DNA of 64,000 nucleotides, taken from the NCBI GenBank assembly GCA_041687095.1, contig JAWLCQ010000001.1, positions 25,664 through 89,663 on the forward strand. Direction: 5' to 3'. Every line of letters starts with the position of its first letter. Position 1 is the stretch's first letter. Origin of the DNA: Phycisphaerae bacterium (GTDB lineage Bacteria; Planctomycetota; Phycisphaerae; SM23-33). The notes under the pieces are model-generated. The model was given only the letters and a program-made list of their open reading frames with translations, had not been told where the DNA came from and did not search any database. The position numbers were made by a program, and so were the translations under genes. Below are positions 1-64,000 of the stretch, in pieces.

Positions 1-2364
1 CTCCTCGACCGCGGGGGGCGGGTGAAGATCGCGGATTTCGGTTTGGCCAGGCTGATCGGGGCCGACGGCGGCGCATCCGTTCGTGGCACGGGCGTCTCGT
101 CCGCGCGTCCCACGGACGTCCCGCTCGATGCGGGGGAGGCGAGCGGATCGGCGGCGGCATCTGAAGGCCCCGGGCGCAAGGGGGCGCCCGGCGGCCTGGG
201 GGGCGGGGCGACGATCGGGGAGGAGCGCGTCTGTGGGACGCCCCGCTACATGGCCCCCGAGCAGTTCGATCGCCCCCGCGAGGTGGACCACCGCGCGGAC
301 ATCTACTCGCTGGGGGCGGTGTTTTATGAGATGCTCACCGGCAGCCTCCCGCAGGGAGCGCCCGGGCAGGTCTTCGAGCCCCCGTCGCACCGCGTGCTCA
401 TCGATGTCCGCCTCGACGAGGTTGTCCTCCGCGCCCTGCACCGCGAACCCTCCCTCCGCTACCAGCACGCCAGCGAGGTCCGCACGCAGGTGGAGACCAT
501 CGTCTCGTCGCTCCCCGTGCCCGACGCATCCGGCGGGCCTCGCGTCCCGGCCGTCCACTCCCCGCCAAGCCCCGCCGGTGCACAGGGAACTCCCTCTCCC
601 CGCCTGTCGATTCTTGCGCTCATCGGCGCCCTGTGGGCGCCGCTGGCGTTCGCGGTGTTTGTCGGGTTGTATGTGGTGGTGATACCCAGTTCTCCCGCTG
701 GATCGTTCCGCCCGGCCCTGTGGCAAGTGGTGCTGAGGTTCACCCTCCTCCCGCTGGGGCTCACCGCGCCCTTCGGGACCACGCTCTGCGGGGCGATCGC
801 TCTCGCCCGCATCCGCCACTCCGCCGGACGGCTGTACGGGCTGGGGCTCGCCCTGGCCGACGCGCTGCTGTTCCCGCTGCTGCTCCTCGACGCAGGACTC
901 TTCTACGTGACCCTCGACCTCTTCAGTCGTCCCCCCTTCCGCGCACTGGGCGGGGGGTGGGGAGGCGTCGGTCTGCTCGTGGCGGTCGCCCTCTGCGCGA
1001 TCGTCGACATCCTGATCGTCCGGTGGGCCTGGCGGGCGGTGAAGCGGCCGACGACGATCCAGGACCCCCGCGGGAACTCCCTTCCTTCGCAAGGCCGCTT
1101 GCACGGGACCGACGATGGTGAGGGTAGGCGCCCCGGTACGCACGTGGGCTTCGCATGGAACAACTGGCAGCGGAACTGGTACTGGCCCATCGTGGGCGTC
1201 CGCGACGGGCGGAAGGTCATCCACTGGCCGGGTGTGCTCGCCACCGCGGCCATCCTCGCCGTCCTCATCGCCGCCGGGATGCTCCTGTTCGACCTGATCC
1301 TGCACCGACTCACGGGCGTCTCGCTCCTGGGCTACCGCCTGCTGGCGATCGTCGCCCTGGGCACCGCGGCCATCCTGTTCTTCTCGATTCGTCGTGGGCT
1401 TCGCCTGCCGCCCGAGCGCCTCGCTGCGCTCGACCGCCCCCGGCGGCAATGGGGCAAGTACGTCGTGGGGCTGCTGGTCGCGCTCGCGCTCGCGCTGGTC
1501 GTGCGGACGTTCGTGATCGGGGCGTTTATCGCCAAGACCCCCGCCGTCGCCCCCGAGATCCCCGCGGGCAGCCGCGTATACGTCCTCAAGCTCGACCGTA
1601 CGTTCTCCCCGGGCGACATCATCGTCTACTACAACAACCAGGATCAGCCCCTGCTTGGTCGCGTCACCCGCAACGGACCCGACGCGGGCAAGGTGCACAT
1701 CGAGCGCTACGGCCTGCCGGAGGAGGTCCCGGTGTCCGCTGTCGTGGGGCGCGTGTTCTTCCACACCCGCAGCTCGCGCCCCAGCCAACCCGTCGCCCCG
1801 GCGGCGGTGCTGTACGGGCCCATCCAAGTGGCGACGCTCAAGTCACCTCAGGTGGACCGCTCGGCCGCCTACATCGACCTCGACACCCATCGCATCGTCC
1901 CGCTGCCCGAGGACATCGATCCCAGCGACCAGCCGACCCTGTGGCAGTGGGCGAGGGACAACGGCGTCGACGCCGTCGCCGACACCTCCCAGAGCATCCG
2001 CGGGCTGCTGGGATTCGACCTCACCGTCGCCAAGATCGCGGACGAGGACTGGGACAGGGTGTGGAACGACCCCAAGAGCACGCTCGTCCAGCGGGCCATC
2101 GCCGCGGCGACGTTCAGGGACTCCAAGTTGCCTCCTGGCCCATACGCGCAGTCCGTCATCTCCGCCAACGTGGTCTCGGTGGGGCGCGTGAGTTCGACGT
2201 TCGCCTTCGAAACGCGTGAGGGCGGATGGGGCATCCTCCAGCTCACGCAGATCAAAGACGAGCCCAGCGGATTCATCACCTTCCGCTGCCGAATCGCTCC
2301 CGCACCGCAGGCTTCGACGACGTCCGCAACCGAGCCCGATCCCGCAAGCCGCCCGGGCCCATGA
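1..2364 (+). CDS. Serine/threonine protein kinase, 5'-truncated at the window edge; C-terminal polytopic membrane region with a degenerate S26 signal-peptidase-like domain
   Basis: Frame 1 is open from nt 1 and reads LLDRGGRVKIADFGLAR (DFG motif) ... GTPRYMAPEQ (APE motif), which are Hanks kinase subdomains VII-VIII. ORF track 22..2364 is the in-window portion. Downstream there are several hydrophobic helices and a stretch VRTFVIGAF..PGDIIVY..LLGRVTRNG resembling LepB box motifs, but without the Ser/Lys catalytic dyad. Confidence 0.8.
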   Translation, partial: LLDRGGRVKIADFGLARLIGADGGASVRGTGVSSARPTDVPLDAGEASGSAAASEGPGRKGAPGGLGGGATIGEERVCGTPRYMAPEQFDRPREVDHRADIYSLGAVFYEMLTGSLPQGAPGQVFEPPSHRVLIDVRLDEVVLRALHREPSLRYQHASEVRTQVETIVSSLPVPDASGGPRVPAVHSPPSPAGAQGTPSPRLSILALIGALWAPLAFAVFVGLYVVVIPSSPAGSFRPALWQVVLRFTLLPLGLTAPFGTTLCGAIALARIRHSAGRLYGLGLALADALLFPLLLLDAGLFYVTLDLFSRPPFRALGGGWGGVGLLVAVALCAIVDILIVRWAWRAVKRPTTIQDPRGNSLPSQGRLHGTDDGEGRRPGTHVGFAWNNWQRNWYWPIVGVRDGRKVIHWPGVLATAAILAVLIAAGMLLFDLILHRLTGVSLLGYRLLAIVALGTAAILFFSIRRGLRLPPERLAALDRPRRQWGKYVVGLLVALALALVVRTFVIGAFIAKTPAVAPEIPAGSRVYVLKLDRTFSPGDIIVYYNNQDQPLLGRVTRNGPDAGKVHIERYGLPEEVPVSAVVGRVFFHTRSSRPSQPVAPAAVLYGPIQVATLKSPQVDRSAAYIDLDTHRIVPLPEDIDPSDQPTLWQWARDNGVDAVADTSQSIRGLLGFDLTVAKIADEDWDRVWNDPKSTLVQRAIAAATFRDSKLPPGPYAQSVISANVVSVGRVSSTFAFETREGGWGILQLTQIKDEPSGFITFRCRIAPAPQASTTSATEPDPASRPGP

Positions 2365-2471
2365 CGTGGACTTGCGGTGAGGACAGGTTCCTCTCGACTT
2401 GGCCCTTCCTCTCTGGTAGTGTGCTAAGCTCCGGTTAAGAGAGTCGCGCGTCTCCCGCAAGAGGAAGATCC

Positions 2472-3128
2472 ATGTTGCAAGGTAGTGCATCCCCACGACT
2501 GTCGCTACGGCAGCAGTTGACGTGGTGGCCGATGGCGATCCAGCCCGTCGCCCTCGTCGCCTGCATCGTCTACAGCCGCATCGACCCCGCCTTCTTCTAC
2601 AAGCTGCAGAACCTCCTCGAAGTCCCCGCGCCGTTCCTGATCGGGCTGGCGGCCTTGCTGTACCTGGGACGGTCCATCGCGCAGCGCAATCTGCTGTTTG
2701 CGCTGCTGGGGGTGATGGCGGCGGTGATGACGCTGCGGGAGATCCACGACCTGCCCGGGCTGGGGATCATGAAGCGGATCATCTACATCGCCCCCTGCGT
2801 GCTGGCGGGAATCGCCGTCCTCTGCCGCGTCCGCATCAAGCGCGAGCTGGGGGGCGACCCCCGGCACACCTCATGGGTGCTGGCGATGATGGCGGCGTAC
2901 CTGCTGGCGGTGCTGGTGGGGCGGCGGGCGTTCCGGATCGTCCCGGGCGAGCATGAGATCCACCGTTCCCTCGAGGAGTGCGCCGAGACCGTCGCCCACC
3001 TCATGTTCCTGACGGCGAACCTGGTGGCGTCATGGCGCTCGGCCCGGCGGGACGCCTCCGCGCAGGCGGCCGACCGGCCCGCCGCCCACACCCAGCCCGC
3101 TCCCGAGGCCGAGCGCGCGAACGTCTAG
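2472..3128 (+). CDS. Hypothetical integral membrane protein (4-5 predicted TM helices)
   Basis: 218-aa ORF with GC3-rich codons and multiple hydrophobic segments (e.g. LIGLAALLYL, LLFALLGVMAAVM). I recognised no conserved family. Confidence 0.55.
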   Translation: MLQGSASPRLSLRQQLTWWPMAIQPVALVACIVYSRIDPAFFYKLQNLLEVPAPFLIGLAALLYLGRSIAQRNLLFALLGVMAAVMTLREIHDLPGLGIMKRIIYIAPCVLAGIAVLCRVRIKRELGGDPRHTSWVLAMMAAYLLAVLVGRRAFRIVPGEHEIHRSLEECAETVAHLMFLTANLVASWRSARRDASAQAADRPAAHTQPAPEAERANV

Positions 3129-3286
3129 ACGGGGGGACCCGCACACCTTCCCTCGGGTGTTCTCGCGCACATGGGAAGGGTTTCCCACAGTTCCGAAACC
3201 GGAAATCTTGGCGGGTGTCGGGGTAGGGGATTCTCCTTAGTGCTGTTCCCGTATGGAGTAAGGTGAAGTTTTTGTCCGGTTTTTCC

Positions 3287-3315
3287 TTGTCCGGTGGGGG
3301 ATCCCGTGGTAGAGT
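3287..3315 (+). promoter_or_regulatory. Putative sigma70-type promoter for the cold-shock gene (TTGTCC-N17-TAGAGT)
   Basis: TTGTCC at 3287-3292, a 17-nt spacer and TAGAGT at 3310-3315, preceded by a T-rich UP-like tract (tttttgtccggtttttcc) in an AT-enriched island. This would give a roughly 155-nt leader. Confidence 0.3.
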
Positions 3316-3475
3316 ACCGCAGTGAATGGATCGGACCGGGGAGGACGGCATTTCGGTTCACGGGTCTGATCGTGCGGTGTTTCATGTCGCCGGTGACCGG
3401 TCTTGGGTGCATGCCGCGCGGGTACTCTGCGCGGTGCGATCAGGCAAGGCTGCGAGGGCAGTGGAGAGTGGTGGT

Positions 3476-3721
3476 ATGACCAAGGGCACCGTCAAGTGGT
3501 TCAACAATGCCAAGGGGTTCGGGTTCCTGCGCACCGAGGAGACGGCGGACGATATCTTCGTTCACCATACCGCCATCGAGTGCGACGGCTACCGGACCCT
3601 GAAGCAGGGCGAGCCGGTGGAATTCGATCTGGTGACGGGGCCGAAGGGCCTGAAGGCCGAACACGTGATCCGCCAGATGCAGGCGGCGCACGCGGCGGCG
3701 CAGCAGCAGGCTCCGGCGTAG
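3476..3721 (+). CDS. cspA: Cold-shock protein, CspA family (S1-like cold-shock domain)
   Basis: MTKGTVKWFNNAKGFGFLRTE..DIFVHHTAIE..GYRTLKQGEPVEFDL carries the RNP1/RNP2 motifs of CspA. The ATG at 3476 is in frame with ORF 3326..3721; the upstream part of that ORF is leader. Confidence 0.9.
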   Translation: MTKGTVKWFNNAKGFGFLRTEETADDIFVHHTAIECDGYRTLKQGEPVEFDLVTGPKGLKAEHVIRQMQAAHAAAQQQAPA

Positions 3722-3726
3722 GCGCC

Positions 3727-3748
3727 CCGAGCGGCGGCAGCGGCTCGG
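3727..3748 (+). terminator. Possible intrinsic terminator hairpin after the cold-shock gene
   Basis: ccgagc-ggcggcagc-ggctcgg GC-rich stem-loop 6 nt after the stop codon. There is no U-tract, as is typical of high-GC genomes. Confidence 0.3.
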
Positions 3749-3808
3749 AAGGCGTCCGCCCCCGAATGGGAAGGCGGCCGGGCGGGCGGGACGGCCGTGG
3801 CGGTTCCG

Positions 3809-4513
3809 CTACGCGTTCTCCGCGTGCAGTGGCAGGAACTGGGCCCACAGCGCCTCGAAGGACGCGGTGAACGCGCCTGCCAGGTTCGCGTCCTCGCACA
3901 GCAGGATATTCTCCTGGTTGTACTCGGCGGCGCGGCGGGTCCAGTTGTAGCTGCCCGTCAGCACCTTGCCGGCGTCGAACACGGCGAACTTGTGGTGCAT
4001 GTGGTACTCGGCGGAGTCGGTCCGCACGGGGATCCCCGCGCGAATGAACCGATCGATGTCGCTCCCCCGGGCTTGCGCCTTCTGATCGTCGGTGATGATC
4101 CGCACCGCCACCCCCCGCCGGTGCGCCTCCAGAATCGCCGTCGCGATCACATCGTGCGTGATGGAGAACACGCACACGTCGACGGTCCGATGGGCGGCCT
4201 GGAAGAGCCCGACGATGGTGGCGGCGCAGTCGTGCTCGGGGGCGAAGCGGGCCTGGAGCATCGGCCCCGCCGCCGGGGCGGGCAGCGCCGCCCACACCGC
4301 CTTCACCACCCCTTCCAGCCAGTCCGCCACCGCCCGGTCCTCCACGCACAGCCGCTGCCGCGCCACGTCAAACGCCTGCGCCTGCAGCCACAGGGCCTTC
4401 TGGGCGTTGAGTTCCGCCTCGCGCAGCATCTGCCCCAGCACCCGCTTCTCGCCGCGCGACAGGCAGTGGTCGTCCAGCGTGCGATTCAGAATCTCGTCCA
4501 GACCCTCGATCAT
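3809..4513 (-). CDS. Phospholipase D-like (single HKD motif) family protein: PLD/Nuc-like phosphodiesterase or phosphatidyltransferase
   Basis: HMHHKFAVFD...GSYNWT is a canonical HxK(x4)D(x6)GSxN HKD motif. The start at MIEGLDE is preceded by a perfect SD, AAGGAGG-7nt-ATG. The longer ORF-track start (4630) would overlap the upstream gene. Confidence 0.75.
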   Translation of the reverse strand: MIEGLDEILNRTLDDHCLSRGEKRVLGQMLREAELNAQKALWLQAQAFDVARQRLCVEDRAVADWLEGVVKAVWAALPAPAAGPMLQARFAPEHDCAATIVGLFQAAHRTVDVCVFSITHDVIATAILEAHRRGVAVRIITDDQKAQARGSDIDRFIRAGIPVRTDSAEYHMHHKFAVFDAGKVLTGSYNWTRRAAEYNQENILLCEDANLAGAFTASFEALWAQFLPLHAENA

Positions 4514-4589
4514 GCTCGCGCCTCCTTTGCCGTGCGCCCTCAAGACGTCCCTGCGGGAGGCACTCCGCTCCCCCCGGCCCTGTGGGGTT

Positions 4590-5756
4590 CTACCGGTCCG
4601 CCTCCAGCAGGTGAAGGATCTCTTGTACAACGATCTGGCTCGAGGGTCGACGGAGTTCTCGCACCGACCGGGACATGGCGTGCAGACGGGAGGGGTCGGC
4701 GAGGAGGGCGGCGACGGTCGAGGCGGTCTGGCGGACGGAGTGGGTGATGATGGCCGCGTTATGGCTTTCCGCCCAGCGCGCGTTGCCTCGCTCCTGCCCC
4801 GGGATGGGGCGGGGCAGGACCATGGGGGTTCCGCGGGCGAGGCACTCGGAGACGGTCATGCCTCCGGGCTTGGTGATCATGAGGGCGGCGAGTTCGGCGA
4901 GTTCGTGGAGGCGGTCGGTGAAGGGGACGGGCTTGAGGGAACCGGCGGCGGCCTCGGGGAGGCGGGCGAGGCATCCGAGGAGCCGCTTGTTGCGCCCGGC
5001 GAGGACGGCGACGAGGGCGTGGGGGTGCTCGCGCAGGACCCGCCGGGCGGTGGGGACCACCGGGCCGCACGTGAACTCCGTCCCGCCCGACAGCAGGACG
5101 AGCGGGCGGTCGGCGGGCAGGTCCCAGCGGGCGCGAGCCTCGTCACGATCGACCGGGGCGAGCCATTTGCCCGCGATGGGGATCCCGCTGACCGTCACCC
5201 GCTCGGGGGGGATCCCCCACGTCCGCAGGTGCTCGCGGGCCTCTTCGCAGGGAACGCACCAGCGAGCGACGTCCTCGCAGTGCCACCAGCGGTGGACGTC
5301 GAAATCGGTGACCACGACCATCTGCGGACAGCGGAGGCGTCCCTGGCGGATGAGCCGGCGGACCACGGGCGGGGCGAGGAAGTGCGTGTGGACGATCAGG
5401 TCGTAGTCCCGCTGCAGCAGCCACTGCTCGAACGCGCGGAGGCGGCGGGCCTCGAAGGCGAGCCTGACCCGCTCCATCCGCCCCCGCCGCGGCGCGTCGG
5501 GCCGGTTGCTGTACCAGTGGCCCAGCCCGTACAGCCAGGGCACGCGGGTGACGGTGAGTTCGTACCCGCCGCGGTAGACCAGGCGGTACCAGCGGGAGAG
5601 GTGGTCGAGGATATCAATGTGCTCGACCTCGGCGCGGGGGTGCTGGCGGTGCAACTCCTCGACGACGGCCTTGGCGGCATGGGTGTGACCGGCGCCCACG
5701 TGGGCGGAGATCACCAGGACGCGGGGCGGACGCGACGGCGCCTCGGAACCGTTCAT
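4590..5756 (-). CDS. Glycosyltransferase family 28, MGDG-synthase / UgtP-like diacylglycerol glycosyltransferase
   Basis: The N-terminus RVLVISAHVGAGHTHAAKAV matches the MGDG_synth N-domain and the C-terminus is a GT28 C-domain. The true start, MNGSEAP at 5754-5756, overlaps the upstream stop (ATGA). The rest of ORF 4590..6947 is a Pro/Arg-rich read-through. Confidence 0.85.
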   Translation of the reverse strand: MNGSEAPSRPPRVLVISAHVGAGHTHAAKAVVEELHRQHPRAEVEHIDILDHLSRWYRLVYRGGYELTVTRVPWLYGLGHWYSNRPDAPRRGRMERVRLAFEARRLRAFEQWLLQRDYDLIVHTHFLAPPVVRRLIRQGRLRCPQMVVVTDFDVHRWWHCEDVARWCVPCEEAREHLRTWGIPPERVTVSGIPIAGKWLAPVDRDEARARWDLPADRPLVLLSGGTEFTCGPVVPTARRVLREHPHALVAVLAGRNKRLLGCLARLPEAAAGSLKPVPFTDRLHELAELAALMITKPGGMTVSECLARGTPMVLPRPIPGQERGNARWAESHNAAIITHSVRQTASTVAALLADPSRLHAMSRSVRELRRPSSQIVVQEILHLLEADR

Positions 5757-7489
5757 GGGGAGGGGTCCCGGGAGGGCGGGGGCAACTGGAGCAGCCGCCG
5801 GGCCGCCAAGGCGCTGAACGGGTTGGGCGGGGCGGCGTGGACCAGCCCGAAGTGCTCCCCGGGACTGCGTACCTCCTCCACGCCCTCGACGGTCTGCCGC
5901 TGCAGCGCCAGCAGGCCGAGTTCGAAGTTGGCCTGCACGGCCGCGTCGAGGTCGCTCCGCTGTCGGGCGAGGAGGGCGAGCTGGGTGGCGCGGCGGTGGG
6001 GGTCGGGGTCGGCGAGGGCGTAGGCGACCTTGAGGTTGCCGGCGAGGGGGGTATTCTCGTGACGGGCGGCGAGGTCGTCGAGGCGGCGGAGGTAGGCGGG
6101 GCGGTCGAAGGCGAGGGGGTGGGTCTGGAGGAGTTCGGCGAGGGCGGCGGCGGCGGGGGGGCTGTCGTGTACGTCGTTCTCGCGAACGAGCCACAGCAGC
6201 CGCTCCGCCTGGAACAGGGCCTGCTCGTAGTAGGGGCGGGAGGGGATGGCGTCGTGGTCGTCGAAGACTTGCGGGGGGGCGGTGCGGGAGTGTTGCAGCA
6301 GGGCGCGGAGGGTATCGACGGCCGACAGGAGCAACTGCTCCCCGGTCTCGCAGTCGCCCGCCCGCAGGGCCAGTTCCCCCGCTCGCCGGCCCGCCAGGCC
6401 CGCGTGCGGGCCCCCGGGATAGTCCCGCAGCAGCGCCTCCCAGCGTGGGCGGGACTCGGGGGGGGCGAGGGCGGCGGTGCAGCGGACGGTTCCGGCGGCG
6501 TAGGCGGGTTCGTGGAGGCGGAGGGAGGCGCACTGCGCGGACAGCCAGGTGATCTCGGCGGAGCGGCGGGAGCGGGGGTGGCGGTGGAGGAACTGCTCGC
6601 ACTGGTCGACGAGTTCGCGGCGGCGGCGGTCGAGGTCGTCGCGGGCGCGTTCGCGGAGGGCGCTGCCGCTGAGGCCCTCTGCCCCCGCTCGCGTCCGCCA
6701 CTCCTCCAGCGGCAGGGGGGCGAAGATCTCCTCGTCGGCGTGGATTTGGGCGACGATGCGGCGGTACTCGAGTTCGACCGTCCCCACGTGCCCGTAGAAG
6801 ATTGCCCCGGCGGGGATGGGCAGGACGAGCAGCAGCGGCCAGACCGCCGCGTAGTGCCATCGCAGCCACCGCCCCAGGCGGAGCACCATTGCCGCCACGA
6901 TCACCGCGAGGACCACGGCGAGCACCAGCGGGGCCCGCAGGGCCCATCGCTGGATGGGCAGGACGGTTTCGGCCAGCGACCCGGCGAGGACGGACAGGTA
7001 CAGGTATCCGGCGGCGACCAGGAGCCCGAGCAGGACGGCGAGGAACGGGGCGTCATGGCGGAGCGGCGTGCGGGCGGCGAGGACGCAGGCGAAGATCAGC
7101 GAGAGGCTCAGCAGCGGCCAATGCCCCAGCACGCCCACCGTCACCGCCAGCCCCACCCCCCAAGCCAGGCGGTGCATGACGGCAACGAGGATGGGCGTTC
7201 CGATCATGCTCGCCAGGAGGATGGCGTGGGCGACGATCAGCCAGGGGTAGGCCAGGACGCTCAGGGGGGCGAGGAACCCCTCGTCCACGGGGGTCCCGAG
7301 TTCGCCGGCGTAGGTGGACAGGGCGAAGTCGAACCACTGGCCGGTGGCGAGGTAGCGCTCGAAGACGGCGGCGGCGGCGACGGCCAACCACACCGGCAGC
7401 GGGTAGACCCAGGCGCGCCAGCCCCCGACGGCCTGCTGCAGGCGGGCGGGTCGCATGTTTTCACTGCCGTCTCTGGCCATTCGCTCCAT
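5753..7489 (-). CDS. Hypothetical polytopic membrane protein (about 9 TM helices) with a C-terminal soluble helical domain; translationally coupled to the GT28 gene
   Basis: C-terminal 578 aa of ORF 5753..8506, with an N-terminal signal anchor MRPARLQQAVGGWRAWVYPLPVWLAVAAAAV and many hydrophobic helices. The start is uncertain (in-frame ATGs at 7489, 7480 and 7456). The ORF upstream of about 7550 is antisense to thyA. Confidence 0.65.
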   Translation of the reverse strand: MERMARDGSENMRPARLQQAVGGWRAWVYPLPVWLAVAAAAVFERYLATGQWFDFALSTYAGELGTPVDEGFLAPLSVLAYPWLIVAHAILLASMIGTPILVAVMHRLAWGVGLAVTVGVLGHWPLLSLSLIFACVLAARTPLRHDAPFLAVLLGLLVAAGYLYLSVLAGSLAETVLPIQRWALRAPLVLAVVLAVIVAAMVLRLGRWLRWHYAAVWPLLLVLPIPAGAIFYGHVGTVELEYRRIVAQIHADEEIFAPLPLEEWRTRAGAEGLSGSALRERARDDLDRRRRELVDQCEQFLHRHPRSRRSAEITWLSAQCASLRLHEPAYAAGTVRCTAALAPPESRPRWEALLRDYPGGPHAGLAGRRAGELALRAGDCETGEQLLLSAVDTLRALLQHSRTAPPQVFDDHDAIPSRPYYEQALFQAERLLWLVRENDVHDSPPAAAALAELLQTHPLAFDRPAYLRRLDDLAARHENTPLAGNLKVAYALADPDPHRRATQLALLARQRSDLDAAVQANFELGLLALQRQTVEGVEEVRSPGEHFGLVHAAPPNPFSALAARRLLQLPPPSRDPSP

Positions 7490-7705
7490 CCGTATGCCCG
7501 ATGGCGACTCGCACGAGCGGACCCGCACGGGGCGCTGCCGTGCCTCCATCCTACGGGACGGACGGGGGTTGGGGCAATGACAGACGCCAGGGGACCGCGT
7601 GCGAAGGGCGCCCGTCCCGCCCCGCCGCGCCCTGCCGCCTTGACCTGTCGCCGTCCGCCCCGTATGAAGGAGGGAAATCGCCCCCAGGGCAAGGAGGCCG
7701 CGCCA

Positions 7706-8545
7706 GTGAAGTCCATCCACATCGTCGAACCCTCGCTCCCCCTCGCCTGGGAGCGCGCCGTCATCGCCGCCTGGGAGCAGGGCGAGAGCTTCCCCACCGA
7801 GTATGACCGCCCGGGCGACCCCAACAGCCGCGACGTGACGGCCATGATCCACGTGACCTCCCCCTTCGCCGAACCCCGCATCCACCGCTGGTTCCCGGGG
7901 GGCCTGGAGGACCTCGAGAAGTACCGCTCGGAGGTGCTCTACGGCGTGCACGACCACTGGATCGACCCCGCCGCCGGGAAGTGGGAGTACACGTACCACC
8001 AGCGCCTCTTCACCTACGACGTGCCCGGGATCGGGCTCTTCGACCAGGTCGCCGCCGCCGTCGAAAAGCTCCGCCAGGTCCCCTTCACCCGCCGCGCCCA
8101 AGCCGTCACCTGGCAGGTCTGGAACGACACCAACATCGCCGACCCCGCCTGCCTGCAACGGATCTGGTTCCGCATCTCCGACGGGCGGCTGCACATGAAC
8201 GTGCACATGCGCTCCAACGACGCGTACAAGGCGGCGTTCATGAACATGTACGCCTTCACGGAACTGCAGGCCGCCGTCGCCTCGCGGCTGGGCGTGGAGG
8301 CGGGCGAGTACATCCACATCGCCGACAGCTTCCACATCTACGGGAGCGGATTCGAGGAGATCCAAGGGCTGATCCGAATGGCGCAGGATCGCACGGTGGA
8401 GGACAGGACGTATGCCACCGCCTTTGCCCGTGAGATCTTCCTCGACGGGTGCGACCAACTGCTCCGCGAAACGGACATGCCCCCCGAGAAGCGCGCCCTC
8501 GTCCAACGCCGCCGCGAGGAGCTGCAGGCGCAGATCGAGGCGTGA
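7706..8545 (+). CDS. thyA: Thymidylate synthase (ThyA family, divergent)
   Basis: RRAQAVTWQVWN, PACLQRIWF (catalytic Cys), MRSNDAYKAAFMNMYAF and DSFHIYG align with the ThyA RRxxxSAWNP / PCH / QRSxDxxLGxPFNIASY / DxHxY motifs. GTG at 7706 has an AAGGAGG SD 8 nt upstream; an alternative ATG lies at 7664. Confidence 0.75.
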   Translation: MKSIHIVEPSLPLAWERAVIAAWEQGESFPTEYDRPGDPNSRDVTAMIHVTSPFAEPRIHRWFPGGLEDLEKYRSEVLYGVHDHWIDPAAGKWEYTYHQRLFTYDVPGIGLFDQVAAAVEKLRQVPFTRRAQAVTWQVWNDTNIADPACLQRIWFRISDGRLHMNVHMRSNDAYKAAFMNMYAFTELQAAVASRLGVEAGEYIHIADSFHIYGSGFEEIQGLIRMAQDRTVEDRTYATAFAREIFLDGCDQLLRETDMPPEKRALVQRRREELQAQIEA

Positions 8546-8549
8546 CCGC

Positions 8550-9803
8550 CTACGCCCCGCCGACCAGGCGGATGGTGTTCTTGCCGTTCTCCTTGGCCGA
8601 CTTGAGGCCGCGGTCGCAGGTGCGGAGGAGGTCGCGGCAGGTGGCGCCGTCGCGGGGGAAGACGGCCAATCCGCCCGAGATGGTCAGTACCCCCGTCGCC
8701 TCGGGCCCCAGGGAGGGGAAGGCGTGGCAGTTGACGGTGCGGCGGAAGCGGTCGGCGAGGATCTGGGGGGTCTCGGGCGGTCGGCTGCCGGGGCTGCGGG
8801 GGGGATCGGGGTCCCAGAACAGCACGGCGAACTCGTCGCCCCCGATCCGCGCCACGATGTCATGGCGGCGGGTGGTGCGGCGCATGAGTTCGGCGGTTTC
8901 GCGCAGGATCTCGTCCCCGGCCGCGTGCCCGTAGGTGTCGTTGTAGCGTTTGAAGTTGTCGATGTCGTACAGCAGCATCGTGACGCGGAGGTTGGCGGCG
9001 CGGGCGCGGGCGAGGACCTCGTCGGTCCGCTGGTAGAAATGGCGGCGATTGACGGCCCCGGTGAGGTGGTCGGTGGTGGCGAGGCGGAAGAGGCCTTCGG
9101 TCCGCTCGGCCGCCGCGAGCAGCGACGGGAGGACCCGCTGCAGTTGCCCCAGGAAGCCCGCCCCGCCGCAGCCCCCCGCTCGGGCGGCCGCTCCGTCGGC
9201 GGGGGGGTCTTTGGTGACGACGGCGCGGGGGGGGTTGGTGTCGGCGAGGAGGAGGACCTCCTCGTCGGGGGTGAGGGCGGCGGCATCCTTCCAGAGGAAG
9301 GCGGTCCCGAGGCGGCGGGCGAGGAGGGCGGCGATGGCGGATTCGAGGGCGGCGGTGCTGGCGGTCGCATCGAGGAGGGCGGCGAGGTCGTCGGGGAGCA
9401 GGGCGTTCGTCTGGGCGGGTTCGGCCGCCGCTGACCGGGGGGGCGGGGCGGGCGAATCGGTCGGGGCGTTCAGCAGGCGGCGGACGTCCTCGCGGGCGGC
9501 GGGGTAGAGCAGGTAGTCGTCCAGGGCGGCGGGGGCGAGGGCGCGGATGTGCGGTTCGGCGGTGGGGGGGCACAGCGCCAGCAGCCTCGCCGTCCGCTGC
9601 AGCCGCCGCGACGCCCGAAGGAACCCGTCCAGGTCCTCCCGCGGCGCGGACACCACGACGGCCGTCCAGTCACGGTCCCGCATGCGCTCCAGGGCCTCGT
9701 AGGGATCGGCGCAGGTCGTCAGCCGCTGCTCCCCGACGTACTGGGCGAGGTCGCGCGCGACGGGCGGATCGGCGAGGAGGAGGACGTCGGGGGGGGCGGT
9801 CAT
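8550..9803 (-). CDS. Diguanylate cyclase (GGDEF domain) with N-terminal receiver-like domain
   Basis: RIGGDEFAVLF A-site and RxxD-like motifs, and YDIDNFKRYNDTYGHAAGD. The N-terminal roughly 120 aa are CheY-like. The start MTAPPDV overlaps the upstream stop (ATGA). Confidence 0.85.
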   Translation of the reverse strand: MTAPPDVLLLADPPVARDLAQYVGEQRLTTCADPYEALERMRDRDWTAVVVSAPREDLDGFLRASRRLQRTARLLALCPPTAEPHIRALAPAALDDYLLYPAAREDVRRLLNAPTDSPAPPPRSAAAEPAQTNALLPDDLAALLDATASTAALESAIAALLARRLGTAFLWKDAAALTPDEEVLLLADTNPPRAVVTKDPPADGAAARAGGCGGAGFLGQLQRVLPSLLAAAERTEGLFRLATTDHLTGAVNRRHFYQRTDEVLARARAANLRVTMLLYDIDNFKRYNDTYGHAAGDEILRETAELMRRTTRRHDIVARIGGDEFAVLFWDPDPPRSPGSRPPETPQILADRFRRTVNCHAFPSLGPEATGVLTISGGLAVFPRDGATCRDLLRTCDRGLKSAKENGKNTIRLVGGA

Positions 9804-10498
9804 CGGGCGCCCTCCAGCAGGGCCCGCACCTCCTCGGGGGTGAGGACGGCGGCGAGGCTGGTGAGGGGCTTCTTGCCGCCGCTGCTCCGGAGATCGACTC
9901 GCTCCCACTGGCCCTCGGGGATCCGCGGAGCGTCCTCGTCGTTCGCCGATTCGCCCCCCAGCGCCGTGCCCGTGTCGGGCGCGTCGGCGAGTGGGGACCC
10001 GTCCTCAGGGCGGTCCAGGGCATGGGCGGGTGGGGGAGTCGGTGGGGCTGCGGGGGGGCGCGTTCGGGCGAGGGCGCGGCGGATCTCGTCACACAGCACC
10101 GCCCGCCCCACCAGCCGCACACCGCTGAGGGCGTCGGCGTCGAGGTTGGGCAGCAGCCCACCCACCCCCAGGATCTCCACGCCGTGGCGGCGGGCGAGTT
10201 CCAGCAGCCGCCCGTGTCGCCGGTGCAGCAGGCGCAGCTCGATGACGAGAACCGCGACGGGCCCGCGCAGGATCTCCGCGGCCGCCTCGTAGGCGGTGGG
10301 GACGCGGGTGCATGTCAAGCCGGCCGCACGGAGGGCGCGGTCGCTCTCCGCGTGGAACTCGTTGACTGGGGCGAGAATCACCACCCTCGCACCCTGGGCA
10401 GCACCATCATCGGCCGTCACGCCATGCACCTCCTGCACGCCCCCCTTTGTACCACGTCGGGCCGGATTGGACAACGGACATTGGGCGGAGGCTATCAT
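9800..10498 (-). CDS. Receiver-like (pseudo-receiver) single-domain protein, translationally coupled to the GGDEF gene
   Basis: C-terminal roughly 230 aa of ORF 9800..13123: ARVVILAPVNEF..AAGLTCTRVPTAYEAAAEI..VAVLVIELRLL..GVEILGVG follows the CheY fold pattern, but Glu replaces the phospho-Asp. The start is uncertain (MIAS at 10498, MPPLH at 10519). The remainder of the 1107-aa ORF is antisense to the kinase. Confidence 0.45.
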   Translation of the reverse strand: MIASAQCPLSNPARRGTKGGVQEVHGVTADDGAAQGARVVILAPVNEFHAESDRALRAAGLTCTRVPTAYEAAAEILRGPVAVLVIELRLLHRRHGRLLELARRHGVEILGVGGLLPNLDADALSGVRLVGRAVLCDEIRRALARTRPPAAPPTPPPAHALDRPEDGSPLADAPDTGTALGGESANDEDAPRIPEGQWERVDLRSSGGKKPLTSLAAVLTPEEVRALLEGAR

Positions 10499-10561
10499 GT
10501 AAGGGTGCAGGGGTGGCATATCGGAGCGGCCACTCCTGTGCCCGCAGGTTGGGGCACGGGC

Positions 10562-13500
10562 ATGGAAGACGAACGACACAGCACAGGCGACTGCACGCCC
10601 GCCGATGGCCTCGGCGGGGCGGCGGGAGGGGACGGCGGGCGGGATCTGTCGGCGGCCGAGTTCCGCCTGATCGCGGACTCCTCGTACGACTGGGCCTACT
10701 GGCAGCAGGCGAATGGGACCTTCGCCTACCTCTCGCCCTCCTGCCAGCGGATCACGGGGTACAGCCCGGAGGAGTTCATGGCGGATCCGGAGCTGTACGT
10801 GCGGATCGTCCACCCGAGCGACCGGGAAGGGGTGCGCGAGCACTTCCGCAGCCACGAGGACTGTGTCAAGCAGGCCCCCCTGGAGTATCGCATCCTCCGC
10901 CGCGATGGGGAGGAGCGGTGGATCGGGCACGCGTGCCAGGAGATCCATGACGCCCAAGGCCGCCTGCTGGGCCGCCGCGGGGCCAACCGCGACATCACCG
11001 CCGCCAAGCACATGGAGGCCGAGCTGCGCGAGACGCAGTTCCGCTTCGACCTGGCGCTGGCGAACGCGCCCGTCGTGCTCATGGAGCAGGACCGCGACCT
11101 GCGATGCCTCTGGATGCACCACTCGCAGTTGGGGATGCAGGAGGAGGAGGTCGTCGGGCGGACGGAGGAGGACCTGTTCGGCCGAGACGCGGCGGCGGAC
11201 GTGATTCGCCTGAAGCGCCGCGCCATCGAGGAGGGCGGCCCCGCCCGCGGGGAGGTCCGCCTGCAGTACCGGGGAGAGGAGAGCTGGTGGAACCTCCACG
11301 CCGAGCCCCGCCGCGACGCGCAGGGGCGCGTCGTGGGCGTGGTCTCGACGGCCATCAACGTCACCGAGGCCCACCGCGCCGCCGAGGCCGTCCGCGCCAG
11401 TGAGCAGCGCCTCAAGACCATCATCGACGGGGCGGGGGTCGGCATTGCCAGCATCTCGCGTGAGGGCAAGTGGGAGTGGATGAACGATTCGCTCTGCGAG
11501 TTCCTGGGCTTCTCCCGCGAGGAACTGATGGGGCTGCGGTGGCAGGACGTCACGCACCCCGACGACGTCGCCGCCGACGAGGCGCTGGCGGGGCGGTTGC
11601 GGGCGGGCGAGATCTCCTCGTACTCCATCGACAAGCGCTACATCCGCAAGGACTGGCAGGTCGTCTGGGGCCACCTCACCGTCTCCCGTCAGACCGACCC
11701 GCAGGGCAACCCCGCGTTCTACATCGCCGTCATCCGCGACATCACCGCTCGCAAGCGGGCGGAGGAGGCCCTGCGGGAGCAGGAGCACTTCGCCCGCCGG
11801 CTGATCGACTCCACACTGAGCGGCATGTACATCTATGACACCAGGCAGGGTCAGATCACCTACAGCAACCCCCAGTACGAACGCATCACCGGCTGGTCGC
11901 AGGCCGAACTCAACGCCCTGGCCCCCGAGCCGTTCCTGGACCTGTTCCACCCCGAGGACCGCCCGCGGGTCATCGAGCACATCCGGGCGGTCCGCGAGGC
12001 GTTGGGAGAGGAGGTGTGGGAGATCGAGTACCGCTTCCGCCGCCCCGAGGGGACGTGGATCTGGTGCCTCTCCCGCGAGGCGCCCTTCGAACGCGACCGC
12101 GACGGGACCGTGCGAACCTACATCGGCAGCTTCATCGACATCACCGACCGCAAGCTCGCCGAGGACGCCGTGCGGCGGAGCGAGCAGCGGTGGCGGTCGG
12201 TCTTCGCGGGCGCCCCCATCGGCATGGTCATCACCGACCTGCAGGGGCGGTTCGAGCACGTCAACGACGCCTACTGCCGCCTCGCCGGGTACACCCGCGA
12301 GGAGCTGCAGGCGGGGGACCTCTCCTTCCTGGAACTCACGCACCCCGAAGACCGGGAGGAGACGATCCGGCAGGCGCAGCGGCTGATCGCGGGGGAGATC
12401 CCGACGTACTCCATCGAGAAGCGCTACGTTCGCCGGGACGGCGGGGTGACGTGGGTGCGCGCGTCGGCGGTTCTCCGCCAGAGCGAGCACCACCGGGCGA
12501 TGCAGATCATCGGCCTGGTGGAGGACATCACCGACCGCAAGCGCGCCGAGGAGGCCCTGCGCGAGAGCGAAACCCGCTTCCGCGCCGCCTTCGCCGATGC
12601 GCCGATCGGCATGGTGTTGGTGGACCCCGCGGGGCACTACCTCTACGTCAACGCCGCCTACTGCCGCATCGTCGGGTACAGCGAGGCCGAACTGCTCCGC
12701 CCCGGGTTCGACTTCCAGCGGATCACCCACCCCGACGACGTCGCCCGCCAGGTCGCCGCCATCCGCCGCCTCCTTGCCGGGGAGATCCCGTCGTTCTTCC
12801 TGGAGAAACGCAACGTCCGCAAGGACGGGTCCATCGTGTGGCTGCGGGCGAGCGCCAGCCTCCGCCGTAACGCCTCCGGTGAACCCTACCAGATCATAGG
12901 CCTGGTCGAGGACGTCACCGACCGCGTACACGCCGAATCCGCCCTCCGCGAACAGGAGGCCCGCCTCCGTCTCGCCACCGACGCCGCCCACCTCGGGGTG
13001 TTCGTCTGGGACGTGGGGAGCGACACGGTCACGTGGGAGAACGACCGCATGTACGAGATCTTCGGCGTGTCCCGGGAGGACCCGCCCTACAACCTCGCCG
13101 CTCTCATGGCCGACATCGTCCACCCCGACGACCGCGAGAGCTTCGATGCCAATCTGCGCAGCGGCATGACGCCGGGAGGCACCTTACACTCCATCGGCCG
13201 CATCCGGCGCAAGGACGGGGAGTACCGCTGGGTCGAGGTCGCCGGACGCTGCGAGTTCGACGACGACGGGGCGTGCCGCCGCCTCGTGGGCATCCTCGCC
13301 GACATCACCGACCGCGTCCGCGCCGAGCAGCAGCTCCGCGAGGCCCGCGACGAGCTGGAGCAGCGCGTCCGCGAGCGCACCGCCGAACTCCAACGCCGCG
13401 CCGACCAGCTCGCCCGCCTCACCTCCGAACTCACCCTCACCGAGCAGCGAGAGCGCCGCCGCCTCGCCCAGATCCTCCACGACCACCTCCAGCAGATGCT

Positions 13501-14518
13501 CGTGGGGGCGAAGTTCGGCCTGGAGGTCCTCGCCCGCCGCGTCGGGGAGAAGGAGCAGGCCGACCTCTGGCAGGTCCACGGCCTCCTTGACGAGTCCATC
13601 AACGTCTCCCGCTCCCTCACCGTCGAACTCAGCCCGCCCATCCTTCACGAGGGGGGGATCGTCGCGGGGCTCGAGTGGCTCGTCCGCTGGGTGGGCGAGA
13701 AGCACGGGCTCACCGTGGACCTCCACACCGACGACCACGCCACCACCGACCGCGAGGACGTCCGGGTCCTGCTCTTCCAGGCGGTCCGCGAACTGCTGTT
13801 CAACGTCGTCAAGCACGCCCGCGTCACCCGCGCCGCCGTCACCCTCGACCTCCAGGACGCCGACCACCTCCGCCTCACCGTCCACGACGAGGGCGTGGGC
13901 TTTGACCCGCAGGCCATGTGGAATCGCGCCCCCGCCCCGACCGAGGGCGGGTTCGGGCTCTTCAGCCTCCGCGAACGCCTCAACCTTCTCGGGGGACGCC
14001 TCACGATCGACAGCGCTGCGGGGGAGGGGGTGACGGTGACGATCGTGGCCCCGCGGAGGCACCTCGGGGCGGCCATCAAGACCCCCACCGCCCTCCGCCA
14101 CCGGGCCGCACCCGAAACGACCCCCGCGGCCGCTCCGCCGGAGGCCCCCGGAGAGGAGAGGCCCATTCGCGTCCTGCTCGCCGACGACCACGCCGTCGTC
14201 CGCCAGGGGATCCGCCTCCTGCTCCGTGACCAGCCCGACATTGAGGTCGTGGGGGAGGCGGCCGACGGCGACCAGGCGGTGGACAGCGCCCACCGCCTCC
14301 GCCCCGACGTCATCCTCATGGACTACAGCATGCCCCGCATGAGCGGGGTCGACGCCACCCGTGCGATCCACCGCGAGCTGCCCGGCATCCGTATCATCGG
14401 CCTGTCGATGTACGAGCAGCTCGACCGCGCCGCCGCCATGATCGACGCCGGGGCCACCGGGTACATCACCAAGAGCGGCCCCTCCGAGGAACTCCTCGCC
14501 GCCGTGCGGGGGGAATGA
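10562..14518 (+). CDS. Hybrid sensor histidine kinase: about 6-7 PAS/PAC domains, HisKA_3 (NarX-type) dimerisation domain, HATPase_c, C-terminal NarL-type receiver
   Basis: Repeated PAS signatures (TGYS.EE, DITARK/DITDRK linkers), H-box LAQILHDHLQQ, G-box GFGLFSLRERL..GG.L.I.S..G.G, receiver IRVLLADDHAVVRQGIRLLL..DVILMDYSMP. The start, MEDERHS (10562), is in frame with ORF 10022..14518, whose first 180 aa are low-complexity. Confidence 0.85.
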   Translation: MEDERHSTGDCTPADGLGGAAGGDGGRDLSAAEFRLIADSSYDWAYWQQANGTFAYLSPSCQRITGYSPEEFMADPELYVRIVHPSDREGVREHFRSHEDCVKQAPLEYRILRRDGEERWIGHACQEIHDAQGRLLGRRGANRDITAAKHMEAELRETQFRFDLALANAPVVLMEQDRDLRCLWMHHSQLGMQEEEVVGRTEEDLFGRDAAADVIRLKRRAIEEGGPARGEVRLQYRGEESWWNLHAEPRRDAQGRVVGVVSTAINVTEAHRAAEAVRASEQRLKTIIDGAGVGIASISREGKWEWMNDSLCEFLGFSREELMGLRWQDVTHPDDVAADEALAGRLRAGEISSYSIDKRYIRKDWQVVWGHLTVSRQTDPQGNPAFYIAVIRDITARKRAEEALREQEHFARRLIDSTLSGMYIYDTRQGQITYSNPQYERITGWSQAELNALAPEPFLDLFHPEDRPRVIEHIRAVREALGEEVWEIEYRFRRPEGTWIWCLSREAPFERDRDGTVRTYIGSFIDITDRKLAEDAVRRSEQRWRSVFAGAPIGMVITDLQGRFEHVNDAYCRLAGYTREELQAGDLSFLELTHPEDREETIRQAQRLIAGEIPTYSIEKRYVRRDGGVTWVRASAVLRQSEHHRAMQIIGLVEDITDRKRAEEALRESETRFRAAFADAPIGMVLVDPAGHYLYVNAAYCRIVGYSEAELLRPGFDFQRITHPDDVARQVAAIRRLLAGEIPSFFLEKRNVRKDGSIVWLRASASLRRNASGEPYQIIGLVEDVTDRVHAESALREQEARLRLATDAAHLGVFVWDVGSDTVTWENDRMYEIFGVSREDPPYNLAALMADIVHPDDRESFDANLRSGMTPGGTLHSIGRIRRKDGEYRWVEVAGRCEFDDDGACRRLVGILADITDRVRAEQQLREARDELEQRVRERTAELQRRADQLARLTSELTLTEQRERRRLAQILHDHLQQMLVGAKFGLEVLARRVGEKEQADLWQVHGLLDESINVSRSLTVELSPPILHEGGIVAGLEWLVRWVGEKHGLTVDLHTDDHATTDREDVRVLLFQAVRELLFNVVKHARVTRAAVTLDLQDADHLRLTVHDEGVGFDPQAMWNRAPAPTEGGFGLFSLRERLNLLGGRLTIDSAAGEGVTVTIVAPRRHLGAAIKTPTALRHRAAPETTPAAAPPEAPGEERPIRVLLADDHAVVRQGIRLLLRDQPDIEVVGEAADGDQAVDSAHRLRPDVILMDYSMPRMSGVDATRAIHRELPGIRIIGLSMYEQLDRAAAMIDAGATGYITKSGPSEELLAAVRGE

Positions 14519-14626
14519 TACGCGTTCCACTCAATTCTCGGGTGGGTGCCGTGGTTTGCGGAGCGCAGCGGAGCAACCACGTCCAATCGACGCTGCCTGC
14601 GAATTATCTGGGATGCGTATAAGCCA
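14517..14626 (+). repeat. Copy 1 of a roughly 105-110-nt conserved intergenic repeat (second copy at 35586-35692, inverted), starting at the kinase stop codon
   Basis: atacgcgttccactcaattctcgggtgggtgccgtggtttgcggagcgcagcggagcaaccacgtcc...ctgcgaattatctgggatgcgtat is about 90 % identical to the reverse complement of 35586-35692. It has internal inverted symmetry (attctcggg / cccgagaat, atacgc / gcgtat). Confidence 0.6.
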
Positions 14627-14767
14627 CGGCGCAAGGCGGTATGCGTGGGTGATGAAGCGGTAGGGCGCGCACATGGCGAAGCGCAGCGGAGCCATGTGCG
14701 CGCGGGACGGATCCCGGTGATCCTCCCGCGGGCGGACGGCTCCGCTGTGCTCCGCCGCCTTCGCACC

Positions 14768-16996
14768 CTACGGCCGGCGACGGAGCGTGTCGCGGAGGCT
14801 GCGGACGTGGGCGCGGGCGGCGCGGAGGTCGTCATCGGTGGCGGGGGCGAGGCCCCAGCGGAGGCGGTAGTACAGGGCCACCAGGTCCTCCAGGGGCCCA
14901 GGGGGGAGGTGGAGGCGCTGGGCGGCGAGGGCGGCGATGTGGCGGGGCGTGTGCTGCGGCCCCGCCCGCACCCCGTGCCGCTCCAACAGTCTCAGCAGGT
15001 CCACCATGAACCGCAGCTCCCGTCGGTTGGGCACCAGGGCCCACGCGTGCCCCCGCCAGCTTCGCGGGCGGAGGGAGCGGCGGCGGAGAATCGTCAACTC
15101 CATCGCCAGGACCGCCAGCCCCAGCCCCGCGGCCGCCGGGATCAGCACCCCGTGCAGTTCCCCATGCAGCAGCAGGGCGAGCACGGCCTCCCACACCGTG
15201 CCCCCGACCCTCGCCAGCCAGTGGTACGCCCGCAGAACCCCCGAACGGAGCATCCCCCACAGCTTCCGCTGCGTGTCCCAATCGTACTGGAGGACCTGCT
15301 CGGACCACATCTGCTGCAGCCCGGACCAGTAGTCCGTCAGGGGCGACCACCAGGATCGCTGGATGTCGGCGTAGTCGCCGGGGGTGGCGTCGAAGACGAC
15401 CCAGTCGGTGGCGGGCGTGTAGACTTCGGTCCAGGCGTGGGCGTCGCGTTCGCGGATGACGTAGTCGCCCTCGTTGGCTCCGGCGGGGTCGATACGGAAC
15501 CCCGTGGCGAGGCGGGCCCGCACGCCCACGATGTTGCACATCACCGTCATCGCCGACGCGAAGTACTCGCAGTGCCCCCGCTTCATGTGGAACAGGAAGT
15601 CCTCCACGCCGTCCCGCTTCGGATCCGAGCCCTTCAGGTCCAGCGTGTAGGCGTACTCCTCCCGCAGCCGCTCCGCGATCCGCCCCGCGATCCGCAGGTC
15701 CAGTTCGTTGCGCCGGCGGGGCTCCGTCTGCCGCCGCGCCAGCAGATCCGCGCACCACTGCCGCGCCAGGACCTCCACGCGGCGGGTGGTGTGCACGTAG
15801 GGGCGGACCGCCAGCCCCGCCTCCTGCCGCTCCGCCAGGTAGGCAAGCTGCTCCTCCGACAGCGGGCGGGCCCACGAGTGGACCGTGTAGCGCGCGTACG
15901 GCCGGGGCGAGGGCTCGCGCGGCAGCGAGAGCGTGCCATCCCCCCCCACCCGCCCCTCGCCCGTCTCCCCGAAGACGCGAATCGCCGGGGCGATCCCGAA
16001 CATCGCCGGGGCGAGCGACTGCACCTGCGTGACCTCCTGGACAAGGACCTCCCCCGCCGGGGCGTCGGGACGGGGTGGGGGAGGGGAGGACAGGCCGGGC
16101 AACTGCCCGGGCTGAAAGCCGAACCAGCGGGAGTCGGCGTACTGCTCGAGGGTGTTCCCGCGCAGATACCAAGACCCCGGATCGTCCAGGTTCCCGTCCA
16201 CGTGCACGCGCATAACCGTACGGTCGGACAGGTACACCTCCCGCGTCTGCCCCAATTGGACGCTGCCGCTATACCCCGACGTCGCCGCTGACCGAGACCC
16301 CTGCAGCAGCGCCGCCGACCCCGCGGCCAGACGCGGCACGACGAGGAACATCACCCCCCCCAGCACGGACACCACGGCCAGGATCACCCCCAGCCGCCCC
16401 AGCAGCGCCCGCGTGGGCCAGTGGCGCATCATGTTCCACGCCGCCCGCCGGGGCTCGGGGGCGGCGCCCTCCACGCTGAGGCGGGCGGCGACGGTGTCAT
16501 CGAGGCCCCGTTTCAGCGTCAGCCGCATCGCCGTGTGCGACAGCAGCATCAGCTCGCACAGCAGCAGCAGGGCGTACCACAGGTCCTCGCAGAGCATCGC
16601 CCCGGTGACCACCAGGAGCATGCTGATCGCCAGGAGCTGGACGTAGTCGCGGTTGCGGCGGCGGTCGAAGAGCTTGCAGATCTCGATCAGGATGAGGTAG
16701 TGCCCCAGGATGATGATGAGCTGCTGGCGGCCGGCGAAAAGCTCCAGGAACATCACCGCGGTGGCGAGGATGAGCCCGGTGTTCAGGAGCGGGCGGCGGA
16801 CGTAGACCTCGCAGCCGACCTGGGCGGCGAGGAGGCTGACGCCCACGGCGGCGCTGCCGGCGAGGAGGTAGAACATGGCCCCCTCGGTGATGCTGAACCC
16901 CGCCATTGCCAGCCACACCGCCAGCAGCAGCGGGCGCTCCAGGCGCTTGCGCTCGGTGATGCGGATCTCGGTGTCGGTGTAGGGCCTCAGGGGCAT
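14768..16996 (-). CDS. Transglutaminase-like protein, TgpA-like (N-terminal DUF3488 membrane domain plus transglutaminase core)
   Basis: Six N-terminal TM helices, then a transglutaminase Cys-His-Asp core (GHCEYFASAM...DAHAWTEVY). It is the last gene of the MoxR-DUF58-TGase operon, and its start overlaps the DUF58 stop by 10 nt. Confidence 0.85.
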   Translation of the reverse strand: MPLRPYTDTEIRITERKRLERPLLLAVWLAMAGFSITEGAMFYLLAGSAAVGVSLLAAQVGCEVYVRRPLLNTGLILATAVMFLELFAGRQQLIIILGHYLILIEICKLFDRRRNRDYVQLLAISMLLVVTGAMLCEDLWYALLLLCELMLLSHTAMRLTLKRGLDDTVAARLSVEGAAPEPRRAAWNMMRHWPTRALLGRLGVILAVVSVLGGVMFLVVPRLAAGSAALLQGSRSAATSGYSGSVQLGQTREVYLSDRTVMRVHVDGNLDDPGSWYLRGNTLEQYADSRWFGFQPGQLPGLSSPPPPRPDAPAGEVLVQEVTQVQSLAPAMFGIAPAIRVFGETGEGRVGGDGTLSLPREPSPRPYARYTVHSWARPLSEEQLAYLAERQEAGLAVRPYVHTTRRVEVLARQWCADLLARRQTEPRRRNELDLRIAGRIAERLREEYAYTLDLKGSDPKRDGVEDFLFHMKRGHCEYFASAMTVMCNIVGVRARLATGFRIDPAGANEGDYVIRERDAHAWTEVYTPATDWVVFDATPGDYADIQRSWWSPLTDYWSGLQQMWSEQVLQYDWDTQRKLWGMLRSGVLRAYHWLARVGGTVWEAVLALLLHGELHGVLIPAAAGLGLAVLAMELTILRRRSLRPRSWRGHAWALVPNRRELRFMVDLLRLLERHGVRAGPQHTPRHIAALAAQRLHLPPGPLEDLVALYYRLRWGLAPATDDDLRAARAHVRSLRDTLRRRP

Positions 16997-18192
16997 GGCC
17001 GGGCCTCCGGGGGGGTGGGGAGGCGCTCGTCGGCAAAGATCCGGTCACACCGTTGCGGGTCCACCACGTTCACGCTCCGCGAGGCGTTCAGCAGGGGGGG
17101 CGGGGCGGTCCCGGGGGCGATGGTTACCAGCAGGACGGTGGCGTTCTGCAGAGCCGGCGCCCCGACGCGGGCCGCCAGGGCGGCGGGCGGCACGGCCGGT
17201 GCGTCGTCCACGTCGGCGAGGGCGTCGAGCAGGCGGGCCCGCTGCTCCAGACCGGGCGCGGGGGCGTGGACGAGGATCCCCCCCTCGCCCGCCAACGCCA
17301 TCCCCACGCGATACCCGCGCGCGAAGGCCACGTCCACCACCGTCGCCGTGAACCGCAGCAGTTTCTCCCGTGCCTGGACGGCCTCGGGCGCCTCCCCGGG
17401 CGTTGCGGCGTCCAGCAGCACCCACAGCACGTCCGGGCGCGTGCGGGCCATCTCGCGGACCACGGGGCTGGCGCGGCCGGCGGAGCGGCGCCAGTGGATC
17501 CAGCGGGGGTTGTCGTCGGGGCGGTACTCCCGCAGGCCGAAGAACTCGTCCTGCCCCCCCGTCGCGGGGCTGGGGGCGCTGTTGGAGATCTCCACCGCCC
17601 CGCGCGGCAGCAGCCGCCCGAGCACCTTGCCCCGCGCGGGCCAGACCACGAGGCCATGGTCGCACGGGTAGCGGGCGAATGCCCGGATCAACCCGAAGGG
17701 GAACGTGGTGCTCACGCGGATCTCGCGGAGGCGCCTCCGCCCGCGGGTGTGGGCGACGAACCGCCCCCCGCTGCGGAAGACCGAGCGGCGGGGCAGGTGC
17801 AGGCAGTAGGCGGGAACCCACTCCATGCCCTCGGCGGGGAGTTCCTCGACGTAAAGCCCCAGCGACGAGCCCCACCGCCGCTCGTTCCGCAGGAAGTATC
17901 CCACGTGGGCGACCTGGTTCTGCCAGACCCGCCCCGGCGCTTCGCGACGGATCGAGACCCCGGCGACGTTCCGCCTCGCCATCACCGCCGACACGTGCAA
18001 CGCCCCCATCATCGCCCCGAAGAGCACGAACGACAGCGGCGCCTGCGAGTTCACCCCCGCCGCCCCCACCGTCAGCGAGATCGCCAGGAAGATCCACCCG
18101 CTCATCGTCAGCCGAAAGTGCACAGCCACGCGGCGGCGGCGCTTCCGCCGGCGGGCGGGGGGAGGAGGGGATTGTTCCGTTGGCATCTTCAC
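16987..18192 (-). CDS. DUF58 domain protein (MoxR-associated, VWA-like)
   Basis: DEFFGLREYRPDDNPRWIHWRRSAGRASPVVRE matches the DUF58 signature FxGxREYxPGDxxRxIxWK. The N-terminus is a TM hairpin. GTG/ATG starts lie at 18192/18186. Confidence 0.85.
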   Translation of the reverse strand: MKMPTEQSPPPPARRRKRRRRVAVHFRLTMSGWIFLAISLTVGAAGVNSQAPLSFVLFGAMMGALHVSAVMARRNVAGVSIRREAPGRVWQNQVAHVGYFLRNERRWGSSLGLYVEELPAEGMEWVPAYCLHLPRRSVFRSGGRFVAHTRGRRRLREIRVSTTFPFGLIRAFARYPCDHGLVVWPARGKVLGRLLPRGAVEISNSAPSPATGGQDEFFGLREYRPDDNPRWIHWRRSAGRASPVVREMARTRPDVLWVLLDAATPGEAPEAVQAREKLLRFTATVVDVAFARGYRVGMALAGEGGILVHAPAPGLEQRARLLDALADVDDAPAVPPAALAARVGAPALQNATVLLVTIAPGTAPPPLLNASRSVNVVDPQRCDRIFADERLPTPPEARPCP

Positions 18193-18223
18193 TGCTGTCG
18201 CAGGATCCTTTGGGGAACCAAAT

Positions 18224-18258
18224 CCGAAACCCGAAACCCGAAACCCGAAACCCGAAAC
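18224..18258. repeat. Heptanucleotide tandem repeat (CCGAAAC)x5 in an AT-enriched spacer upstream of the DUF58 gene
   Basis: ccgaaacccgaaacccgaaacccgaaacccgaaac, followed by related aaatccaaaacacgaaatccaaatg. Local GC is far below the 70 % background. Confidence 0.7.
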
Positions 18259-18396
18259 AAATCCAAAACACGAAATCCAAATGACAAAAACCAGTCTCCG
18301 ACGCCGCGGGCAACCGGGTGCCCAATGCCACGACTGCGCTGTCTGCCACCGTGCCCCAAGAAACGCTACGGGTTCTGCGAGTCCCTGACGTCTGGG

Positions 18397-18726
18397 TCAA
18401 CGGGGCCAGCGGGTATTAAGGCTTTGCAGCGCAGCGGCGGCCGAGGCGTCGCTGTCGGACTCGGCGGAGGCGCTGACGGCCTGGTCGCGTCGTCGGCGGC
18501 AGAAGGCCTCGTAGTTCATCCCCGCCAGGCGGAGACAGACAGCCGCAATGGTCCCACACAACAGCGACAGTGTGCAGCACAGGGCACCCAATACGAGCCC
18601 AACCGATCCGGCCAGTAGGCCTCCGAGCGAGTAGTCGATTACGTGCGCAGTGCATAGACCTGCCCAGCCGGCGGCGGCGGCCCATGCAATGCAGCAGGAC
18701 CAGAGGATCACGGCCAGCACTTTCAT
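18397..18726 (-). CDS. Small hypothetical membrane protein (109 aa, 2-3 TM, Cys-rich) between MoxR and DUF58
   Basis: MKVLAVILWSCCIAWAAAAGWAGLCTAHVIDYSLGGLLAGSVGLVLGALCCTLSLLCGTIAAVCL.. with SD GAGGTG-6nt-ATG. It is the terminal part of run-through ORF 18397..20469. Confidence 0.45.
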   Translation of the reverse strand: MKVLAVILWSCCIAWAAAAGWAGLCTAHVIDYSLGGLLAGSVGLVLGALCCTLSLLCGTIAAVCLRLAGMNYEAFCRRRRDQAVSASAESDSDASAAAALQSLNTRWPR

Positions 18727-18803
18727 GTTTTGCACCTCTGCCAAGCAGCCAATCAACGAACACCCGCTGCACAACTGGTCTCCAGCCGTCCGGCATTCCG
18801 GTC

Positions 18804-19739
18804 CTACTGCGGGACCGGGACGGTTTCCAGCAGGCGGGCGAAGATCTCGTCCGCCCCGCCCGATGCTCCGTCCTGGGAGAAGCCTCGCGTCACCAGGCGG
18901 TGGGCGCAGACGGCGGGGGCGAGGTCCTTTACGTCGTCGGGGACCACGTACTCGCGCCCCGCCAGCAGCGCCGCCGCCCGCACCGCCTGCCCCAACGCCA
19001 GCGACGCCCGGGGGGACAGCCCGATCGTCAGCTCCTCGCTCCGCCGCGTCGCCTCCGCGATCGACAGGATGTAGTCCTCGATGGCCGGGTCCATCCGCAC
19101 GGCCAGTACCTGCTCCTGCAGCGCCAGCACGTCGGCGGTGTCCATGACGCAGGGCAGATCCGGCAGGCGGGTGCTGGCGGGGCGGAGGCGGAGGATCTGC
19201 CGCTCCACGTCGCGGTCCGGGTATCCGATCCGCACCCGCAGCATGAACCGGTCGAGCTGGTTCTCGGGGAGGAAGTACGTGCCCTCGAACTCGTAGGGGT
19301 TCTGCGTCGCCAGCACCAGAAACGGGGGGCCGAGGGGGTAGGTCTTCCCGTCCTGGGAGACCTGGGATTCGCTCATCGCCTCCAGCAGGGCGCTCTGGGT
19401 GCGGGGGGTGGTGCGGTTGATCTCGTCCACCAGGACGATGTGGGCGAAGACCGGCCCGCGCTTGAAGGCGAACTCCCCCGTCGTCCCGTCGTAGACCGAC
19501 ACGCCCAGGATGTCGCTGGGCAGCAGGTCCGGGGTGAGCTGGATGCGGTGGAACGTGCAGTCGATGCTCCGCGCGACCGCCTGGGCGAGGACGGTCTTGC
19601 CCACGCCCGGGACGTCCTCCAGCAGCACGTGCCCCTTCGCCAGAAGCGCCGTCAGCACCCGGTCCACCGCCTGGGGCTTGCCCAGCAGGACGCGCTGCAC
19701 ATTTTCCCGCAACGCGGTCAGTTTCTGTCGTACGTCCAT
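18804..19739 (-). CDS. MoxR-family AAA+ ATPase
   Basis: Walker A GVPGVGKT, Walker B LVDEINR, and typical MoxR length (311 aa). It is the first gene of the operon with DUF58 and TGase. Confidence 0.9.
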   Translation of the reverse strand: MDVRQKLTALRENVQRVLLGKPQAVDRVLTALLAKGHVLLEDVPGVGKTVLAQAVARSIDCTFHRIQLTPDLLPSDILGVSVYDGTTGEFAFKRGPVFAHIVLVDEINRTTPRTQSALLEAMSESQVSQDGKTYPLGPPFLVLATQNPYEFEGTYFLPENQLDRFMLRVRIGYPDRDVERQILRLRPASTRLPDLPCVMDTADVLALQEQVLAVRMDPAIEDYILSIAEATRRSEELTIGLSPRASLALGQAVRAAALLAGREYVVPDDVKDLAPAVCAHRLVTRGFSQDGASGGADEIFARLLETVPVPQ

Positions 19740-19885
19740 GATCGCCTTTGCTTCTCCGGGGGCTGCCGCAGTGCACGGGGCGTTTGGGCCCCCGTTCGGT
19801 GCTGCGGGGCAACTTCGCGAGGGTCTCGGCTTTTCCTGCCTTTCGCCGACGGCGGCTGCGGGTATTATAAGGGAACGAGTGCCTT

Positions 19886-20530
19886 ATGTTCACAGGGATC
19901 GTACGACACGTAGGACGGGTGGTGCGCCTCGCCCCCACGTCGGCCGGTCGGCGGATCGAGATCGACCTCGGCCCGCTGTGTGCGGGCCTGCGCGCGGGCG
20001 ACAGCGTGGCGGTCAACGGGGCGTGCCTGACGGCGACGACGCTCGCCGCCCCCGTCGTCGCCTTCGACGTCGTCAGCGAGACGCTCGCGCGGACCACGCT
20101 GGGCGCGTTGGCGACGGGGGCCCGCGTGAACCTCGAACGGGCCGTCCTCGCCGCCGACGCCCTCGACGGGCACATCGTGCAGGGGCACGTCGACGGGGTG
20201 GCCGGCGTGCGGCGGATCGATCGCGGCGGGCAGTGGCTCGTCGAGTTCGCCGGACCCCCCGAACTCACCGAGACCATGGTCCCCAAGGGCTCGGTGGCCA
20301 TCGACGGGGTCTCGCTGACGCTCGTGGACGTCGGGAGCGGGACGTTCTCCGTCGCCCTGATCCCCACCACGCTCCGCGACACCACGCTGGAACACCTGGC
20401 CATCGGGTCGAAGGTGAACATCGAAACCGACGTCATCGGCAAGTACGTCCGCAAGATCCTGGAGGGCATGGGAGCGACAACGCGCGGCGGGCTGTCGATG
20501 GATGCGCTGCGCCGAAACGGGTTCGCATGA
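19886..20530 (+). CDS. ribE: Riboflavin synthase alpha subunit
   Basis: MFTGIV... NGACLT ... duplicated lumazine-binding half-domains (VNGVSLT-like DGVSLTLV), 214 aa. Confidence 0.9.
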   Translation: MFTGIVRHVGRVVRLAPTSAGRRIEIDLGPLCAGLRAGDSVAVNGACLTATTLAAPVVAFDVVSETLARTTLGALATGARVNLERAVLAADALDGHIVQGHVDGVAGVRRIDRGGQWLVEFAGPPELTETMVPKGSVAIDGVSLTLVDVGSGTFSVALIPTTLRDTTLEHLAIGSKVNIETDVIGKYVRKILEGMGATTRGGLSMDALRRNGFA

Positions 20531-20591
20531 GAGGAAGCTGTCAGCTCTCAGCTCTCAGCGTTCAGCAGAGGAAGCATCGGCCACGCGGCTG

Positions 20592-20630
20592 TCGCTGAAA
20601 GCTGATCGCTGAAAGCTGAAAGCTGAAAGC
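20592..20630. repeat. Heptamer tandem repeat (GCTGAAA)x4-5
   Basis: gctgaaagctgatcgctgaaagctgaaagctgaaagctg, flanked by (CAGCTCT)x2 at 20551-20564 and (CAGCGAT)x3 at about 20659-20679. Confidence 0.7.
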
Positions 20631-20680
20631 TGCATCTGTTCCCCGATAACCTTCCGATCAGCGATCAGCGATCAACGAAT

Positions 20681-20788
20681 CAACCAGTCAACCAGTCAAC
20701 CAGTCAACCAGTTAACCAGTCAACCAGTTAACCAGTTAACCAGTCAACCAGTTAACCAGTCAACCAGTCAACCAGTTAACCAGTCAAC
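20681..20788. repeat. Octamer tandem array (YAACCAGT) x about 13 immediately upstream of pdxA
   Basis: caaccagtcaaccagtcaaccagtcaaccagttaaccagtcaaccagttaaccagttaaccagtcaaccagttaaccagtcaaccagtcaaccagttaaccagtcaaccaatcaacc: 8-nt unit with C/T alternation at position 1, 108 nt. Confidence 0.8.
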
Positions 20789-20811
20789 CAATCAACCAAC
20801 CACCGATCCTC

Positions 20812-21843
20812 ATGCCAGACGACCGTCCCATCATCGGAGTGACCATGGGCGATCCCCTCGGGATCGGGGCCGAGATCCTCGTCAAGGCCCTGGCCGATCC
20901 CGAGCTTCGCCGGCGGGGGCGGTTCGTTATCTTCGGGGCCAGCGAGCAGCTCGCCTACACCGCCGACCAGCTCGAACTCGACTTCCCCTTCTTCCGCGAC
21001 CACCACGAGAACGTCCGCCGCTACCTGCACGACGTGGTGGTCCTGGACTACGACGAGATCGCCATCCCCCCGGCCATGGAGCGCGGGCCCTCGCGGGTGG
21101 GGGGGGAGGCCAGCTTCCGCTTCGTCGACGATGCCATCGCCGCCGCCCTCGCCGGGGACCTCGACGCCCTCGTCACCGCCCCCATCTCCAAGACCTCCTG
21201 GGCGCTGGCGGGGGTCAAGAAGTACCCCGGGCACACCGAACTCCTCGCCGACCGGACCAAGACCAAACGCGTCGCCATGATGTTCGCCTCCTCCCGCCTG
21301 AAGGTCGCCCTGGCGACGATCCACGAGCCCATCGCCCGCATCCCCAACCTTTTCAACATCGGGTGCGTGCACACCCCCATCGACCTCGCCGACCAGGCCC
21401 TGCGCCAGTGGTGGGGCATCGCCCGCCCGCACATCGCGGTCTGCGCCCTGAACCCCCACGCGGGGGAGGAGGGGCGGTTCGGGGACGAGGAGGAGCGGGT
21501 GATCGGGCCGGCGATCCTCATGGCCCGCGAGTCGGGGATCGACGTCTCCGGCCCCTACCCCGCCGACACGCTCTTCCTGCGGGCGTCGCGCGGGGAGTTC
21601 GACTGCGTCATCGCCATGTACCACGACCAGGGGCTCATCCCCATGAAGCTCCTCGCCTGGGACGAGGTGGTCAACGTCACGCTCGGCCTGCCCATCCTCC
21701 GCACCTCCCCCGGGCACGGGACCGCCTTCGACATCGCCGGCAAAAACCGCGCCGACGCCTCCTCCTTCACCGCCGCCGTCCGCCTGGCGCTGGACCTCGC
21801 GATCCGCCGCCGCGGTCCGCAGCCGCCCCCGACCGCCGCGTAG
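20812..21843 (+). CDS. pdxA: 4-hydroxythreonine-4-phosphate dehydrogenase
   Basis: PdxA signatures across the full length: IGVTMGDPLGIGAEI, ALVTAPISK, GHTE, HIAVCALNPHAGEEG, MYHDQGLIP, SPGHGTAFDIAGK. Confidence 0.9.
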   Translation: MPDDRPIIGVTMGDPLGIGAEILVKALADPELRRRGRFVIFGASEQLAYTADQLELDFPFFRDHHENVRRYLHDVVVLDYDEIAIPPAMERGPSRVGGEASFRFVDDAIAAALAGDLDALVTAPISKTSWALAGVKKYPGHTELLADRTKTKRVAMMFASSRLKVALATIHEPIARIPNLFNIGCVHTPIDLADQALRQWWGIARPHIAVCALNPHAGEEGRFGDEEERVIGPAILMARESGIDVSGPYPADTLFLRASRGEFDCVIAMYHDQGLIPMKLLAWDEVVNVTLGLPILRTSPGHGTAFDIAGKNRADASSFTAAVRLALDLAIRRRGPQPPPTAA

Positions 21844-21867
21844 GTGGCGGACGGGAAACGGAAGGGC

Positions 21868-22097
21868 CTCACGCAAAGGCGCAAAGGCGCAAAGGGAAGA
21901 AGAGGCAGCGGGAAGAAGAAGCCTGCACCGTCCCGCGCACGGCGCGCTTCATGGACGGGATGGACTCGATGGACAGTATGGACGCCATGGACCCGCGGGG
22001 TTCCGCTGTGCGGTCCTCTGCGTAATCTTGAAATCTGTGCAATCCCTCTCTCTCCGAGCTGTTTCTTCCCCTTCGCGCCTTTGCGCCTTTGCGTGAG
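21868..22097. repeat. About 30-bp near-perfect inverted repeat (arms 21868-21899 and 22065-22097, each containing (GCGCAAAG)x3) flanking about 165 bp that include a 23-codon Met-Asp-repeat micro-ORF
   Basis: Arm 1 is ctcacgcaaaggcgcaaaggcgcaaagggaag; arm 2 is cttccccttcgcgcctttgcgcctttgcgtgag (the reverse complement, with one indel). Between them ATGGACGGGATGGACTCGATGGACAGTATGGACGCCATGGAC is an in-frame MDGMDSMDSMDAMD... ending in TAA at 22022. Confidence 0.6.
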
Positions 22098-22250
22098 ACT
22101 TCCCCCGGTTCCCGGTTCCTGGCTCCTGGTTCCTTGGTCCCCCGGTTCCCCGGTTTCGACATTCCCGTACTCCCGCCCTCCCTCCCGCGGTAAATTTGCA
22201 TTTCGCGTCTAAGAACGTCCCTCCTGCGTCGTGATAGGGGATGGAGACCG

Positions 22251-22802
22251 ATGCGGCTCCGGAGACGCTGCATGAAGGGAGACAACCGCGAGGCGGACTG
22301 GGTTCGGTCCGCCATGGCCCGCTACGAGGGCCCCCTGCTCCGCTATGCGTTGCGCATCTGCGGGAGCGAGGAGTGCGCCCGCGACGTCGTGCAGGACACG
22401 TTCCTCCGCATGATCGAGCACAAGGGCCCCGGCGACGACCACCTCGCGGAATGGCTCTTCACCGTCTGCCGCAACCGTGCCATCGACCTCTGCCGAAAGG
22501 AACGGCGAATGACGCAACTGGACGCACCCATCGACACCGCCGCCTGCCCCGCCCCCCCGCCCCCGGCCCTGGCGGCGGCCGCTGAAACCGCCGCCGCCGT
22601 CGCCTCCGCCCTCGACCACCTGCCCCCCAACCAGCAGGAGGTCCTGCGGCTGAAGTTCCAGGACGGGTTCTCCTACAAGCAGATCTCCTCCATCACGGGG
22701 CACTCCGTCTCCAACGTGGGGTTCCTGATCCATACCGGTATCCAGACGCTCCGCCGCTCGCTGCGATCCAGCAGCCCCTCGGCGATCGGGGAAGGAGTCT
22801 GA
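22251..22802 (+). CDS. ECF-type RNA polymerase sigma-70 factor
   Basis: Region 2 (ARDVVQDTFLRMIE, WLFTVCRNRAIDLCRK) and region 4 HTH (LPPNQQEVLRLKFQDGFSYKQISSITGHSVSNVGFLIHTGIQTLRR). GGAG SD before the ATG at 22251; alternative start at 22272. Confidence 0.85.
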   Translation: MRLRRRCMKGDNREADWVRSAMARYEGPLLRYALRICGSEECARDVVQDTFLRMIEHKGPGDDHLAEWLFTVCRNRAIDLCRKERRMTQLDAPIDTAACPAPPPPALAAAAETAAAVASALDHLPPNQQEVLRLKFQDGFSYKQISSITGHSVSNVGFLIHTGIQTLRRSLRSSSPSAIGEGV

Positions 22803-22804
22803 TC

Positions 22805-25800
22805 ATGACGCACGACGACTCACACGACACGATCGCCCCCGCTTTGCTCACCGCGTACGCCCTGGGCGAGTGCGACGAGACGGAGCGGTCCACCGTCGAA
22901 GCCTACCTCAACGCCCACCCCGCCGTACGCGAGGAACTGGAGGACACGCTCCGGATCGGCGGCCTGCTCTCCGAGAGCTTCGCGTCCGAACTCGAAGCGC
23001 CCCCGGTGCTGTCGCTCACCGATGAGCAGCGAAACGCGATTGCCTCCGTAGCGGAGAATCGTCCTGCTCCTCAACTGCCCTGCGCAGTGGCGCAGTGTGG
23101 CGAACCGTCCCGTTCCGCTCGTTCCGCCCCTCCGCCGCTGCGCCGCTCCCTCCGCCTGTGGGTTCCGCTGTCGATGGCGGCGGGACTGGTGCTGGGACTG
23201 GCGGTTATGCACGTTATCCTGGGTTCCGGGGCAAGGGGGACCCCGGAGCCCCACGCTGAAATCATCGTGGCCGGTGCGACCAACGCCGCCACCTCCCCGC
23301 CTCCCGCGCCTGCCCCCGCGGCGGGCGAGGCCCTCGCCGCAGACGAGCCCTCCCTCGCCGCCGGCGAAACCCCGCTGCGCCCGTCCGTCGTACTGGACCC
23401 CGCCCGGGAGACCTCCCCGGACGCCGTCACGCTGGCGGGGAACATCGAAAACGCCCCCGCGATTCCCGGTGAGCCCCCGCGCATCCTCGCCGTTCCGCCC
23501 CCGCCCGTGGCTGCGGACCAGATCGTCTCGCAGATGCGCTTCTCCGAGTCCGACCCCAACGGAGGAAAACCGCTCCTGGACCTGGAGGCCGACTACGCCT
23601 TCCGCTCCGGCAGCGAGCGCTTCCTCCGCCGCCCCGCACCGAAGCGCCCGCAGGTGGCGAGCAACACCATCCAGTACATTCAGGAGCAGCACGAGGGGCT
23701 GCTGGCCCCCAACGCGGGAACGCCCGTGCTCGACCTCACCGTCGACTACGCCCGCGACGGGCTGGACGCCTACCTCCGCCACGCCCTGCCCGATCGGCCG
23801 ACTGTCGCGTACCAGAACGCGGACTACGTCCTGCAGCGGCACGGGGGGCTGATGGCGGCGACTGGCGTCAACAACTGCACGTACGTTGCGGATCAGCATG
23901 GGGGACTGCTCGCGCCCAACGTGGTCACCAATGGGTGTTTGGTCATGGACCGCCACGGTGGGTTGCTGGCGATTGACGGGACAGGGACCGCGGTGATTCC
24001 CTCTCCCGCGGAGTCCACGGGGACACGGGTAACGGGTCTGCTGGTCACGCCCCCCGACTATGTCGGGGGGGTGAACTGGAGCTTGGAGGACACCCTTCGG
24101 ACGCAGTCCGGGGGCGTTGGGTCGCTCACCGTCGGCGGCGAGGGTCGGGACATACACGGTACGTTAACCCGTGGTGCGAGTACTGCCTGCCTCTCCGACC
24201 TCGCCGCCGGCGGTGGGCTTTCGCCCGGCCTTTCCAGCGAACCACAGTACTTCTTCGGTCTGGCGGGCGAGCTGCACATCGGTGGGGAGTACACCCTGGG
24301 GACTCTCGTCCCGACGGCGGGGATCGGCGACTGGGACGCCGACGGCAAGGGGACGTACGAGGCCCCCGGCATCGTCTACAAGAGCGGTGCCGACAGCATA
24401 CTGGACCTCACAGGCGTGACGAGCACCTACACCAGTGGGACGAACATCATCGGCGGCAAGGTGAAGATCGCCTCCAGCGACGCCGTGGAGCCCTTGGCGG
24501 CCGTCGATGTCGAAGCCCTCAAGGAGCAGGCCCGCTCACGCATTTTGGAAAGTCGCTTCGAGGAAGCTCTCCAGGACGTCAACCAGATCCTCCGTCACGA
24601 TCCCCAGAACGCCTTCGCCGCCCAGCAGCAGGTCCTGCTGGCCAACCTCGTCAACGTCCGCCGCGAACGTCGACACCGCCTGGCACTGGGGGCAGGCGAT
24701 GTCTACGGCTGTCGCGAGATCCGCGGGAAGATCAGCGACAACGGACCCGATATGGGCAACCTGATCCTCAACAGCGGCGGAACGTTGAACGGGACCCGCG
24801 AGGTGACGCTGCTGAACCGCGAGAACGACTTCAGCGGCGATGTCACGATGGGCGGGGGCACGCTGCAGATCATCGCCGGAGCCATCCCCTCCGCGACGGA
24901 CCTGATTCTCAACGGCGGCCATGCCACGGTTGCGCCGCCTGCCACAGGCAGCGGCCGCCGGCGCGACCCGCTTCCGTGGTACGACCTGCTCCGCTATCCG
25001 TCCAACTGGGGCAGCACCGGCTGGGCGGGCGAAGCGGGGGGGGCGCCGGTCGCCTCGGACAACGACGCGGATCAGCGTGCGTGGGAGCGACTGAACACGC
25101 GCGTCCCGGAACTGGACCTCCACGGGGTGTCCCTTCGCGACGCGATGGATTCCCTGCGGGACATTACCCAAGCCAACCTGCACGTGAAGTGGCTCGCCCT
25201 GCAGGATGCGGGCATCGATGAGAACATCGAGGTGGAGAACCTGAAGCTCACCGACGTGACCGCCCGGGACGCCCTGCGGGCGCTGCTCGATGCGATCTCC
25301 ACCCAATCCGGGGCGACGGAGGGAGATGCGCTGGCGTACGTCGTCGAGGACGGCGTGGTGACGATCTCCACGGCCAAAGACATCGCCAGGCCCACCATCA
25401 CCCGCGTCTATGACGTGCGCGGTGTGATGTGGCAGGTTCCCGACTTTGATGAACTGATCCGCGATCTCGGGGCGGAGGCGGGCCCCGGTGTGACGGTCGA
25501 TAGCGGGCTGCTATTCGCAGCCGGGCATGGGAGCGCGGATGTGCTCTCTCGCAGCGAAACCGGCCCTTTCATCGATACCACGATCGCCACGTTCTCCGAC
25601 GGAGCACGCCTGCCGTCCGCGCAGATCACCCAAATCACGCTGTTCGGGGACGACGACGACGGCTGCACCCGCTCGGAACGGATGGACAAGATCCGCAGGA
25701 TCATCGCCCAGAACGTCGCCCCGGAGACCTGGGTGCCTCACGGAGACATCGGGGCCTTTAGTGAGTTGAGCGGGCAACTGGTGGTGACCCAAACCCCCCG

Positions 25801-27586
25801 GAACCACGCCGCCGTCGCCAGCCTCCTCGAACGCGTCCGCCAGACCCGATCCCTTCGGCAGATGCGCCAACAGGAACGCCCCGGTGCGTTCGTCCTCTGC
25901 CTCGCTACCCCCGCCGCCGAACTCCGCATGCTCCTCAACACCGCCGTCGTGCACAACGACGACGTCGATGCGATGCGCTGGCAGCCCGCCGAGGCGGTGC
26001 GTGTCCCCGACCCCGCGGCCCGCAAGCGGGGCGAGTGGATCGCGGGGCGATTGGGCGAACTGGGCGCCGCCGCCCGCGTCGACCCCGCCGGGCGCGTCAT
26101 CGTCGAACGCGTCCCGCGCCCGGACAGCGAGGGCCACCAGCGCGAGGCGTACGCTCACATCGACGAGAACCCCTTCCGCCCCGTCACCACCGAGCCCGTC
26201 TCCACGTTCTCCATCGACGTGGACACCGCCTCGTACTCCAACGTGCGGCGGATCCTCGGGGAGAACCGCCTCCCGCCCCCCGGCGCCGTCCGCGTCGAAG
26301 AGATCGTCAACGCCTTCCCGTACCGCTACACCCCGCCCCCCGAAAACGCCGACCACCCCTTCGCCGTCCACACCGCCGTCGCCCGCTGCCCGTGGAACGG
26401 GGGCAACCGCCTCGTCCGCGTCGCCCTCAAGGGCAGGGAGGTCTCCGAGGACAAACGCCCGCCCGCCAACCTCGTGTTCCTGCTCGACACGTCGGGGTCG
26501 ATGTCCAGCCCGGATAAGCTCCCGCTGGTGAAGGAGGCGATGCGGCGGCTGGTGCAGCGGCTGGGCGAGAAGGACCGCGTCGCCATCGTCACCTACGCCG
26601 GGAACGCCCGCGTCGCCCTCGAGTCCAGCCCCTGCCACCTCCGCACCCCCATCCTCACCGCCATCGACGCCCTCCAGTCGGGCGGGTCCACCAACGGGGC
26701 GGGCGGAATCCGCGAAGCCTACCGCCTCGCCGCCGAGGGCTTCCTCAAGGACGGGATCAACCGCGTGATCCTCTGCACCGACGGGGACTTCAACGTGGGC
26801 GTCACCAGCGAGAGCGAACTCGTCCGCCTCATCCAGGAGCAGGCGAAGGGCGGGGTCTTCCTCACCCTCCTGGGGTTCGGGACCGGAAACCTCCAGGACG
26901 ACCGCCTCGAAGCCATCGCCGACAAGGGCAACGGGCACTACCACTACATCGACTCCCTCGACCACGCGGACCGCATCCTCGGGACCGGTCTCACCGGGAC
27001 GCTCCTGACCATCGCCAAGGACGTGAAGATCCAGGTGGAGTTCAACCCCGCCCGCGTGTCCAGCTACCGGCTGATCGGGTACGAGAACCGCGCCCTCGCC
27101 CGCGAGGACTTCAACAACGACCGCAAGGACGCGGGCGAGATCGGGGCGGGGCACACCGTCACCGCCCTCTACGAGGTCGTCCCCGCCGATGCCCCGCCCC
27201 CGCCCGACGCGCCCCCCGCCCCCGACGCCCTCCGCTACCAGCGCCCCGCGGGTCTGAGCGACGCAGCCCGCAGCGATGAACTGCTCACGCTCAAGCTCCG
27301 CTACAAGCAGCCCGACGGGGACACGAGCATCCTCATGGAGCAGCCCGTGAAGGATGGGGCCGGGGAGCTGACGGACTGCGAGTTCCGCATGGCGGCGGCG
27401 GCGGCGTCGTTCGCGATGATCCTCCGCGACTCGCGGCACGCGGGGACGTTCACGCTCGATGCGGTGGACGAGATGGCGCTGTCGGCCCGCACGGACGCCG
27501 ACGCCCGCCCCGCCGACTGGAACGCCGCCGTCGCCGATTTCCGGACGCTGGTGCAGAAGGCCAAGGAACTGCTCCCCGGGCGGTAG
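22805..27586 (+). CDS. Anti-sigma factor fused to a large extracytoplasmic region: N-terminal anti-sigma domain, one TM helix, repeat region, STN-like domain, C-terminal YfbK-like VWA (DUF3520)
   Basis: The start is 2 nt after the sigma stop. Anti-sigma N-domain (LLTAYALGECDETERSTVEAYLNAHPAVREELEDT), TM LWVPLSMAAGLVLGLAVMHVIL, four copies of Q(Q/R/D)HGGLLA(P/I)N spaced 20-50 aa, STN-like LDLHGVSLRDAMDSLRDITQANLHV, VWA MIDAS LVFLLDTSGSMSS...GGSTNGAGG...LCTDGDFNVG. Confidence 0.8.
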   Translation: MTHDDSHDTIAPALLTAYALGECDETERSTVEAYLNAHPAVREELEDTLRIGGLLSESFASELEAPPVLSLTDEQRNAIASVAENRPAPQLPCAVAQCGEPSRSARSAPPPLRRSLRLWVPLSMAAGLVLGLAVMHVILGSGARGTPEPHAEIIVAGATNAATSPPPAPAPAAGEALAADEPSLAAGETPLRPSVVLDPARETSPDAVTLAGNIENAPAIPGEPPRILAVPPPPVAADQIVSQMRFSESDPNGGKPLLDLEADYAFRSGSERFLRRPAPKRPQVASNTIQYIQEQHEGLLAPNAGTPVLDLTVDYARDGLDAYLRHALPDRPTVAYQNADYVLQRHGGLMAATGVNNCTYVADQHGGLLAPNVVTNGCLVMDRHGGLLAIDGTGTAVIPSPAESTGTRVTGLLVTPPDYVGGVNWSLEDTLRTQSGGVGSLTVGGEGRDIHGTLTRGASTACLSDLAAGGGLSPGLSSEPQYFFGLAGELHIGGEYTLGTLVPTAGIGDWDADGKGTYEAPGIVYKSGADSILDLTGVTSTYTSGTNIIGGKVKIASSDAVEPLAAVDVEALKEQARSRILESRFEEALQDVNQILRHDPQNAFAAQQQVLLANLVNVRRERRHRLALGAGDVYGCREIRGKISDNGPDMGNLILNSGGTLNGTREVTLLNRENDFSGDVTMGGGTLQIIAGAIPSATDLILNGGHATVAPPATGSGRRRDPLPWYDLLRYPSNWGSTGWAGEAGGAPVASDNDADQRAWERLNTRVPELDLHGVSLRDAMDSLRDITQANLHVKWLALQDAGIDENIEVENLKLTDVTARDALRALLDAISTQSGATEGDALAYVVEDGVVTISTAKDIARPTITRVYDVRGVMWQVPDFDELIRDLGAEAGPGVTVDSGLLFAAGHGSADVLSRSETGPFIDTTIATFSDGARLPSAQITQITLFGDDDDGCTRSERMDKIRRIIAQNVAPETWVPHGDIGAFSELSGQLVVTQTPRNHAAVASLLERVRQTRSLRQMRQQERPGAFVLCLATPAAELRMLLNTAVVHNDDVDAMRWQPAEAVRVPDPAARKRGEWIAGRLGELGAAARVDPAGRVIVERVPRPDSEGHQREAYAHIDENPFRPVTTEPVSTFSIDVDTASYSNVRRILGENRLPPPGAVRVEEIVNAFPYRYTPPPENADHPFAVHTAVARCPWNGGNRLVRVALKGREVSEDKRPPANLVFLLDTSGSMSSPDKLPLVKEAMRRLVQRLGEKDRVAIVTYAGNARVALESSPCHLRTPILTAIDALQSGGSTNGAGGIREAYRLAAEGFLKDGINRVILCTDGDFNVGVTSESELVRLIQEQAKGGVFLTLLGFGTGNLQDDRLEAIADKGNGHYHYIDSLDHADRILGTGLTGTLLTIAKDVKIQVEFNPARVSSYRLIGYENRALAREDFNNDRKDAGEIGAGHTVTALYEVVPADAPPPPDAPPAPDALRYQRPAGLSDAARSDELLTLKLRYKQPDGDTSILMEQPVKDGAGELTDCEFRMAAAAASFAMILRDSRHAGTFTLDAVDEMALSARTDADARPADWNAAVADFRTLVQKAKELLPGR

Positions 27587-27594
27587 GAGGTCAG

Positions 27595-27633
27595 GCGTGC
27601 AGGCGGCTGCGATTCGTTCCGCCGCCTGCACGC
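27595..27633. terminator. Bidirectional GC-rich hairpin between the convergent anti-sigma and glycosidase genes
   Basis: gcgtgcaggcggc-tgcgattcgtt-ccgccgcctgcacgc: a 13-15 bp stem in a 72-nt convergent spacer. Confidence 0.4.
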
Positions 27634-27658
27634 CCTGCCCCAGGGCCGCCTGGGCGCC

Positions 27659-29713
27659 TTACGCCTTCGGAATCTCGTACAGGCGGGCGGAGTGCGGGGG
27701 CAGCCAGGTGGCCACGCCCTCGGACCCGATCGTCACATCCTCGCCCGTCCAGAAGTCCTTCGCCGTCACCGCACCCGTGAGGCCCATCTGCTCCAGGGTG
27801 TACCCGGTGCACTGCGGGCGGTCCGTCCAGTTGAACAGGGCGACGTGCTTGGCGATGCCCCGCTGCGCGGTGCGGCTGCCTTGGGGGTAGTCCACGTACA
27901 GGCACTTGGGCAGGGGCGTTCCGGTGAAGGCCTCCTCGTCGGGGCAGTGCACCGCGTGCCCGCGGTCCATGTTCGCCATGACCTGGTTGAGCATCGCGAC
28001 CTTGTCCGCTGGCAGTTCCTCCAGCCGCCCGTCCACCTCCAGGCTGCCCATGGTGATGAAGGCGTAGGTGAGGCGGTGGAGGTTCTCGGCGTCGTTCATC
28101 TTGGCGCTCCAGCCGATCCCGTCGACGTTGGGGAGAATGGTGCGGCGGGAGGGCAGGGCGTGCAGGGGCAGGTTCCAGATGCTTGCTGTCACGTGCTCCC
28201 GCCAGTTGCATGCCCCGACGTCGATGGAGCAGCGGTGCGTCTGGGCGTACTTGCCCAGGAAGGGGTTGCCCATGGCGACGGCGACGCAGGTCATGAGGAA
28301 CCCGTCAGTGGGCAGGTAGGAGCGGATGGTCGACAGCAGCCAGTCCCGCCACTGCACGCCCGTGCCCGTGGCGTAGCGGATCGTCTCGGACTCCACGCCC
28401 TGCGCCCAGAAGTCCATCTTCATCGCCTCGTAGCCCCACTCCTTGAACAGGATGGTGAAGACCTTGTGCAGGTACTCCTGCACGGGGGCGAGCGAGAAGT
28501 CCAGATACCCGCTGTTGCCGATGCGGTACACGTTTCCGCTGGCGTCCTTGGCGAGCCACTCGGGGTGCTCCTTGGCGAGCGTGGTGTGCAGGCCCACCGA
28601 GGGCGTCCACCAGATCGCGGGGGTGAGCCCGGTCTCGCGGATCCGGTCGGCCATCGCCTTCATGCCGTTGGGGAACAGTTTCGCGTCGTGCCACTGGCCC
28701 TCGGGGAGGTAGAAGTTGGCGCAGGAGGGGCACATGACGGCCTCGCGGGACTGCCAGCCCCCGTCGATGAGGAAGTGCTTCACGTCGGGCATGTGGGCGG
28801 CGATGAAGCGGGCGGTCTTGAGGAGCTTGTCCTCGCTGATGTCGTGGAAGACCCCGTAGTTCCACGAGCAGTAGAACGCCTTGGTGAGCAGGATGTTGTC
28901 CTCGCCCTGAAGCGCGTTCTCGGTGGTGACGGCGTCGATGTATCCCGCCCAGGCGTCCTGGGGGTGCGTGCGCTCCAGGATCTCGTAGTACATGGGCTCC
29001 AGGGCCAGGCTCTCCCCGGGCTGGATCTCGAACCCGCCGTTGTGCATCGACCAGTGCATCTCGTAGGTGCGGATGGGCGCCCCCGCCCCGGCCGACAGGG
29101 TCCACTGCGCCCGCGTGCGGTCCTGGCGGAGCTGACCCTCCAGCAGCAACTGGCTGAAGCTGTCGTTGGTGAGCATCATCGCCGGGACCGCCTGGTTCTC
29201 CTGGTTTCCGAAGACGGTGTCCGTCTTGGGCAGGGAGCGGACGTAGGGGGATTCGGGGCGGCACCAGGGGAACTTCTCGGTGCGGACGTTGTCCATGTGG
29301 CAGTAGCGGGCCCGCCAGATGTGGTTGTCGCTGAACACGGGCTTCCCGCCCGCCGTCCCCCCCGCCGCCGCCCCGCGGATCACGTGCGAGACCGCCGCGG
29401 TGTTGCGGACCAGGCGGTCCACCCGCAGCGCCCCGTTGGGCAGCAGGCGAAGCGTGACCGTCTCCTCCAGGCCCGGGGCGCTGTAGGCGCCCCGCATCTC
29501 CAGCCCGTCGGGGATCTCGCGGACCTCCGTGCAGGCGAACGGCTCGCTGCCGGAGTGGGTGTAGTACTCGAACCCCGCCTTGCCCGTCCCGTGGTACGTC
29601 CCCAGGGACAGGCCGATCCCCTCCCATCCCAGGTTCCTGCCGCTCGCCTTGTAGCTGAAGCGCCCGTCGAGGACGCTGAGGGTTCGCTGGTGCTTCTCAA
29701 CCGTGGTGGTCAT
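27659..29713 (-). CDS. Alpha-galactosidase-like glycoside hydrolase (clan GH-D, GH36/GH27-like)
   Basis: 684 aa with KHFLIDGGWQ (GH27/36 DDGW-type substrate box) and YEAMKMDFW (KxD nucleophile region). TIM-barrel-like hydrophobic pattern. Confidence 0.65.
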   Translation of the reverse strand: MTTTVEKHQRTLSVLDGRFSYKASGRNLGWEGIGLSLGTYHGTGKAGFEYYTHSGSEPFACTEVREIPDGLEMRGAYSAPGLEETVTLRLLPNGALRVDRLVRNTAAVSHVIRGAAAGGTAGGKPVFSDNHIWRARYCHMDNVRTEKFPWCRPESPYVRSLPKTDTVFGNQENQAVPAMMLTNDSFSQLLLEGQLRQDRTRAQWTLSAGAGAPIRTYEMHWSMHNGGFEIQPGESLALEPMYYEILERTHPQDAWAGYIDAVTTENALQGEDNILLTKAFYCSWNYGVFHDISEDKLLKTARFIAAHMPDVKHFLIDGGWQSREAVMCPSCANFYLPEGQWHDAKLFPNGMKAMADRIRETGLTPAIWWTPSVGLHTTLAKEHPEWLAKDASGNVYRIGNSGYLDFSLAPVQEYLHKVFTILFKEWGYEAMKMDFWAQGVESETIRYATGTGVQWRDWLLSTIRSYLPTDGFLMTCVAVAMGNPFLGKYAQTHRCSIDVGACNWREHVTASIWNLPLHALPSRRTILPNVDGIGWSAKMNDAENLHRLTYAFITMGSLEVDGRLEELPADKVAMLNQVMANMDRGHAVHCPDEEAFTGTPLPKCLYVDYPQGSRTAQRGIAKHVALFNWTDRPQCTGYTLEQMGLTGAVTAKDFWTGEDVTIGSEGVATWLPPHSARLYEIPKA

Positions 29714-29746
29714 TGCATCGAGTCCTTTGCTGTATGCTTTCGAGGG

Positions 29747-30715
29747 TTACGAATTCGTGGAGACGGCCAGGGCGACGATTTGCGACTCCGGACCGTCCGC
29801 CCGCGGCTTGATGCCGCAGAGGAACACCTCCGCCGCGCCGTCCGGGCCGTACAGGAACGGGCGCTCGAGGCGGTGGATCGCCTCCCGACGCCCGTCCTCG
29901 TGGAGCACCTGCCGCTCCTGGACGACGGCCGGGGCGCTCAGGCGCCAGTCCAGCCCGTCGGGCGATTCGAACTGCACGATGGCGCGCTCGGAGGGGGAGT
30001 AGAACGTGCCCTGGTCCTTGAGGAGGACGCGGTAGCGGCCGTCCTGGTGCCAGACGAACGGGTCCTCGCCGGGGAAGTCGGCCCCGGCGGCGGCGAATAG
30101 CGGCGTGGGGTGCTTGACGAAGGGGCCCGTGGGGGAATCGGCAAAGGCGACCCCGTGCAGCACGGGCCCGTACTGGGGGCCCGGGTTGCGGTCCCCGACG
30201 CCCTTGTAGACCAGGAGGAACCGCCCGTCGGGCGTGGCGGTGCAGGAGGGGTTGGTCGTGACCTTGGCGTCCCAGGCGCCGGGCGTGACGTCCAGCAGGG
30301 GCGCGTCGAATCGCTCCCACGGGCCCTGCGGGCAGTCCGCGACGGCCAGGCCGATGCGCTGGTGGTTGCGGTGGTCCCACCACTCCCCATTGCCGCGATT
30401 GCCGTTGTAGTACAGGTAGTAGCGGTCCCCGAACCGCCTGACGGAGGGGTTGTGGGTCACGTCCCCGTCCCAGTGGCCCGGGCGGGGGGGCAGGACCACC
30501 TCCTCGAAGCGGAAGGGGCCCAGCGGCGTCTCCGCCGACGCGCGACAGACCTCCGAGTGGGTCACCCACGCCTCGAAGCCCTTCGCGACCGGCCAGCGCG
30601 AGAAGAACAGGTGGTGGGCGCCCGTGGCGTCCGTCACCAGCGACGGATCCCACACGCAGTACCCTTCCATCCCAAAGATCGACGAGGCCTTGGCGGGCTT
30701 GGTCACGATCGTCAT
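29747..30715 (-). CDS. Five-bladed beta-propeller glycoside hydrolase-like protein (GH43/GH117/GH130-like)
   Basis: WDPS, HLFFS, YYLYYNG, IGLAVADCPQGPWER and GVAFADSPTGPF blade motifs are typical of furanosidase-type propellers; 322 aa. The exact family cannot be assigned by eye. Confidence 0.6.
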   Translation of the reverse strand: MTIVTKPAKASSIFGMEGYCVWDPSLVTDATGAHHLFFSRWPVAKGFEAWVTHSEVCRASAETPLGPFRFEEVVLPPRPGHWDGDVTHNPSVRRFGDRYYLYYNGNRGNGEWWDHRNHQRIGLAVADCPQGPWERFDAPLLDVTPGAWDAKVTTNPSCTATPDGRFLLVYKGVGDRNPGPQYGPVLHGVAFADSPTGPFVKHPTPLFAAAGADFPGEDPFVWHQDGRYRVLLKDQGTFYSPSERAIVQFESPDGLDWRLSAPAVVQERQVLHEDGRREAIHRLERPFLYGPDGAAEVFLCGIKPRADGPESQIVALAVSTNS

Positions 30716-30951
30716 CGGCAGTGGTCCTTGGCCTCGTGGGTCCGGCGCCGCGGCCCAGCCGCGATGTTCTGCTCTGCAGTCATGAACGTCTCCATCCTTC
30801 TCCTCCGCCCGCGGGATGCCCCGGGCGGGCTTCCGCCCCGCCCCGAACTCTCGTCACCCCGCCGGGCGCCGGTCGGACAGTCCCCGAAGCTTACGACACG
30901 CGCACCGCTGGGGTCCAGTGCCCGGACACAATGCCCAGGGCCATCGCATCT

Positions 30952-31096
30952 CCGTGGCACGGGCGTCTCGCCCCTGCGGAGAGGCGAGAACGGCCTCGCG
31001 GCGAGCCCAAGCGCCCCCAATCCACGGGGGTTTCTCCGCCGAAGGCCACGGGCTTTCCTGCCCGTGGGACCCATGGGCGAGACGCCCGTGCCACGG
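30952..31096. repeat. Perfect 22-bp inverted repeat (CCGTGGCACGGGCGTCTCGCCC / GGGCGAGACGCCCGTGCCACGG) separated by about 100 bp, within a 476-bp intergenic region
   Basis: Arm 1 at 30952-30973, arm 2 at 31075-31096. The loop contains a further short hairpin, ccacgggctttcctgcccgtgg. No credible ORF. Confidence 0.7.
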
Positions 31097-31191
31097 AAAT
31101 TCTGTTCACCGCCGTGCTCGCACGAGCGCGGCGGAACAGGGGTCGCAGAACCCCCGGTGCCCTGCGGGTGCGCCCGCGAGAGCGCGGCGGC

Positions 31192-32700
31192 CTACCCTTC
31201 GGCGCGGCCGGGGCGGAACTGCAGATCGTACACGCAGTCGTTCAGCTCGAAGTACTCCTCGGCGTTGACGTCGGTGACGGGGACTCCGTCGATGGTCAGG
31301 TTCTCGAAGACGATGTCGCGGTGGCCGTTCTCTGCGTCCTTGCCGATGATCCGGCTCTTGCGGCAGTCGAGGTTCTGGCGGCCTTCCACGGTGATGTTGC
31401 GGAAGCGCAGGTTGCGGGTATTACCGTTGCAGAGGTTCCGCTTGCCTTCGGGCCACGGGTAGGGGCGGTTCTCGATCCAGACCAGGCGGCAGTTGGCGTT
31501 CAGGTCGCCCTCGATGCGGATGTCCTCGTAGCGGTGGTTCTTCACGCCGGTGTCGCTCGCGGTCCCGTCGATGACGCACTGGAACACCGCGTGCTCCGGG
31601 CAGACCTTGATGTCGATGTTCTCCGCCACGGCCGTGAAGTCGTGGTCGAGGGAATTGGCCCAGTAGCTCATGCAGAAGATGTTGTTGTTGGACGAGCTGA
31701 CGAAGGAGTTGCGAATGGCCATGTTCCCCCGGAAGTTGTCCCGGGTAAAGAACACGTCATCGCCGACGAAGGCGAAGCACTGGTCCACGAAGGCCGTCTG
31801 CTGGGGGTTGGGGGAGAGGTAGAACCCATCGGTGGACCCGTACCAGGGGGAGATCAGCTTGACCCCGTAGATCTCCTGGAGTCCGTAGAACGTGCAGTAC
31901 CACGGGGTGTTGACGATGGTGACGCCCTCGAGGCGGTTGCCCGTCGGGCCCGCCCCCCCGGGCCCCCCGGCCACCATGAGGTAGGGGCGCTTCTCCTGGG
32001 ACGACAGGCCCTCCAGCGACTCCCCGGGCCACAGTTCTCCGGACAGGACGCCCGGGCCCAGAATCCGCACGTCGCGCTGCCCGGCGAGGTCGAAGGTGCC
32101 CCGCACCCACGCCCCCCCGTCGAGGTAGATTGCCCGTCCGCTCTGCGCCCGGTGCCCCAGCCCGAGGGTATGCACCCCGGGGCCGAAGTACTCGGCCCCC
32201 TCGGGCACCGGCGGTTTGGGCGCGTCGGCGAAGAGGAACACGGGGTTCGCGTCGTCCCCGTCCACCGTCACCCACGCCTTGTCGAGGGGGGTGAGGGTGA
32301 AGACGGCCCGGCCGTCTTCGATCGCGGCGGCGATGGCCTTGGACCTGGGGCTGATCTCGACGCGCCCGATCCCCCCGGAGAGCTTGGTGACGCGCACGCG
32401 GACCGCCCCCGAGGTCCCAAACGTCGCGAAGCTCACGCTCGGGTGCTCCCCGCGGCGCCACCCGTAGCAGATGCACAGCCGGGCGACCTTGTAGAGGTAC
32501 ACCGCCTGCCACCCCGCCCCGTCGTGCACCTCGACGGTGTAGAGATCGGAGCGGTAGGTCTCCACGCCCGGGCCCGGGTAGATCTCCAGCACGGCGGAAC
32601 CCGGTGCGGGCGCCGCCGCTCCCTCGGGACAGGCGGGCGATGGGGCGGGCGACGGTCTCTGTGGATCGGTCGTTGCCATGGGGCTTCCCTTCTTGCTCAA
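31192..32700 (-). CDS. Right-handed beta-helix glycoside hydrolase-like protein (GH28/GH49-like pectin-lyase fold)
   Basis: 502 aa, N-terminal Pro/Ala-rich leader, then repeated beta-helix rungs (NIDIKVC, IRIEGDLNANCRLVWIEN, LRFRNITVEGRQNLDC, IVFENLTIDG). Alternative start MATT at 32679. Confidence 0.55.
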   Translation of the reverse strand: MSKKGSPMATTDPQRPSPAPSPACPEGAAAPAPGSAVLEIYPGPGVETYRSDLYTVEVHDGAGWQAVYLYKVARLCICYGWRRGEHPSVSFATFGTSGAVRVRVTKLSGGIGRVEISPRSKAIAAAIEDGRAVFTLTPLDKAWVTVDGDDANPVFLFADAPKPPVPEGAEYFGPGVHTLGLGHRAQSGRAIYLDGGAWVRGTFDLAGQRDVRILGPGVLSGELWPGESLEGLSSQEKRPYLMVAGGPGGAGPTGNRLEGVTIVNTPWYCTFYGLQEIYGVKLISPWYGSTDGFYLSPNPQQTAFVDQCFAFVGDDVFFTRDNFRGNMAIRNSFVSSSNNNIFCMSYWANSLDHDFTAVAENIDIKVCPEHAVFQCVIDGTASDTGVKNHRYEDIRIEGDLNANCRLVWIENRPYPWPEGKRNLCNGNTRNLRFRNITVEGRQNLDCRKSRIIGKDAENGHRDIVFENLTIDGVPVTDVNAEEYFELNDCVYDLQFRPGRAEG

Positions 32701-32773
32701 GGCCGCTGCCGTACTATCGCTCCGTCCCGCGGGCCGGTGACGGTGCGGGATTCGCAGAGCAGCGGCGGGGGGT

Positions 32774-34078
32774 TCATTCGTTGGCTCGGGGGGGGAGGTC
32801 CGGCACGATCGCGCCGTGCTCCCGGAGCAACTCGTGCAGTTCGGTCAGGGGCACCGCCTCGGGATCGACCCGGCGGCGGGCGGCGAGTGCGGCCAGCGCT
32901 CCGGCGGCCTGTCCGACGGCCATGCAGGTCGCCTGCACGCGGAGGGCGGAGTTGGCGAGGCGGTCGCTGGAGATGCAGCGGCCGGCGACGAGGAAGTTGC
33001 GGCTATTCTGGGGCAGCAGCGCCCCGCGGGGGACGGTGGGCACGACGCCCTCGGAGAGCGGTTCACACTGCAGCCCTCCGCCCGAGGACGTGTGCAGGTC
33101 GATCGGGTAGAACGAGTAGCAGACCGCGTCGTCCCACACGCGCCCGGAGCAGTAGTCCTGGACCGTGACCGTCCGCTTGCCCCGGATGGTGACCGTCTCG
33201 CGCACACCGCACTCGGGCGACAGGTGCTCGATCACCAGGGCCTCCAGGCCCTTCTGGCGGCGGAGGAAGCGGTACAGGCGGAGCAGCCCCCTCCGGGCCT
33301 CCAGTTCCAGCCGCGTCCTGCCCTCGCTGTCGCGGGCGTTGATGTGGTGGACGTGGCTGGCGTTCTCGCCGCGCTTTCGGAGCCACGTTCCGGCATCGGC
33401 GGCGGCGGGGTTCCAGGAGGCGTCGGTGTACTGCATGCGTCCGGCCCGCACTTCGGCGTCGAAGGCGCGGTTGATGGCGTCGAGGTCCAGGCTCGCCGGA
33501 TCATAGCCGCCGGCGCGGCAACTGAGGGTGGCGGGCTGGGTCTCGGGGGGGACGTGGAGGGCAAAGCCCGCCAGGGCGGCGGCGTTGGCGTCGGCGGTGG
33601 CGTCGATGACCACGGCTCCCGTCCGGGTGGTCAGCCCGCTCTTGGTGCAGAGCGTCACGCTCCAGCCCCCGTCCTGGGGCAGGGGGGTGACGTCGGCGAC
33701 CATGGTGTGCAGGAGGATCTCCACCCCGGCGGCGGCGACGCTCTCGTCGCACAGGGCGGCGTAGAGGAAGGGGGTCACGCGGACGTGGTGCTTCCAGTGC
33801 GGCTGGCGGAAGTCGCGGAAGTCCGGCACCTGCCCGCCGGCCTCGCGAACGCAGCGGGCCACGATCTCCCAGCCGATGCCGGCGATGACGGGGCGGCCCC
33901 AGGCGTGGAAGAGCCCGGGATACGCCACCCCGCCGCTCGTCGTGGTCCCTCCGAGCATGCCGTTCTTCTCGACCAGGAGCGTGCGGGCCCCGGCGCGTCC
34001 GGCCTGGATGGCCGCGACCACCCCGGCCGACCCGCCCCCGAGGACGATGACGTCGTACTGTGGCATGGAGGAGGTCAT
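32774..34078 (-). CDS. FAD-dependent oxidoreductase (FAD_oxidored family common in polysaccharide-utilisation loci)
   Basis: YDVIVLGGGSAGVVAAIQAGRAGARTLLVEK is a Rossmann dinucleotide-binding motif. The start MTSSMPQYD (aa 67 of ORF 32774..34276) avoids a non-protein-like leader. Confidence 0.75.
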   Translation of the reverse strand: MTSSMPQYDVIVLGGGSAGVVAAIQAGRAGARTLLVEKNGMLGGTTTSGGVAYPGLFHAWGRPVIAGIGWEIVARCVREAGGQVPDFRDFRQPHWKHHVRVTPFLYAALCDESVAAAGVEILLHTMVADVTPLPQDGGWSVTLCTKSGLTTRTGAVVIDATADANAAALAGFALHVPPETQPATLSCRAGGYDPASLDLDAINRAFDAEVRAGRMQYTDASWNPAAADAGTWLRKRGENASHVHHINARDSEGRTRLELEARRGLLRLYRFLRRQKGLEALVIEHLSPECGVRETVTIRGKRTVTVQDYCSGRVWDDAVCYSFYPIDLHTSSGGGLQCEPLSEGVVPTVPRGALLPQNSRNFLVAGRCISSDRLANSALRVQATCMAVGQAAGALAALAARRRVDPEAVPLTELHELLREHGAIVPDLPPRANE

Positions 34079-34448
34079 GGTCTGGGTCCGCTTGGCTCTC
34101 GACGCGTTGTCACACTCATCGTACGCAGCTCCTGTCGGCGGGCCGGTGGCGTTTCGGCGCCCGCAGGACGATCGGAAGGCTACCACAGGGGGATCGAGTA
34201 TGCTACGGCCGGAAACGAGAAGCCTCCAGGGCCCTCGCAACCTCGCCGTCGCGGGTGCCACGGCTGCGCTGTTCACAGCCGTGCTTGTGCGGGCTCGCGG
34301 CGGACCACGGGTTCTGCAACCCCGTGGGACCCGGCGGGATCTTTCCCCGGCCGGTCCAATGCGGTACGCTGATCCGTGCCGGGCGCTCCCGCTTGGTGCA
34401 GCGTCACCGGCCTGGCCGTGGAGCGCCGGTCCCCTGGGGGCCGGTGCG

Positions 34449-35501
34449 ATGAGGAGTTACAGCACAATGTCACAGCATCCCCCCGAGTACTCGCCGTCCA
34501 CCTACCACCAGGAGCTTCTGCGGTCCGTGTCCCCGTCGCTTCGCTACGGGGGCGGGGATGCGGCGGAGTGGCAGCGCGAGGCGCGGGCGCGGCTGTCCGA
34601 CCTGCTGGGGTACCCCGTGCTGCAGCGGACGCACCGCCCGCCGCTCAACGTGCGCTCCCTCTGGAAACGCGAAGGGGAGTTGGGCGTCATCGAGAAGATC
34701 GTCTTCACCTCGCAACCCGGAGCGGACGTGCCCGCCTACGTGTGCCTGCCCGCCAACGCCGCCCCGCCCTACACGTTCTTCCTCTGCCTGCAGGGCCACA
34801 CCACCGGCATGCACCACTCCATCGCCGTCAGTCCCGATGAGGCCCTCCCGCTGGAGCCCGACGGCGATCGCGACTTCGCCCTGGGCTGCCTCCGCCGGGG
34901 CCTCGCCGCCGTGTGCATCGAGCAGCGGTCGTTCGGGGAACGGCAGGAAGGGCGGATCCCCCAGTCGATCGACTACCTCTGCCACCAGGCGGCCATGCAC
35001 GCGCTGCTGCTGGGCACGACGCTGCAGGCCGAGCGCATCTTCGACCTCGACCGCGCGATCGACTACCTCCAGCAGCGCGGCGACGCGGACATGGGCCGGA
35101 TCGGGTGCATGGGCAACTCCGGGGGGGGCACCACGTCGCTGCTGGCGGGGGCGATCCTGGACCGCATCCGGTACGTCATGCCCTCGTGCTGCTTCTCGTC
35201 GCTGGCGGCGTCGCTGCTGGGGACGTTCCACTGCGTGTGCAACTACATTCCGGGGCTGCAGCAGGTGCTCGACATGGGCGATCTTGCGGGCCTGCTGGCC
35301 CCGCGGGCGCTGGTGATCGTTAACGGCGTGAAGGACGGGATCTTCCCCATCGCACCCGCCCGCGAGGAGTTCCGCCGCACCCAAACCGTCTACGCCGCCC
35401 TCAACGCCGCCGACCGCTGCCACTTCGTGGAGGGCCCGGGGGGGCATCGGTTCTACGCGGACCTCGCCTGGCCGGTCATGCAGGACGAACTGGGCCGGTA
35501 G
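34449..35501 (+). CDS. Alpha/beta-hydrolase fold esterase (acetyl-xylan-esterase / dienelactone-hydrolase-like)
   Basis: Nucleophile elbow GCMGNSGGG (GxSxG). The start MRSYSTMSQ is aa 192 of ORF 33876..35501; the upstream part is non-protein-like. Confidence 0.75.
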   Translation: MRSYSTMSQHPPEYSPSTYHQELLRSVSPSLRYGGGDAAEWQREARARLSDLLGYPVLQRTHRPPLNVRSLWKREGELGVIEKIVFTSQPGADVPAYVCLPANAAPPYTFFLCLQGHTTGMHHSIAVSPDEALPLEPDGDRDFALGCLRRGLAAVCIEQRSFGERQEGRIPQSIDYLCHQAAMHALLLGTTLQAERIFDLDRAIDYLQQRGDADMGRIGCMGNSGGGTTSLLAGAILDRIRYVMPSCCFSSLAASLLGTFHCVCNYIPGLQQVLDMGDLAGLLAPRALVIVNGVKDGIFPIAPAREEFRRTQTVYAALNAADRCHFVEGPGGHRFYADLAWPVMQDELGR

Positions 35502-35585
35502 CCACCTGGTCGGGGTACATGCAGGTGTCGAGGCGTCCCGCCTCCAGGGCGTCGGCATCGGGTTTCCCCGCCGCCCGAAGGGCAC

Positions 35586-35692
35586 TCATACGCATCCCAG
35601 TTAATTCTCGGGCAGCGTCGGTCTGACGTGGTTGCTCCGCTGCGCTCCGCAAACCACGGCACCCACCCGAGAATCAAGTGGAACGCGTATCA
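35586..35692 (-). repeat. Copy 2 (inverted) of the roughly 105-nt intergenic repeat seen at 14517-14626
   Basis: Its reverse complement, atacgcgttccacttgattctcgggtgggtgccgtggtttgcggagcgcagcggagcaaccacgtcagaccgacgctgcccgagaattaactgggatgcgtatg, aligns with copy 1 at about 90 % identity. It lies between the convergent esterase and nucleoside hydrolase genes. Confidence 0.6.
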
Positions 35693-35749
35693 TGCCCTGC
35701 CGGATCAGGGCCTGGTGATCGTGCGTGTTCATTTGCGGGCTCCTGGGGT

Positions 35750-36694
35750 TCAGCGCGTGCGGGCGGAGCGGAAGACGTCCAGCAGGTGCCGGTGGGTGGC
35801 AGCCTTGTCGGCGGTGTCGACGATCTCGTGCGGGCCCTGGGGGTCGGGCGCGAACGTCGTGTAGCCCGTGAGGTCATCCCCCGCCATCGGCGAACCGTTT
35901 GCCAGGAACTGGTGCGACAGGCGAACGCCCACCCGCCCGCGCCTGTACGTGGCCACGTCGCGCTCGAACGCCATCGCCACCGTGAAGGGGTCCGCGAGCC
36001 CCACGGCGGTTGTGCCCCGGGCCTGGGCCCATCGTTCGCCGGTCGCCCGGACGGCCGCCAGGCGGTCGCCCGCGAGCATCTCGCCCAGCATGTCTCGGTC
36101 AAGGTCCATCCCGTGGATGCGGTCGACCGTCAGCAGGGCGAAGGGCGTCTGTACGCGCTGCACACAGACGGCCGTGGCGACGGGGTCGAGCATGACGTTG
36201 CACTCCGTCTCGGGATGCTCCCGTGGATAGTTCAGCCGCCCGCCCATGCTCACCACGCGGGCGAGCATGGCGGCGGAGTCGGGGTCGCACAGCAGCAGCG
36301 TCGCGAGGTTCGTGAACTGCCCGATGGTGATCAGCGTGATCTCCCCGGGGTGTCGGCGGATGGTCTCGATGAGCCAGGGCACGGCGCGGCCGGGCGGGTA
36401 GGTTCGCTGCGGGCGGGGCTGGGCGTCGGTTGGCCAGGGCTGCACGGGGTTGGTCCGCCAGTAGGGGGTGGCGCACATCGGGTGGTGCGCCCCGGCGTGG
36501 ATGGGCAGATCGCCGCGGCCGAGCTGGGTGCAGATCACCTCGGCGAGTTCGGCGCGCTGGGGCGAGAGCTTGCCCACGGTGGTCACGCCCAGCAGGTCGC
36601 AGTCGTCGCGCAGCAGGAGGTACGCCAGGGCGATGGCGTCGTCGGGATCGGTGCAGTAGCCGATGTCGGTATCCAGGATCACCTTGGTGGGCAC
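35750..36694 (-). CDS. Inosine-uridine-preferring nucleoside hydrolase family protein
   Basis: KVILDTDIGYCTDPDDAIALAYLL is the IUNH aspartate-cluster signature DTDxGxDDxxAL. GTG start (codon 12 of ORF 35750..36727) with an AAGGAG SD 6 nt upstream; the longer ORF start falls inside the palindrome. Confidence 0.8.
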   Translation of the reverse strand: MPTKVILDTDIGYCTDPDDAIALAYLLLRDDCDLLGVTTVGKLSPQRAELAEVICTQLGRGDLPIHAGAHHPMCATPYWRTNPVQPWPTDAQPRPQRTYPPGRAVPWLIETIRRHPGEITLITIGQFTNLATLLLCDPDSAAMLARVVSMGGRLNYPREHPETECNVMLDPVATAVCVQRVQTPFALLTVDRIHGMDLDRDMLGEMLAGDRLAAVRATGERWAQARGTTAVGLADPFTVAMAFERDVATYRRGRVGVRLSHQFLANGSPMAGDDLTGYTTFAPDPQGPHEIVDTADKAATHRHLLDVFRSARTR

Positions 36695-36713
36695 GCGGGG
36701 CTCCTTTGGAAAA

Positions 36714-36859
36714 TGGTAACCGTTCACGGGGTGCCACCCTCAAGCGGCGCCGTTCAGCCGCTTGGGGGTGCTGCGGCGTGGGGAGCCCCACACCCCCAAG
36801 CCGCGAACAGCATGCGGCTTGAGGGTGGCACCCGGTTTGAACGGTCCCGTGAACGGTTA
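36714..36859. repeat. 146-nt nested triple palindrome (three concentric stems) between the rhamnosidase stop and the nucleoside hydrolase start
   Basis: Outer arms ggtaaccgttcacggg / cccgtgaacggttacc, middle arms gtgccaccctcaagc / gcttgagggtggcac, inner arms ccgcttgggggtg / cacccccaagccgcg. Coordinates are approximate to within 1-2 nt. Confidence 0.75.
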
Positions 36860-36970
36860 CGGAAAACGAAAGTCTTCGCAGCGCGATCCCGCCCGGAGGG
36901 GAAGGCCCCTCCCTCTGCCTCGACCCCCGAGCATTCTGCTGGCATCGAGGACGAGCGGGCCTGTCTGCTG

Positions 36971-39337
36971 CTACGGCGAGAGCGTGGTGGAACGGCGCCA
37001 CTCGGCCGGGCCGGAGACCTCCTCCGATACGTCACCCAGTCGGACCTCAACGGTCATCTCCACCGGGGCGACGAGGGTCAGGTGGACGGTGTTCCCGTCC
37101 CTTCTCCACGAGGCCTTCAGGATCCCATGGGGGGTGTTGAACTCGCCCGCCGCTCGCGTAACGCCGATCGGCCGGGGGCGGAAGGACGCGCGTCCCCAGC
37201 CGCCGCTCGTGGGCGAAACGCCCAGCACGTACGCCGGCAGCAGCGCCCCCGGTCCCCCCGCCCAGCCGTGACAGAGTCCGGTGTTGCCGCCCTGGATGCG
37301 CGTCTCGGGGAACGTCGGCAGGTCGGGGTAGGCGCCCCAGAACCATCGCATCTGCGCAACCGCCTGCTCGTCCATCCCCGCCTCGAACAGCGCGCGGATG
37401 AGCCAGTGCGCGAACCAGAGCGTCCCCACGGGAACCACGGGTCCGCGGACGCGGGCGGGGGGTTTCAGCGAGGCCTCGCCCACCGGCACCGGGCCCAGTG
37501 CGGCGGGATCGATGATCCGCCGCAGCACCTCCGCGCGGAGCGGTTCGGGCGGGACGCCGGCCAGGCAGGCCATGGCGTGGGCGGCCTGGCTGACGACGGG
37601 GCTGAGCGTCCCGTCCGGGAGCACCGCGTCGCTGTAGAGCCCGCGATCGGGCAGCCAGAACCGCTCGTGCGCGGCGAGGCGGAGGCGGGCGGCGCGGGCG
37701 GTGAGGTCCTCGCGCCCCAGGGCATCCCGCAGCTCCGGCTGTTCGCCCAGGCGCCCGAGCACCCAGGCGCAGGCGGCGTTGGTCAGCAGCAGGCAGCCCG
37801 ACTGCTCGATGGGCGACCACTCCCAGAACTGCCCCGCCGGCCAGGAGGCGATCAGCCCGCTTTCGTCGGTCAACGACTCCAGCAGGCCCAGCAGGCGGCG
37901 GGCCGTGGGGGCGACGGCGTCGAGGGTTGCGCGGTCTCCGCTGTGCAGCCAGTAGTCCGTCAGCGTCGCCAGCCACATGAGGCTGCTCGCGGCGAATGCG
38001 CAGTTGGTGCGCTCGGACGGGAAGAACCCGTTGATCCGCCCGTCCGGCAGGGCGGACTGCGCCCCCTGCAGCAGCGCCCGCCGCGTCATGGCCGTGTCGG
38101 CGAACGCGTAGGCCGACACCAGGCTGTGGACGTAGAGGTCCTCCATCCACTGCACGCGCTCGCGGGTGCAGCAGTCGGTGAAGGCGTCGGCGGTGCAGAT
38201 GCGGACGGTGAGGGCGGAGCGGGCGAAGAAGTCGTCCAGATCGCCCTGGTCCGAGGCGAAGGCGGGCTGGGCCGTGAAGGGGTACAGCTCCTCATGGGCC
38301 TCGACGCCTTCGATCCGTCCGGGCCCGGGCGACAGGTCGATCGTCACGTACCGCCAGCCCCGCGGGTGGGTCGTGGTGAACTCCCCGTCGCCCTCGGGCA
38401 GCAGGAAGCGGTCGGTCAGGTGGGCGTAGGTCCGCTCGGGGTTGGCGGTTCCGGCGTCGGTGAGCAGTTCGTCGTAGCTGACGTCCACCTGCTGGCCGGC
38501 ATCGGCGCCGGCGAAGCGCAGGGTCAGGTAGCCCGAGACGGTCCGCCCGAAGTCGAGCGTCACGTACCGGCCCTGCCGGGGCTCACCGCTCAACGGCAGA
38601 TCACGGGCTTGGGGGTGGCGGCGGCGGGCGCGAACGGCCGCCTGGCGCGAAGGCGTGAGGCTGTCGGCCTCCGCGGCGGTCCATGCGCCCGAGGCGACGA
38701 CGGTCGGGCGGGGGAGCGGATCCCACGTGAGCATCGGGATGTCGCGCGGGATCAGGGCTCCCCAGGGCTCGCAGCCCGCGCGCCCGATGACGGTTGCCTC
38801 GTCCCAGTCGGTGTCATCGAATGGCGGGAGCGTCCACCCGGCGGGCGCCTTCGCCAGGTCGCACACCTCCGGGAACCCGAAGTGCGACATCATCTCCGGC
38901 AGGTCCGCCTGCCAGGCGTCGCTCGCCCGGGCGCGCCATTGGGGCCCGGTCGACAGGTCCTGCCCCTGCACCTGGGCCTCGGCCAGCAGGGCCGGGCGGC
39001 CGAGCATCATGGTGGCGTTCACCTCGCCCACGTGGTGCACCAGCACGGCGAGGCAGTGGGGGCCGGGGGGCAGGTCCAGGTCCAGCGTGTCGAAGGACTG
39101 GTACTGTCGGTGGGCGCGCGCGGGTCCGCGTGCGCACCGTCGGCCGTCGAGGTAGAGCGTATAGAAGCTGTCGGCGACGAGGTGGATGCGGAGCGTGTCG
39201 TGGGCGGTGGTGCGGAACGTCCGGCGGAACAAGGCGTAGGCGTTCCTCGCCTCGGTCTGCGGGCTGTGCCAGATCCATTGCCCGGACCAGTCCGTCCGGA
39301 CTTCGCCGCCCGCCAAGGGGGTATGATGGTCGCTCAT
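36971..39337 (-). CDS. Alpha-L-rhamnosidase (GH78)
   Basis: The N-terminal WIWHSP..YALFRRTF..ADSFYTLYLDGRRCARGP matches the bacterial rhamnosidase N-domain; 788 aa with a six-hairpin glycosidase-like C-terminal half (WLATLTDYWLHSGD). Confidence 0.8.
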   Translation of the reverse strand: MSDHHTPLAGGEVRTDWSGQWIWHSPQTEARNAYALFRRTFRTTAHDTLRIHLVADSFYTLYLDGRRCARGPARAHRQYQSFDTLDLDLPPGPHCLAVLVHHVGEVNATMMLGRPALLAEAQVQGQDLSTGPQWRARASDAWQADLPEMMSHFGFPEVCDLAKAPAGWTLPPFDDTDWDEATVIGRAGCEPWGALIPRDIPMLTWDPLPRPTVVASGAWTAAEADSLTPSRQAAVRARRRHPQARDLPLSGEPRQGRYVTLDFGRTVSGYLTLRFAGADAGQQVDVSYDELLTDAGTANPERTYAHLTDRFLLPEGDGEFTTTHPRGWRYVTIDLSPGPGRIEGVEAHEELYPFTAQPAFASDQGDLDDFFARSALTVRICTADAFTDCCTRERVQWMEDLYVHSLVSAYAFADTAMTRRALLQGAQSALPDGRINGFFPSERTNCAFAASSLMWLATLTDYWLHSGDRATLDAVAPTARRLLGLLESLTDESGLIASWPAGQFWEWSPIEQSGCLLLTNAACAWVLGRLGEQPELRDALGREDLTARAARLRLAAHERFWLPDRGLYSDAVLPDGTLSPVVSQAAHAMACLAGVPPEPLRAEVLRRIIDPAALGPVPVGEASLKPPARVRGPVVPVGTLWFAHWLIRALFEAGMDEQAVAQMRWFWGAYPDLPTFPETRIQGGNTGLCHGWAGGPGALLPAYVLGVSPTSGGWGRASFRPRPIGVTRAAGEFNTPHGILKASWRRDGNTVHLTLVAPVEMTVEVRLGDVSEEVSGPAEWRRSTTLSP

Positions 39338-39367
39338 GATTGCCGTCCTGGCCCGCCCGGGTCGGGT

Positions 39368-40372
39368 TCACCTGCCGGGAAAGGGAATGTCGCTCTTGTG
39401 GAATGTGGAGAGGAGAATCTCGCCGGCCCCGCCGCGGTCGCGGTCGTGGACCGCGTAGAGGGTTCCGTCCGGGGCGAGGGCCGCGTCGGGGTAGCTGACG
39501 TGGTCCCGCTCGTCGAGGGCCAGTGGGTCGCCCCAGGTCTCGCCCTCATCGTGCGACAGGCAGGCGACGATCCCGGTGCGCTTCTTCGGGTCCGGGCTGT
39601 TCAGGAGCAGCCAGTCCCCGTCCGCCAGTCGCCGCACGTGGAAGCGCGACCCGGGGTTGGGGATGCGCGTCGGTTCTCCGGGGGACCAGGACCGCCCGCG
39701 GTCCTGCGAGACGCTCTGCCAGATCACGCCCGCTCCGCAGCGGATGTACATGACGAGCGATCCGTCGGTGCGCTCGACGATCATATTCTCCAGCGCCCAC
39801 GGGGGCGCCTCGACCGCCCCGTGCAGCGTCCAGGATTGGCCGCCGTCGGTGGAGATGCCCACTCCGTGCAGGTGCGCCCCGCCGAAGTCCCACTTCCGTT
39901 CCGTCCGGGGCGCGTGGGTCACGGGCATCAGCCATTCGCCCGTCGTAAGCACGGTGGGCTTGTTCATGCGGAAGCTGTGGGCCCCGGCGTACCCAACGCG
40001 GAACTCCTCGCTCCACTGCGGGTCCGGCGCGTCGGGTGTTCGGCAGAGGCGGGCGTGGACGTCATTGATGTCGGACCGGGGGTTGCCGCGGTTGAAGATC
40101 AGCCACAGCACCCCGTCGGGGGCCAGCCACAGCGTCGGGTCGAACGCCCGGGCCCCGTCGCGCGGCAGGGCCGGCTGCCACGCCGGGGCGAAACTCGCGC
40201 CCCCGTCGTCGCTGACCGTCATGTACACCGCGTTCTCCGGCGCCGGTTCCTTCGGCCCGCCGGAGAACCACACCACGAACAGCCGCCCCCCCGGCGTCCG
40301 CTCGATCCCCGGAATCCCCGCCCATCGTTCGCCGATGTCGGCCGCCGTCGTCACGATCTGTCGCAGCTTCAT
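39368..40372 (-). CDS. BNR/Asp-box repeat exo-alpha-sialidase-like glycoside hydrolase (GH33-like beta-propeller)
   Basis: Four Asp-box motifs SxDxGxTW: SDDGGASF, STDGGQSW, SQDRGRSW, SHDEGETW. The start MKLRQIV is aa 53 of ORF 39368..40528. Confidence 0.75.
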   Translation of the reverse strand: MKLRQIVTTAADIGERWAGIPGIERTPGGRLFVVWFSGGPKEPAPENAVYMTVSDDGGASFAPAWQPALPRDGARAFDPTLWLAPDGVLWLIFNRGNPRSDINDVHARLCRTPDAPDPQWSEEFRVGYAGAHSFRMNKPTVLTTGEWLMPVTHAPRTERKWDFGGAHLHGVGISTDGGQSWTLHGAVEAPPWALENMIVERTDGSLVMYIRCGAGVIWQSVSQDRGRSWSPGEPTRIPNPGSRFHVRRLADGDWLLLNSPDPKKRTGIVACLSHDEGETWGDPLALDERDHVSYPDAALAPDGTLYAVHDRDRGGAGEILLSTFHKSDIPFPGR

Positions 40373-40578
40373 GCTTCGCCTTTCCCAGCCAGAACAACGC
40401 CGGGTCGTTCCGTGTGTCGCGGACGCACCCGCCGCCACAGTGGTCGCCCACGCACGACGGGAACACTCCCGCGACCCAGAGATAGCAGGAATCGGCCTGC
40501 TCGTACAGCCCCAGACTGGGCGGCCCACACCAGGCGCGGCGGGGTCGAACGTGGCGGGCGGTTACCAGGGGATCGGCC

Positions 40579-41613
40579 TCATTCGGACTTGCGCCGTTTC
40601 CGGGGTCGCGGGGCTTTCGTCGAGGCCGCGTTGGTACGGCGGGGGGTCCCGTCGGGCGGCGCCTTGTCCCCGCCGGGGTGTTCGGGCGGGGCTTCCTCGG
40701 CCGGGTTCCCCCGTTTCGTCGAGGCGGAACGGTTCGCGGCCTTCTTGGCGCGCTTCGCGGCCTTTGTGGTGGGTGTCGTGGCCTTCCTGGCTCGCTTGGA
40801 GGTGGCGGGCTTGGCGCCCGAGGCCTTGGCCGTCTTCCCCGGCTTGGTCTTGGGGGTGGGGGGCTCGGGGGCGGGCGCGGGGGCGGGTGCGGAGGGCTCG
40901 GAGGTGTCCATTTCGATACCGAACACGTCGGCGAGGTCGTTTTCGGCGATGGCCTTTCTGCCCGAGCCAGCCTCGGGGGCGAGCCCGGTCCCGGCGGCGG
41001 CTCTTTCGATGAGTTCCGCAGGGTCGACCTGCCGCAGCACGAACAGCAGTTCGGGGGCATGGTCCAGGCGGGCCCCCACCCCGTACAGCGCCGCCGCCAC
41101 GTGCTTGCACATGTCCGCCCAATCCGGGCAGGAGCAATCGAGGGAGATCTCCGAGGGCTTGGGGAACAGGCCCTGTTCGCGGTCGGTGATGATCTCCATG
41201 ACCCCCTGGGACAGCCGGCCCTGGAGGAGTTCCAGGACGGACGCGATCTTCCCCGCACACTGCGAGAGGATGGCCTGCCAGTGGGACTTGCTCAGGGGTT
41301 TGATCTTGATGCGGATCTTGTAGAGTTCCGATCCGCTCACCCACGCCGTCACCTCCCCCGGGGTGATCTGCAGGTCCACGACGGACCCGTTCCGCACGTA
41401 GGTCCGCCCGCGCGGCAGGCGGTTCTCGAAGTCGCTGTAGGACTCCAGGTTCTCGCACCAGGCCTGGCCCCAGAACGTGGTGGCGATCTTGCGGCCCTCG
41501 ACGTGCACGGGGGACACGGGGTGGCCCTTCTTGGCGAGCTTGGCCATCTCCCGGGCGGCGTTGGCGCGACGCTTGGCGACGGGAACATACTCGGGATATT
41601 CATGCCAGCCCAT
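40579..41613 (-). CDS. SWIM zinc-finger protein (SNF2-helicase-associated, YwqB-like) with a Lys/Ala/Pro-rich C-terminal tail
   Basis: CSCPDWADMCKHVAAALY is a SWIM CxCxnCxH finger. It lies directly downstream of the SNF2 gene on the same strand. Confidence 0.85.
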   Translation of the reverse strand: MGWHEYPEYVPVAKRRANAAREMAKLAKKGHPVSPVHVEGRKIATTFWGQAWCENLESYSDFENRLPRGRTYVRNGSVVDLQITPGEVTAWVSGSELYKIRIKIKPLSKSHWQAILSQCAGKIASVLELLQGRLSQGVMEIITDREQGLFPKPSEISLDCSCPDWADMCKHVAAALYGVGARLDHAPELLFVLRQVDPAELIERAAAGTGLAPEAGSGRKAIAENDLADVFGIEMDTSEPSAPAPAPAPEPPTPKTKPGKTAKASGAKPATSKRARKATTPTTKAAKRAKKAANRSASTKRGNPAEEAPPEHPGGDKAPPDGTPRRTNAASTKAPRPRKRRKSE

Positions 41614-41689
41614 GATCAGCTCCTTGCGATGGTCGGTCCATTATACCGGTCGGGCCCCGGTGCAGCAGCCCACGCTGCGCGGGGCGGCG

Positions 41690-44461
41690 TTACGCTTCGG
41701 CCGCCTTCGTGATATCCAGCGACACGAACCGCAGCAGCTCGTCGTTGGTCATCTCGGTGAGCAGCTTCTCGCCCCCCCCGTCGCCCAGCAGGTCGTTCGC
41801 CAGCCCGACCTTCTCCTCGATGAGGCGGTCGATCTTCTCCTCGACCGTCCCCTGGCAGATGAACTTGTGGACCAGGACGTTTCGCTTCTGGCCGATCCGG
41901 AACGCGCGGTCGGTCGCCTGGTTCTCGACGGCGGGGTTCCACCAGCGGTCGAAGTGGATAACGTGCGTGGCGGCCGTCAGGTTCAATCCCACGCCCCCCG
42001 CCTTGAGCGAAAGCACGAAGAACGGCGGCCCGTCCTCCTCGGCGAAGGCGTCAACCATCTCGCGGCGCTTGGCGACGGGGGTCTGCCCGTGCAGGACCAG
42101 CCCGCTTCGCCCGAACACGCCGCGCAGGTGGTCCGCCAGCGGATCGGCGATCTCGCGGAACTGCGTGAACACCAACGCCTTCTCCTGCCGCTGGGCCAAC
42201 TCCTGGCAGATGTCCGCCAGCCGCTGGAACTTCCCGCTCTCGCCCGGGGCGTACCCGTTGTCCCCCAGCCACTGCGAGGGGTGGTTGCAGATCTGCTTGA
42301 GCCGCATCAGGAACGCCAAAACCAGCCCCTTGCGCTGGATGCCCTCGCTGATCTCCAACTGCCGGGCCAACTCCTCGACCGACTGCGCATAGATGGCCGC
42401 CTGGCGGGGGCTCAGGCCGCAGTAGGTCTTCACCTCCGTCTTGTCGGGCAGATCGGCGATGATGCTCTTGTCCGTCTTGAGCCGCCGGAGGATGTAAGGC
42501 CGCACGAGCGTGCGGAGCGGGCCGTACGGGTTGTGCTCGCGCTTCTCCAACGCCTTGGCGTACCGGGCGAACTCCGCCGCCGAGCCCAGCAGCCCGGGGT
42601 TGAGGAAGTCGAACAGCGACCACAGGTCGCTCAGCCGGTTCTCCACCGGGGTGCCCGTCATCGCGAGGCGGCAGTGCGCCTTGAGCTGCTTGATGGCGCG
42701 CGTCTGGCGGGTGCCGGAATTCTTGATCGCCTGGGCCTCGTCCAGGATGACCAGGTTCCACTCCCGCTCCCGCAGCCACCCCAAGCGGTGGGCCATCCCG
42801 TAGGTGGTGATGACCAGGTCCCGCCCGTCCAGGGACCTCTCCGGGTCCGTGTCGCACGCGTCCTGCTCCGAAGGATGGGCGACCCAGACGGACAGCACCG
42901 GGGCGAAGCGATCGATCTCCGACTTCCAGTTGGCGATCAGCGAGGCGGGCACCACCAGCAGGCTCGGCACGGCGGGAGGCGCTGAGGGGTCGGCCGGACC
43001 CGCCGCCGCCTCGCCCCGCCGGGCCCGCAGGTCCAGCAGCAGCGCGAGGACCTGGATGGTCTTGCCCAGCCCCATGTCGTCCGCGAGGCATCCGCCCAGG
43101 CGAAGCTGCGCCAGGAACCGCAGCCAGTGCATCCCCACCTCCTGGTACGGGCGCAGCGTCGCGCGGAGTTCCTTCGGAACCCCATCGCCGATCCGCCCCG
43201 GGTCGCGCAGTTGGCTGATCGCGTCCTCCAGCCACTCCCCCGCCGATACGCGCGTCCACTCCCGCTGGGCTTCGGCGTCCGCCTCCTTCGCCGCCCCTCC
43301 CAGGTCCGCCCCCGACAGCAGCCGCATGCCCTCGAAGAACGTCAGGCCCCCGGAGCGGACGTCGGACTCCACCTGCTTCCAGTGCGTCAGGGCGGCCGAG
43401 AGCTTCTCGCGGTCCACCTCCACCCACTGCCCCTTGAGCCTCACCAGCCCTTCGCCCGACGCCAGCAGGGCCTGCACGTCCTCCTCGCTCAGCGCCTCGT
43501 CGCCCACGCAGACCCCGACCGAGCAGTCCAGCAGGGCGTCGGCGTTGAGGAGCGAACCCTTGCGCTTCCCGATGGTCGCGTTGACGACGGGGCGGGGCGG
43601 GCGCTTGGCCTTCCACCAGTCCGGGACGCGGACGATCAGCCCCGCCTCCTCCATGGGGGGGATGTCCTGGAGGAAGGCGTAGGCCTCCCGCGGGGTCCAC
43701 GCCAGCGGGCGGTAGATGTCCCCGGACTCGACGAGCTGCTTCACGAGTTCGCTCTTCTCGCTGGCCGCCTGGATGGGCGACAGCAGCGCGATCAGCCCCT
43801 GGCGGTTCTTCGCCCCGGCGTACTCCTGGAGGGCCTTTCCCAGCGGCCGATGCTGCAACCGGCCCTGTTCCGACAGTCGGCTGGAGTAGCTCGCCATGAA
43901 CGCGAAGGGGTACTGCTCGTCTCGCTTGTTCTCCGCCAGGTGGAAGGTGACCCGCCCGACCCCCCGCCACAGCGGGTTCCTCTCGCGGAGGTACGCCTGT
44001 ACCCCGCCGGCAGACGCGCGGATCTCCGCCCGCACGAACTCGTCCAGCTCCCGCCACCAGCCCTGCAGGACCTCGGCCGAGAGGTACTCCAGCCCCTTCA
44101 TGGGCGGGGCCTGGAGCACGCGGAAGGCGAGTTCTTCGCTGGACGGGGGGGGCACGACCGCGGGCTCGGCGTCCCCGTCGCCCCCGGCCACGTGGCACAG
44201 GGCCGTCAGGTAGTCCCTCGCCACGTCGCGGGCGTACGCGAGGTCCGCGGGCAGGGGCGTCTGGAGTTCGACGGTTGCCAGGTGCAGCAGCCCCCTCGCC
44301 ATGCCCGTCGTGAACGCCTCCAGCACCCGCCGTCCCACCCCCTGCGGCAGTCCGGGCGCACCGGGACCGGGTGCATCGGTCGCCTCGACATGCAAGTGCC
44401 CCTGGGGCGTCACGTAGGGCGCGACCCCGGCGATCGGTGTGTCCGTATCCTGTCTGATCAT
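41690..44461 (-). CDS. SNF2-family DEAD/H helicase (YwqA-like) with roughly 430-aa N-terminal domain of unknown function
   Basis: Motif I DDMGLGKT, motif II LDEAQAIKN, motif III MTGTPVENRLSDLWSLFDF, helicase-C (FTQF..GQTPVAKRREMVDAF..LSLKAGGVGLNLTAATHVIHFDRWWNP..QATDRAFRIGQK). Confidence 0.9.
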   Translation of the reverse strand: MIRQDTDTPIAGVAPYVTPQGHLHVEATDAPGPGAPGLPQGVGRRVLEAFTTGMARGLLHLATVELQTPLPADLAYARDVARDYLTALCHVAGGDGDAEPAVVPPPSSEELAFRVLQAPPMKGLEYLSAEVLQGWWRELDEFVRAEIRASAGGVQAYLRERNPLWRGVGRVTFHLAENKRDEQYPFAFMASYSSRLSEQGRLQHRPLGKALQEYAGAKNRQGLIALLSPIQAASEKSELVKQLVESGDIYRPLAWTPREAYAFLQDIPPMEEAGLIVRVPDWWKAKRPPRPVVNATIGKRKGSLLNADALLDCSVGVCVGDEALSEEDVQALLASGEGLVRLKGQWVEVDREKLSAALTHWKQVESDVRSGGLTFFEGMRLLSGADLGGAAKEADAEAQREWTRVSAGEWLEDAISQLRDPGRIGDGVPKELRATLRPYQEVGMHWLRFLAQLRLGGCLADDMGLGKTIQVLALLLDLRARRGEAAAGPADPSAPPAVPSLLVVPASLIANWKSEIDRFAPVLSVWVAHPSEQDACDTDPERSLDGRDLVITTYGMAHRLGWLREREWNLVILDEAQAIKNSGTRQTRAIKQLKAHCRLAMTGTPVENRLSDLWSLFDFLNPGLLGSAAEFARYAKALEKREHNPYGPLRTLVRPYILRRLKTDKSIIADLPDKTEVKTYCGLSPRQAAIYAQSVEELARQLEISEGIQRKGLVLAFLMRLKQICNHPSQWLGDNGYAPGESGKFQRLADICQELAQRQEKALVFTQFREIADPLADHLRGVFGRSGLVLHGQTPVAKRREMVDAFAEEDGPPFFVLSLKAGGVGLNLTAATHVIHFDRWWNPAVENQATDRAFRIGQKRNVLVHKFICQGTVEEKIDRLIEEKVGLANDLLGDGGGEKLLTEMTNDELLRFVSLDITKAAEA

Positions 44462-45155
44462 GCCTCTGCCTCAGATTCGGGAGTCTGCCCCGCCAATGCG
44501 CGGCCTCCGCGGCAACCGTCATCGTCAGCCGCCCGTCGCCAACCGTCAGCCAGACAGTACCACCAACCTCCCAACGACGAACAGAGGCAAGCAGTTCCGG
44601 TCCTTCCCGGCCGCATCCGGAAACGTGGGTATCTCGATCCTTCGTGCGGGTTCGGGAAGGGGTGTTTGGGTGGAACGGGCCCGCAAGGCAGGGCGATGGG
44701 GGCGAGCGCCAACAGTCCTTGGCGGAGCGGAGCTAACGCGTGGTCCTCGGGAGGTGCGGAGGGACGCCGCAGGCGGATGCTGTCTTGGATCGCCGGTCAA
44801 GACCGGCAGGGAACTGTGAACGCAAGAGCCGCACAGGAAGAATCGAGCCAGTCCTACTGCCCCAAGTCCTGCGGGGGCCGGCGCGAGGCTTTCGCCCCAA
44901 GCGGTCATTTCACCTGGAAAGATTTGACTTGCCGTAAAGTCATTCTCGTGAGAGACTGGGCGGAAAGGATGACGCAGGCCGGACTTCTTCTCGGCAATCG
45001 TGATCGCGTGAGTGAGGGCTTCCTCAGACGGTGCCGTTGGGCCATCTGGGGGGGCGCCCGCCCTTCCGTCCCCTTGGCCGCATGCGGCTTGAGGACTGCG
45101 CCCGCAAGGGAGGTTCCCGGACAATGCGGGCAGGCCGGCAGCATCGAATCGAAAG

Positions 45156-45827
45156 GTGAGGGAGCAGGAAATGGTCGCTCGTTTCGCTGCAATGGTTTGT
45201 CTCGTGGTGTGTGGTTCCGCGGTCCCGGTGCACGCCGCGATGGTTCTGGGCCTGGAGTGCGACACGTATTTCGCCAGGCCCGGGGACGTGCTGGAGCTGC
45301 GGATTCTGCTGGATGTGGATGACGCGGCGGCGGGGTGGCAGGCGCCGGCGGCGGGGCTGTTCTCGGCCGGGGCGGCGGTGAGGTTCGCCCCCGCCCTGGG
45401 GGCCGTGGCGGACGTGTCGGACATCCTTCTTCCGGGGGCGCTGTCGGAGAACGGAGCGGGCGCCCCCGCCCGCCGGGAGGTCGCCCCGGGATTCGCGGGG
45501 TTCTTCGGGGGGCTGCTGATGACCCTGGACCCGTTTACGCAGGGCTACGGCGAGCCGCTTCTGGCAACGGTGCGGCTGCAGGTGGCCCTGGGGGCGACGG
45601 GGAGCTTTCCGATCCAGTTGGACACGTATTTCCCGGCCCCGATGTCGAACCTCGTGACGTGCGACGCGCAGTCGTTGGACGACGAGGTGGAGTACCGGCC
45701 GTCGACGGTGGTCCTCATCCCCGAGCCGCTCGCCCTGTGCCTTGTGGGCGTGGGGTCCGTGGCGATGCTGTCCCGTCGGCGGGCGCGTCTGGGCCGGGGC
45801 CCGGGGCACGCCAAGGCTCGGGGCTGA
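45156..45827 (+). CDS. PEP-CTERM sorting-signal protein (putative exosortase substrate), secreted
   Basis: N-terminal signal peptide MVARFAAMVCLVVCGSAVPVHAAM; C-terminal VVLIPEPLALCLVGVGSVAMLSRRRAR is a PEP motif plus TM helix plus Arg cluster. GAGGGAG SD precedes the start. Confidence 0.75.
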   Translation: MREQEMVARFAAMVCLVVCGSAVPVHAAMVLGLECDTYFARPGDVLELRILLDVDDAAAGWQAPAAGLFSAGAAVRFAPALGAVADVSDILLPGALSENGAGAPARREVAPGFAGFFGGLLMTLDPFTQGYGEPLLATVRLQVALGATGSFPIQLDTYFPAPMSNLVTCDAQSLDDEVEYRPSTVVLIPEPLALCLVGVGSVAMLSRRRARLGRGPGHAKARG

Positions 45828-46005
45828 GTACGCCGGGGCCCGGCAGGCGTTTCGGGGGGAGGCAAGCGCATCTCTTCGTGCCGTGCCGTTTTCAGAATTC
45901 ACGATGGCAGCAAACCCCATCGTCGCTCCGACGATGGGGACCGGACAATGCGATTGAACCGCGGGCGTGCCCACGAGGCGCGCCCGTCACCCAAGGAGAG
46001 GGCCT

Positions 46006-49000
46006 ATGTCCGCGGATGCGGTGCAGCGCGCCAAGGTGCGCGGGAGCCTGACGAACGGGTCGGGGCGGATCGAGCTTCTGGAGCAGCGGATTCTTCTCAG
46101 CGGCACGCCGCTCCCCGACGCCGCCCGCCTGGGCCTGATCGAGGGCCTGACGGAGTTCGCCCAGTGGACCGACCGCCTGGGGCAGACGGAGGCCTTCACC
46201 ACGGGGCTCCCGCTGAGCGACGGGGCCACCCTGGGCACGGTCACCGCCGCCGGGGACGTCGTGCAGACCTATCTCGTGGATCGCGTCTGCCAGGTGCTCC
46301 AGAGTCCCGGAGCGACGCTGGAGGACGTGGTGAGCGCCCTGCGGGATCTGGGCGGCAGCTTCGTCGGGGATCTCGGGGGCCGGCAAGTTCCGCTGGACGT
46401 GCTGGTCGACCCGGCAGCCGTCGTCGGGGCATGGGTGGATTCCGAGATCTCCTTCTCCCTGCCGTTCCAGGCGCTGCTGCGCCCGCCGTCCGGGGTGGAC
46501 CTGGACGACGCGCTGGGGGCCCTGGGGTTCACCTCGGGCGCCGAATTCGCCCTCGATGCCCTCGGGAGCCTCACGCTGGACCTGACGTTCGGGTTCGACC
46601 TTTCCGAAGGCCTCGGTCAGGCCGAACAATTCTTCCTCCGCCCCGTCGAGATGCTGCTGGAGGCGGACCTGTCCGGCGCCGACTTCGATCTGCCCGATCT
46701 GCGCATGGGCTTCATGGATCTGGGAATCACGCACGGATCGATCTCACTGTCCGGATTGGCCGACGTGAGCTTCGTCAACCCCGACGCCGACCTCCTGGGC
46801 AGGATCACCCTCGATGAACTGCGGAACACGGCGATGGACGTGCTGGCCGCCGTGACGCCCGGGGGCACGCTCCAGGCGTCGCTGCCGCTGTCGGGGGTGC
46901 TGGGGGCCATGGGCCTGGGAGCCCCGCAGATCTCGCTGAACTGCCTGGACGTGTTCCAACTGCCGGTGGAGATGGGCTTCAATGCCGACTTCGAGGCGCT
47001 GCTGCCCCTGGGGCGGATCGATCCGGCGATGGTGCTGGAGGCGTTCGACAGCCTCGGGGCGTCGTTGACGTCGCTGCAGCGATCCGACGTGTTCGCGCGG
47101 ATCGAGGGACTGGGCGCCCAGAAGCTCTCCGATCTGCTGCGGCTGGGGGAGAACCTCCGGGGGATCATCGACGAGGTGCTGATGCGCCCGATCGATGGCG
47201 CCCACGGGCTCTACGAGTCGGCCTTCGACTCGGCCCAGAGCCTGCTGGAGCGCCTGGCGGCCTACCCGCAGAGCGTCCTGAGCAGCAGTGCGGACTACCT
47301 GGACGGCGTGCTGACGTACACGCTTCGTTTCGCCGCGAGCGACGCCCTGGAGGGGGACTTCGCCTACGACTACTCCGACGGTCCGCTGTCCCTGAGCGCT
47401 ACGGGCACGGTCAGCGGCGAGGTCGGGACCGAGGTGGCGCTGACGCTGGGGCTGGACCTGTCGGCCCTGTCGGCGGAGGTGATCGCGGCCGGGGCCGCCC
47501 CGGTCGGTGGGCAACTGGATCGCTCGGCCGAGTTCTCCGTGCAGGTGGGATCGGACGCGCCCGTGCGCGTGACGGTTCCCGCCGAGGCGACGGCAGACAA
47601 CGCCGGCCTGGACGATCTGGTGGCCGACATCAACGCCGCGCTGGCCGACGCGGGGCTGGTGGCCTGGACGGGTGCGGGGGCGGTGCTGCTGGTCGAGGCC
47701 CGCCGGGTCACCGTCGAGACCGCCGACGGGGAGCGGCAGCGCATCGCGCTGCGGACGCTGGGCCCGTGGGTGGCGGCTCGCCTGAGCGTCACGCCCGGGG
47801 CGGGGGCGGGGCAGCTTGGCTTCACGAGCGCCATGGAAGACCACTGCCGCCCCGAGGACTTCGCGTTCGTGCAGGACGCGGGGGCGTCGGCGAGCATGCT
47901 TGTGGCGGCCCAGATGCCCGAGGGGCACGGGCGCCTGGGCATGCTGGGTGGGATCACGTTGACAAACGGAGCCGCCTGGGTCGGCGGGACCGGGTACACC
48001 CCCGCGAGCCCCGTCCCAGCCACCGTGTCGTTCCAGATCGGGCAGGCGGGCGTTCGCTACGGTCTGGGCGACCTGGCGGAGACGATCGGGTCCGACGCGG
48101 CCGGTCTGGTCGAGGACTCGCTGACGACGGACGTGCAGGCGGGCTACCAGTTCACGGTGACGATCGAGGGCCAGACCGCCGAGTTGCTGGGCCTGGACCC
48201 GCTGGCGGTGCGGAGCATCGAGGTGCTGTACCCGGACGTGGTGGGCGGCCTGGCGCCGGTCATCAGCACCGTGGGGATGGACGAGCTGCTGGCCGCGGGG
48301 CAGCAGATCACGCGCGGGCAGATCGTCGAGGCGCTGCACGCCCTGGTGGACTTCCTGCAGGGGCTCGAATCGCTCCAAGGCCCGCTGAGCTGGCGCCTGC
48401 CCGGAACGGGCCTGAGCGTCAACGAGATGGTGGACTGCGCCCAGGATCTCGCGAGGCTCATCGAGCGGATCAACGCCGAGGGGCTCACCGCGCTGAACGA
48501 CAGCCTGTCGGGCCTCGCCGCCACCGTCCGCGACGTGCTGGGGCTCGCGGAGGACCAGTTCCTCCTGCGGATCGAGCCCGCGTCGGCCGCCGGGGAGGCC
48601 GCACTGCGGATGACGCTGGACCTCGACTACGCCTTCGACCGCCAGGCGGCGGTGAACCTGGACCTCGAAACGCTCATGGGGGCGAGCCTCTGGCCCCAGA
48701 TGGCGGACTACACGAGCATCCTCGGCGAATCGGGCGGGGGGACCGTTCGCGTGGACGGCAGCGCCCACGTCACGATCGACCTGGGGGTGGGCCTGTCGAG
48801 CCTCGATCCGTTCCTGTACGAGGGCACCGCCATCGGCGGGGCGCTCCGCGTGCAGGGGCGCGACCTGGCGTTCGACCTCACGCTGGGCCCGCTGCCGGGC
48901 ATGGCCGTCGCGGGCGGGCATCTGCTGGTGGGCGACTGCCCCGAGGGCGGACCGGCGGCGTACGGTGCGGGCGAGATCCCGGCCGCTGCGTTCCGCGTGG

Positions 49001-52000
49001 GCCTCACCGACACCGATCCCGCCACCGTCGAGCGCTACTACCTCTCGTCCATCGCCGACAGCGACGTGACGGGGACGCTGGACGCGCAGGTGGACCTGGT
49101 CCTGCCCTTCGAGGGCGACTGGGTGGACCCCGCCGACGCGGACCTGTGGCTGCTGGCGGGCGTGGACGCGCAGGGCGCCCTGGCGGACGTCGACGGTGAC
49201 TTCCCGACGTTCGTCATGCCCGACACGCTGAACCTCGAGGCGATGATCGACGGGCTGCGGACGCTGCTGACCCGCCTCCGCGACGCCTTGGGCACGCAGG
49301 CGTTCAACCTCAGCCTGCCCATCGTGGGCACGCAGCTCAACACCGCCTACCTCGACTCCCTGCTCGCCCGCCTGGGCGGTTGGTCGCCCTACGACGCCCT
49401 CCACGCCGCCACCTGGGCGACGAACAACCTCGCGGCGATGTTCGGGGCCTCCGCCCAGATCCAGGCGGCCGACACCGGGGACATGGACGCCGCCGACGCG
49501 GCGGCCGAGTGGATCATCCAGCTCTCCGACACCTACGCCTTCGGGGCCGCCGACGTGGACTTCGACCTGGGCCTGCCCGGGCTGGGGCTGGACATCGACG
49601 CCCACGCGGACGTGAGCCTCGACTGGGTCTTCAACCTGGGCCTGGGGTTCAGCAAGAACAAGGGCTTCTACCTCATCACCGACGACGGGGGGTTCGCGAC
49701 GGGCCTGGCGTTCGCCGGAGAGTCGCCCACGCTGGGCGTGGCGCTCACCGCGGGCGTCACCGATCTCGACGCGAGCGGGCGACTGGGCTTTCTGAACCTG
49801 ACGGCCGAGGCGATCCCCGGGGCGCCCATCGGGGCGAGCGGGCAGTTTGCCATCGACCTTTCGGGCCTCAACGGGCGGGTGTACTACAACCGCCTGGCGT
49901 CGTCGATCTACGACGTGGACGTCGCCTACGCCCTGTCCGCCGACGTCAATGCGCGGCTGGAGATCGCCTACAGCGCCAACTTCCCGTCGATCCTGTCGGA
50001 CCTGGTCATGCACTGGTCGTTCGACAACGACGACGCCACGGTTGACGCGCCGCTGTCGCTCGCCCTGGAGGACATCCGCATCGACCTGGGCGGGTATCTC
50101 GGTGGGGTCGTTTCGCCCGTGGTGGAACGCATCAACGAGGTCTTCGAGCCCCTGCAGCCGATCCTGAACGTTCTCAACACGACCGTGCCGGTGGTCTCGT
50201 ACGTCCTGGACCGCGACGTGACGATCCTCGATCTCGCCATCATGGCCGGGGGCTCGGGGGGCTACGACGTCGAGTTCCTCTCGGACGTCGCGGCCGTCGT
50301 CGACCTCGCCGGGCGGCTGCCCGCGCTCCAGTCGCACTACATCCACCTGGGGACGTACACGTTCGGTTCGGGCCTCGTGTCCGCCGACTCGCCGCTGGAC
50401 CTGGCGGTCAACGGCGGGGCGTTCGAGGGCAACGAGAACGCCCTGGTCGACGCCCGCAACGCCGGCGGCGGGTTCGGGGCGTTCCTGGACGACCTGCAGG
50501 AGATCGGGATCGAGATCCCGCTGCTGGCGGAGCCCCTCCGCGTCGTCGAGTTGTTCCTCGGCCGCGATGTTGAACTGGTGCAGTACACCACCCCGCGCCT
50601 GGCGCTGGACATCGACTTCCGCCAGCAGACCCCGATCATCTTCCCGTGGCTGGTGTTCACGATCGGGATGGACGCGAGCATCTCCGCGCAGGCGGCCTTC
50701 GGGTACGACACGCGCGGGTTGCGGCAGTACGCCGACGGGGGCGACACGGGCGACCTGCTCAACGGGTTCTACATGCGCACGGGCCCGCAGTACCCGCTGA
50801 TCCGCTTTGCGGGGCACGCCGCGCTGGGCCTGGGCGTGAGCCTCGGGGGCGTCGTCGCCGCCGGGGTCGAGGGCGGGATCGGGCTCGATGGGCACATCTA
50901 CGCCACCGACGCCGACGGCGACGGGCGCCTGCACTGGGACGAGCTGCCCGCGTTTGAACCGGGCGAGATCCTGTCGCTGTTCGATTGCGACGGGAGCATC
51001 TACTTCGACGTCCGCCTGTGGTGGGAAACGCCGATCGACGACGGAACCTACACGCTGGCGAAGGTGACGCTGATGGACTTCGGGGCCGGCACCGGCGGGG
51101 CCATCGAGCACGAGGCGGACATCGAGTTCGACCAGCGCGCCATGGGCAATTCCGTGGACCTCGGCCAGGCCCCGACCGCTCGCGTGTACCACCCCGAGCT
51201 GTGGGATTCGCGCGGAGTGCAGTGGTACCGCTTCTCCACCGACCGCGACAACGAGGTCTTCGATTTCTCGGCCGTCCGCGCCAGCGCGGGCAACGACATG
51301 GCCCTGGCCGTCTTCAACGCCGACGGGGAGCGCCTCGCCATGTCGGCCGGCTGGGGCAGTTCGCAGGCGACGCTCAACGACGTCCGCCTGGGCGAGCGGG
51401 GCGTGTACTACCTCGCCGTCATGTGCAACGACCCCGAGTGGCCGCTGGAGAGCGTCTCCGTCACGCCCAACACCGACGCGCTGACGGGCACGGTGGTGTA
51501 CTACGTCAACGACCTGGACGACTCGCCCGACCCGTACCTGATGGGCAACCCCTACACGTCCGCCCCGGGCGACGACGCCAACAGCGGTTTGGACCCCGCG
51601 CACCCCAAGGCGAGCATCTCCGCGGTGGTCTCATCGTTGACAGGCAACGAGGGGCGCGTCTACATCCTCGTCGACAGCGGGCACTACCGCGTGGACGACG
51701 AGGCCGAGCGCATCCGCCTGGCGCAGGGCAACGTGTGGTTCGTCGGGACCTGGCACACGAACGTGACGTTCGCCGCCGGTCCGCTGTTCGACCTGAACAA
51801 CGCCGGGGACGTCCACCTCTACGGGTTCAATCTCTACGGCGAGGGGACCGCGACGGCGGTCCGTACGCGCGGGGACGGCCTGTGGGACGCAGCCGCGGGG
51901 CATTATGCACCCGTCGATTCGCTCGTCATCGAGGGCAACCGCTTCGACGGCGTGGGCGTGGGCATCGACGCCGGGTGCTTCCAGAGCGTGGTGATCTCCG

Positions 52001-55000
52001 GCAACCGCTTCACGGGCGAAGGGGCCGCGGGCGTGGTGTTGGGCACATCGGCGATGGCGATGGTCTCGGGCAACAGCTACCGCGGGTACGTGGGGCAGTA
52101 CGGGCTGCGCACGGGGGGCCGGTTCAGCGCGTTCGTCGCCGACAACGAGATCGCCGGGACCGTCGCGTCCGTCTGGGCCGACGACGGCGGGTCGGTGTAC
52201 CTGCGCGGCAACACGATCAGCGGGAGCGTCGTGCTTCGCGGCGACCGCGACAACGTGGTCCGCGGGAACACCATTACCGGCGACGTGCGCCTCATCGCAC
52301 CGGCCGATCCGAACTGGGGCCAGATCGTCTGGCCGGGCGAGTGGGTGGAGGCCAACGCCCTGGCGCCCCTCCCCTACGACGAGGCGTTCTCCCAGGCGAT
52401 CGTGGGCAACGTGATCTCCGGGGCAGTCCGCGTCGAGTACGCGACAGCCACCCTCATCGAGGGCAACGTGTCCCTGGGCTCGGTGGTGGTGGCCGCGGGG
52501 AACAAGAACACGCAGATCCCGATCATCGTGCGGCTGAACGAGTCCATCGACGCCGGGGCGGGCGTCGCCGTCGAGGTGACGGGCCTGTCGTGGGCGGACA
52601 TCACCGACAACGCCCTGATCCGCGGGGCCACGGGCGTGCTCATCGACACCAGCGACCTGTGCACCGTCAGCGGGAACCTCATCGACGCGACGCAGTACGG
52701 CCTGCGGATCGTCAACGCCGGCAGCATGCTGGCGATGGAGAACCGCATCGACGCGGGCGTCGAGGGCGTCCGCATCGAGGGCAACTACTTCGTGCGGCTG
52801 GAGGGCAACGAGATCTCGGGCGGAGAGTCTTCGATCCGCGGGATCGGCAGTTGGGTGGTCCCGCGGGTGACGGGCAACCGCCTGACGGGCGGCGTGTGGT
52901 TCGAGGGCGACGGGCTGCTCGTCCCCCCCATGCTCCGCCGCCTGGGGCAGTTCCGCGAGAACGACGTCGACGGGACCGTGACGATCGACACCGGGCACCG
53001 CCTGGAAGTCCTCGGGAACCTCCTGCGGACCGGGCGACTCACCGTGACGACGGGGGGCAATGCGACGGTTTCGGACAACCTCGTGAACCAGGAGATGATT
53101 CTCACGATCGGCGGGTCCGCCGACGTGTCGTGGAACCTCGTGGACCTGGGCGACCTGCGCCTGACCGTCGCTTCGGGGCAGGCGTGGACCGTGTCCGACA
53201 ACACGCTCACCGGCGGATACGTCGGCGGGGGCGACCTCGTCGTCAGCGGCGGGACGCGGGCGCAGGCCCAGGGCAATACGGTTGTCAACGGCGACCTGCG
53301 AGTCACGATCACCGACGCCCCGACGTCTGCGACGCCCGCGAGCGTCCTCACCGACAACACGGTCTCCGGCGTCCTGTCGCTCGTCGGCGGGCCTGGCGCG
53401 GACATCCACGACAACCCGTCGCTCGGCGGTCTGCACGTGGCCATCGGCGGGGCGTGGGGGCAGGCGGATCGGGCCTGGCACACGCGGATCACCAACAACC
53501 CGGTCATCACCGGGGACTCCCACGAGGGGCGCGGGACGATCGACGTGACCGTGCCCGGGACGCTGCTGGTGAGCGGCAGCGTGGTGCAGCGCGGGCACAG
53601 CTACTTCACGGCGGCCGGGGCTGTGCGGATCGAGGGCAACGACTTCGTCGCGGGCGACCTGTTCGTCGCCATCCCCGGCGACAGCGGGACCTTCGGCGAG
53701 GCCCCCAGCGTTCTGGCGGGCAACTGGGTGCGGGCGGGGAGCGTGTGGTACAGCGGGGGGGGCGGGCTGGACCTCTACGACAACCCGATCCTCGACCGCA
53801 CGGTGGACATCGAGATCACCCAGCCGTGGACGGCCATGCCCGCGGGGCGGATGTACCACACCCGCGTCTTCACCACTCCGGGCGGGGCGCAGGCCATCGG
53901 CAACCTGCTCCTCGACATCCCCGGATCCGCCGAGGTGCGGGACACGCACTTCGACGGGTCGTGGGGCCTGCAGATCGGCGGGTCGAGCCTCGTGGGGCAC
54001 CTCGTCGAGAACGTCACGACGACATTCGGTGGGATCACGATCACGTCGGGCCCGGCGGCAACCCTGCGCGGGAACACCGTGTGGGGCGGGGTGACGGTGA
54101 ACGTGGCGGGCAACGAGTTGCCCGCGGGGACGGACTGGGCGACGGTCGTCGAGGACAACACCGTCAGCGACGGGATCTGGCTGAACCTCGACACGCGCGC
54201 GGAGGTCCGCCGCAACACCATCACCGAGAGCGGGCAGGCCTTCAGCGACGGCAGCCTGCGGATCGCGGGCGCGGCCGACAGCGGGCACGTGGTCACGGGC
54301 AACACGATCCACGGCGGCATCGAGATCACCAGCGGGCCGTGCGCGACGATCGAGGGCAACTCGCTGGCGTTCGGGAGCATCGTCCTGAACATCCCGGACG
54401 ACGAGGTCATCGTCGGGCAGGCGAACGTCACGCACATCCGCGGGAACGTGCTGGCGATGGGCGGGGTCTCGGCCCGCCTGGGCGCCGCCGCCGTCATCGA
54501 ACCGCTCGCCCTCAGCGGCGGGGGCGAACAGCCCAACGTGGTGAGCTTCCTCACGCTGACGGGCAGCTCGGCCGCCGCGCACCAGGTCCGCGGGAACCGC
54601 GTGACGGGCGACATCAGCGTCTCCGCCGGCCCGGCGGTCGTCATTGAGGACAACACCGGCCCGCTGGCGAGCGATCCGCTGGGGACGATCCGCGTCCGCC
54701 TCGGGGGGGCGGGGCAGGACGGGAGCATCGTGTCCGGCAACCGCGCGGGGACGATCGACCTTCAACTCGCCTCCGGCGGGACGATCGGCCACAACACCGC
54801 CGGCGCGGGCATGCTCCTGACGCTCGGCAACGCCGGTGGGGTGCTGCACAATACCGTGCTCGGCGGCGGGATGGCCCTCGCCGGCAGCGGCGGGGACGGG
54901 CATCTTGTGCAGGGCAACGTCGTCACGGGTGGGGTGCGAGTTTCCGCCTCGGCGGCCATCGCCCACGACATCACGGGCAACACGATTTCGGGCGCAGCGT

Positions 55001-58000
55001 ACGGCCTGGAAGTCACCGGGGGCGCCCCGGCCACGGTGCACGACAACGTCCGCATCGAGGGCGATTCCATCGGGATCCGCATCGTCGGCAACGCCCGCGT
55101 CACCGTCGAGGACAACCCCGCGATCCTCGGGACCGCCTGGGGCGTCTGGGCGGACGGGGACGGGGCCGTGCTGACGATCCGCGGCAACGACATTGTCGGG
55201 GGCGTCTACGTGGACAGCCTGCTGGGGGCCCTCATCGAGTCCAACGAGATCCACGACGGGACCACGGGCGTGTACCTCACGGGCGGCTCGACGGACGTGG
55301 TGCGCGGGAACGTCGTCCGCGGGTTCTCGACGGGCGTGCAGTTCCTGTCCGCGGCGGCCGAGGCGTACGGTAACGAGATTCACTCCAACGTCACGGGCGT
55401 CCGCACGCCGGCGACGCTGGGCGGTTCGGATTGGATCGCCCCCAACGCCATCCACCACAACACGGTGGGCGTCGAGGCCCTGGCGGGGGCGACGGTCCGC
55501 TTCAATCGCCTCGAGGCCAACGCCATCGGCATCGACGCCGCCGGCAGCGTCTCGGTGCATCACAACGTCCTGGCGGACAACAGCGCCCAGGGCGTGCTGG
55601 TCGACGCGGCCTCCAACGTGCAGGTGGTGAACAATACCATTGTGACCGCCGACGGGTTCGGCGACGGGGTGGTGGTGCAGGGCGGGTCCTCCGGGGCAGC
55701 GGTGCGGAACAACATCCTCTGGTCGCGCGGCGGGTACGGGCTGTACGTCGCGAACGACTCGCAGGTGGGCCTCGCCAGCGACTACAACAACCTGTACGCC
55801 TCGGGCAGCGGGCGCGTCGTGTGGTACCAGAGGGCGTACGACGACCTGCTGGACTGGCAGCTCGATTCGCTATACGACGCGCACTCGATCGGCTACACGC
55901 GGATCGACCCGCTGCGGGACGACCCGCGCTTCGTCGACCCCGCCGGCGGCGACTACCGCGTGCAGATGGGCTCGACGGGCATCGACCGCGGCGACCCGGC
56001 GAGCGATTTCACGCTCGAACCGTCCGTCAGCGGCGGGCGGATCAACCTTGGTGCGTTCGGTGGGACGAGCGAGGCCGCCCAGTCCTCGGCGGCGTATCTG
56101 CGCGTCGAGTACCCCGACTTCCACGCGGACTGGCAGGTGGACCGCGCGCGGAACATCCGCTGGTCGCAGTGGAACGTCGCGGGCGACGTGCGCGTCGAGG
56201 TCTACCGCACCGACGGGACGCCGGCCGCCGCGGTGGGGACGTTCGCGGCGGCGGCGGGCGAGTGCAGTTGGAGCCCCCGGATGGCTGGGCTTTCGGTGGA
56301 CCTCTCGCAGGGCTATCGCGTCCGCGTGACGTCCGTGAGCGACGGGAGCGTCTTCGCCGAGTCCCGCGAGCCGTTCTACGTCGTCCCCGTCGGGGGCACG
56401 TTCTACGTCAACGACGCCCTCACGGGCGACGACCAGTACACGACGGCCGCCGGGGACAACCGCAACCCGGGCCTGTCGCCCGACGCGCCCAAGGCGAGCG
56501 TCCTGGCGACCCTGCGCCTCTACGACCTCGGGGCGGGCGACGTCATCCGCATCGACGACGGGTACTACCCCCTGCCCACCAACCTGCTGCTGGGCGGGCC
56601 GGGGAGCGCGGGCGACGACGAGGGCGTACACCTCGACGGGCCGACGCTCGCGGGCAGCGAGGCCGTCCTCGACCGCGTCGTCACCCGCGCGGGGACGATC
56701 GCCGTGGACGTGAACCGCGCCGACGGGATCGAGCTGCGGAACCTCACGATCCGCAACGGTCAGCGCACGCTGTGGGTCCGCGAGGGGTCCGAGCGGTTCG
56801 TGGGTGAGCACCTGGACATCTCGGGCAGCGCGCTCGACGGGATCCGCATCGAGAGCGGCTGCGAGGACGTGTGGCTCCAGTCGCTGCGGGTGCATGGCAA
56901 CGGTGGGGCGGGCGTGTACGCCGCTCCTGCCCGGGTCACCCTCCTCGACAGCGAGATCGCCAACAACGCAGGAACGGGCGTTTCCTTGCCCGCGGCGGGT
57001 GCGGCGCGCATCGAGGGCAATACCGTCAGTGGGAACGCGGCAGGCATCGTCATCACGCACGCCGTCGCGGGCACGACGGCCATCGTTGGCTCGCTGGGGC
57101 ACGGCAACCTCGTGCGGAGCAATGCGGGCGACGGGATCACCGCGGTGGGCCGCGTGCTGGTCGAGGGCAACACGGTGTCGGGGCACACGGGGGCGGCGGG
57201 CATCCGCATCACCGAGGGCACGTCGGCGTATCCCGAGGCGAACGACAACGTCGTCAGCGGCAACGCGACGGGGATCGAGTCCAACACCCGCGCCTCGGTG
57301 CGCGGGAACCTGGTGTACGACAACGCCGTCCACGGCATCCGCGCGCGCGGGAGCGAGACCCTCGCGAACAACGTCGTTCACGACAGCGGCGTGGGCATCC
57401 AGCTCTGGTCGTACTACACCGGGACAATCGAGCACAACGTACTGTACGCCAACGCGACGGCCGCGGTGCGCGTCACGGGCCCCAGCACCGGGGCGATCTC
57501 GCTGCGCCACAACACCATCCATCAGACCGCCGGGGACGGCGTGCGGCTGGAAACCACCGCCGACGGTGTGACGCTCGATAACAACATCATCGTCGTCGAG
57601 GGCGGGTACGGGATCTACGTCTCCGACAACAGCCAGCCGGGCTTCTCCAGCGACGACAACCTGCTCCGCGCCACGGGCGGGGGGCGCGTGGGGTACTGGC
57701 AGGGCGAAGCGGGCAGCCTGGCGCAGTGGCGGCAGGCGTCGGGGCAGGACTCGCGCAGCCTGTCGGACGACCCGCGGTTCGTCAATGCGGCCGGCGGCGA
57801 CTACCACCTCCAGAGCCTTACCGGCAGCATGCACGGGGGGACGCTGGCGGTGGTGCTCGACGGGGCGACGGGCCTGCCCGTCGCGGCGGCGGGGACCCTG
57901 GAGTTCGACGGGGCCCAGTCGCCCGCCATCGACCGCGGGCGGGCGGGCAGCGCGTACGATCAGGAGCCGGCCCCCCACGGGGCGTTCGCGAACCTCGGGG

Positions 58001-61000
58001 CGTACGGGAACACTCCGCAGGCGTCGCGCAGCCCGGTGAGCTACGTCATGCTCCTGACCCCCGAGGGCGGGAGCGTGGTGATGACCGGGCGGTCTGCCAC
58101 CGTCCGCTGGCGGAGCGAGGGCTTCACCGGTGCGGTGGACATCGAACTGCTCCGCGGGGGGGCGTTCCTGCGGACCGTCGCCACCGGCGTCGCCAACAGC
58201 GGCGAGTACGCCTGGATCGCCCCCGCCGACCTGCCCGCGGGCAGCGACTACTCGCTCCGCATCACCCGCCCCGGCGGGGTGTCGGGCGCCAGTGCCACGT
58301 TCAGCGTCGAGGCCTTCCAGGGCGTGTACTACGTCAATGACGGTTCGGTGAACGGTGACGGGGCCGACTGGACCACGGCGGCGGGGGCGATGGGCAACAC
58401 CGGCCTGAGCCCCGACTCGCCCAAGGCGTCCATCGCGGCCGTCTTCGAGAGCTACGAGCTGGTCCCGGGCGACGTCATCTACGTCGACGCGGGCGTGTAC
58501 ACGCTGTCGAGCAACCTGCTGCTGACGGCCGCCCAGAGCGGGATCCGGATCGTGGGCTACCATGACGACGCCCACCCGGATCGCCAGGCGGTGTTGGACC
58601 GCGCCAACACGCTCGCCGGCAGCTACGCCATACAGCTCTCGGGCGCCTCGGGCGCCTCCCTGGAGCACCTGTCGTTCACCGGGGCGTACTCCGGCATCTA
58701 CGCCGCCGACGCCGTGGTCTCCGACGGGATCCGCATCGAGAACTGCCGCTTCTACGGCAATGAGACGTGGGGCGTGTGGCTGGGGGCGGGATCCGCCAAC
58801 GTCGTCGTCGAGGGAAGCCACTTCAGCGGCATGGCCGTTGCGGGCATCGACCAGAGGGGCGGCGTGTATCTCGGCGGCAGCGGGGCGCAGGTGCGCGGCA
58901 GCACCATGCACGACTTCGCCCTCGACTGGTACTACGGGATCGAGACCACCGGGGCGGACGCGACGGTCGATGGCAACACGATCACGAACGTCTTCAATGG
59001 CCTCCATGTGACGGGCGTCCGCTCGATGGTGAGCGGGAATACCGTGAGCGGGGGACGGACGGGCATGAACCTGTCGGGCTTCTCCAACGTCGCCGACTGG
59101 ATCGAAGCCTCGGGCAATATCGTGCACGGGCAGACGTGGCAGGGCATCTACGCCGGTAGCGGCGTGCGGGTCGTGGGCAACACCGTCTACAACGTGATCC
59201 ACTCGGAGCACACCGGGTCGCCCTCGGGGGCGATCCACGCCACGGGCGACATCCTCGATAACGTCGTGTACGCCAGCACCTGGGGCATCCGCTCGGGCGG
59301 GTACACGGGCATGACGGTCCGCGGGAACCTGGTGTACGGCTGCACCATCGGGATCTTCACCTGCTCGGGCACGCTGGAGGCCAACGAACTCCGCAACAAC
59401 GTGACCGGGATCAAGATCAGCGGGTACTACGAGGGCGTCGTCCGCAACAACCTCATCCGCGACAACACCCAGGCGGGCCTGGTGGTGTACGCCACCACGC
59501 CCTACGGGACGCGCCTGGTTGAGAACAACACCTTCCATCAGCCCACCGGCGACGCCATCCGCCTCCAGGAGACGGCCCTCAACGTCATCCTCCGCAACAA
59601 CATCATCCACGTCGGGGGCGGCTATGGCGTGTACGTGAGCAACGACAGCCAGAGCAGCCTGACCAGCGACTACAACCTGATCCACACCACCGGCAGCGGG
59701 AAGGCGGGCTACTGGCAGAGCGACCGCGCCACGCTCGCCGACTGGCGAAGCGCGACCGGAAAGGACGCCTGGAGCCTCTCGCAGGACCCGCTCTTCGTCG
59801 ACCCCGCGGGCGGGGACTTCCACCTCCAGAGCCCCCACGGCAGTTACCACGGCGGCCGGCTGGCCGTCGCGCTCGACTCCGCCACCGGCCTGCCCGTCTC
59901 CGTCGCGGGCCAGTGGGTCTCCGACGCCGCGCAGTCCCCCGCCATCGACCGCGGAGACGCGGGCGTCAGCTACGCCAACGAGCCCGCCCCCAACGGGGCG
60001 TTCGTCAACCTCGGAGCCTTCGGGGGCACCGCCCAGGCGTCCCGCAGCCCCGACGCGTACCTGACCGTCCTGTCCCCGTCTGCGGGGGAGACGTGGATGA
60101 CTAACCGCACGTCCGTCCTCCGTTGGCGCAGCCAGGACATGGATGGGGCGGTCGCCATCGAACTGCTTCGCGGGGGGACCGTGCAGAGCGTCATCGCCGC
60201 TTCCGCCCCCAACAGCGGCTCGTACGAGTGGCTGCTGCCCCGCGAACTAGCCGAGGCGGGCGACTACTCCATCCGCATCACCCGCTCGGGAGAGGTGGTG
60301 GGGCAGAGCGGGACGTTCAGCATCGTCCCGGCCGCGGCGGCTTACTACGTCAACGACGGTTCGGTCAACGCCGCGGGCGACTGGACGACGGCGGCCGGTA
60401 ACGATGCCGCCGACGGGCTCACGCGCTCGACTCCGCGGTCGTCGATCGCGGCGATTCTCGCGAGCTATCAGCTTTCCGCGGGCGACGTCATCTACGTGGA
60501 CGCGGGCGTCTACACGCTGTCGAGCAACCTGGTGCTGTCGGCGGCGCAGAGCGGGATCCGCATCGTCGGATACCACGACGAGGCCCACGAGGACCGCCGC
60601 GCCGAACTTCGCCGAGGCAACACCTCGAGTTCCAGCTACGCCATCCAACTCGCCGGGGCCGCCGACGTGAGCCTCGAACACCTGCACATCACGGGCGCCT
60701 ACCACGGGGTCTACGCGGCCAACTCGGCCGGGGCGACGGGGCTGACGATCCTCGACTGCACGATCTACGGCAACAGCAGCTACGGCGTGTGGGTGGGGAC
60801 GGGCAACCACGGCGCCGGCGTGGCCGACAGCGAACTGCACGGGCTGCTGTACAACGGCGTGCGGCAGGTGGACGGGGTGTACCTGGGAGGCAACTCGTCG
60901 CGGGTCATCGACAGCTACCTGCACGGCCACTCCAGCGGGAACAGCGACGCCATCGAACTCCCCGGGACCGACGCGGTGGTGAGCGGCAACGTGCTGGTGA

Positions 61001-64000
61001 ACAACCATAACGGGATCCGAACCAGCGGCGTGCGGGCCCGCGTGAGCGACAACCGCGTCGAGGGCGGGCAATCCGGGATGCTGATCTACGGACAGAACAA
61101 CGCCCGCTCGGAGTGGGCCGAGGTCGTCGGTAACACCGTCACCGGCCAGAACCATCAGGGCATCTACGCCGTCTACGCGCTGGTGCAGGGCAACACCGTC
61201 TATGCGGTGAACCACATCGAGGGCTCGGCGTCGGGGGCGATCGTCGGCAGCGGCTCCGAGATCGTCGGCAACACGGTGTACGACAGCAAGTGGGCCATCC
61301 GCAACGGCGGGCAGCAGGGTTTCACCCGCGACAACGTGGTGTACGGGAACGTGGTGGGGCTCTGGGTGGACCGCTCCCCGACGGAGGGCAACGTCGCCTA
61401 CTCCAACGGGATCGGCATCCAGGCGACGGGGCAGTCGCCCCGCGTCGCGAATAACCTCGTCTACGGCAATACCAGCGCGGGCGTGGTGCTGTACTACACC
61501 TACGGCACCCCGGCGGTGGAGAACAACACGGTTTACCAGACGGCGGGGGACGGTGTTCGCCTGGAGGGCAGCTCCCCGGCCCTCAACGTCGCGCTGCGGA
61601 ACAACATCGTCGTGATGGCGGGGGGGAACTACGCCCTGAACATCAGCAACGGCAGCCAGCAGGGCTTCACGAGCGACTACAACCTCTTTCACACCACCGG
61701 CGGGGCGAGGTTGGCGCTTCTGCTCGGGGAGCAGTACGCCGACGTCGCGACGTGGTTCTATCGGACCGGGTACGACCGCCACAGCCTCCAGGCCGATCCG
61801 CTCTTCTCCGACCCCGACGGGGCGGACGGGCGCCTGGGCTACGCGGGCGGGGTCAACGGCGGGGCGGATGACGACTTCTCGCTGTCGCCGGCGTCCCCGG
61901 GTGTCGGGGCGGGCGACCCGGGGACCTACGCCGCAGCGCAGCCGCCGGCGGGCCCGGGACGGATCACCCTCGGCCACCAGGGCAACACCGCCGGGGCCCA
62001 GACCGGCAGCGGTTCGGGCGTGCAGGTCGTCTCGCCCAACGGGTTGGACCGCGTGGCGGTGGGGGAGACGGTCTCCGTCACCTGGCAGTCGTGGGGCCTC
62101 GCCGCGGTTCGCCCCGTCGCGCAGGTCAACGCGGGCGGGACCGGCAGCGGCTACTGGAACACCGACGTCCTGCGCAGCGGCGGGACGACGGGCACGATCG
62201 CCGAGCCCGTCAACACCGCGGGCGTGACCGATCCCGCCCCCGCGTCCGTCTACGCCTCCTACTCCTCCGGGGCGTACTTCAACCCCATGAGCTACGCCAT
62301 GAGCGTCCCCGACGGGACGTACACCATCCGCCTGCACTTCGTGGAGCCCTCGCAGCACAGTTCCGTCGGGTCGCGGCGGTTCGACGTGCGGCTGCAGGGC
62401 GAGACGGTCCTGTCGAACTTTGACATCCACGCGACGGCGGGCGGGCGCTACATCGCCGTCGCCCGCGACTTCGTCGTCACCGCCTCGGGCGGGACGGGCA
62501 TCCAGATGAGCTTCGTCGAGCGAGCGGGCTACGCCATCCTCAGCGCCATCGAGATCCTCTGCGATCAGCCCCAGGGCCAGTCCCCCGTCTCGGCGGACTT
62601 GGACCTCTCCACCGACGGTGGGGCCACCTGGTCCCCGCTGGCCGCCGGCGTGCCCATGGACCGCCTGGGCCGCGGACAGTACGACTGGACCGTCACGCAC
62701 GCCCCCGCCGCTGACGTCCGCCTGCGCGTGACGGCCGGTGGGGTCTCGGACGCCTCCGACCGCTCCTTCCAGATCGTCTCGGCCGGCAACGACTACTACG
62801 TCAACGACGCAAACGTCGCGGCGGGCGACTGGACGACGGCTGTCGGCAACGATGCCAACTCGGGCAAGAGCCCTGACGCCCCGATGGCGAGCCTGGCGGG
62901 GCTGCTGGCGCTGTATCGCCCGGGCGCGGGCGACCGCGTCTTCGTCGATGCGGGCACGTACAACCTGGCCTCCTCGCTGGAGCTGGGGCCGGAGTTCACC
63001 GGCGTGCAGATCCTCGGGTACGCCGACGCGAACCACCCCGATCGCGAAACCGTCCTCGACCGCAACAACGTCTCCATGTCGGCGATCGTCTTCCGGGGGG
63101 CCGACGACGTTCTCCTGTCGGACCTCGCGATCACCGGGGGGTACGCGGGCGTGGCCCTGGCGGGGTCGGCCGACAGCGACCGCGTGACCCTTCGCGGGGG
63201 GCGGATGTTCGGGAACGACTACGCGGGCGTGAGCGTCGCCGCCGGCAACGACTTCGTCCGCATCGAGAACGTCGAGATCGACGGGCTCGCCCACGACGGC
63301 GTGCGGCAGAACGTCGGGATCTACAGCGTGGCCGACAACGCCACGATCATCGGCAACCGCATACACGGGCACACCGACGTCAAGTCGATCGACATCGCCG
63401 GCGGGTTCGCCGAGGTCGCCTTCAACGACATCTCGGGAAGCGCGTACGGCCTGTACCTGTACAGCGGATCGACGCAACGCAGCATGGTCCACGACAACGA
63501 GGTGCAGGCGGGCACGGGGTACGGAATGTACCTCATAGGCAACGTCCTGGCGCAGAACAACCGGATCCACAACATCTACGGGATGAACACCGGGTACGGC
63601 GTCTATGCGACGAGCGCCGTGGAACTGCTCGCCAACGAGGTCTATGACTCCGCCCGCGGGATCTACTCCAGCGGGCCGATCCGCAGCAACGTCGTGCATG
63701 GCTGCCAGTACTACGGGATCCACACGCAGGACCGCGACCAGATCGTCGAGGGCAACCGCGTCTACGACAACGCCGTGGGCATCCAGTACCACGGCGGGGG
63801 GCAGGTCGTGGGCAACTGGGTCTACTCGAACATGGTGGGCATCCAGTCCGGCTCCAGCGCCCGCGGGCGGATCGAGGGCAACGTCGTCTACGCCAACGAC
63901 GACGCGGCCATCGTCCTGAGCGGATCCAGCGTCTACGACATCGACGTGCTGTCCAACACCGTCTACCAGCACGTTGGCGATGCGATCTCGCTGGGAGGCG
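46006..64000 (+). CDS. Giant modular cell-surface protein, 3'-truncated by the window (at least 5998 codons in window): N-terminal non-repetitive region, PPC-like and EF-hand-like segments, then at least 5 tandem modules of Ig-like domain plus right-handed beta-helix (PbH1/NosD-like) repeats, with a malectin-like carbohydrate-binding insert
   Basis: Frame 1 (positions of form 3n+1) is open and protein-like from the ATG at 46006 (AAGGAGAG SD, in-frame TGA at 45955) to nt 64000. I checked this by translating about 15 separate stretches. It is absent from the ORF track, presumably because there is no in-window stop; all listed minus-strand ORFs here are antisense shadows. Motifs: DADGDGRLHWDEL (around 50900), PPC-like VQWYRFSTDRDNEVFDF...LAVFNADGE (around 51200), recurring YYVND..G..P.APKAS...GD.I.VD.G.Y.L module heads at about 51496, 56401, 58321, 60343 and 62791, beta-helix rungs (GN.V.GN..GI), malectin-like RRFDVRLQGETVLSNFDI...LSAIEIL (around 62330-62560). 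Confidence 0.8.
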   Translation, partial: MSADAVQRAKVRGSLTNGSGRIELLEQRILLSGTPLPDAARLGLIEGLTEFAQWTDRLGQTEAFTTGLPLSDGATLGTVTAAGDVVQTYLVDRVCQVLQSPGATLEDVVSALRDLGGSFVGDLGGRQVPLDVLVDPAAVVGAWVDSEISFSLPFQALLRPPSGVDLDDALGALGFTSGAEFALDALGSLTLDLTFGFDLSEGLGQAEQFFLRPVEMLLEADLSGADFDLPDLRMGFMDLGITHGSISLSGLADVSFVNPDADLLGRITLDELRNTAMDVLAAVTPGGTLQASLPLSGVLGAMGLGAPQISLNCLDVFQLPVEMGFNADFEALLPLGRIDPAMVLEAFDSLGASLTSLQRSDVFARIEGLGAQKLSDLLRLGENLRGIIDEVLMRPIDGAHGLYESAFDSAQSLLERLAAYPQSVLSSSADYLDGVLTYTLRFAASDALEGDFAYDYSDGPLSLSATGTVSGEVGTEVALTLGLDLSALSAEVIAAGAAPVGGQLDRSAEFSVQVGSDAPVRVTVPAEATADNAGLDDLVADINAALADAGLVAWTGAGAVLLVEARRVTVETADGERQRIALRTLGPWVAARLSVTPGAGAGQLGFTSAMEDHCRPEDFAFVQDAGASASMLVAAQMPEGHGRLGMLGGITLTNGAAWVGGTGYTPASPVPATVSFQIGQAGVRYGLGDLAETIGSDAAGLVEDSLTTDVQAGYQFTVTIEGQTAELLGLDPLAVRSIEVLYPDVVGGLAPVISTVGMDELLAAGQQITRGQIVEALHALVDFLQGLESLQGPLSWRLPGTGLSVNEMVDCAQDLARLIERINAEGLTALNDSLSGLAATVRDVLGLAEDQFLLRIEPASAAGEAALRMTLDLDYAFDRQAAVNLDLETLMGASLWPQMADYTSILGESGGGTVRVDGSAHVTIDLGVGLSSLDPFLYEGTAIGGALRVQGRDLAFDLTLGPLPGMAVAGGHLLVGDCPEGGPAAYGAGEIPAAAFRVGLTDTDPATVERYYLSSIADSDVTGTLDAQVDLVLPFEGDWVDPADADLWLLAGVDAQGALADVDGDFPTFVMPDTLNLEAMIDGLRTLLTRLRDALGTQAFNLSLPIVGTQLNTAYLDSLLARLGGWSPYDALHAATWATNNLAAMFGASAQIQAADTGDMDAADAAAEWIIQLSDTYAFGAADVDFDLGLPGLGLDIDAHADVSLDWVFNLGLGFSKNKGFYLITDDGGFATGLAFAGESPTLGVALTAGVTDLDASGRLGFLNLTAEAIPGAPIGASGQFAIDLSGLNGRVYYNRLASSIYDVDVAYALSADVNARLEIAYSANFPSILSDLVMHWSFDNDDATVDAPLSLALEDIRIDLGGYLGGVVSPVVERINEVFEPLQPILNVLNTTVPVVSYVLDRDVTILDLAIMAGGSGGYDVEFLSDVAAVVDLAGRLPALQSHYIHLGTYTFGSGLVSADSPLDLAVNGGAFEGNENALVDARNAGGGFGAFLDDLQEIGIEIPLLAEPLRVVELFLGRDVELVQYTTPRLALDIDFRQQTPIIFPWLVFTIGMDASISAQAAFGYDTRGLRQYADGGDTGDLLNGFYMRTGPQYPLIRFAGHAALGLGVSLGGVVAAGVEGGIGLDGHIYATDADGDGRLHWDELPAFEPGEILSLFDCDGSIYFDVRLWWETPIDDGTYTLAKVTLMDFGAGTGGAIEHEADIEFDQRAMGNSVDLGQAPTARVYHPELWDSRGVQWYRFSTDRDNEVFDFSAVRASAGNDMALAVFNADGERLAMSAGWGSSQATLNDVRLGERGVYYLAVMCNDPEWPLESVSVTPNTDALTGTVVYYVNDLDDSPDPYLMGNPYTSAPGDDANSGLDPAHPKASISAVVSSLTGNEGRVYILVDSGHYRVDDEAERIRLAQGNVWFVGTWHTNVTFAAGPLFDLNNAGDVHLYGFNLYGEGTATAVRTRGDGLWDAAAGHYAPVDSLVIEGNRFDGVGVGIDAGCFQSVVISGNRFTGEGAAGVVLGTSAMAMVSGNSYRGYVGQYGLRTGGRFSAFVADNEIAGTVASVWADDGGSVYLRGNTISGSVVLRGDRDNVVRGNTITGDVRLIAPADPNWGQIVWPGEWVEANALAPLPYDEAFSQAIVGNVISGAVRVEYATATLIEGNVSLGSVVVAAGNKNTQIPIIVRLNESIDAGAGVAVEVTGLSWADITDNALIRGATGVLIDTSDLCTVSGNLIDATQYGLRIVNAGSMLAMENRIDAGVEGVRIEGNYFVRLEGNEISGGESSIRGIGSWVVPRVTGNRLTGGVWFEGDGLLVPPMLRRLGQFRENDVDGTVTIDTGHRLEVLGNLLRTGRLTVTTGGNATVSDNLVNQEMILTIGGSADVSWNLVDLGDLRLTVASGQAWTVSDNTLTGGYVGGGDLVVSGGTRAQAQGNTVVNGDLRVTITDAPTSATPASVLTDNTVSGVLSLVGGPGADIHDNPSLGGLHVAIGGAWGQADRAWHTRITNNPVITGDSHEGRGTIDVTVPGTLLVSGSVVQRGHSYFTAAGAVRIEGNDFVAGDLFVAIPGDSGTFGEAPSVLAGNWVRAGSVWYSGGGGLDLYDNPILDRTVDIEITQPWTAMPAGRMYHTRVFTTPGGAQAIGNLLLDIPGSAEVRDTHFDGSWGLQIGGSSLVGHLVENVTTTFGGITITSGPAATLRGNTVWGGVTVNVAGNELPAGTDWATVVEDNTVSDGIWLNLDTRAEVRRNTITESGQAFSDGSLRIAGAADSGHVVTGNTIHGGIEITSGPCATIEGNSLAFGSIVLNIPDDEVIVGQANVTHIRGNVLAMGGVSARLGAAAVIEPLALSGGGEQPNVVSFLTLTGSSAAAHQVRGNRVTGDISVSAGPAVVIEDNTGPLASDPLGTIRVRLGGAGQDGSIVSGNRAGTIDLQLASGGTIGHNTAGAGMLLTLGNAGGVLHNTVLGGGMALAGSGGDGHLVQGNVVTGGVRVSASAAIAHDITGNTISGAAYGLEVTGGAPATVHDNVRIEGDSIGIRIVGNARVTVEDNPAILGTAWGVWADGDGAVLTIRGNDIVGGVYVDSLLGALIESNEIHDGTTGVYLTGGSTDVVRGNVVRGFSTGVQFLSAAAEAYGNEIHSNVTGVRTPATLGGSDWIAPNAIHHNTVGVEALAGATVRFNRLEANAIGIDAAGSVSVHHNVLADNSAQGVLVDAASNVQVVNNTIVTADGFGDGVVVQGGSSGAAVRNNILWSRGGYGLYVANDSQVGLASDYNNLYASGSGRVVWYQRAYDDLLDWQLDSLYDAHSIGYTRIDPLRDDPRFVDPAGGDYRVQMGSTGIDRGDPASDFTLEPSVSGGRINLGAFGGTSEAAQSSAAYLRVEYPDFHADWQVDRARNIRWSQWNVAGDVRVEVYRTDGTPAAAVGTFAAAAGECSWSPRMAGLSVDLSQGYRVRVTSVSDGSVFAESREPFYVVPVGGTFYVNDALTGDDQYTTAAGDNRNPGLSPDAPKASVLATLRLYDLGAGDVIRIDDGYYPLPTNLLLGGPGSAGDDEGVHLDGPTLAGSEAVLDRVVTRAGTIAVDVNRADGIELRNLTIRNGQRTLWVREGSERFVGEHLDISGSALDGIRIESGCEDVWLQSLRVHGNGGAGVYAAPARVTLLDSEIANNAGTGVSLPAAGAARIEGNTVSGNAAGIVITHAVAGTTAIVGSLGHGNLVRSNAGDGITAVGRVLVEGNTVSGHTGAAGIRITEGTSAYPEANDNVVSGNATGIESNTRASVRGNLVYDNAVHGIRARGSETLANNVVHDSGVGIQLWSYYTGTIEHNVLYANATAAVRVTGPSTGAISLRHNTIHQTAGDGVRLETTADGVTLDNNIIVVEGGYGIYVSDNSQPGFSSDDNLLRATGGGRVGYWQGEAGSLAQWRQASGQDSRSLSDDPRFVNAAGGDYHLQSLTGSMHGGTLAVVLDGATGLPVAAAGTLEFDGAQSPAIDRGRAGSAYDQEPAPHGAFANLGAYGNTPQASRSPVSYVMLLTPEGGSVVMTGRSATVRWRSEGFTGAVDIELLRGGAFLRTVATGVANSGEYAWIAPADLPAGSDYSLRITRPGGVSGASATFSVEAFQGVYYVNDGSVNGDGADWTTAAGAMGNTGLSPDSPKASIAAVFESYELVPGDVIYVDAGVYTLSSNLLLTAAQSGIRIVGYHDDAHPDRQAVLDRANTLAGSYAIQLSGASGASLEHLSFTGAYSGIYAADAVVSDGIRIENCRFYGNETWGVWLGAGSANVVVEGSHFSGMAVAGIDQRGGVYLGGSGAQVRGSTMHDFALDWYYGIETTGADATVDGNTITNVFNGLHVTGVRSMVSGNTVSGGRTGMNLSGFSNVADWIEASGNIVHGQTWQGIYAGSGVRVVGNTVYNVIHSEHTGSPSGAIHATGDILDNVVYASTWGIRSGGYTGMTVRGNLVYGCTIGIFTCSGTLEANELRNNVTGIKISGYYEGVVRNNLIRDNTQAGLVVYATTPYGTRLVENNTFHQPTGDAIRLQETALNVILRNNIIHVGGGYGVYVSNDSQSSLTSDYNLIHTTGSGKAGYWQSDRATLADWRSATGKDAWSLSQDPLFVDPAGGDFHLQSPHGSYHGGRLAVALDSATGLPVSVAGQWVSDAAQSPAIDRGDAGVSYANEPAPNGAFVNLGAFGGTAQASRSPDAYLTVLSPSAGETWMTNRTSVLRWRSQDMDGAVAIELLRGGTVQSVIAASAPNSGSYEWLLPRELAEAGDYSIRITRSGEVVGQSGTFSIVPAAAAYYVNDGSVNAAGDWTTAAGNDAADGLTRSTPRSSIAAILASYQLSAGDVIYVDAGVYTLSSNLVLSAAQSGIRIVGYHDEAHEDRRAELRRGNTSSSSYAIQLAGAADVSLEHLHITGAYHGVYAANSAGATGLTILDCTIYGNSSYGVWVGTGNHGAGVADSELHGLLYNGVRQVDGVYLGGNSSRVIDSYLHGHSSGNSDAIELPGTDAVVSGNVLVNNHNGIRTSGVRARVSDNRVEGGQSGMLIYGQNNARSEWAEVVGNTVTGQNHQGIYAVYALVQGNTVYAVNHIEGSASGAIVGSGSEIVGNTVYDSKWAIRNGGQQGFTRDNVVYGNVVGLWVDRSPTEGNVAYSNGIGIQATGQSPRVANNLVYGNTSAGVVLYYTYGTPAVENNTVYQTAGDGVRLEGSSPALNVALRNNIVVMAGGNYALNISNGSQQGFTSDYNLFHTTGGARLALLLGEQYADVATWFYRTGYDRHSLQADPLFSDPDGADGRLGYAGGVNGGADDDFSLSPASPGVGAGDPGTYAAAQPPAGPGRITLGHQGNTAGAQTGSGSGVQVVSPNGLDRVAVGETVSVTWQSWGLAAVRPVAQVNAGGTGSGYWNTDVLRSGGTTGTIAEPVNTAGVTDPAPASVYASYSSGAYFNPMSYAMSVPDGTYTIRLHFVEPSQHSSVGSRRFDVRLQGETVLSNFDIHATAGGRYIAVARDFVVTASGGTGIQMSFVERAGYAILSAIEILCDQPQGQSPVSADLDLSTDGGATWSPLAAGVPMDRLGRGQYDWTVTHAPAADVRLRVTAGGVSDASDRSFQIVSAGNDYYVNDANVAAGDWTTAVGNDANSGKSPDAPMASLAGLLALYRPGAGDRVFVDAGTYNLASSLELGPEFTGVQILGYADANHPDRETVLDRNNVSMSAIVFRGADDVLLSDLAITGGYAGVALAGSADSDRVTLRGGRMFGNDYAGVSVAAGNDFVRIENVEIDGLAHDGVRQNVGIYSVADNATIIGNRIHGHTDVKSIDIAGGFAEVAFNDISGSAYGLYLYSGSTQRSMVHDNEVQAGTGYGMYLIGNVLAQNNRIHNIYGMNTGYGVYATSAVELLANEVYDSARGIYSSGPIRSNVVHGCQYYGIHTQDRDQIVEGNRVYDNAVGIQYHGGGQVVGNWVYSNMVGIQSGSSARGRIEGNVVYANDDAAIVLSGSSVYDIDVLSNTVYQHVGDAISLGG

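Follow-up and report, generated by a model that had tools for sequence, protein, structure and literature searches.

A giant planctomycete gene for a LEPR-XLL protein, a candidate calcium-stabilised, carbohydrate-binding surface fibre

The last 18 kb of the window (the whole 64,000-nucleotide stretch of Phycisphaerae DNA analysed here) are occupied by a single open reading frame, which runs in frame +1 from ATG 46006 to 63999 through 5,998 codons with no stop, in agreement with the original prediction of an uninterrupted ORF of about 18 kb. This ORF, which starts at ATG 46006, represents 85% of the gene. Its extent and the one competing start site are as follows.

46006–64000, plus strand: partial coding sequence, residues 1–5998 of a 7,027-aa protein, identical to residues 1–5998 of P0006
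45967–46005, plus strand: alternative start GTG, the first start codon after TGA 45955, which would add MPTRRARHPRRGP

The upstream in-frame stop (TGA 45955) and the Shine-Dalgarno sequence AAGGAGAG, 7 nt 5' of the ATG, are both present as predicted, and the three peptides quoted in the original prediction were all found where it had placed them. The GC content at codon positions 1, 2 and 3 of the ORF is 0.67, 0.49 and 0.94, respectively, the third value staying between 0.91 and 0.96 across all 1.5-kb slices. Codon-usage log-odds, trained on the window genes with Pfam support, amount to +0.56 bits per codon in this frame and are negative in the other five, a check that could have favoured the minus strand. 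The ORF is a real, coding gene and not a chance frame in high-GC DNA. The long ORFs on the minus strand and in the other plus frames have a GC content of about 0.95 at the first codon position and products rich in Arg, Val and Ala, which identifies them as shadows; the claim that the listed ORFs are antisense or frameshift shadows is thus upheld, also by the GC3 and log-odds values. The giant ORF is missing from the supplied ORF track because the track skips ORFs running off the window; the omission had rightly been blamed on the lack of a stop inside the window, and no ORF is listed in this frame. Note that initiation at GTG 45967 would add 13 Arg-rich residues, and an Arg-rich leader is common in the giant-protein family, a point in favour of this start; it is nonetheless the less likely one, since the Shine-Dalgarno sequence, the start of P0006 and the starts of the orthologues (MSRA...) all point to ATG 46006. 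A consensus scan for promoters and terminators 5' of the gene and an Rfam search of the window returned nothing.

The complete product is available as P0006, a 7,027-aa entry of an NCBI-derived protein set that is 100% identical to the window product over 5,998 aa and is encoded on a 123-kb contig. The final 60 bases of the window have no exact match among the representative genomes. From its length, the gene should end about 3.09 kb beyond the window, at window-equivalent position 67089, which gives a full gene of 21.1 kb and a very acidic product of 728 kDa (pI 4.4). Two Planctomycetaceae MAGs encode collinear orthologues, each about 7,100 aa long: L001/P0008 (7,177 aa) and L002 are collinear with the giant protein at 35–64% identity, and their ORFs extend 1,035–1,120 aa beyond the equivalent of the window end. 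A word-indexed protein search with residues 1–1900 returned five distant relatives only and missed P0006, whereas an exhaustive HMMER search recovered it and revealed that the N-terminal module is kept in 177 representative proteins. The view that giant genes of this kind are mostly unannotated does not hold here, as the NCBI-derived set contains the whole 7,027-aa product, the N-terminus of which fits a curated NCBIfam model. The protein is already in public collections, without a name, and its class is recognised though functionally unstudied; what this analysis resolves is its architecture, together with its orthologues and with a family for the N-terminal module that counts about 177 representatives.

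The curated model concerned is NF012209, which describes the LEPR-XLL motif.

46066–46116, plus strand: LEPR-XLL motif RIELLEQRILLSGTPLP, aa 21–37 (NCBIfam NF012209)

The match scores 19.2 bits with a 3,000-aa piece of the protein and 23.2 bits with an N-terminal fragment, for a cut-off of 17 bits. The motif, LE.R.LL in the relatives, which have it in common, follows a short charged leader; it starts at residue 24 in the giant protein and between residues 9 and 60 in the family. In 49 family members, the median start is residue 35, and the preceding leader has a median net charge of +7 and lacks a hydrophobic core. Neither a hydrophobic N-terminal signal peptide nor a transmembrane segment was detected in the giant protein, the N-terminus of which is not hydrophobic, consistent with the lack of an obvious Sec signal noted originally; its beta-helix relatives from other phyla (L060, L072, L074 and L077) have classical hydrophobic Sec signal peptides at this end. 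Judging from its very large size and from a motif that lies near the true N-terminus and scores above the cut-off, we classify the product as a LEPR-XLL domain-containing protein. The LEPR-XLL leader, the class-defining N-terminal feature, did not figure in the original prediction.

The first 1,700 residues or so match no Pfam family and are built from four or more homologous units, each about 300 aa long and consisting, in AF2 models, of a helix bundle and very long beta-hairpins (18–26 residues).

46108–46995, plus strand: N-terminal repeat unit 1, aa 35–330; AF2 pLDDT about 85–96; hhalign probability of 98–99% to units 2–4
46993–48105, plus strand: N-terminal repeat unit 2, aa 330–700; hhalign E=7e-17 to unit 1 and E=1.5e-13 to unit 3
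48268–49185, plus strand: N-terminal repeat unit 3, aa 755–1060; hhalign E=9.5e-16 to unit 1 over 241 columns
49225–50097, plus strand: N-terminal repeat unit 4, aa 1074–1364; hhalign E=3.8e-13 to unit 1 over 254 columns; AF2 model
50083–51105, plus strand: divergent fifth unit, aa 1360–1700; hhalign probability of 86% to unit 1; holds the EF-hand-like loop
50908–50943, plus strand: EF-hand-like Ca-binding loop DADGDGRLHWDE, aa 1635–1646 (motif position)

These repeats escape BLAST and phmmer self-comparison of the N-terminal 1,950 aa and were detected by profile–profile comparison. The module is collinear with that of the relatives, and its divergent fifth unit is the most conserved part of the family. 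The predicted Ca-binding loop is borne out in that DADGDGRLHWDE, which begins at aa 1635, agrees with the canonical EF-hand pattern and is kept throughout the family, with nearly invariant D, D and E residues (alignment A3) and the consensus DPDNDGKVHLDEF. Neither the N-terminal region nor a super-module had a sequence match in the PDB, and no credible structural relative of the repeat unit was found; the ~300-aa unit was not recognised before. The second AF2 model is of moderate confidence (pLDDT 65). The whole conserved, internally repeated module of about 1,700 aa had been overlooked in the original prediction. A Foldseek lead to aerolysin-type pore-forming toxins (C. perfringens enterotoxin and others) was discarded, as it depended on the adjoining PPC domain and was lost without it.

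This PPC-type domain opens a series of modules in which parallel beta-helices alternate with Ig-like spacers.

51154–51507, plus strand: PPC-type beta-sandwich, aa about 1717–1834; assigned by profile and fold, no Pfam match
51499–55965, plus strand: parallel beta-helix unit 1, aa 1832–3320, about 1,490 aa; Beta_helix, NosD
56092–56391, plus strand: Ig-like spacer 1, aa about 3363–3462; aligns with the Kre9_KNH-type spacers of the other super-modules
56401–57810, plus strand: parallel beta-helix unit 2, aa 3466–3935; N-cap and C-cap motifs; Beta_helix, NosD
58057–58293, plus strand: Kre9_KNH Ig-like spacer 2, aa 4018–4096; PF10342, 37 bits
58327–59835, plus strand: parallel beta-helix unit 3, aa 4108–4610; cap motifs; Beta_helix, NosD, DUF5123
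60073–60324, plus strand: Kre9_KNH Ig-like spacer 3, aa 4690–4773; PF10342, 35 bits
60343–61845, plus strand: parallel beta-helix unit 4, aa 4780–5280; cap motifs; Beta_helix
62221–62490, plus strand: malectin domain, aa about 5406–5495; PF11721, 49–51 bits; Malectin_like, 24.6 bits
62794–63999, plus strand: parallel beta-helix unit 5, cut by the window end, aa 5597 to about 6085; NosD

The PPC-like segment of the original prediction stands as a family profile and a fold, but not as a Pfam sequence match: the family profile matches the collagen-binding domains of the ColG and ColH collagenases over the full domain (E=0.003–0.006) and Foldseek retrieves 5sv5, 2o8o and 1nqj with a probability of 1.00 and a TM score of about 0.6 (model pLDDT over the region about 75–89), while Pfam PPC (PF04151) is not matched there at E<=0.1 or E<=0.01. 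The predicted pectin-lyase-fold tracts correspond to long right-handed parallel beta-helices, recognised by Beta_helix (PF13229, E=9.9e-107, 16 stretches), NosD (PF05048, E=7.2e-79, 12 stretches) and TIGR03804 (54.8 bits). The units are bounded by an N-cap (YYV.....G...PKAS) and a C-cap (DP.FVD..GDYHL). In unit 1 the caps are YYVND...PKAS at aa 1832 and DDPRFVDPAGGDYRV at aa 3305; in unit 5 they lie at aa 5597 and, in P0006, at aa 6071. Units 3 and 4 are 57% identical. The malectin-like lectin domain is likewise confirmed (PF11721, 49.1 and 51.1 bits for a cut-off of 23) and is an insertion into the fourth Ig-like spacer (alignment A1). Beyond the window, P0006 continues with Big_5 Ig-like domains, two type I dockerin modules (PF00404, 39.8 bits for a cut-off of 22.9, two stretches), also found in the orthologues, an Ala/Pro-rich linker and a short amphipathic C-terminal tail. 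No SLH or other S-layer family is among the Pfam and NCBIfam matches, so the "S-layer-like" label finds no support. A two-partner secretion protein (TpsA, filamentous haemagglutinin) was considered and rejected, given that the TPS domain (PF05860) has no Pfam match in aa 1–600 and that the N-terminus is not hydrophobic.

Upstream of the giant gene lies a glycoside-hydrolase cluster on the opposite strand, which is not in an operon with it because of this orientation and of the divergent SNF2/SWIM pair in between. No secretion genes were found in the window, ABC, HlyD (MFP) and TolC genes being absent from the 46 kb upstream; none of these genes was found beside the relatives either, and no conserved neighbour emerged around related giant genes. 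An upstream ORF had been read from its sequence as a putative PEP-CTERM protein, for which NCBIfam gives no match.

Several families of giant proteins resemble the one described here. Planctomycetes harbour many giant genes, the products of which are thought to be surface proteins, and genes larger than 20 kb occur in about half of their genomes (PMC5177795). The present gene is alike in exceeding 20 kb and in its predicted cell-surface product, but surveys of this kind count and rank giant genes by size without dissecting a family (PMC5177795). LEPRxLL N-termini have also been described for other giant proteins (bioRxiv 10.64898/2026.03.19.712371; PMC10868602). The LEPR-XLL giants (NF012209, "LEPR-8K"), such as the ~8,000-aa protein of Vibrio sp. 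VB16 and Cag_663 and Cag_665 of Chlorobium chlorochromatii, also carry an LE(P)RxLL motif of about 24 aa after a short leader, and share with the present protein an extreme size, the lack of a classical signal peptide, a modular construction and a predicted extracellular Ca-binding character. In contrast, the Vibrio and Chlorobium proteins contain RTX, serralysin or haemagglutinin-type repeats and adjoin type I secretion system (T1SS) genes, whereas ours has no RTX, has a repeat module of about 1,700 aa, five beta-helix units and dockerins, and has no secretion genes in the 46 kb upstream. The "dockerin-type" giants of Omnitrophota, likewise PVC bacteria, combine dockerin and carbohydrate-binding modules, lack transmembrane segments along most of the chain, and have been proposed to act in attachment (bioRxiv 10.1101/2023.11.21.568195). 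However, Omnitrophota giants exceed 30,000 aa and display antiparallel beta-helices, discoidin domains, C-terminal transmembrane regions and a conserved secretion locus, none of which is seen here. Finally, the protein shares with CASH-type/NosD proteins the Beta_helix, NosD and TIGR03804 repeats and typical N- and C-caps. CASH proteins normally contain one beta-helix of 300–500 aa, as opposed to five in this 7,027-aa chain, one of them of about 1,490 aa.

The reading that we favour, as probable though by no means certain, is that this one real gene encodes a secreted, Ca-stabilised fibre or adhesin of a planctomycete, predicted to bind carbohydrates; we thereby retain, by inference, the carbohydrate-binding surface protein or adhesin of the original prediction as the best functional reading. 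The protein would be exported; its LEPR-XLL leader occupies the site of the ordinary Sec signal in beta-helix giants of other phyla. Outside the cell, it would form a long beads-on-a-string fibre stabilised by Ca2+, whose estimated length, at 4.8 Å per beta-helix coil, is of the order of at least 100 nm. The CASH-type beta-helix units and the malectin domain would bind, and possibly cleave, polysaccharides, and the C-terminal dockerin modules may tether the protein to a cell-surface partner or bind Ca2+. A role as an adhesin or glycan-capture fibre would follow from these putative steps of export, fibre formation, binding and tethering, with glycoside hydrolases as neighbours. A bolder possibility, which we hold to be unlikely, is that the LEPR-XLL leader could be the tag that directs very large proteins to an undescribed export or sorting route of their own, independent of Sec, and that the ~300-aa units could be a new fold from which planctomycete surface fibres build their stalk or anchor next to the cell. 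If so, the export pathway could well be sought by comparison within this family, which has both collinear orthologues and, in other phyla, cousins with Sec signals. To our knowledge, a sizeable fraction of planctomycete genomes is taken up by giant surface proteins, and for none of these has a function or an export route been demonstrated. The present gene is a cleanly resolved example, with its full length, orthologues and domain map, which could guide work in culturable relatives on how 700-kDa proteins exit the cell and on whether giant proteins are the glycan-capturing fibres seen on planctomycetes.

Alternatively, the protein could be a T1SS substrate of the giant-adhesin kind (LapA/MpIBP), exported C-terminus first via an ABC/MFP/TolC machinery, with the Ca-binding dockerins and the amphipathic tail replacing RTX repeats and the secretion signal, and with the N-terminal module acting as a plug or for retention. 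The absence of an N-terminal Sec signal fits this scheme, as do three dockerin-type loops that bind Ca, with a disordered linker and the amphipathic tail ...LSSLDVIDVLDARADLIAVL after them. T1SS substrates are usually acidic, and so is the giant protein. It also resembles LapA, MpIBP and SiiE, which are T1SS adhesins, in its acidic, Ca-dependent, repetitive surface-fibre logic and in its layout, i.e. an N-terminal non-repeat module, a repetitive stalk, distal ligand-binding domains and Ca-binding modules before the C-terminus. In addition, other LEPR-XLL giants either contain RTX repeats (P0001, P0003, L009 and L041; the Vibrio protein, PMC10868602) or adjoin a TolC-like gene. Yet RTX (PF00353) has no match anywhere in the 7,027 aa, and a regular-expression scan for the nonapeptide repeats yielded one isolated chance match; the RTX repeats of L041 and L009 lie near the N-terminus and not ahead of the C-terminal end; and the C-terminal tail of the orthologue is dissimilar. 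The protein further departs from LapA, MpIBP and SiiE in having a beta-helix stalk instead of a BIg stalk, no identifiable LapG-type cleavage motif and, as noted above for both the 46 kb upstream and the surroundings of relatives, no T1SS genes. We consider type I export improbable.

Rather lower still do we rate the idea that, instead of a fibre, the protein is mainly an enzyme, namely a multi-catalytic lyase, hydrolase or epimerase of polysaccharides, with one active site per beta-helix unit, which would cooperate with the adjacent glycoside hydrolases. Pectate and alginate lyases, GH28 enzymes and C5-epimerases do adopt the right-handed beta-helix fold, and among solved structures the profile of the beta-helix module comes closest to the PL6 alginate lyase 7dmk, a weak match (E=0.013). 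The upstream glycoside-hydrolase cluster would suit such an enzyme, and the malectin and PPC domains could serve as CBM-like modules. However, the matches are to generic families only (Beta_helix, NosD, DUF5123 and Disaggr_assoc), with no PL or GH family at threshold; no family match to the giant protein names a substrate or a catalytic activity, catalytic residues could not be assigned, and the upstream glycoside hydrolases are not co-operonic with the giant gene.

That the ORF is an artefact, be it a chance frame in DNA of 70% GC, a misassembly caused by repeats or a dead pseudogene, is already effectively refuted: the window is full of long shadow ORFs, the C-terminal half of the protein is modular and repetitive and the source appears to be a draft-assembly contig, but the GC3 of 0.94 and the log-odds positive in this frame only hold over all 18 kb, dozens of significant domain matches lie in this frame, the repeats share just 30–57% identity and are too diverged for assembly collapse or scrambling, same-length collinear orthologues exist in two independent MAGs, and 7,027 codons follow one another without a stop. 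Note that ORF tracks which drop ORFs open at the edge hide the largest genes and leave misleading shadow ORFs of kilobase length in their place.

The giant gene, the frame +1 ORF that begins at ATG 46006, runs through 5,998 codons to position 63999 and, as the original prediction had it, contains no in-frame stop before the window end. The peptides quoted with that prediction were found where it placed them, and its start-site features are both present: the closest in-frame stop 5' of the ATG is TGA 45955, and a Shine–Dalgarno sequence, AAGGAGAG, stands just 5' of the ATG. Since the window has a G+C content of 70% and long ORFs crowd all its frames, an open frame is by itself weak proof, and coding potential was therefore tested. 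The GC content at codon positions 1, 2 and 3 is 0.67, 0.49 and 0.94 over the whole ORF, and GC3 stays between 0.91 and 0.96 in each 1.5-kb slice, in agreement with the other genes of the window that have Pfam support. When those genes served as the training set for codon-usage log-odds, the giant-gene frame scored +0.56 bits per codon and the other five frames scored negative, so that coding potential does not favor the minus strand. The rival ORFs lying over the gene (1,241–1,619 aa on the minus strand, at most 1,220 aa in the other plus frames) have a GC1 of about 0.95 and products rich in Arg, Val, Ala and Gly; by GC1 and composition they are shadow frames, as had been proposed. The ORF track has no entry in the giant-gene frame because, by its own statement, it leaves out ORFs running off the source, which bears out the suspicion that the gene was dropped for having no stop inside the window.

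A further misleading long ORF in this 70%-GC window is the 1,881-aa ORF at 35678–41323 (+), a shadow with a GC3 of only 0.71 that overlies four genes of the minus strand with Pfam support (nucleoside hydrolase, rhamnosidase, BNR sialidase-like and SWIM). At 5753–8506 (−) and 5837–8545 (+), ORFs of about 900 aa occupy the same DNA on opposite strands with near-identical codon-position GC; as GC1 and GC3 are both about 0.83, the coding strand is not told by GC3.

An exhaustive HMMER search with residues 1–1200 against 1.84 billion representative proteins retrieved a full-length copy of the giant protein, P0006 (7,027 aa), which is 100% identical, has the same starting methionine and matches the window translation across all 5,998 residues with no difference. 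P0006 is an NCBI record from one contig of 123,013 bp, a nameless protein in a singleton cluster. Its length implies a gene of 21,084 nt including the stop, ending at window-equivalent 67089, 3.09 kb past the window. This agrees with an estimate made before P0006 was found, based on the two nearest related loci, L001 and L002, where the ORFs run on for 1,120 and 1,035 aa, respectively, from the window-end equivalent to the stop. These loci, which come from two MAGs labeled 'uncultured Planctomycetaceae', show 35–64% identity to the giant protein in a collinear alignment spanning residues ~300 to 5998, and the full-length L001 orthologue, P0008, has 7,177 aa. The giant gene is real, intact and conserved. 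Its orthologues, together with the gene content, point to a planctomycete as the probable source. An alternative in-frame start, GTG 45967, would add 13 Arg-rich residues resembling the leaders of the family; ATG 46006 is favored by its Shine–Dalgarno sequence, the database start and the MSRA... starts of the orthologues. The whole protein has a mass of 728 kDa and is very acidic, with a pI of 4.36. Its Lys content, an extremely low 0.25% (16 residues in 7,027 aa), is lower than that of most other window genes (0.4–4%) and of the orthologues (0.85–1.2%).

Features of the giant protein (plus strand, residue numbering)
aa 21–37: LEPR-XLL leader, RIELLEQRILLSGTPLP; NCBIfam NF012209 ('LEPR-XLL domain'), 19.2 and 23.2 bits against a curated cut-off of 17
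aa 35–330, 330–700, 755–1060 and 1074–1364: N-terminal repeat units 1–4 (hhalign)
aa 1635–1646: EF-hand-like loop, DADGDGRLHWDE, fitting canonical EF-hand loop positions 1, 3, 5, 6, 8 and 12
aa ~1717–1834: PPC-type β-sandwich (family profile and fold)
aa 1832 to ~6085: five right-handed parallel β-helix units (N- and C-caps and Pfam)
Past the window (from P0006): end of β-helix 5, weak NIDO-like match, Big_5, two type I dockerin modules, Ala/Pro/Ser-rich linker, tail

The N-terminal module (aa ~35–1700) has no sequence match in Pfam, NCBIfam or the PDB. Profile–profile comparison resolves it into four or more homologous ~300-aa units in tandem (hhalign probability 95–99%, E from 1e-8 to 1e-17) followed by a divergent fifth unit, a repetition that was not detected by BLAST or phmmer. 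In AlphaFold2 models (pLDDT 78.6 for aa 1–1100 and 65.1 for aa 1000–1960), helical bundles alternate with very long β-hairpins of 18–26 residues per strand. HMMER detected the module in 177 representative proteins, 23 of them at E ≤ 1e-30, and it is collinear with distant relatives. The repeat nature of these ~1,700 aa and the absence of a solved relative are new here. The EF-hand-like loop is almost invariant across the family (consensus DPDNDGKVHLDEF), in keeping with the Ca-binding loop originally proposed. The proposed PPC-like segment stands in part: Pfam gives no match, but the family profile of the region matches six collagenase collagen-binding-domain sequences full-length (E = 0.003–0.006) and its model superposes on PPC domains (TM ~0.6, probability 1.00), so that the modeled region is a PPC member at the fold level only.

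The five β-helix units, which correspond to the long pectin-lyase-fold tracts of the original prediction, each start with an N-cap, YYVND...G...PKAS (aa 1832, 3466, 4108, 4780 and 5597), and display a recurring C-cap motif, DP.FVD..GDYHL; unit 1 spans ~1,490 aa, units 2–5 ~470–500 aa each. Pfam matches over this tract include Beta_helix (E = 1e-106), NosD (E = 7e-79) and DUF5123. Between successive units stand Ig-like spacers (Kre9_KNH, 35–37 bits), and the fourth spacer contains the anticipated malectin domain as an insertion (49–51 bits). The ~670-aa super-modules share 30–57% pairwise identity and are hence far too divergent for assembly collapse. From N-cap to C-cap, unit 1 (51499–55965, +) is about three times as long as such domains usually are; its internal repeats are weak and degenerate only. 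Past the window, the two type I dockerin modules of P0006 score 39.8 bits, the tail reads ...LSSLDVIDVLDARADLIAVL, and the same C-terminal domain set is present in the orthologues. On sequence criteria, the protein is assigned to the LEPR-XLL, parallel β-helix, malectin and dockerin classes. The full protein length, the collinear orthologues and the five-unit β-helix map are new here.

The class-defining LEPR-XLL leader, an N-terminal element covered by the curated NF012209 model and scoring above its cut-off, had been overlooked. We agree that no Sec-like hydrophobic N-terminus is present, and no transmembrane-grade segment was found anywhere along the chain. When [L]E.R.LL was sought in the first 150 residues of family members starting with Met, it was found in 49, with a median onset at residue 35; the preceding leader is without a hydrophobic core and carries a net charge of +7 (median), and the consensus is [KR][LF].[LF]E.LE.R.LL[SA]. 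In four related loci (L072, L074, L077 and L060), which belong to Verrucomicrobiota, other PVC-group bacteria and Desulfatiglandales, a hydrophobic signal peptide of the classical kind takes the place of the leader in the β-helix giant; the charged leader with LE.R.LL is present in every planctomycete relative with an intact 5' end. Because the leader sits where relatives have Sec signal peptides and all intact planctomycete relatives have it, these data suggest that it is a targeting element. The apparent interchange of the leader and Sec signal peptides among homologues is a new observation. A new export route marked by the leader is conceivable but unlikely.

The 46 kb 5' of the giant gene are ordinary chromosome, with no secretion-system genes.

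Genes upstream of the giant gene (window positions)
Protein kinase-like, PLD-type, GGDEF, PAS histidine kinase and PdxA genes
14768–19739 (−) and 22805–27586 (+): MoxR AAA ATPase, DUF58 and TgpA-like transglutaminase set, with a 1,593-aa VWA/YfbK protein near
27659–40528: carbohydrate-active cluster (melibiase/α-galactosidase, GH43-like, glucuronyl-esterase-like α/β hydrolase, rhamnosidase, BNR sialidase-like)
40579–44461 (−): SWIM zinc-finger protein and SNF2-family helicase (with DUF3670), divergent from the giant gene
45171–45827 (+): 218-aa ORF directly upstream, co-oriented with the giant gene and separated from it by 178 bp

The carbohydrate-active cluster fits a polysaccharide-degrading lifestyle and differs in orientation from the giant gene. 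The 218-aa ORF has no Pfam or NCBIfam match; it has a predicted Sec-type signal peptide, MVARFAAMVCLVVCGSAVPVHA, and its tail, ...IPEPLALCLVGVGSVAMLSRRRAR, resembles a PEP-CTERM (exosortase) sorting signal. The flanks of related giant genes are mutually unrelated (SRP54, cytochrome c/HEAT, dehydrogenase, Fur, PAS kinase). Their sole secretion-related neighbor is a secretin-domain gene (Secretin_N, four stretches) at L067:1–2292 (+), directly 5' of a gene for a 4,418-aa LEPR-XLL giant that shares the N-terminal module; it is not conserved at the other related loci.

The domain types of the giant protein (β-helix/CASH, Ig-like, malectin, PPC, dockerin and EF-hand-like Ca sites) are characteristically extracellular. 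We consider it reasonably probable that the protein leaves the cell, with the LEPR-XLL leader as a possible targeting element, and that outside it would form an extended Ca2+-stabilized fiber, whose β-helix and malectin modules are predicted to bind polysaccharide and whose dockerin modules may tether it or bind more Ca2+. The original guess of a giant adhesin or S-layer-like surface protein was mostly reasonable, except for its S-layer part, which is unsupported: membership tests place the protein outside the S-layer class, and likewise outside the TpsA and aerolysin-type toxin classes.

Export as a giant adhesin by a type I secretion system (T1SS) would suit the Ca-binding modules that precede an amphipathic C-terminus, and paralogous LEPR-XLL giants do have RTX repeats; such repeats are, however, wholly absent from the giant protein, which by its repeat content is not a T1SS adhesin of the RTX type, and no T1SS genes lie in the 46 kb upstream, making this route unlikely. 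The complete LEPR-XLL β-helix giants L009:1616–19906 and L041:749–19150 (6,097 and 6,134 aa) have their RTX repeats near the N-terminus (aa ~920–975), unlike the C-terminal position in T1SS substrates, and the L009 protein shows weak metallopeptidase-like matches at aa ~605–670. Slightly more doubtful still is a multi-catalytic polysaccharide lyase or hydrolase, for which a weak PL6 match is the sole argument, while PL and GH families otherwise give no match. That the ORF is an artefact is scarcely credible.

Planctomycetes are rich in giant genes, presumed to encode surface proteins, and roughly half of the genomes surveyed have genes of >20 kb (PMC5177795). Contrary to the view that such giants are mostly unannotated, the present gene cannot be called unannotated, nor is it out of the ordinary in its phylum, P0006 being among NCBI-derived proteins. 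With the 'dockerin-type' giants of Omnitrophota, the exported fiber proposed here would share its attachment logic, but size, fold and genetic context set the two apart.

Follow-up and report, generated by a model that had tools for sequence, protein, structure and literature searches.

The DNA analysed here, a stretch of 64,000 nucleotides referred to as the window, contains most of one single giant gene of about 21 kb, whose predicted product carries five tandem β-helix modules of the sugar-binding type that diverged from one another long ago. The analysis established the structure of this gene, the identity of its domains, the age and orthology of its modules and the size of the protein family to which it belongs. 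Confidence is high for the structure of the gene and for the old age of its module array, whereas a role of the protein in capturing glycans at the cell surface is about an even call; the blend of the two was judged to be the best overall explanation and a likely one. The host is an uncultured member of the Planctomycetota, probably of the class Phycisphaerae. Neither Rfam families nor tRNAs were found within the window. The features are as follows:

45171–45827, + strand: small upstream gene, 218 aa (alternative GTG start at 45156)
46006–64000, + strand: giant gene, truncated where the window ends (frame open from 45958 onwards)
46066–46116, + strand: N-terminal LEPR-XLL motif (RIELLEQRILLSG; NCBIfam NF012209)
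46117–51495, + strand: unique, non-repetitive N-terminal region of ~1,800 aa, no Pfam family
51496–56400, + strand: module 1, β-helix of ~1,500 aa (Pfam NosD and Beta_helix, E 1e-35)
56401–58320, + strand: module 2, with head cap, β-helix, SDYN/HLQS tail, linker and Kre9_KNH Ig-like domain
58321–60342, + strand: module 3, layout as in module 2, Kre9_KNH at 60073–60324 (Pfam)
60343–62790, + strand: module 4, β-helix and variant linker with a malectin domain
62791–64000, + strand: module 5, final module, incomplete in the window (Pfam NosD, 1.2e-16)

Frame 1 of the forward strand stays open for 6,014 codons (GC3 0.94), beginning at 45958 and running off the window, with an ATG start codon at 46006 (MSADAV...). 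The complete product, P0145 (7,027 aa), was recovered by an exhaustive HMMER search and is 100% identical to the window translation over 5,998 aa; judging from its length, the gene would end ~3.1 kb beyond the window. P0145 contains exactly five module heads and none after module 5, whose HMM envelope spans aa 5595–6107. Its C-terminus, located beyond the window, comprises NIDO-like and Big_5 domains and a dockerin region at residues ~6700–6910, with Dockerin_1 matching in two stretches (40.8 bits, cut-off 22.9). At the other end of the protein, the LEPR-XLL motif, a typical feature of giant proteins, was matched by NF012209 at open-frame residues 37–53 (22.2 bits, cut-off 17) and is kept in the orthologs P0140 and P0146. 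Apart from this motif, no Pfam or NCBIfam match was obtained in the 1,800-aa N-terminal region, which shares 51% identity with P0140 across 2,766 aa and 43% with P0146, while residues ~1215–1705 show 23–34% conservation in four further loci (L014, L015, L035 and L040). A PPC-like identity, suggested by eye for the domain preceding module 1, had no Pfam support. Neither a transmembrane segment nor a signal peptide of the classical kind was seen at the N-terminus of the giant protein, so that its predicted export would depend on the uncharacterised LEPR-XLL motif.

The original prediction of one giant gene that arose by internal duplication of tandem kilobase modules was borne out. The module heads had been placed at 51496, 56401, 58321, 60343 and 62791, and the motif [YF]YVND lies at exactly nt 51499, 56401, 58327, 60343 and 62794; when translated, the modules could be aligned over their whole length. 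All five match the Pfam families Beta_helix (PF13229)/NosD (PF05048) with 61–123 bits (cut-offs 24–26). Their size is less uniform than the proposed 2.0–2.4 kb, with a head-to-head spacing of 4,905, 1,920, 2,022 and 2,448 nt. The β-helix of module 1 contains 45 GNx[IVLF]-type turns. Module 2 reached a core HMM score of 555 and was matched by Pfam Beta_helix (1.1e-28) and Kre9_KNH (5.8e-9, at 58057–58293). In module 4, a malectin domain (PF11721) was identified at 62155–62487 (3.5e-14, 53.5 bits, cut-off 23), flanked by partial Ig-like pieces and accompanied by an Asp-box-like LSTDGGATW sequence within 62563–62790. The same type of linker is found in P0013 (43% identity); the AlphaFold2 model of the malectin linker had a pLDDT of 44.7, which is too low for use.

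An Ig-like domain had been expected before each head, and this part of the prediction holds for some of them. Kre9_KNH (PF10342) was matched before 58321 and 60343 (37–39 bits, cut-off 24.6), and no Pfam match to it was obtained before 51496, 56401 or 62791. A divergent relative is located before 56401 (~56092–56391), as revealed by a match to the Ig domain of module 3 (blastp E 1e-9), and the pieces around the malectin domain precede 62791, while no such domain was found before 51496. The tail motif DYN...W...W...D..S...DP.F...HLQS, likewise described as a common element, was detected in modules 1 to 4. In the proposed layout, each β-helix leads into a conserved tail, then a linker and finally a small β-sandwich domain of the Kre9_KNH Ig-like kind; the linker of module 4 additionally contains the malectin domain. 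The entire protein is predicted to proceed from the LEPR-XLL motif through the unique ~1,800 aa and five right-handed parallel β-helix (PbH1/CASH-type) modules to the NIDO-like/Big_5/dockerin C-terminus.

In the AlphaFold2 model of module 3 (pLDDT 80.6), residues 1–480 form a β-helix with short regular strands, mostly at values above 90. Foldseek searches with this model returned pectate-lyase-fold proteins with a probability of 1.0, and its neighbours included polysaccharide lyases, epimerases and tailspikes; with E≥1e-6 and low TM-scores, these matches are no more than generic for the fold. We propose that the protein may be displayed on the cell exterior as a long bead-on-string fibre for the capture, and possibly the cleavage, of complex polysaccharides, with each diverged helix providing a different binding groove. 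The dockerins, possibly together with the PEP-CTERM protein encoded next to the giant gene, would tether this fibre. We infer the location, the glycan binding or catalysis and the tethering. Elements that speak for an extracellular glycan role include the LEPR-XLL motif, Dockerin_1, Big_5, malectin, the neighbours in fold and sequence and the gene neighbourhood.

It is possible, if rather doubtful, that the modules are active enzymes, that is, concatenated lyases, depolymerases or epimerases with an own substrate for each helix, and not a binding or structural fibre. Such an array would agree with the structures nearest in sequence and in fold (the RbmB lyase, Pel9A, rhamnogalacturonan lyase, AlgE4/AlgG, GH110 and phage depolymerase tailspikes), with a Pfam Disaggr_assoc match in module 3 and with the presence of polysaccharide-degrading genes near both orthologs. 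However, every match is at the level of the fold, and residues of the catalytic type are not conserved across 110 modules: the conserved columns consist of Gly and Asn and the C-cap, and a conserved acidic or histidine cluster was not found in the helix body. The DPH(D/E) motif of epimerases is absent as well, with no DPH in all 6,014 residues. With neither a conserved catalytic cluster nor DPH(D/E), catalysis is unsupported. The catalytic residues of β-helix enzymes differ between families, so that a missing shared site is weak evidence. Membership in the mannuronan C5-epimerases (AlgG/AlgE) was rejected because none of the modules contains the DPH(D/E) motif that these enzymes use for catalysis. 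An assignment as NosD maturation protein was also dismissed, as TIGR04247 scored 23.9 bits (cut-off 300) and no nos genes are present in the window.

The 218-aa product of the small upstream gene begins with a signal-peptide-like segment and ends in a PEP-CTERM-like one, whose PEP-CTERM score of 16.6 bits is below the cut-off. Its counterpart in the ortholog locus, encoded at L080 9353–9967 directly upstream of P0146, shares 37.5% identity with it (E 3e-51) and has PEP-CTERM scores (21.3 and 23.3 bits) above the cut-offs. No homolog was found in the other loci or in the 429 nt upstream of P0140. There is no terminator-like site between the small and the giant gene, and neither promoter-like nor terminator-like sites were detected in 44400–46200. 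The glycoside-hydrolase-type genes located upstream in the window lie on the opposite strand, several kb from the giant gene, and P0146 is flanked by genes for eight sulfatases, one pectate-lyase-like protein and one GH42 enzyme. Searches of Pfam, NCBIfam and PDB sequences did not support an identity of the small protein as a cohesin. A more far-reaching and unlikely scheme would combine the two proteins into a two-part surface machine. In this scheme, the small PEP-CTERM protein, fixed in the envelope through exosortase-type sorting, would act as a receptor for the dockerins of the giant protein, cohesin-like but not recognisable as such from its sequence. The five helices of the giant protein would serve as five different glycan-specific binding or depolymerase heads, similar to concatenated tailspikes, that forage sulfated or pectic polysaccharides.

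The divergence of the modules was determined at both the DNA and the protein level. Neighbouring modules had been described as ~85% identical in DNA; after codon alignment, whole modules were 49–61% identical in DNA and 30–48% identical in protein. The best ungapped identity amounted to 70% over 500 nt, 64% over 1,000 nt and 50% over 2,000 nt, and the best pair obtained by blastn (57509–58790 and 59525–60803) was 69.9% identical over 1,303 nt. Across the 18 kb, no exact direct repeat is longer than 21 nt, and Tandem Repeats Finder gave no long period, as the period exceeds 500 and the identity is below 70%. Third codon positions are 47–57% identical between modules, and a value of 45% is already obtained for unrelated segments taken in frame from this gene; dN between modules is 0.5–0.9 and dS is 0.66–1.3 or not computable. 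No stretch of elevated synonymous identity between modules was found.

A full-length ortholog, P0146 (7,177 aa), is encoded in a different assembly (GCA_964616985.1) and is the only full-length one found. It contains five modules in the same order and with the same spacing as the window protein. Every module of the window protein has its best match in the P0146 module at the equivalent position (44–59% aa identity), whereas paralogous modules reach at most 48%, so that the orthology matrix is dominated by its diagonal. Given this one-to-one relationship of the same five modules, the array predates the split of the two organisms and was present in their common ancestor, from which the two proteins have diverged to 43–59% identity. 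The modules arose by tandem internal duplication, though long ago, and purifying selection has acted on their cap and tail motifs during the subsequent divergence. The gene for P0146 shows a self-match of ~68% in DNA over the same 1,303-nt segment; the similarity therefore reflects shared constraint and not recent exchange.

The original prediction had pointed to 58470–58590 as an example of long DNA identity, and this stretch is indeed 86% identical to its copy 2,013 nt downstream. It coincides with the best 120-nt window of the region (88% at 58466), the single patch that reaches 86–88%. A short gene-conversion tract within an old array is a very doubtful explanation for this identity between the heads of modules 3 and 4 (58427–58610 and 60440–60623). 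Conversion would account for the peak in third-position identity of 0.72–0.75 in 40-codon windows at ~58420–58450 (mean 0.56), but a peak of 30/40 matches among ~56 windows is not significant and 8 synonymous differences remain in 33 codons. Moreover, the same stretch is the most conserved segment of the protein (85% aa identity, GDVIYVDAGVYTLSSNL cap), and the ortholog shows equal self-similarity at the same place. The identity of the two heads is therefore attributed to protein constraint combined with strong codon bias (GC3 0.94).

It is highly improbable that the modules are near-identical kilobase repeats that were generated by recent unequal recombination, possibly with copies collapsed in the assembly. 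This view can draw on the 120-nt patch shared by modules 3 and 4 (86–88% identity) and on tandem modules elsewhere in the family that are near-identical (L033, 99.96% over 2,595 nt; L007, 94.7%; L009, 93.9%; L025, 88.1%). Against it stand the values for whole modules given above, the best long match of 70% over 1.3 kb, the near-saturation of synonymous sites and the lack of exact repeats longer than 21 nt. The claims of near-identity and recent expansion were consequently abandoned, the latter also in view of the same five-module array in P0146. A collapse of copies during assembly is contradicted by the complete P0145 with its five heads only and by P0146, which stems from an independent assembly and also has five modules with one-to-one orthology; module copy number did not differ between the window protein and this only full-length ortholog found. 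Recent tandem duplication of modules thus occurs elsewhere in the family (L033), but not in this gene. The gene was not placed in the class of near-identical tandem-repeat genes prone to unequal recombination, as the ~85% kilobase identity and the long exact matches of this class are absent.

An artefactual origin of the long frame, be it as a spurious ORF in DNA of 70% G+C or through the fusion of several genes by misassembly, is extremely improbable. In its favour, false long ORFs do occur in high-G+C DNA, four antisense ORFs (1,250–1,628 aa) overlap the giant gene and the related contig L079 is apparently chimeric. Against it, the sense frame has a GC3 of 0.94 and a GC2 of 0.49, the antisense ORFs mirror this pattern (GC1 0.95), Pfam domains lie in frame along the entire gene and two independent orthologs (P0140 and P0146) are collinear with it across thousands of residues.

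A scan of metagenome loci with a four-sequence alignment yielded ~35 loci with 2–5 tandem modules. At E≤1e-30, the family comprises 1,102 representative proteins, most of them giant and composed of several modules. The best 150 of these are 1,473–7,996 aa long, mostly several thousand, and contain several matched stretches each. Two to five full module cores were present in 88 of these 150 proteins, and the LEPR-XLL motif was found in 39; the median of the best module identity within a protein was 0.45. As its modules are old and diverged duplicates, the gene is an unexceptional representative of a large class that is already known. No experimental study of the giant multi-β-helix family was found in the literature searched.

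The main value of this analysis lies in a correction. In high-G+C DNA with strong codon bias, repeats seen by eye give an exaggerated impression of similarity, and a single conserved cap motif of 120 nt had been extrapolated to entire modules. The positive result is modest and consists in a widespread family of giant multi-β-helix proteins with a conserved module order and more than 1,000 representative proteins. If the modules are true glycan-specific binders or depolymerases, this family would be relevant to polysaccharide capture by Planctomycetota. Current views are not overturned by any of the results.

Among proteins of known structure, epimerases of the AlgE type and AlgG gave the best sequence matches (E ~1e-8 to 1e-6) and are among the top fold matches; at 12–14% identity and with DPH(D/E) absent, the window protein is not a member of this group. 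In AlgE enzymes, β-helix A-modules alternate with smaller modules. In giant repetitive adhesins of the RTX, Bap and SiiE types, the repeat unit is an Ig-like domain of ~100 aa, with copies that are often >90% identical. The window protein resembles these adhesins in being a very long, presumably extracellular protein of repeated units with C-terminal elements of the Ca-binding type (dockerin, EF-hand-like). In contrast to theirs, however, its unit measures 640–820 aa and is 30–48% identical between copies, and copy-number instability is neither seen nor expected.

Planctomycetes characteristically possess giant genes, and the products of most giant genes are surface proteins (PMC5177795, PMC5352709). 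The gene described here shares with the planctomycetal ones its length of >20 kb, its location in a Planctomycetota genome and its domains of the adhesion and carbohydrate-binding type. The papers on planctomycetal giant genes (Reva & Tummler 2008; Kohn et al. 2016, PMC5177795; Ivanova et al. 2017, PMC5352709) provide counts and coarse annotation and do not describe the five-module architecture or its conservation. C-terminal dockerin type I repeats and a host from the Planctomycetota are also common to the non-cellulosomal cohesin/dockerin systems of Planctomycetes that underlie the 'planctosome' hypothesis (PMC6461901), whereas the PEP-CTERM protein adjacent to the giant gene had no cohesin match in Pfam or the PDB sequence search.

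With the giant LEPR-XLL proteins (NF012209, 'LEPR-8K'), the window protein has in common the motif itself, scoring above the cut-off, and a length of ~7,000 aa. [quoted passage not shown] Large proteins with tandem CASH β-helix domains are on record for the PVC superphylum (PMC12057145). The Menyafoubacter protein described there is likened to the window protein by its architecture, as both are very large, presumably extracellular and composed of tandem β-helices of the pectin-lyase fold, with a disaggregatase-related signal. It differs in its Sec signal peptide and in its PL6 lyase, Rhs and internalin domains, whereas the window protein is distinguished by the LEPR-XLL motif, the linkers with Kre9_KNH and malectin domains and the dockerins.

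The giant gene lies in frame 1 of the forward strand, which stays open for 6,014 codons, from position 45958 up to the window end, and starts with an ATG at 46006 (MSADAVQRAK...). Its composition (GC1 0.67, GC2 0.49, GC3 0.94) is typical of a genuine coding sequence in DNA of 70% G+C. Four antisense reading frames of 1,250–1,628 aa tile the gene:

46747-51630, reverse strand, antisense reading frame
51634-55869, reverse strand, antisense reading frame
55873-60246, reverse strand, antisense reading frame
60250-63999, reverse strand, antisense reading frame

They mirror the codon composition of the sense frame (GC1 0.95, GC3 ~0.65) and were therefore rejected as genes and classified as shadows. 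The complete product, P0145 (7,027 aa), was the top match in an HMMER search with module 3 and shares 5,998 residues with the window translation at 100% identity.

The tandem modules were recovered where they had been predicted. The head motif [YF]YVND occurs at five sites (nt 51499, 56401, 58327, 60343 and 62794), the tail motif D(Y/F/G)(H/R)(L/V), preceded by DP.F, was found in modules 1–4, and the alignment between modules extends from the head through the Ig-like domain, so that both the modules and their coordinates are real. Since the entire P0145 carries only these five heads, with module 5 ending around residue 6107, the list of modules is also complete. The proposed module length of 2.0–2.4 kb applies in part: a regular array (period 2,016 nt) is limited to modules 2–4, whereas the first head spacing is 4,905 nt (followed by 1,920, 2,022 and 2,448 nt). 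Every module scored well over the Pfam gathering scores for Beta_helix (PF13229) and NosD (PF05048). The Ig-like domain said to accompany each module was identified as Kre9_KNH at the end of modules 2 and 3; module 1 contains a divergent relative of the module 3 domain (E 1e-9), and in module 4, pieces aligning to the first and second halves of the Ig-like domain flank a malectin domain.

The similarity between neighbouring modules was far lower than the ~85% DNA identity originally predicted. Comparison of the gene with itself by blastn gave a single long pair (57509-58790 versus 59525-60803, 69.9% over 1,303 nt), another of 65.8% over 570 nt and a few short pieces (46–156 nt) of 70–85%. After codon alignment, whole modules shared 30–48% protein and 49–61% DNA identity. 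Third codon positions matched at 47–57%, compared to 45% between in-frame stretches of the gene that are unrelated to each other, a baseline caused by the GC3 of 94%. Module pairs had dN values of 0.51–0.91 and dS values of 0.66–0.92 (Nei-Gojobori) or up to 1.27 (LWL85), with several pairs not computable for dS, and the best ungapped matches reached 70% over 500 nt, 64% over 1,000 nt and 50% over 2,000 nt. The patch cited as an example of high identity does reach 86%, yet nowhere else in the whole region does a 120-nt stretch match as well (maximum 88%, at 58466). This best-matching patch codes for the cap GDVIYVDAGVYTLSSNL...SGIRIVGYHD, where protein conservation is highest, and contains 8 synonymous differences in 33 codons; third-position identity was at most 0.75 in every 40-codon window.

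The array had further been interpreted as a recent expansion whose copy number might be underestimated due to assembly collapse. Both suggestions were contradicted by a full-length ortholog, P0146 (second HMMER match, 7,177 aa; GCA_964616985.1, contig CAZTVF010000002.1, locus L080), which carries the motif LEPRILLS and five heads (residues 1944, 3526, 4166, 4837 and 5656). Its modules show the same number, order and spacing as those of the window protein, including the longer fourth module. The best P0146 match of each window module is the positionally equivalent one (44, 57, 59, 53 and 48% identity and scores of 3,091, 1,856, 2,028, 2,072 and 1,388 for modules 1–5), compared to at most 47% (score at most 1,188) for non-equivalent P0146 modules and at most 48% (score at most 1,212) for paralogs inside the window protein. 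All four module duplications are therefore older than the split of the two organisms, whose orthologs are now 43–59% identical. This one-to-one correspondence, the divergence of synonymous sites and a longest exact direct repeat of 21 nt across 18 kb argue against recent expansion, and the agreement in module count argues against collapse. Self-comparison of the L080 giant gene (65% G+C) yielded 67.8% identity over 1,303 nt at an offset of 2,007, in the segment homologous to the best pair of the window. The ~70% identity is therefore a conserved property of this segment, which spans the helix tail, linker, Ig-like domain and next head, and not the result of recent exchange.

At E<=1e-3, the exhaustive HMMER search retrieved 9,940 representative proteins, of which 1,102 remained at E<=1e-30. 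Among the best 150 representatives, 88 contained 2–5 full module cores and 39 an LExRxLL motif within the first 150 residues; their best intra-protein module identity had a median of 0.45 and was at least 0.8 in only 3. The value of 0.52 for the window protein is typical. The module alignment additionally recovered 76 metagenome loci (20 kb each), ~35 of which carry 2–5 tandem modules on one strand, with open frames of up to 7,099 aa running off the locus ends. The closest relative was located in another locus for 81 of 103 modules. Near-identical tandem modules were detected in four loci:

L033, 7795-10389 versus 10606-13200, 99.96% DNA identity over 2,595 nt
L007, 7763-8864 versus 10124-11225, 94.7% DNA identity over 1,105 nt
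L009, 10113-11153 versus 12456-13496, 93.9% DNA identity over 1,042 nt
L025, 7484-10297 versus 10001-12778, 88.1% DNA identity over 2,836 nt

These pairs are recent duplications or conversions, although L033 is possibly an assembly artefact. Their occurrence in a few relatives makes tandem duplication by unequal exchange, the mechanism originally proposed, the likely origin of the modules in the family, but in the giant gene it acted long ago.

A second architecture was observed in P0160–P0167 and ~40 other HMMER matches (~5,400–6,400 aa), whose 22–28 matched stretches all align to module residues ~320–670 (last helix turns, tail and linker), with no full module core. Another ortholog, P0140 (51% identity over 2,766 aa), passes in frame into a GATase_5 (PurL-like) sequence around 8700-8994 of its locus L079 (ENA ERZ27247709 k141_513807) and then stops; L079 is probably a chimeric short-read contig with its junction inside the long helix of module 1.

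The helix region of module 1 (~1,500 aa) contains 45 GNx[IVLF]-type turns, ~22 residues apart. The AlphaFold2 model of module 3 (overall pLDDT 80.6) comprises a beta-helix (residues 1–480, pLDDT mostly >90), followed by a linker of low and a beta-sandwich of moderate confidence; the prediction for the module 4 malectin linker was unusable (pLDDT 44.7). Solved-structure neighbours of the module 3 model, matching at the level of the fold only (E>=1e-6, identity 10–17%), include polysaccharide lyases (RbmB, Pel9A, rhamnogalacturonan lyase), the mannuronan C5-epimerases AlgE4 and AlgG and phage tailspike depolymerases, in agreement with a sequence profile search. The epimerase motif DPH(D/E) is absent from the window translation of the gene. 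Among 110 modules from the window and related loci, the conserved columns comprise helix Gly/Asn residues, the cap and the tail SDYN..W..W..D..S..P.F, with no common acidic/histidine cluster.

The N-terminus of the protein matches NCBIfam NF012209 (LEPR-XLL, 'LEPR-8K') above the cut-off, a domain also described at the N-terminus of a Vibrio protein of ~8,000 aa (PMC10868602); in the window protein, neither a classical signal peptide nor a strong transmembrane segment was apparent there. The following 1,800 residues have no Pfam or NCBIfam family match and are conserved in orthologs and partly in more distant loci. The C-terminal part of P0145 (last 920 residues) carries a Big_5 Ig-like domain and two Dockerin_1 stretches as well as a weak NIDO-like match, and ends in an Ala/Pro-rich tail.

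The giant gene is preceded by the following features:

9275-14515, forward strand, hybrid histidine kinase (1,747 aa; ~7 PAS, HisKA_3, HATPase_c, receiver)
14771-19883, reverse strand, MoxR ATPase, DUF58 and TgpA-type transglutaminase trio
22586-27583, forward strand, reading frame of 1,666 aa with vWF_A, VWA and YfbK_C in the last 480 residues and no Pfam match in the first ~1,180
27662-40561, mostly reverse strand, carbohydrate-active-type cluster with melibiase-like, GH43-like, rhamnosidase, BNR_2 (BNR-sialidase-like), FAD oxidoreductase (PF12831) and nucleoside hydrolase genes (all reverse)
33765-35498, forward strand, abhydrolase with a weak glucuronyl-esterase match
40582-44470, reverse strand, SNF2-family helicase (with DUF3670), then SWIM zinc-finger protein
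45171-45827, forward strand, small gene (218 aa) immediately preceding the giant gene

The closest named relatives of the MoxR ATPase are from Phycisphaerae/Planctomycetota MAGs (72–74% identity; nearest relative overall 80%), so that the lineage is poorly sampled. Overlapping frames at 5558-8542 (forward) and 5756-8683 (reverse), of ~1,000 aa each, have near-equal codon statistics, leaving the coding strand ambiguous over 5.6–7.9 kb; the forward frame has a thymidylate-synthase-like stretch only at residues 796–940 and no assignment for its first ~790. The SNF2 helicase and SWIM protein separate the glycoside-hydrolase cluster from the giant gene. The 218-aa protein has a signal-peptide-like N-terminus and a PEP-CTERM-like end (IPEP-hydrophobic-RRR), and its ortholog adjoins P0146 in the same position (L080 9353-9967; 37.5% identity, E 3e-51); the latter scores above the PEP-CTERM cut-offs and the window copy just below. 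On visual inspection, the small protein looks like a cohesin-type beta-sandwich, without support from database searches. The genes flanking P0146 comprise eight sulfatases and an esterase, along with a pectate-lyase-like gene and a GH42 fragment; its neighbourhood is thus sulfatase-rich, whereas the window cluster is of the melibiase/GH43/rhamnosidase/BNR type.

Based on domain content and gene neighbourhood, the five diverged beta-helices would most likely form one extracellular fibre that binds, and perhaps also cleaves, complex polysaccharides and is tethered by its dockerins. Non-cellulosomal dockerin/cohesin systems have been proposed for Planctomycetes (PMC6461901), and tandem CASH beta-helix domains are known from large proteins of the PVC superphylum (PMC12057145). 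Giant genes, mostly for surface proteins, are referred to as a known hallmark of Planctomycetes in statements of PMC5177795 and PMC5352709 that cite Reva & Tummler 2008. The giant gene belongs to this already known kind.

What the first reader, a model, noticed from the sequence alone, without database searches (positions are those of the whole stretch)
61990..62570. Malectin-like lectin domain inserted between beta-helix modules of the giant protein
The translation GVQVVSPNGLDRVAVGETVSVTWQSW...YASYSSGAYFNPMSYAMSVPDGTYTIRLHFVEPSQHSSVGSRRFDVRLQGETVLSNFDIHATAGGRYIAVARDFVVTASGGTGIQMSFVERAGYAILSAIEIL matches the malectin / malectin-like carbohydrate-binding pattern (..Y.....F.E......G.R.FdV...G..vl..fDI.........f.v....G.l...F.......A.lsAIEi). 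This supports glycan binding as the function of the giant surface protein, in the same locus as a large glycoside-hydrolase cluster.
Basis: partly seen in the sequence, partly recalled or inferred. Interest (0 to 1): 0.55.

Follow-up and report, generated by a model that had tools for sequence, protein, structure and literature searches.

The report
Malectin domain budding from split Ig
A real malectin-type (sugar-binding-fold) domain sits inside a 7,027-residue bacterial fibre protein, looped out of a split immunoglobulin-like linker domain as ligand-binding domains are in known giant adhesins, but it lacks the sugar-contact residues of malectin, so glycan binding is likely rather than shown.

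Summary
Window 61990-62570 (+) translates as quoted and matches Pfam Malectin well above threshold (55 bits, cut-off 23). AlphaFold2 gives a confident malectin-like beta-sandwich.

Three refinements:
The malectin domain (nt about 62110-62565) is one insertion inside that Ig domain, which resumes at about 62584-62784.
- This Ig[malectin] cassette is conserved. 82 of the 149 best cluster representatives carry it, almost all in giant beta-helix proteins from Planctomycetota, Verrucomicrobiota and Proteobacteria.
- Only one of six alignable human malectin sugar-contact positions is retained (Lys138 as Arg). Free-standing bacterial malectin domains mostly keep them.

The gene product is P0138, 7,027 aa: LEPR-XLL N-terminus, beta-helix modules, one malectin, C-terminal dockerins.

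The glycoside-hydrolase cluster is nearby but on the opposite strand, behind a SWIM/SNF2 gene pair. The two closest relatives also have sulfatase or GH95 neighbours; distant relatives do not.

Best reading: a ligand-binding knob projected from a split domain, as in RTX adhesins, probably binding a glycan of unknown specificity. This is a new variant of known kinds, of moderate interest.

The parts
46006..64000 (+). Giant gene, cut off by the 3' end of the window. The full product is P0138, 7,027 aa.
   Evidence: The frame is open from 45958 and GC3 is 0.94. The first 5,998 aa of P0138 are 100% identical to the window translation from Met17.
46066..46116 (+). N-terminal LEPR-XLL-type motif (RIELLEQRILLSGTP).
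   Evidence: NCBIfam NF012209 LEPR-XLL: 20.1 bits against a cut-off of 17. A LExRxx[LMFP][SAT] motif occurs in 20 of the 38 composite-bearing giants over 3,000 aa that start with Met.
46006..51705 (+). N-terminal region of about 1,900 aa with no family match apart from the LEPR-XLL motif.
   Evidence: No Pfam family at E <= 0.1, and only the LEPR-XLL motif in NCBIfam.
51900..62016 (+). Right-handed beta-helix (NosD/CASH-type) modules separated by three uninterrupted Ig-like linkers at 56095-56388, 58042-58311 and 60058-60330.
   Evidence: Pfam Beta_helix, NosD, DUF5123 and Kre9_KNH. A custom Ig HMM scores the three linkers at 82-85 bits each.
62017..62100 (+). N-terminal part (strands A, A', B) of the split Ig-like domain.
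   Evidence: MAFFT against the three intact Ig copies. An HMM built from 26 intact Ig linkers matches positions 2-43 to unit residues 2-43, i-E 2.6e-5. AF2 strands 2-6, 12-14 and 18-25 at pLDDT about 96.
62110..62565 (+). Malectin-type (CBM57-like) beta-sandwich domain, inserted in the Ig domain.
   Evidence: Pfam PF11721 at 55 bits. Bacterial malectin HMM at 176.6 bits, P0138 aa 5369-5520. AF2 pLDDT above 90. Foldseek to malectin and malectin-like structures.
62584..62784 (+). C-terminal part (strands C to G) of the split Ig-like domain. It contains an Asp-box-like motif, SxDxGxTW, at 62608-62631.
   Evidence: The intact-Ig HMM matches positions 32-96 to unit residues 193-255, i-E 2.2e-6. AF2 strands 192-254 at pLDDT 90-98. 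Motif conservation across 144 units: S198 98%, D200 83%, G202 96%, W205 87%. Weak Pfam BNR hit.
62785..64000 (+). Start of the next beta-helix module ('YYVND...' cap), cut by the window end.
   Evidence: Pfam Beta_helix/NosD. The same 'YYVND' start follows each Ig linker.
45156..45827 (+). Small ORF (223 aa) just upstream of the giant gene, with a hydrophobic N-terminal segment that looks like a signal peptide and a PEP-CTERM-like tail. It is conserved next to the ortholog.
   Evidence: 38% identity, E 1e-51, to the gene immediately upstream of P0171. PEP-CTERM PF07589 scores 16.5 bits here (below the cut-off of 20.7) and 21.3 bits in the ortholog's neighbour. Hydrophobic N- and C-terminal segments.
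27659..40528 (-). Neighbouring carbohydrate-active gene cluster: Melibiase-like, GH43-like, FAD oxidoreductase, an esterase on the + strand, nucleoside hydrolase, GH78 rhamnosidase and a BNR sialidase-like gene. It is not contiguous with the giant gene.
   Evidence: Pfam scans. SWIM (40579-41613) and SNF2 (41690-44461) genes lie between it and the giant gene.

Best explanation
Shown:
- Window nt about 62110-62565 encodes one malectin-fold beta-sandwich of about 150 aa.
- It is spliced into a loop of an Ig-like linker domain, after that domain's first three short strands. The chain leaves the Ig domain, builds the malectin domain, then returns to finish the Ig fold.
- The host is a 7,027-aa, very acidic protein without a predicted membrane segment. 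In order it has a LEPR-XLL N-terminus, an unassigned region of about 1,900 aa, repeated right-handed beta-helix modules joined by Ig-like linkers, and C-terminal Ig-like and dockerin repeats.
- The Ig[malectin] cassette is an old, conserved unit of a large family of such giants.

Inferred:
- The cassette works like the 'split domain plus projected ligand-binding domain' units of fibrillar RTX adhesins. The split Ig domain holds the malectin knob out sideways from the fibre axis so that its far loops can reach a ligand.
- The ligand is most likely a carbohydrate. The grounds are the fold family, the CASH-type beta-helix modules, and the glycan-degrading genes near the three closest relatives.
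- The pocket differs from that of ER malectin, so the ligand is not expected to be the Glc-alpha-1,3-Glc or maltose type.
- Whether the giant protein only adheres or also cleaves polysaccharide is not resolved.
For: Malectin identity:
- Pfam 55 bits against 23.
- A profile hits PDB malectins at E about 2e-20.
- AF2 mean pLDDT 95 and pTM 0.85 for the whole 264-aa unit.
- Foldseek probability 1.00 to malectin and malectin-like structures.

Nesting:
- MAFFT places the domain as one 161-column insertion relative to three intact paralogous Ig linkers.
- An HMM of 26 intact Ig linkers hits all 18 tested units in two complementary pieces.

Conservation:
- 17 genome loci match the full 264 aa, in Planctomycetaceae, Pirellulales, Phycisphaerales, Verrucomicrobiota, Pelomonas/Roseateles and Ferruginivarius.
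- 82 of 149 top cluster representatives carry a complete cassette, 127 cassettes in all, in proteins up to 7,981 aa.

Full-length architecture.

Mechanistic precedent: Ig-like split domains project ligand-binding domains, including a fucose-binding CBM, from RTX adhesins (PMC12077191).

Glycan context:
- GH cluster 5.5 kb upstream.
- Ortholog P0171 (48% identity, colinear over 96% of the length) lies inside a cluster with 8 sulfatase genes and a pectate-lyase-like gene.
- L002 is followed by two GH95 genes.
Against: - Canonical malectin ligand residues are absent. At human E102, Y104, Y131, F132 and D201 the window has Y, S, S, Q/H and G/Y, and the whole cassette subfamily is variable there. 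Free-standing and tandem bacterial malectin domains keep E (47%), an aromatic at 104 (76%), an aromatic at 132 (77%) and D (44-47%).
- The best structural matches are plant CrRLK1L malectin-like domains. These lack a canonical sugar site and bound no tested carbohydrate (PMC6038381).
- The model coordinates could not be inspected. That the malectin termini lie next to each other, and that the two Ig parts form one sandwich, rests on pTM and pLDDT, the DSSP strands and the HMM evidence.
- No RTX repeats or type I secretion signal were found in this protein. No classical signal peptide or membrane anchor was seen. Surface location is therefore inferred.
- The glycan-gene neighbourhood differs in each relative and is absent from distant family members. 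Such genes are common in these phyla (my own knowledge).
Confidence: 0.6

Rival explanations
1. The malectin domain is a substrate-targeting CBM of a multi-catalytic enzyme. On this reading the beta-helix modules are polysaccharide lyases or hydrolases, the dockerins assemble or anchor the protein as in a cellulosome, and the malectin domain keeps the enzyme on its polysaccharide rather than mediating cell adhesion.
For: - Beta-helix/NosD/DUF5123 modules are of the CASH type, shared with pectate-lyase-like enzymes.
- Giant proteins of the Planctomycetota-Verrucomicrobiota-Chlamydiota (PVC) group with CASH domains have been read as extracellular catabolic proteins (PMC12057145).
- The protein has C-terminal Dockerin_1 repeats.
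- The ortholog sits among sulfatase and pectate-lyase-like genes, and GH95 genes lie next to L002.
Against: - No catalytic family (GH, PL or CE) scored on any beta-helix module. Only generic repeat models matched.
- A complete module has no PDB sequence relative at E <= 0.01.
- Distant relatives pair the cassette with cadherin, Big_9, PKD and RTX domains, which are typical of adhesins.
Confidence: 0.2
2. The malectin fold here binds something other than a glycan, such as a protein, a peptide or a mineral or abiotic surface. Alternatively it serves only as a structural spur, as plant CrRLK1L malectin-like domains bind RALF peptides rather than sugars.
For: - Five of the six alignable canonical sugar-contact positions are lost.
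- The top structural matches are CrRLK1L ectodomains, for which no carbohydrate binding was detected (PMC6038381).
- Split domains of RTX adhesins also project peptide-binding and other non-lectin domains (PMC12077191).
Against: - CBM families commonly change their binding residues while still binding sugars (general knowledge).
- Aromatic residues remain common around the former pocket. The E102-equivalent position is Tyr or Phe in 63% of cassettes, and W47 is aromatic in 97%.
- The three closest relatives have glycan-related gene neighbourhoods.
Confidence: 0.17
3. The match is a chance resemblance, or the frame is not really coding.
For: None found. The only weakness is that Pfam covers profile positions 20-131 of 163.
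Against: - E-values of 1e-14 (Pfam) and 2e-20 (profile against PDB), plus a confident AF2 fold with Foldseek probability 1.00.
- GC3 of 0.94 in this frame.
- An identical full-length protein exists in a public collection.
- More than 100 homologous cassettes were found.
Confidence: 0.01

Closest known systems
Animal ER malectin (Xenopus 2K46/2KR2, human 9IKP); Pfam PF11721; CAZy CBM57 (family assignment from my own knowledge and PMC7783096)
   Same: - The beta-sandwich fold matches (TM 0.62-0.67 normalised to malectin, rmsd 3.1-3.9 A).
- Core motifs are shared: Y84/Y79, the 'RLHFxE' strand and the final 'AIEI' strand.
- A subfamily profile hits malectin at E about 2e-20.
- The basic residue at human K138 is kept as Arg.
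   Different: - Malectin is a single-domain, membrane-tethered ER lectin for Glc2-N-glycans. Here the domain is nested in an Ig domain of a 7,027-aa bacterial protein.
- Sugar contacts E102, Y104, Y131, F132 and D201 are not retained.
- The loop that carries S80/Y82 cannot be aligned.
Bacterial malectin/CBM57-type domains, either appended to enzymes (C-terminal domains of Bacteroides and Tannerella GH2 beta-glucuronidases: 5UJ6, 6D50, 6ED1, 8DHL) or free-standing and tandem 'malectin domain-containing carbohydrate-binding proteins'
   Same: - Same Pfam family and fold.
- 32-50% identity to the free-standing and tandem forms.
   Different: - Those are terminal or tandem modules. This one is an internal, nested insertion.
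- The free-standing and tandem group largely keeps the malectin pocket residues, and the cassette subfamily does not.
Plant CrRLK1L malectin-like ectodomains (FERONIA 6A5B/6A5E, ANXUR1/2)
   Same: - They are the best sequence and structure matches in the PDB.
- They also lack the canonical malectin sugar site (PMC6038381).
   Different: - They are tandem malectin-like pairs on receptor kinases and bind RALF peptides with LLG co-receptors.
- This is a single domain. Pfam Malectin_like matched only the last third of its profile.
'Split domain plus projected ligand-binding domain' units of RTX adhesins (AhLap, FrhA, MpIBP; PMC12077191, PMC10865825; Graham et al. 2024, Proteins 92:933, as cited there)
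   Same: - An Ig-like beta-sandwich is interrupted early in its fold by a complete ligand-binding domain and then finished.
- The host is a very long, repetitive, acidic fibre-like protein.
- One such projected domain, the AhLap CBM, is a lectin.
- Some distant cassette-bearing relatives carry RTX (HemolysinCabind) and cadherin repeats.
   Different: - This protein has no RTX repeats and no recognisable type I secretion signal.
- Its stalk is built from beta-helix modules rather than tandem Ig extender domains.
- It has a LEPR-XLL N-terminus and dockerin C-terminus.
- The projected domain is malectin-type, which those papers do not describe (it was not among the domains mentioned).
Giant CASH/beta-helix and dockerin-type proteins of the PVC superphylum (PMC12057145; bioRxiv 10.1101/2023.11.21.568195)
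   Same: - Size class above 5,000 aa, tandem CASH beta-helix domains, dockerin-like repeats and CBM-like modules.
- Proposed extracellular carbohydrate-related roles.
   Different: - Those reports describe CBM35-like repeats, a PL6 domain and other domains.
- No malectin domain is mentioned in the giant-gene preprint (0 occurrences of the word), and the passages of the other paper that I read describe none. The one paper in the library that contains both 'malectin' and 'planctomycet*' is unrelated.

Membership tests
Malectin domain (Pfam PF11721 / CBM57) | Sequence match to the family profile above the curated threshold | tested here: met
   55 bits against a gathering score of 23, E 1.2e-14. 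The same family is precomputed on the homologs.
Malectin domain (Pfam PF11721 / CBM57) | Malectin-type beta-sandwich fold | tested here: met
   AF2 pLDDT above 90 across the domain. Foldseek probability 1.00 to 9IKP, 2K46 and FER/ANX.
Malectin domain (Pfam PF11721 / CBM57) | Conserved ligand-contact residues of malectin (human S80, Y82, E102, Y104, Y131, F132, K138, D201) | tested here: not met
   The window has Y, S, S, Q/H, R and G/Y at E102, Y104, Y131, F132, K138 and D201, by both hmmalign and MAFFT. S80 and Y82 fall in an unalignable loop.
Malectin domain (Pfam PF11721 / CBM57) | Demonstrated carbohydrate binding | not testable with these tools
   Needs a recombinant domain and glycan array, ITC or affinity gels.
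Malectin_like (PF12819, CrRLK1L-type tandem) | Two malectin-like domains in tandem that cover the whole profile | tested here: not met
   Only profile positions 216-328 of 331 match, at 28.5 bits. There is a single malectin HMM hit in the whole 7,027-aa protein.
Split domain + projected ligand-binding domain (fibrillar adhesins) | A complete domain inserted within an Ig-like beta-sandwich that is finished afterwards | tested here: met
   One-block insertion against the intact paralogs. Complementary two-piece HMM hits in 18 of 18 units. AF2 pLDDT 95 and pTM 0.85 with strands on both sides of the insertion.
Split domain + projected ligand-binding domain (fibrillar adhesins) | N- and C-termini of the inserted domain adjacent; binding site distal to the junction | not testable with these tools
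   Model coordinates are not exposed. This is inferred from the first strand (31-38) and last strand (177-183) of the sandwich.
RTX adhesin (type I secreted) | [quoted passage not shown] | tested here: not met
   No HemolysinCabind hit anywhere in the protein. The C-terminus carries dockerin repeats instead. The distant relatives P0185 and P0196 do have HemolysinCabind.
LEPR-XLL domain-containing giant proteins (NCBIfam NF012209) | N-terminal LEPRxLL-type motif that matches the model above its cut-off | tested here: met
   20.1 bits against a cut-off of 17, aa 21-37. The motif occurs in 20 of the 38 composite-bearing giants over 3,000 aa that start with Met.
Kre9_KNH-type Ig-like domain (PF10342) as the split host domain | Match to the Ig-like profile | tested here: inconclusive
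   Pfam detects only intact linkers of the protein. The split one is detected only with a custom HMM built from intact copies, with i-E of 2.6e-5 and 2.2e-6 for the two parts.
Right-handed parallel beta-helix / CASH modules | Beta_helix, NosD or PbH1 repeat matches flanking the cassette | tested here: met
   PF13229 at 202-209 bits and PF05048 at 161-167 bits. TIGR03804 matches too. No catalytic family was detected.

The most novel reading that the evidence does not exclude
The Ig[malectin] cassette may be a previously undescribed ligand-binding unit that is widespread across phyla, defines a family of LEPR-XLL/beta-helix giant proteins, and has a remodelled binding pocket unlike malectin's. 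In the planctomycete-type clade the giant protein would then be held at the cell surface through its dockerins, possibly with the conserved PEP-CTERM protein encoded just upstream. There it would act as a cellulosome-like capture or degradation fibre for sulfated or fucosylated algal polysaccharides. That would extend the 'split-domain' adhesin principle beyond RTX adhesins and give CBM57 a new specificity.
Probability: 0.2. Interest if true: 0.6.

Novelty: new variant of a known kind. Interest (0 to 1): 0.35.

Why it matters
- Giant proteins of Planctomycetota, Verrucomicrobiota and some Proteobacteria are mostly annotated only as 'right-handed parallel beta-helix repeat-containing protein'.
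- This work picks out a conserved module of about 264 aa that can be expressed on its own, and that by analogy with RTX adhesins is the likely ligand-binding part. It is a concrete starting point for finding what these fibres bind.
- The cassette subfamily has lost the malectin pocket residues that free-standing bacterial malectin domains keep. Labelling it 'malectin, therefore glycan-binding' should be treated as a hypothesis.
- If the ligand is a glycan, the specificity would be new for CBM57-type domains.
- None of this is surprising in kind. Lectin-fold domains in giant surface proteins and split-domain insertions are both known.

Tried and rejected
- Single-protein scans of genome contigs and metagenome contigs with the 670-aa C-terminal stretch found nothing. 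An alignment-based scan was needed.
- Exact look-ups of window proteins and of P0138 in the contig index found nothing. The source contig is known only as an unnamed NCBI contig of 123,013 bp. The window's own taxon and the genes downstream of the giant gene therefore remain unknown.
- The first AF2 run, whose alignment was deep only over the malectin part, left the Ig halves at pLDDT 50-60.
- The third word-indexed homolog search returned only 7 proteins. The second AF2 run used cassette sequences from the exhaustive HMMER search and succeeded.
- My first strict count of nested cassettes, from weak Ig half-hits, undercounted. A cassette HMM replaced it.
- The idea that the upstream PEP-CTERM protein is a cohesin got no sequence support. 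No Cohesin hit appeared even at E <= 10.
- I looked for a catalytic signature in a complete beta-helix module. There was no PDB sequence relative and only generic repeat models matched.
- Subfamily-specific conserved positions are mostly core or turn residues and did not reveal an alternative pocket.
- Checking neighbours of distant relatives for CAZymes gave DUF7133/cytochrome c, an M42 peptidase and DUF1552, so there is no family-wide association.

Full report
**1. The observation**

It lies in a single open frame that starts at 45958 and runs off the 3' end of the window. GC3 in this frame is 0.94, in a window of 70% GC.

Pfam Malectin (PF11721) matches at E = 1.2e-14, 55 bits against a gathering score of 23. 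Malectin_like (PF12819) passes its threshold too, but only over the last third of that tandem-domain profile. NCBIfam gives only a local hit to the matching region of a beta-glucuronidase/arabinofuranosidase model.

A direct PDB sequence search finds FERONIA malectin-like domains (E 6e-12) and GH2 'sugar binding' C-terminal domains. A profile built from 14 bacterial relatives finds Xenopus and human malectin at E about 2e-20.

AlphaFold2 models the domain at pLDDT above 90 in two independent runs. Foldseek against the PDB returns, all at probability 1.00:
- CrRLK1L malectin-like ectodomains;
- the C-terminal domains of Bacteroides and Tannerella beta-glucuronidases;
- human malectin 9IKP (TM 0.67 normalised to the target) and Xenopus malectin 2K46 (0.62).

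**2. What the domain sits in**

The exhaustive HMMER search returned P0138 (7,027 aa). Its first 5,998 residues are identical to the window translation from Met17. It is therefore the full-length product, and the window lacks its last 1,029 residues.

Architecture, from N- to C-terminus:
- An N-terminal LEPR-XLL-type motif (NCBIfam NF012209, 20.1 bits against a cut-off of 17).
- About 1,900 aa with no other family match.
- A long run of right-handed beta-helix (Beta_helix/NosD/DUF5123) modules, each starting 'YYVND...', joined by Ig-like Kre9_KNH-type linkers.
- One malectin domain, aa 5369-5520.
- One more beta-helix module, a weak NIDO-like region, a Big_5 Ig-like domain and two Dockerin_1 repeats.

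The protein is very acidic: 795 Asp+Glu against 358 Arg+Lys, with only 16 Lys. It has no membrane-like hydrophobic segment. NCBI names a relative simply 'right-handed parallel beta-helix repeat-containing protein'.

**3. The main refinement: the malectin domain is nested in a split Ig-like domain**

The peptide after the lectin, 'VSADLDLSTDGGATW...RLRVTAGGVSDASDRSFQIV', aligns with the rest of those linkers. MAFFT places the malectin as a single 161-column insertion.

As a quantitative test I built an HMM from 26 intact Ig linkers of this protein and its relatives, with no split copy included. It hits each of 18 cassette sequences in two complementary pieces. In the window, HMM positions 2-43 match unit residues 2-43 (i-E 2.6e-5), and positions 32-96 match residues 193-255 (i-E 2.2e-6).

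The first AF2 run had a deep alignment only over the malectin part and left the Ig halves at pLDDT 50-60. A second run used 32 full cassettes from the HMMER search plus the three intact window Ig copies. It gave mean pLDDT 95.0 and pTM 0.85 for all 264 residues. Strands 2-6, 12-14 and 18-25 precede the malectin domain, and five or six strands (192-254) follow it.

I could not open the coordinates. That the two parts form one sandwich therefore rests on the HMM evidence plus the high pTM. No PDB entry superposes on the whole unit; the best TM normalised to the query is about 0.52.

**4. The cassette is conserved and widespread**

An alignment-based scan of one genome per species found 17 loci that match all 264 residues:
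- an uncultured Planctomycetaceae bacterium (57% identity);
- Pirellulales, Phycisphaerales and Verrucomicrobiota;
- Pelomonas lactea, P. cellulosilytica, Roseateles and other Burkholderiales;
- Ferruginivarius sediminum, and others.

In almost all of them the match lies in an open frame of thousands of codons.

In the library of 1.84 billion representatives, 8,846 proteins match at E <= 0.001. Of the best 149, 82 carry at least one complete cassette: 127 cassettes, one or two per protein, median protein length 3,382 aa, maximum 7,981 aa. An error-prone metagenome contig (L001) holds a homolog with two cassettes.

Both Ig halves and the malectin core are strongly conserved across 144 cassettes. 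The split Ig carries an Asp-box-like SxDxGxTW motif that the intact linkers lack. Relatives from Proteobacteria combine the cassette with Big_9, cadherin, PKD, He_PIG, dockerin and, in some, RTX repeats.

**5. Does it bind sugar?**

The fold says 'CBM-like'. The pocket does not say 'malectin'.

Published contact residues are Y67, E87, Y89, Y116, F117 and D186 in Xenopus, and S80, E102, Y104, Y131, K138 and D201 in human (PMC13335976). I verified the numbering against PDB chains.

Two alignment methods agree on what the window has at human E102, Y104, Y131, F132, K138 and D201: Y, S, S, Q/H, R and G/Y. The S80/Y82 loop cannot be aligned.

Across the 145 cassette sequences aligned, these positions are variable or different; E102 is Tyr or Phe in 63%. 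In contrast, 152 free-standing or tandem bacterial malectin domains keep Glu (47%), an aromatic at 104 (76%), an aromatic at 132 (77%), Arg (96%) and Asp (44-47%).

The best structural matches, the plant CrRLK1L domains, are a documented case of a malectin-like fold with no canonical site and no detectable sugar binding (PMC6038381). Glycan binding is therefore a reasonable inference, not a demonstrated property. If it is true, the specificity should differ from malectin's di-glucose.

**6. Genomic context**

The 'glycoside-hydrolase cluster' exists. Melibiase-like, GH43-like, GH78 rhamnosidase, BNR sialidase-like, glucuronyl-esterase-like, FAD oxidoreductase and nucleoside hydrolase genes lie at 27.6-40.5 kb. 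They are almost all on the minus strand. A SWIM gene, an SNF2 helicase gene and about 1.5 kb separate them from the giant gene, so co-transcription is excluded.

Context in relatives:
- P0171 is colinear with P0138 over 96% of its length at 48% identity. It sits on the same strand within eight sulfatase genes, a pectate-lyase-like gene and an esterase.
- The nearest genome locus, L002 (Planctomycetaceae), has two GH95 genes immediately downstream.
- More distant cassette-bearing giants have unrelated neighbours.

The association is thus seen in three of three close relatives, but with different genes each time and in phyla rich in such genes. I count it as weak to moderate support.

**7. How it most likely works**

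The closest described mechanism is the 'split domain' of RTX adhesins. [quoted passage not shown] In the Aeromonas hydrophila adhesin AhLap, one such projected domain is a CBM that binds fucosylated glycans (PMC12077191).

The window's unit has the same topology. Its context differs: a beta-helix-module stalk, a LEPR-XLL N-terminus, a dockerin C-terminus and no RTX repeats.

I therefore read it as a laterally projected ligand-binding knob, most likely a lectin of unknown specificity (confidence about 0.6). The rivals:
- It is a substrate-targeting CBM for catalytically active beta-helix modules (about 0.2). No catalytic signature was found.
- It binds a non-glycan ligand (about 0.17).

**8. 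Novelty and verdict**

Malectin/CBM57 domains, split-domain insertions and giant CASH/dockerin proteins of the Planctomycetota-Verrucomicrobiota-Chlamydiota (PVC) group are each known. The one paper in the library that contains both 'malectin' and 'planctomycet*' is unrelated. I found no description of a malectin domain projected from a split Ig domain, or of this cassette as a conserved unit with a remodelled pocket.

- It is a new variant of known kinds, useful for annotation and as an experimental handle, but not surprising in kind.
- Interest is 0.35.

Noticed in passing
window 45156-45827 (+); L080 9353-9967: A small ORF (223 aa) with a signal-peptide-like N-terminus and a PEP-CTERM-like tail (..IPEPLALCLVGVGSVAMLSRRR) lies just upstream of the giant gene. 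A homolog (38% identity, E 1e-51) lies immediately upstream of the orthologous giant gene in L080. It could be a cell-surface partner or anchor for the dockerin-bearing giant, but no cohesin signature was found.
   Followed up: partly
window 46066-46116 (giant protein aa 21-37): The giant protein starts with a LEPR-XLL-type motif (RIELLEQRILLSG; NCBIfam NF012209, 20.1 bits against 17) rather than a classical signal peptide. The same motif occurs near the N-terminus of 20 of the 38 composite-bearing giants over 3,000 aa that start with Met. Its role is unknown to me.
   Followed up: partly
window 62608-62631: An Asp-box-like motif, S-x-D-x-G-x-T-W ('STDGGATW'), follows closely after the malectin insertion, in the Ig C-terminal part. 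It is conserved at 83-98% across 144 cassettes and absent from the three intact Ig linkers of the same protein. The split Ig is therefore a diverged paralog, not just an interrupted copy.
   Followed up: partly
beyond the window's 3' end (P0138 aa 5999-7027): The missing C-terminal 1,029 aa contain the rest of a beta-helix module, a weak NIDO-like region, a Big_5 Ig-like domain, two Dockerin_1 repeats and a Pro/Ala-rich tail. There is no second malectin domain, although many relatives have two cassettes.
   Followed up: partly
window 46006-51705: About 1,900 N-terminal residues of the giant protein match no Pfam family and, apart from the LEPR-XLL motif, no NCBIfam family. The whole protein is extremely acidic and almost free of lysine (16 Lys in 7,027 aa).
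   Followed up: no
window 40579-44461 (-): A SWIM zinc-finger protein and an SNF2-family helicase with DUF3670 form a gene pair between the glycoside-hydrolase cluster and the giant gene.
   Followed up: no
window 14768-19739 (-) and 22805-27586 (+): A MoxR AAA ATPase, DUF58 and TgpA transglutaminase gene set lies here, with a 1,593-aa VWA/YfbK-type protein nearby.
   Followed up: no
window 8550-14518: A GGDEF diguanylate cyclase gene (-) lies next to a 1,498-aa hybrid histidine kinase (+) with about seven PAS domains and a receiver domain.
   Followed up: no
window about 4090-8550: Long overlapping ORFs occur on both strands with no clear GC3 winner. A thymidylate-synthase match covers only the last part of a 902-aa ORF (5837-8545 +), so gene calls here are uncertain.
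   Followed up: no
L001 about 7279-8400 and 9900-10700: A metagenome contig (ERZ25039503) carries a homologous giant gene broken into many short ORFs by apparent frameshifts. It contains two Ig[malectin] cassettes in successive modules.
   Followed up: partly
L002 13612-19005 (-): Two GH95-family genes lie directly downstream of the giant gene of the closest genome relative, an uncultured Planctomycetaceae bacterium. The first appears split into two overlapping ORFs (13612-15024 and 14754-16187), which suggests a frameshift or assembly error.
   Followed up: partly
L081 39512-43121: In a JGI metagenome contig, a second, even larger gene (called product 9,964 aa) starts about 6 kb downstream of the cassette-bearing 7,706-aa giant P0185.
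   Followed up: no
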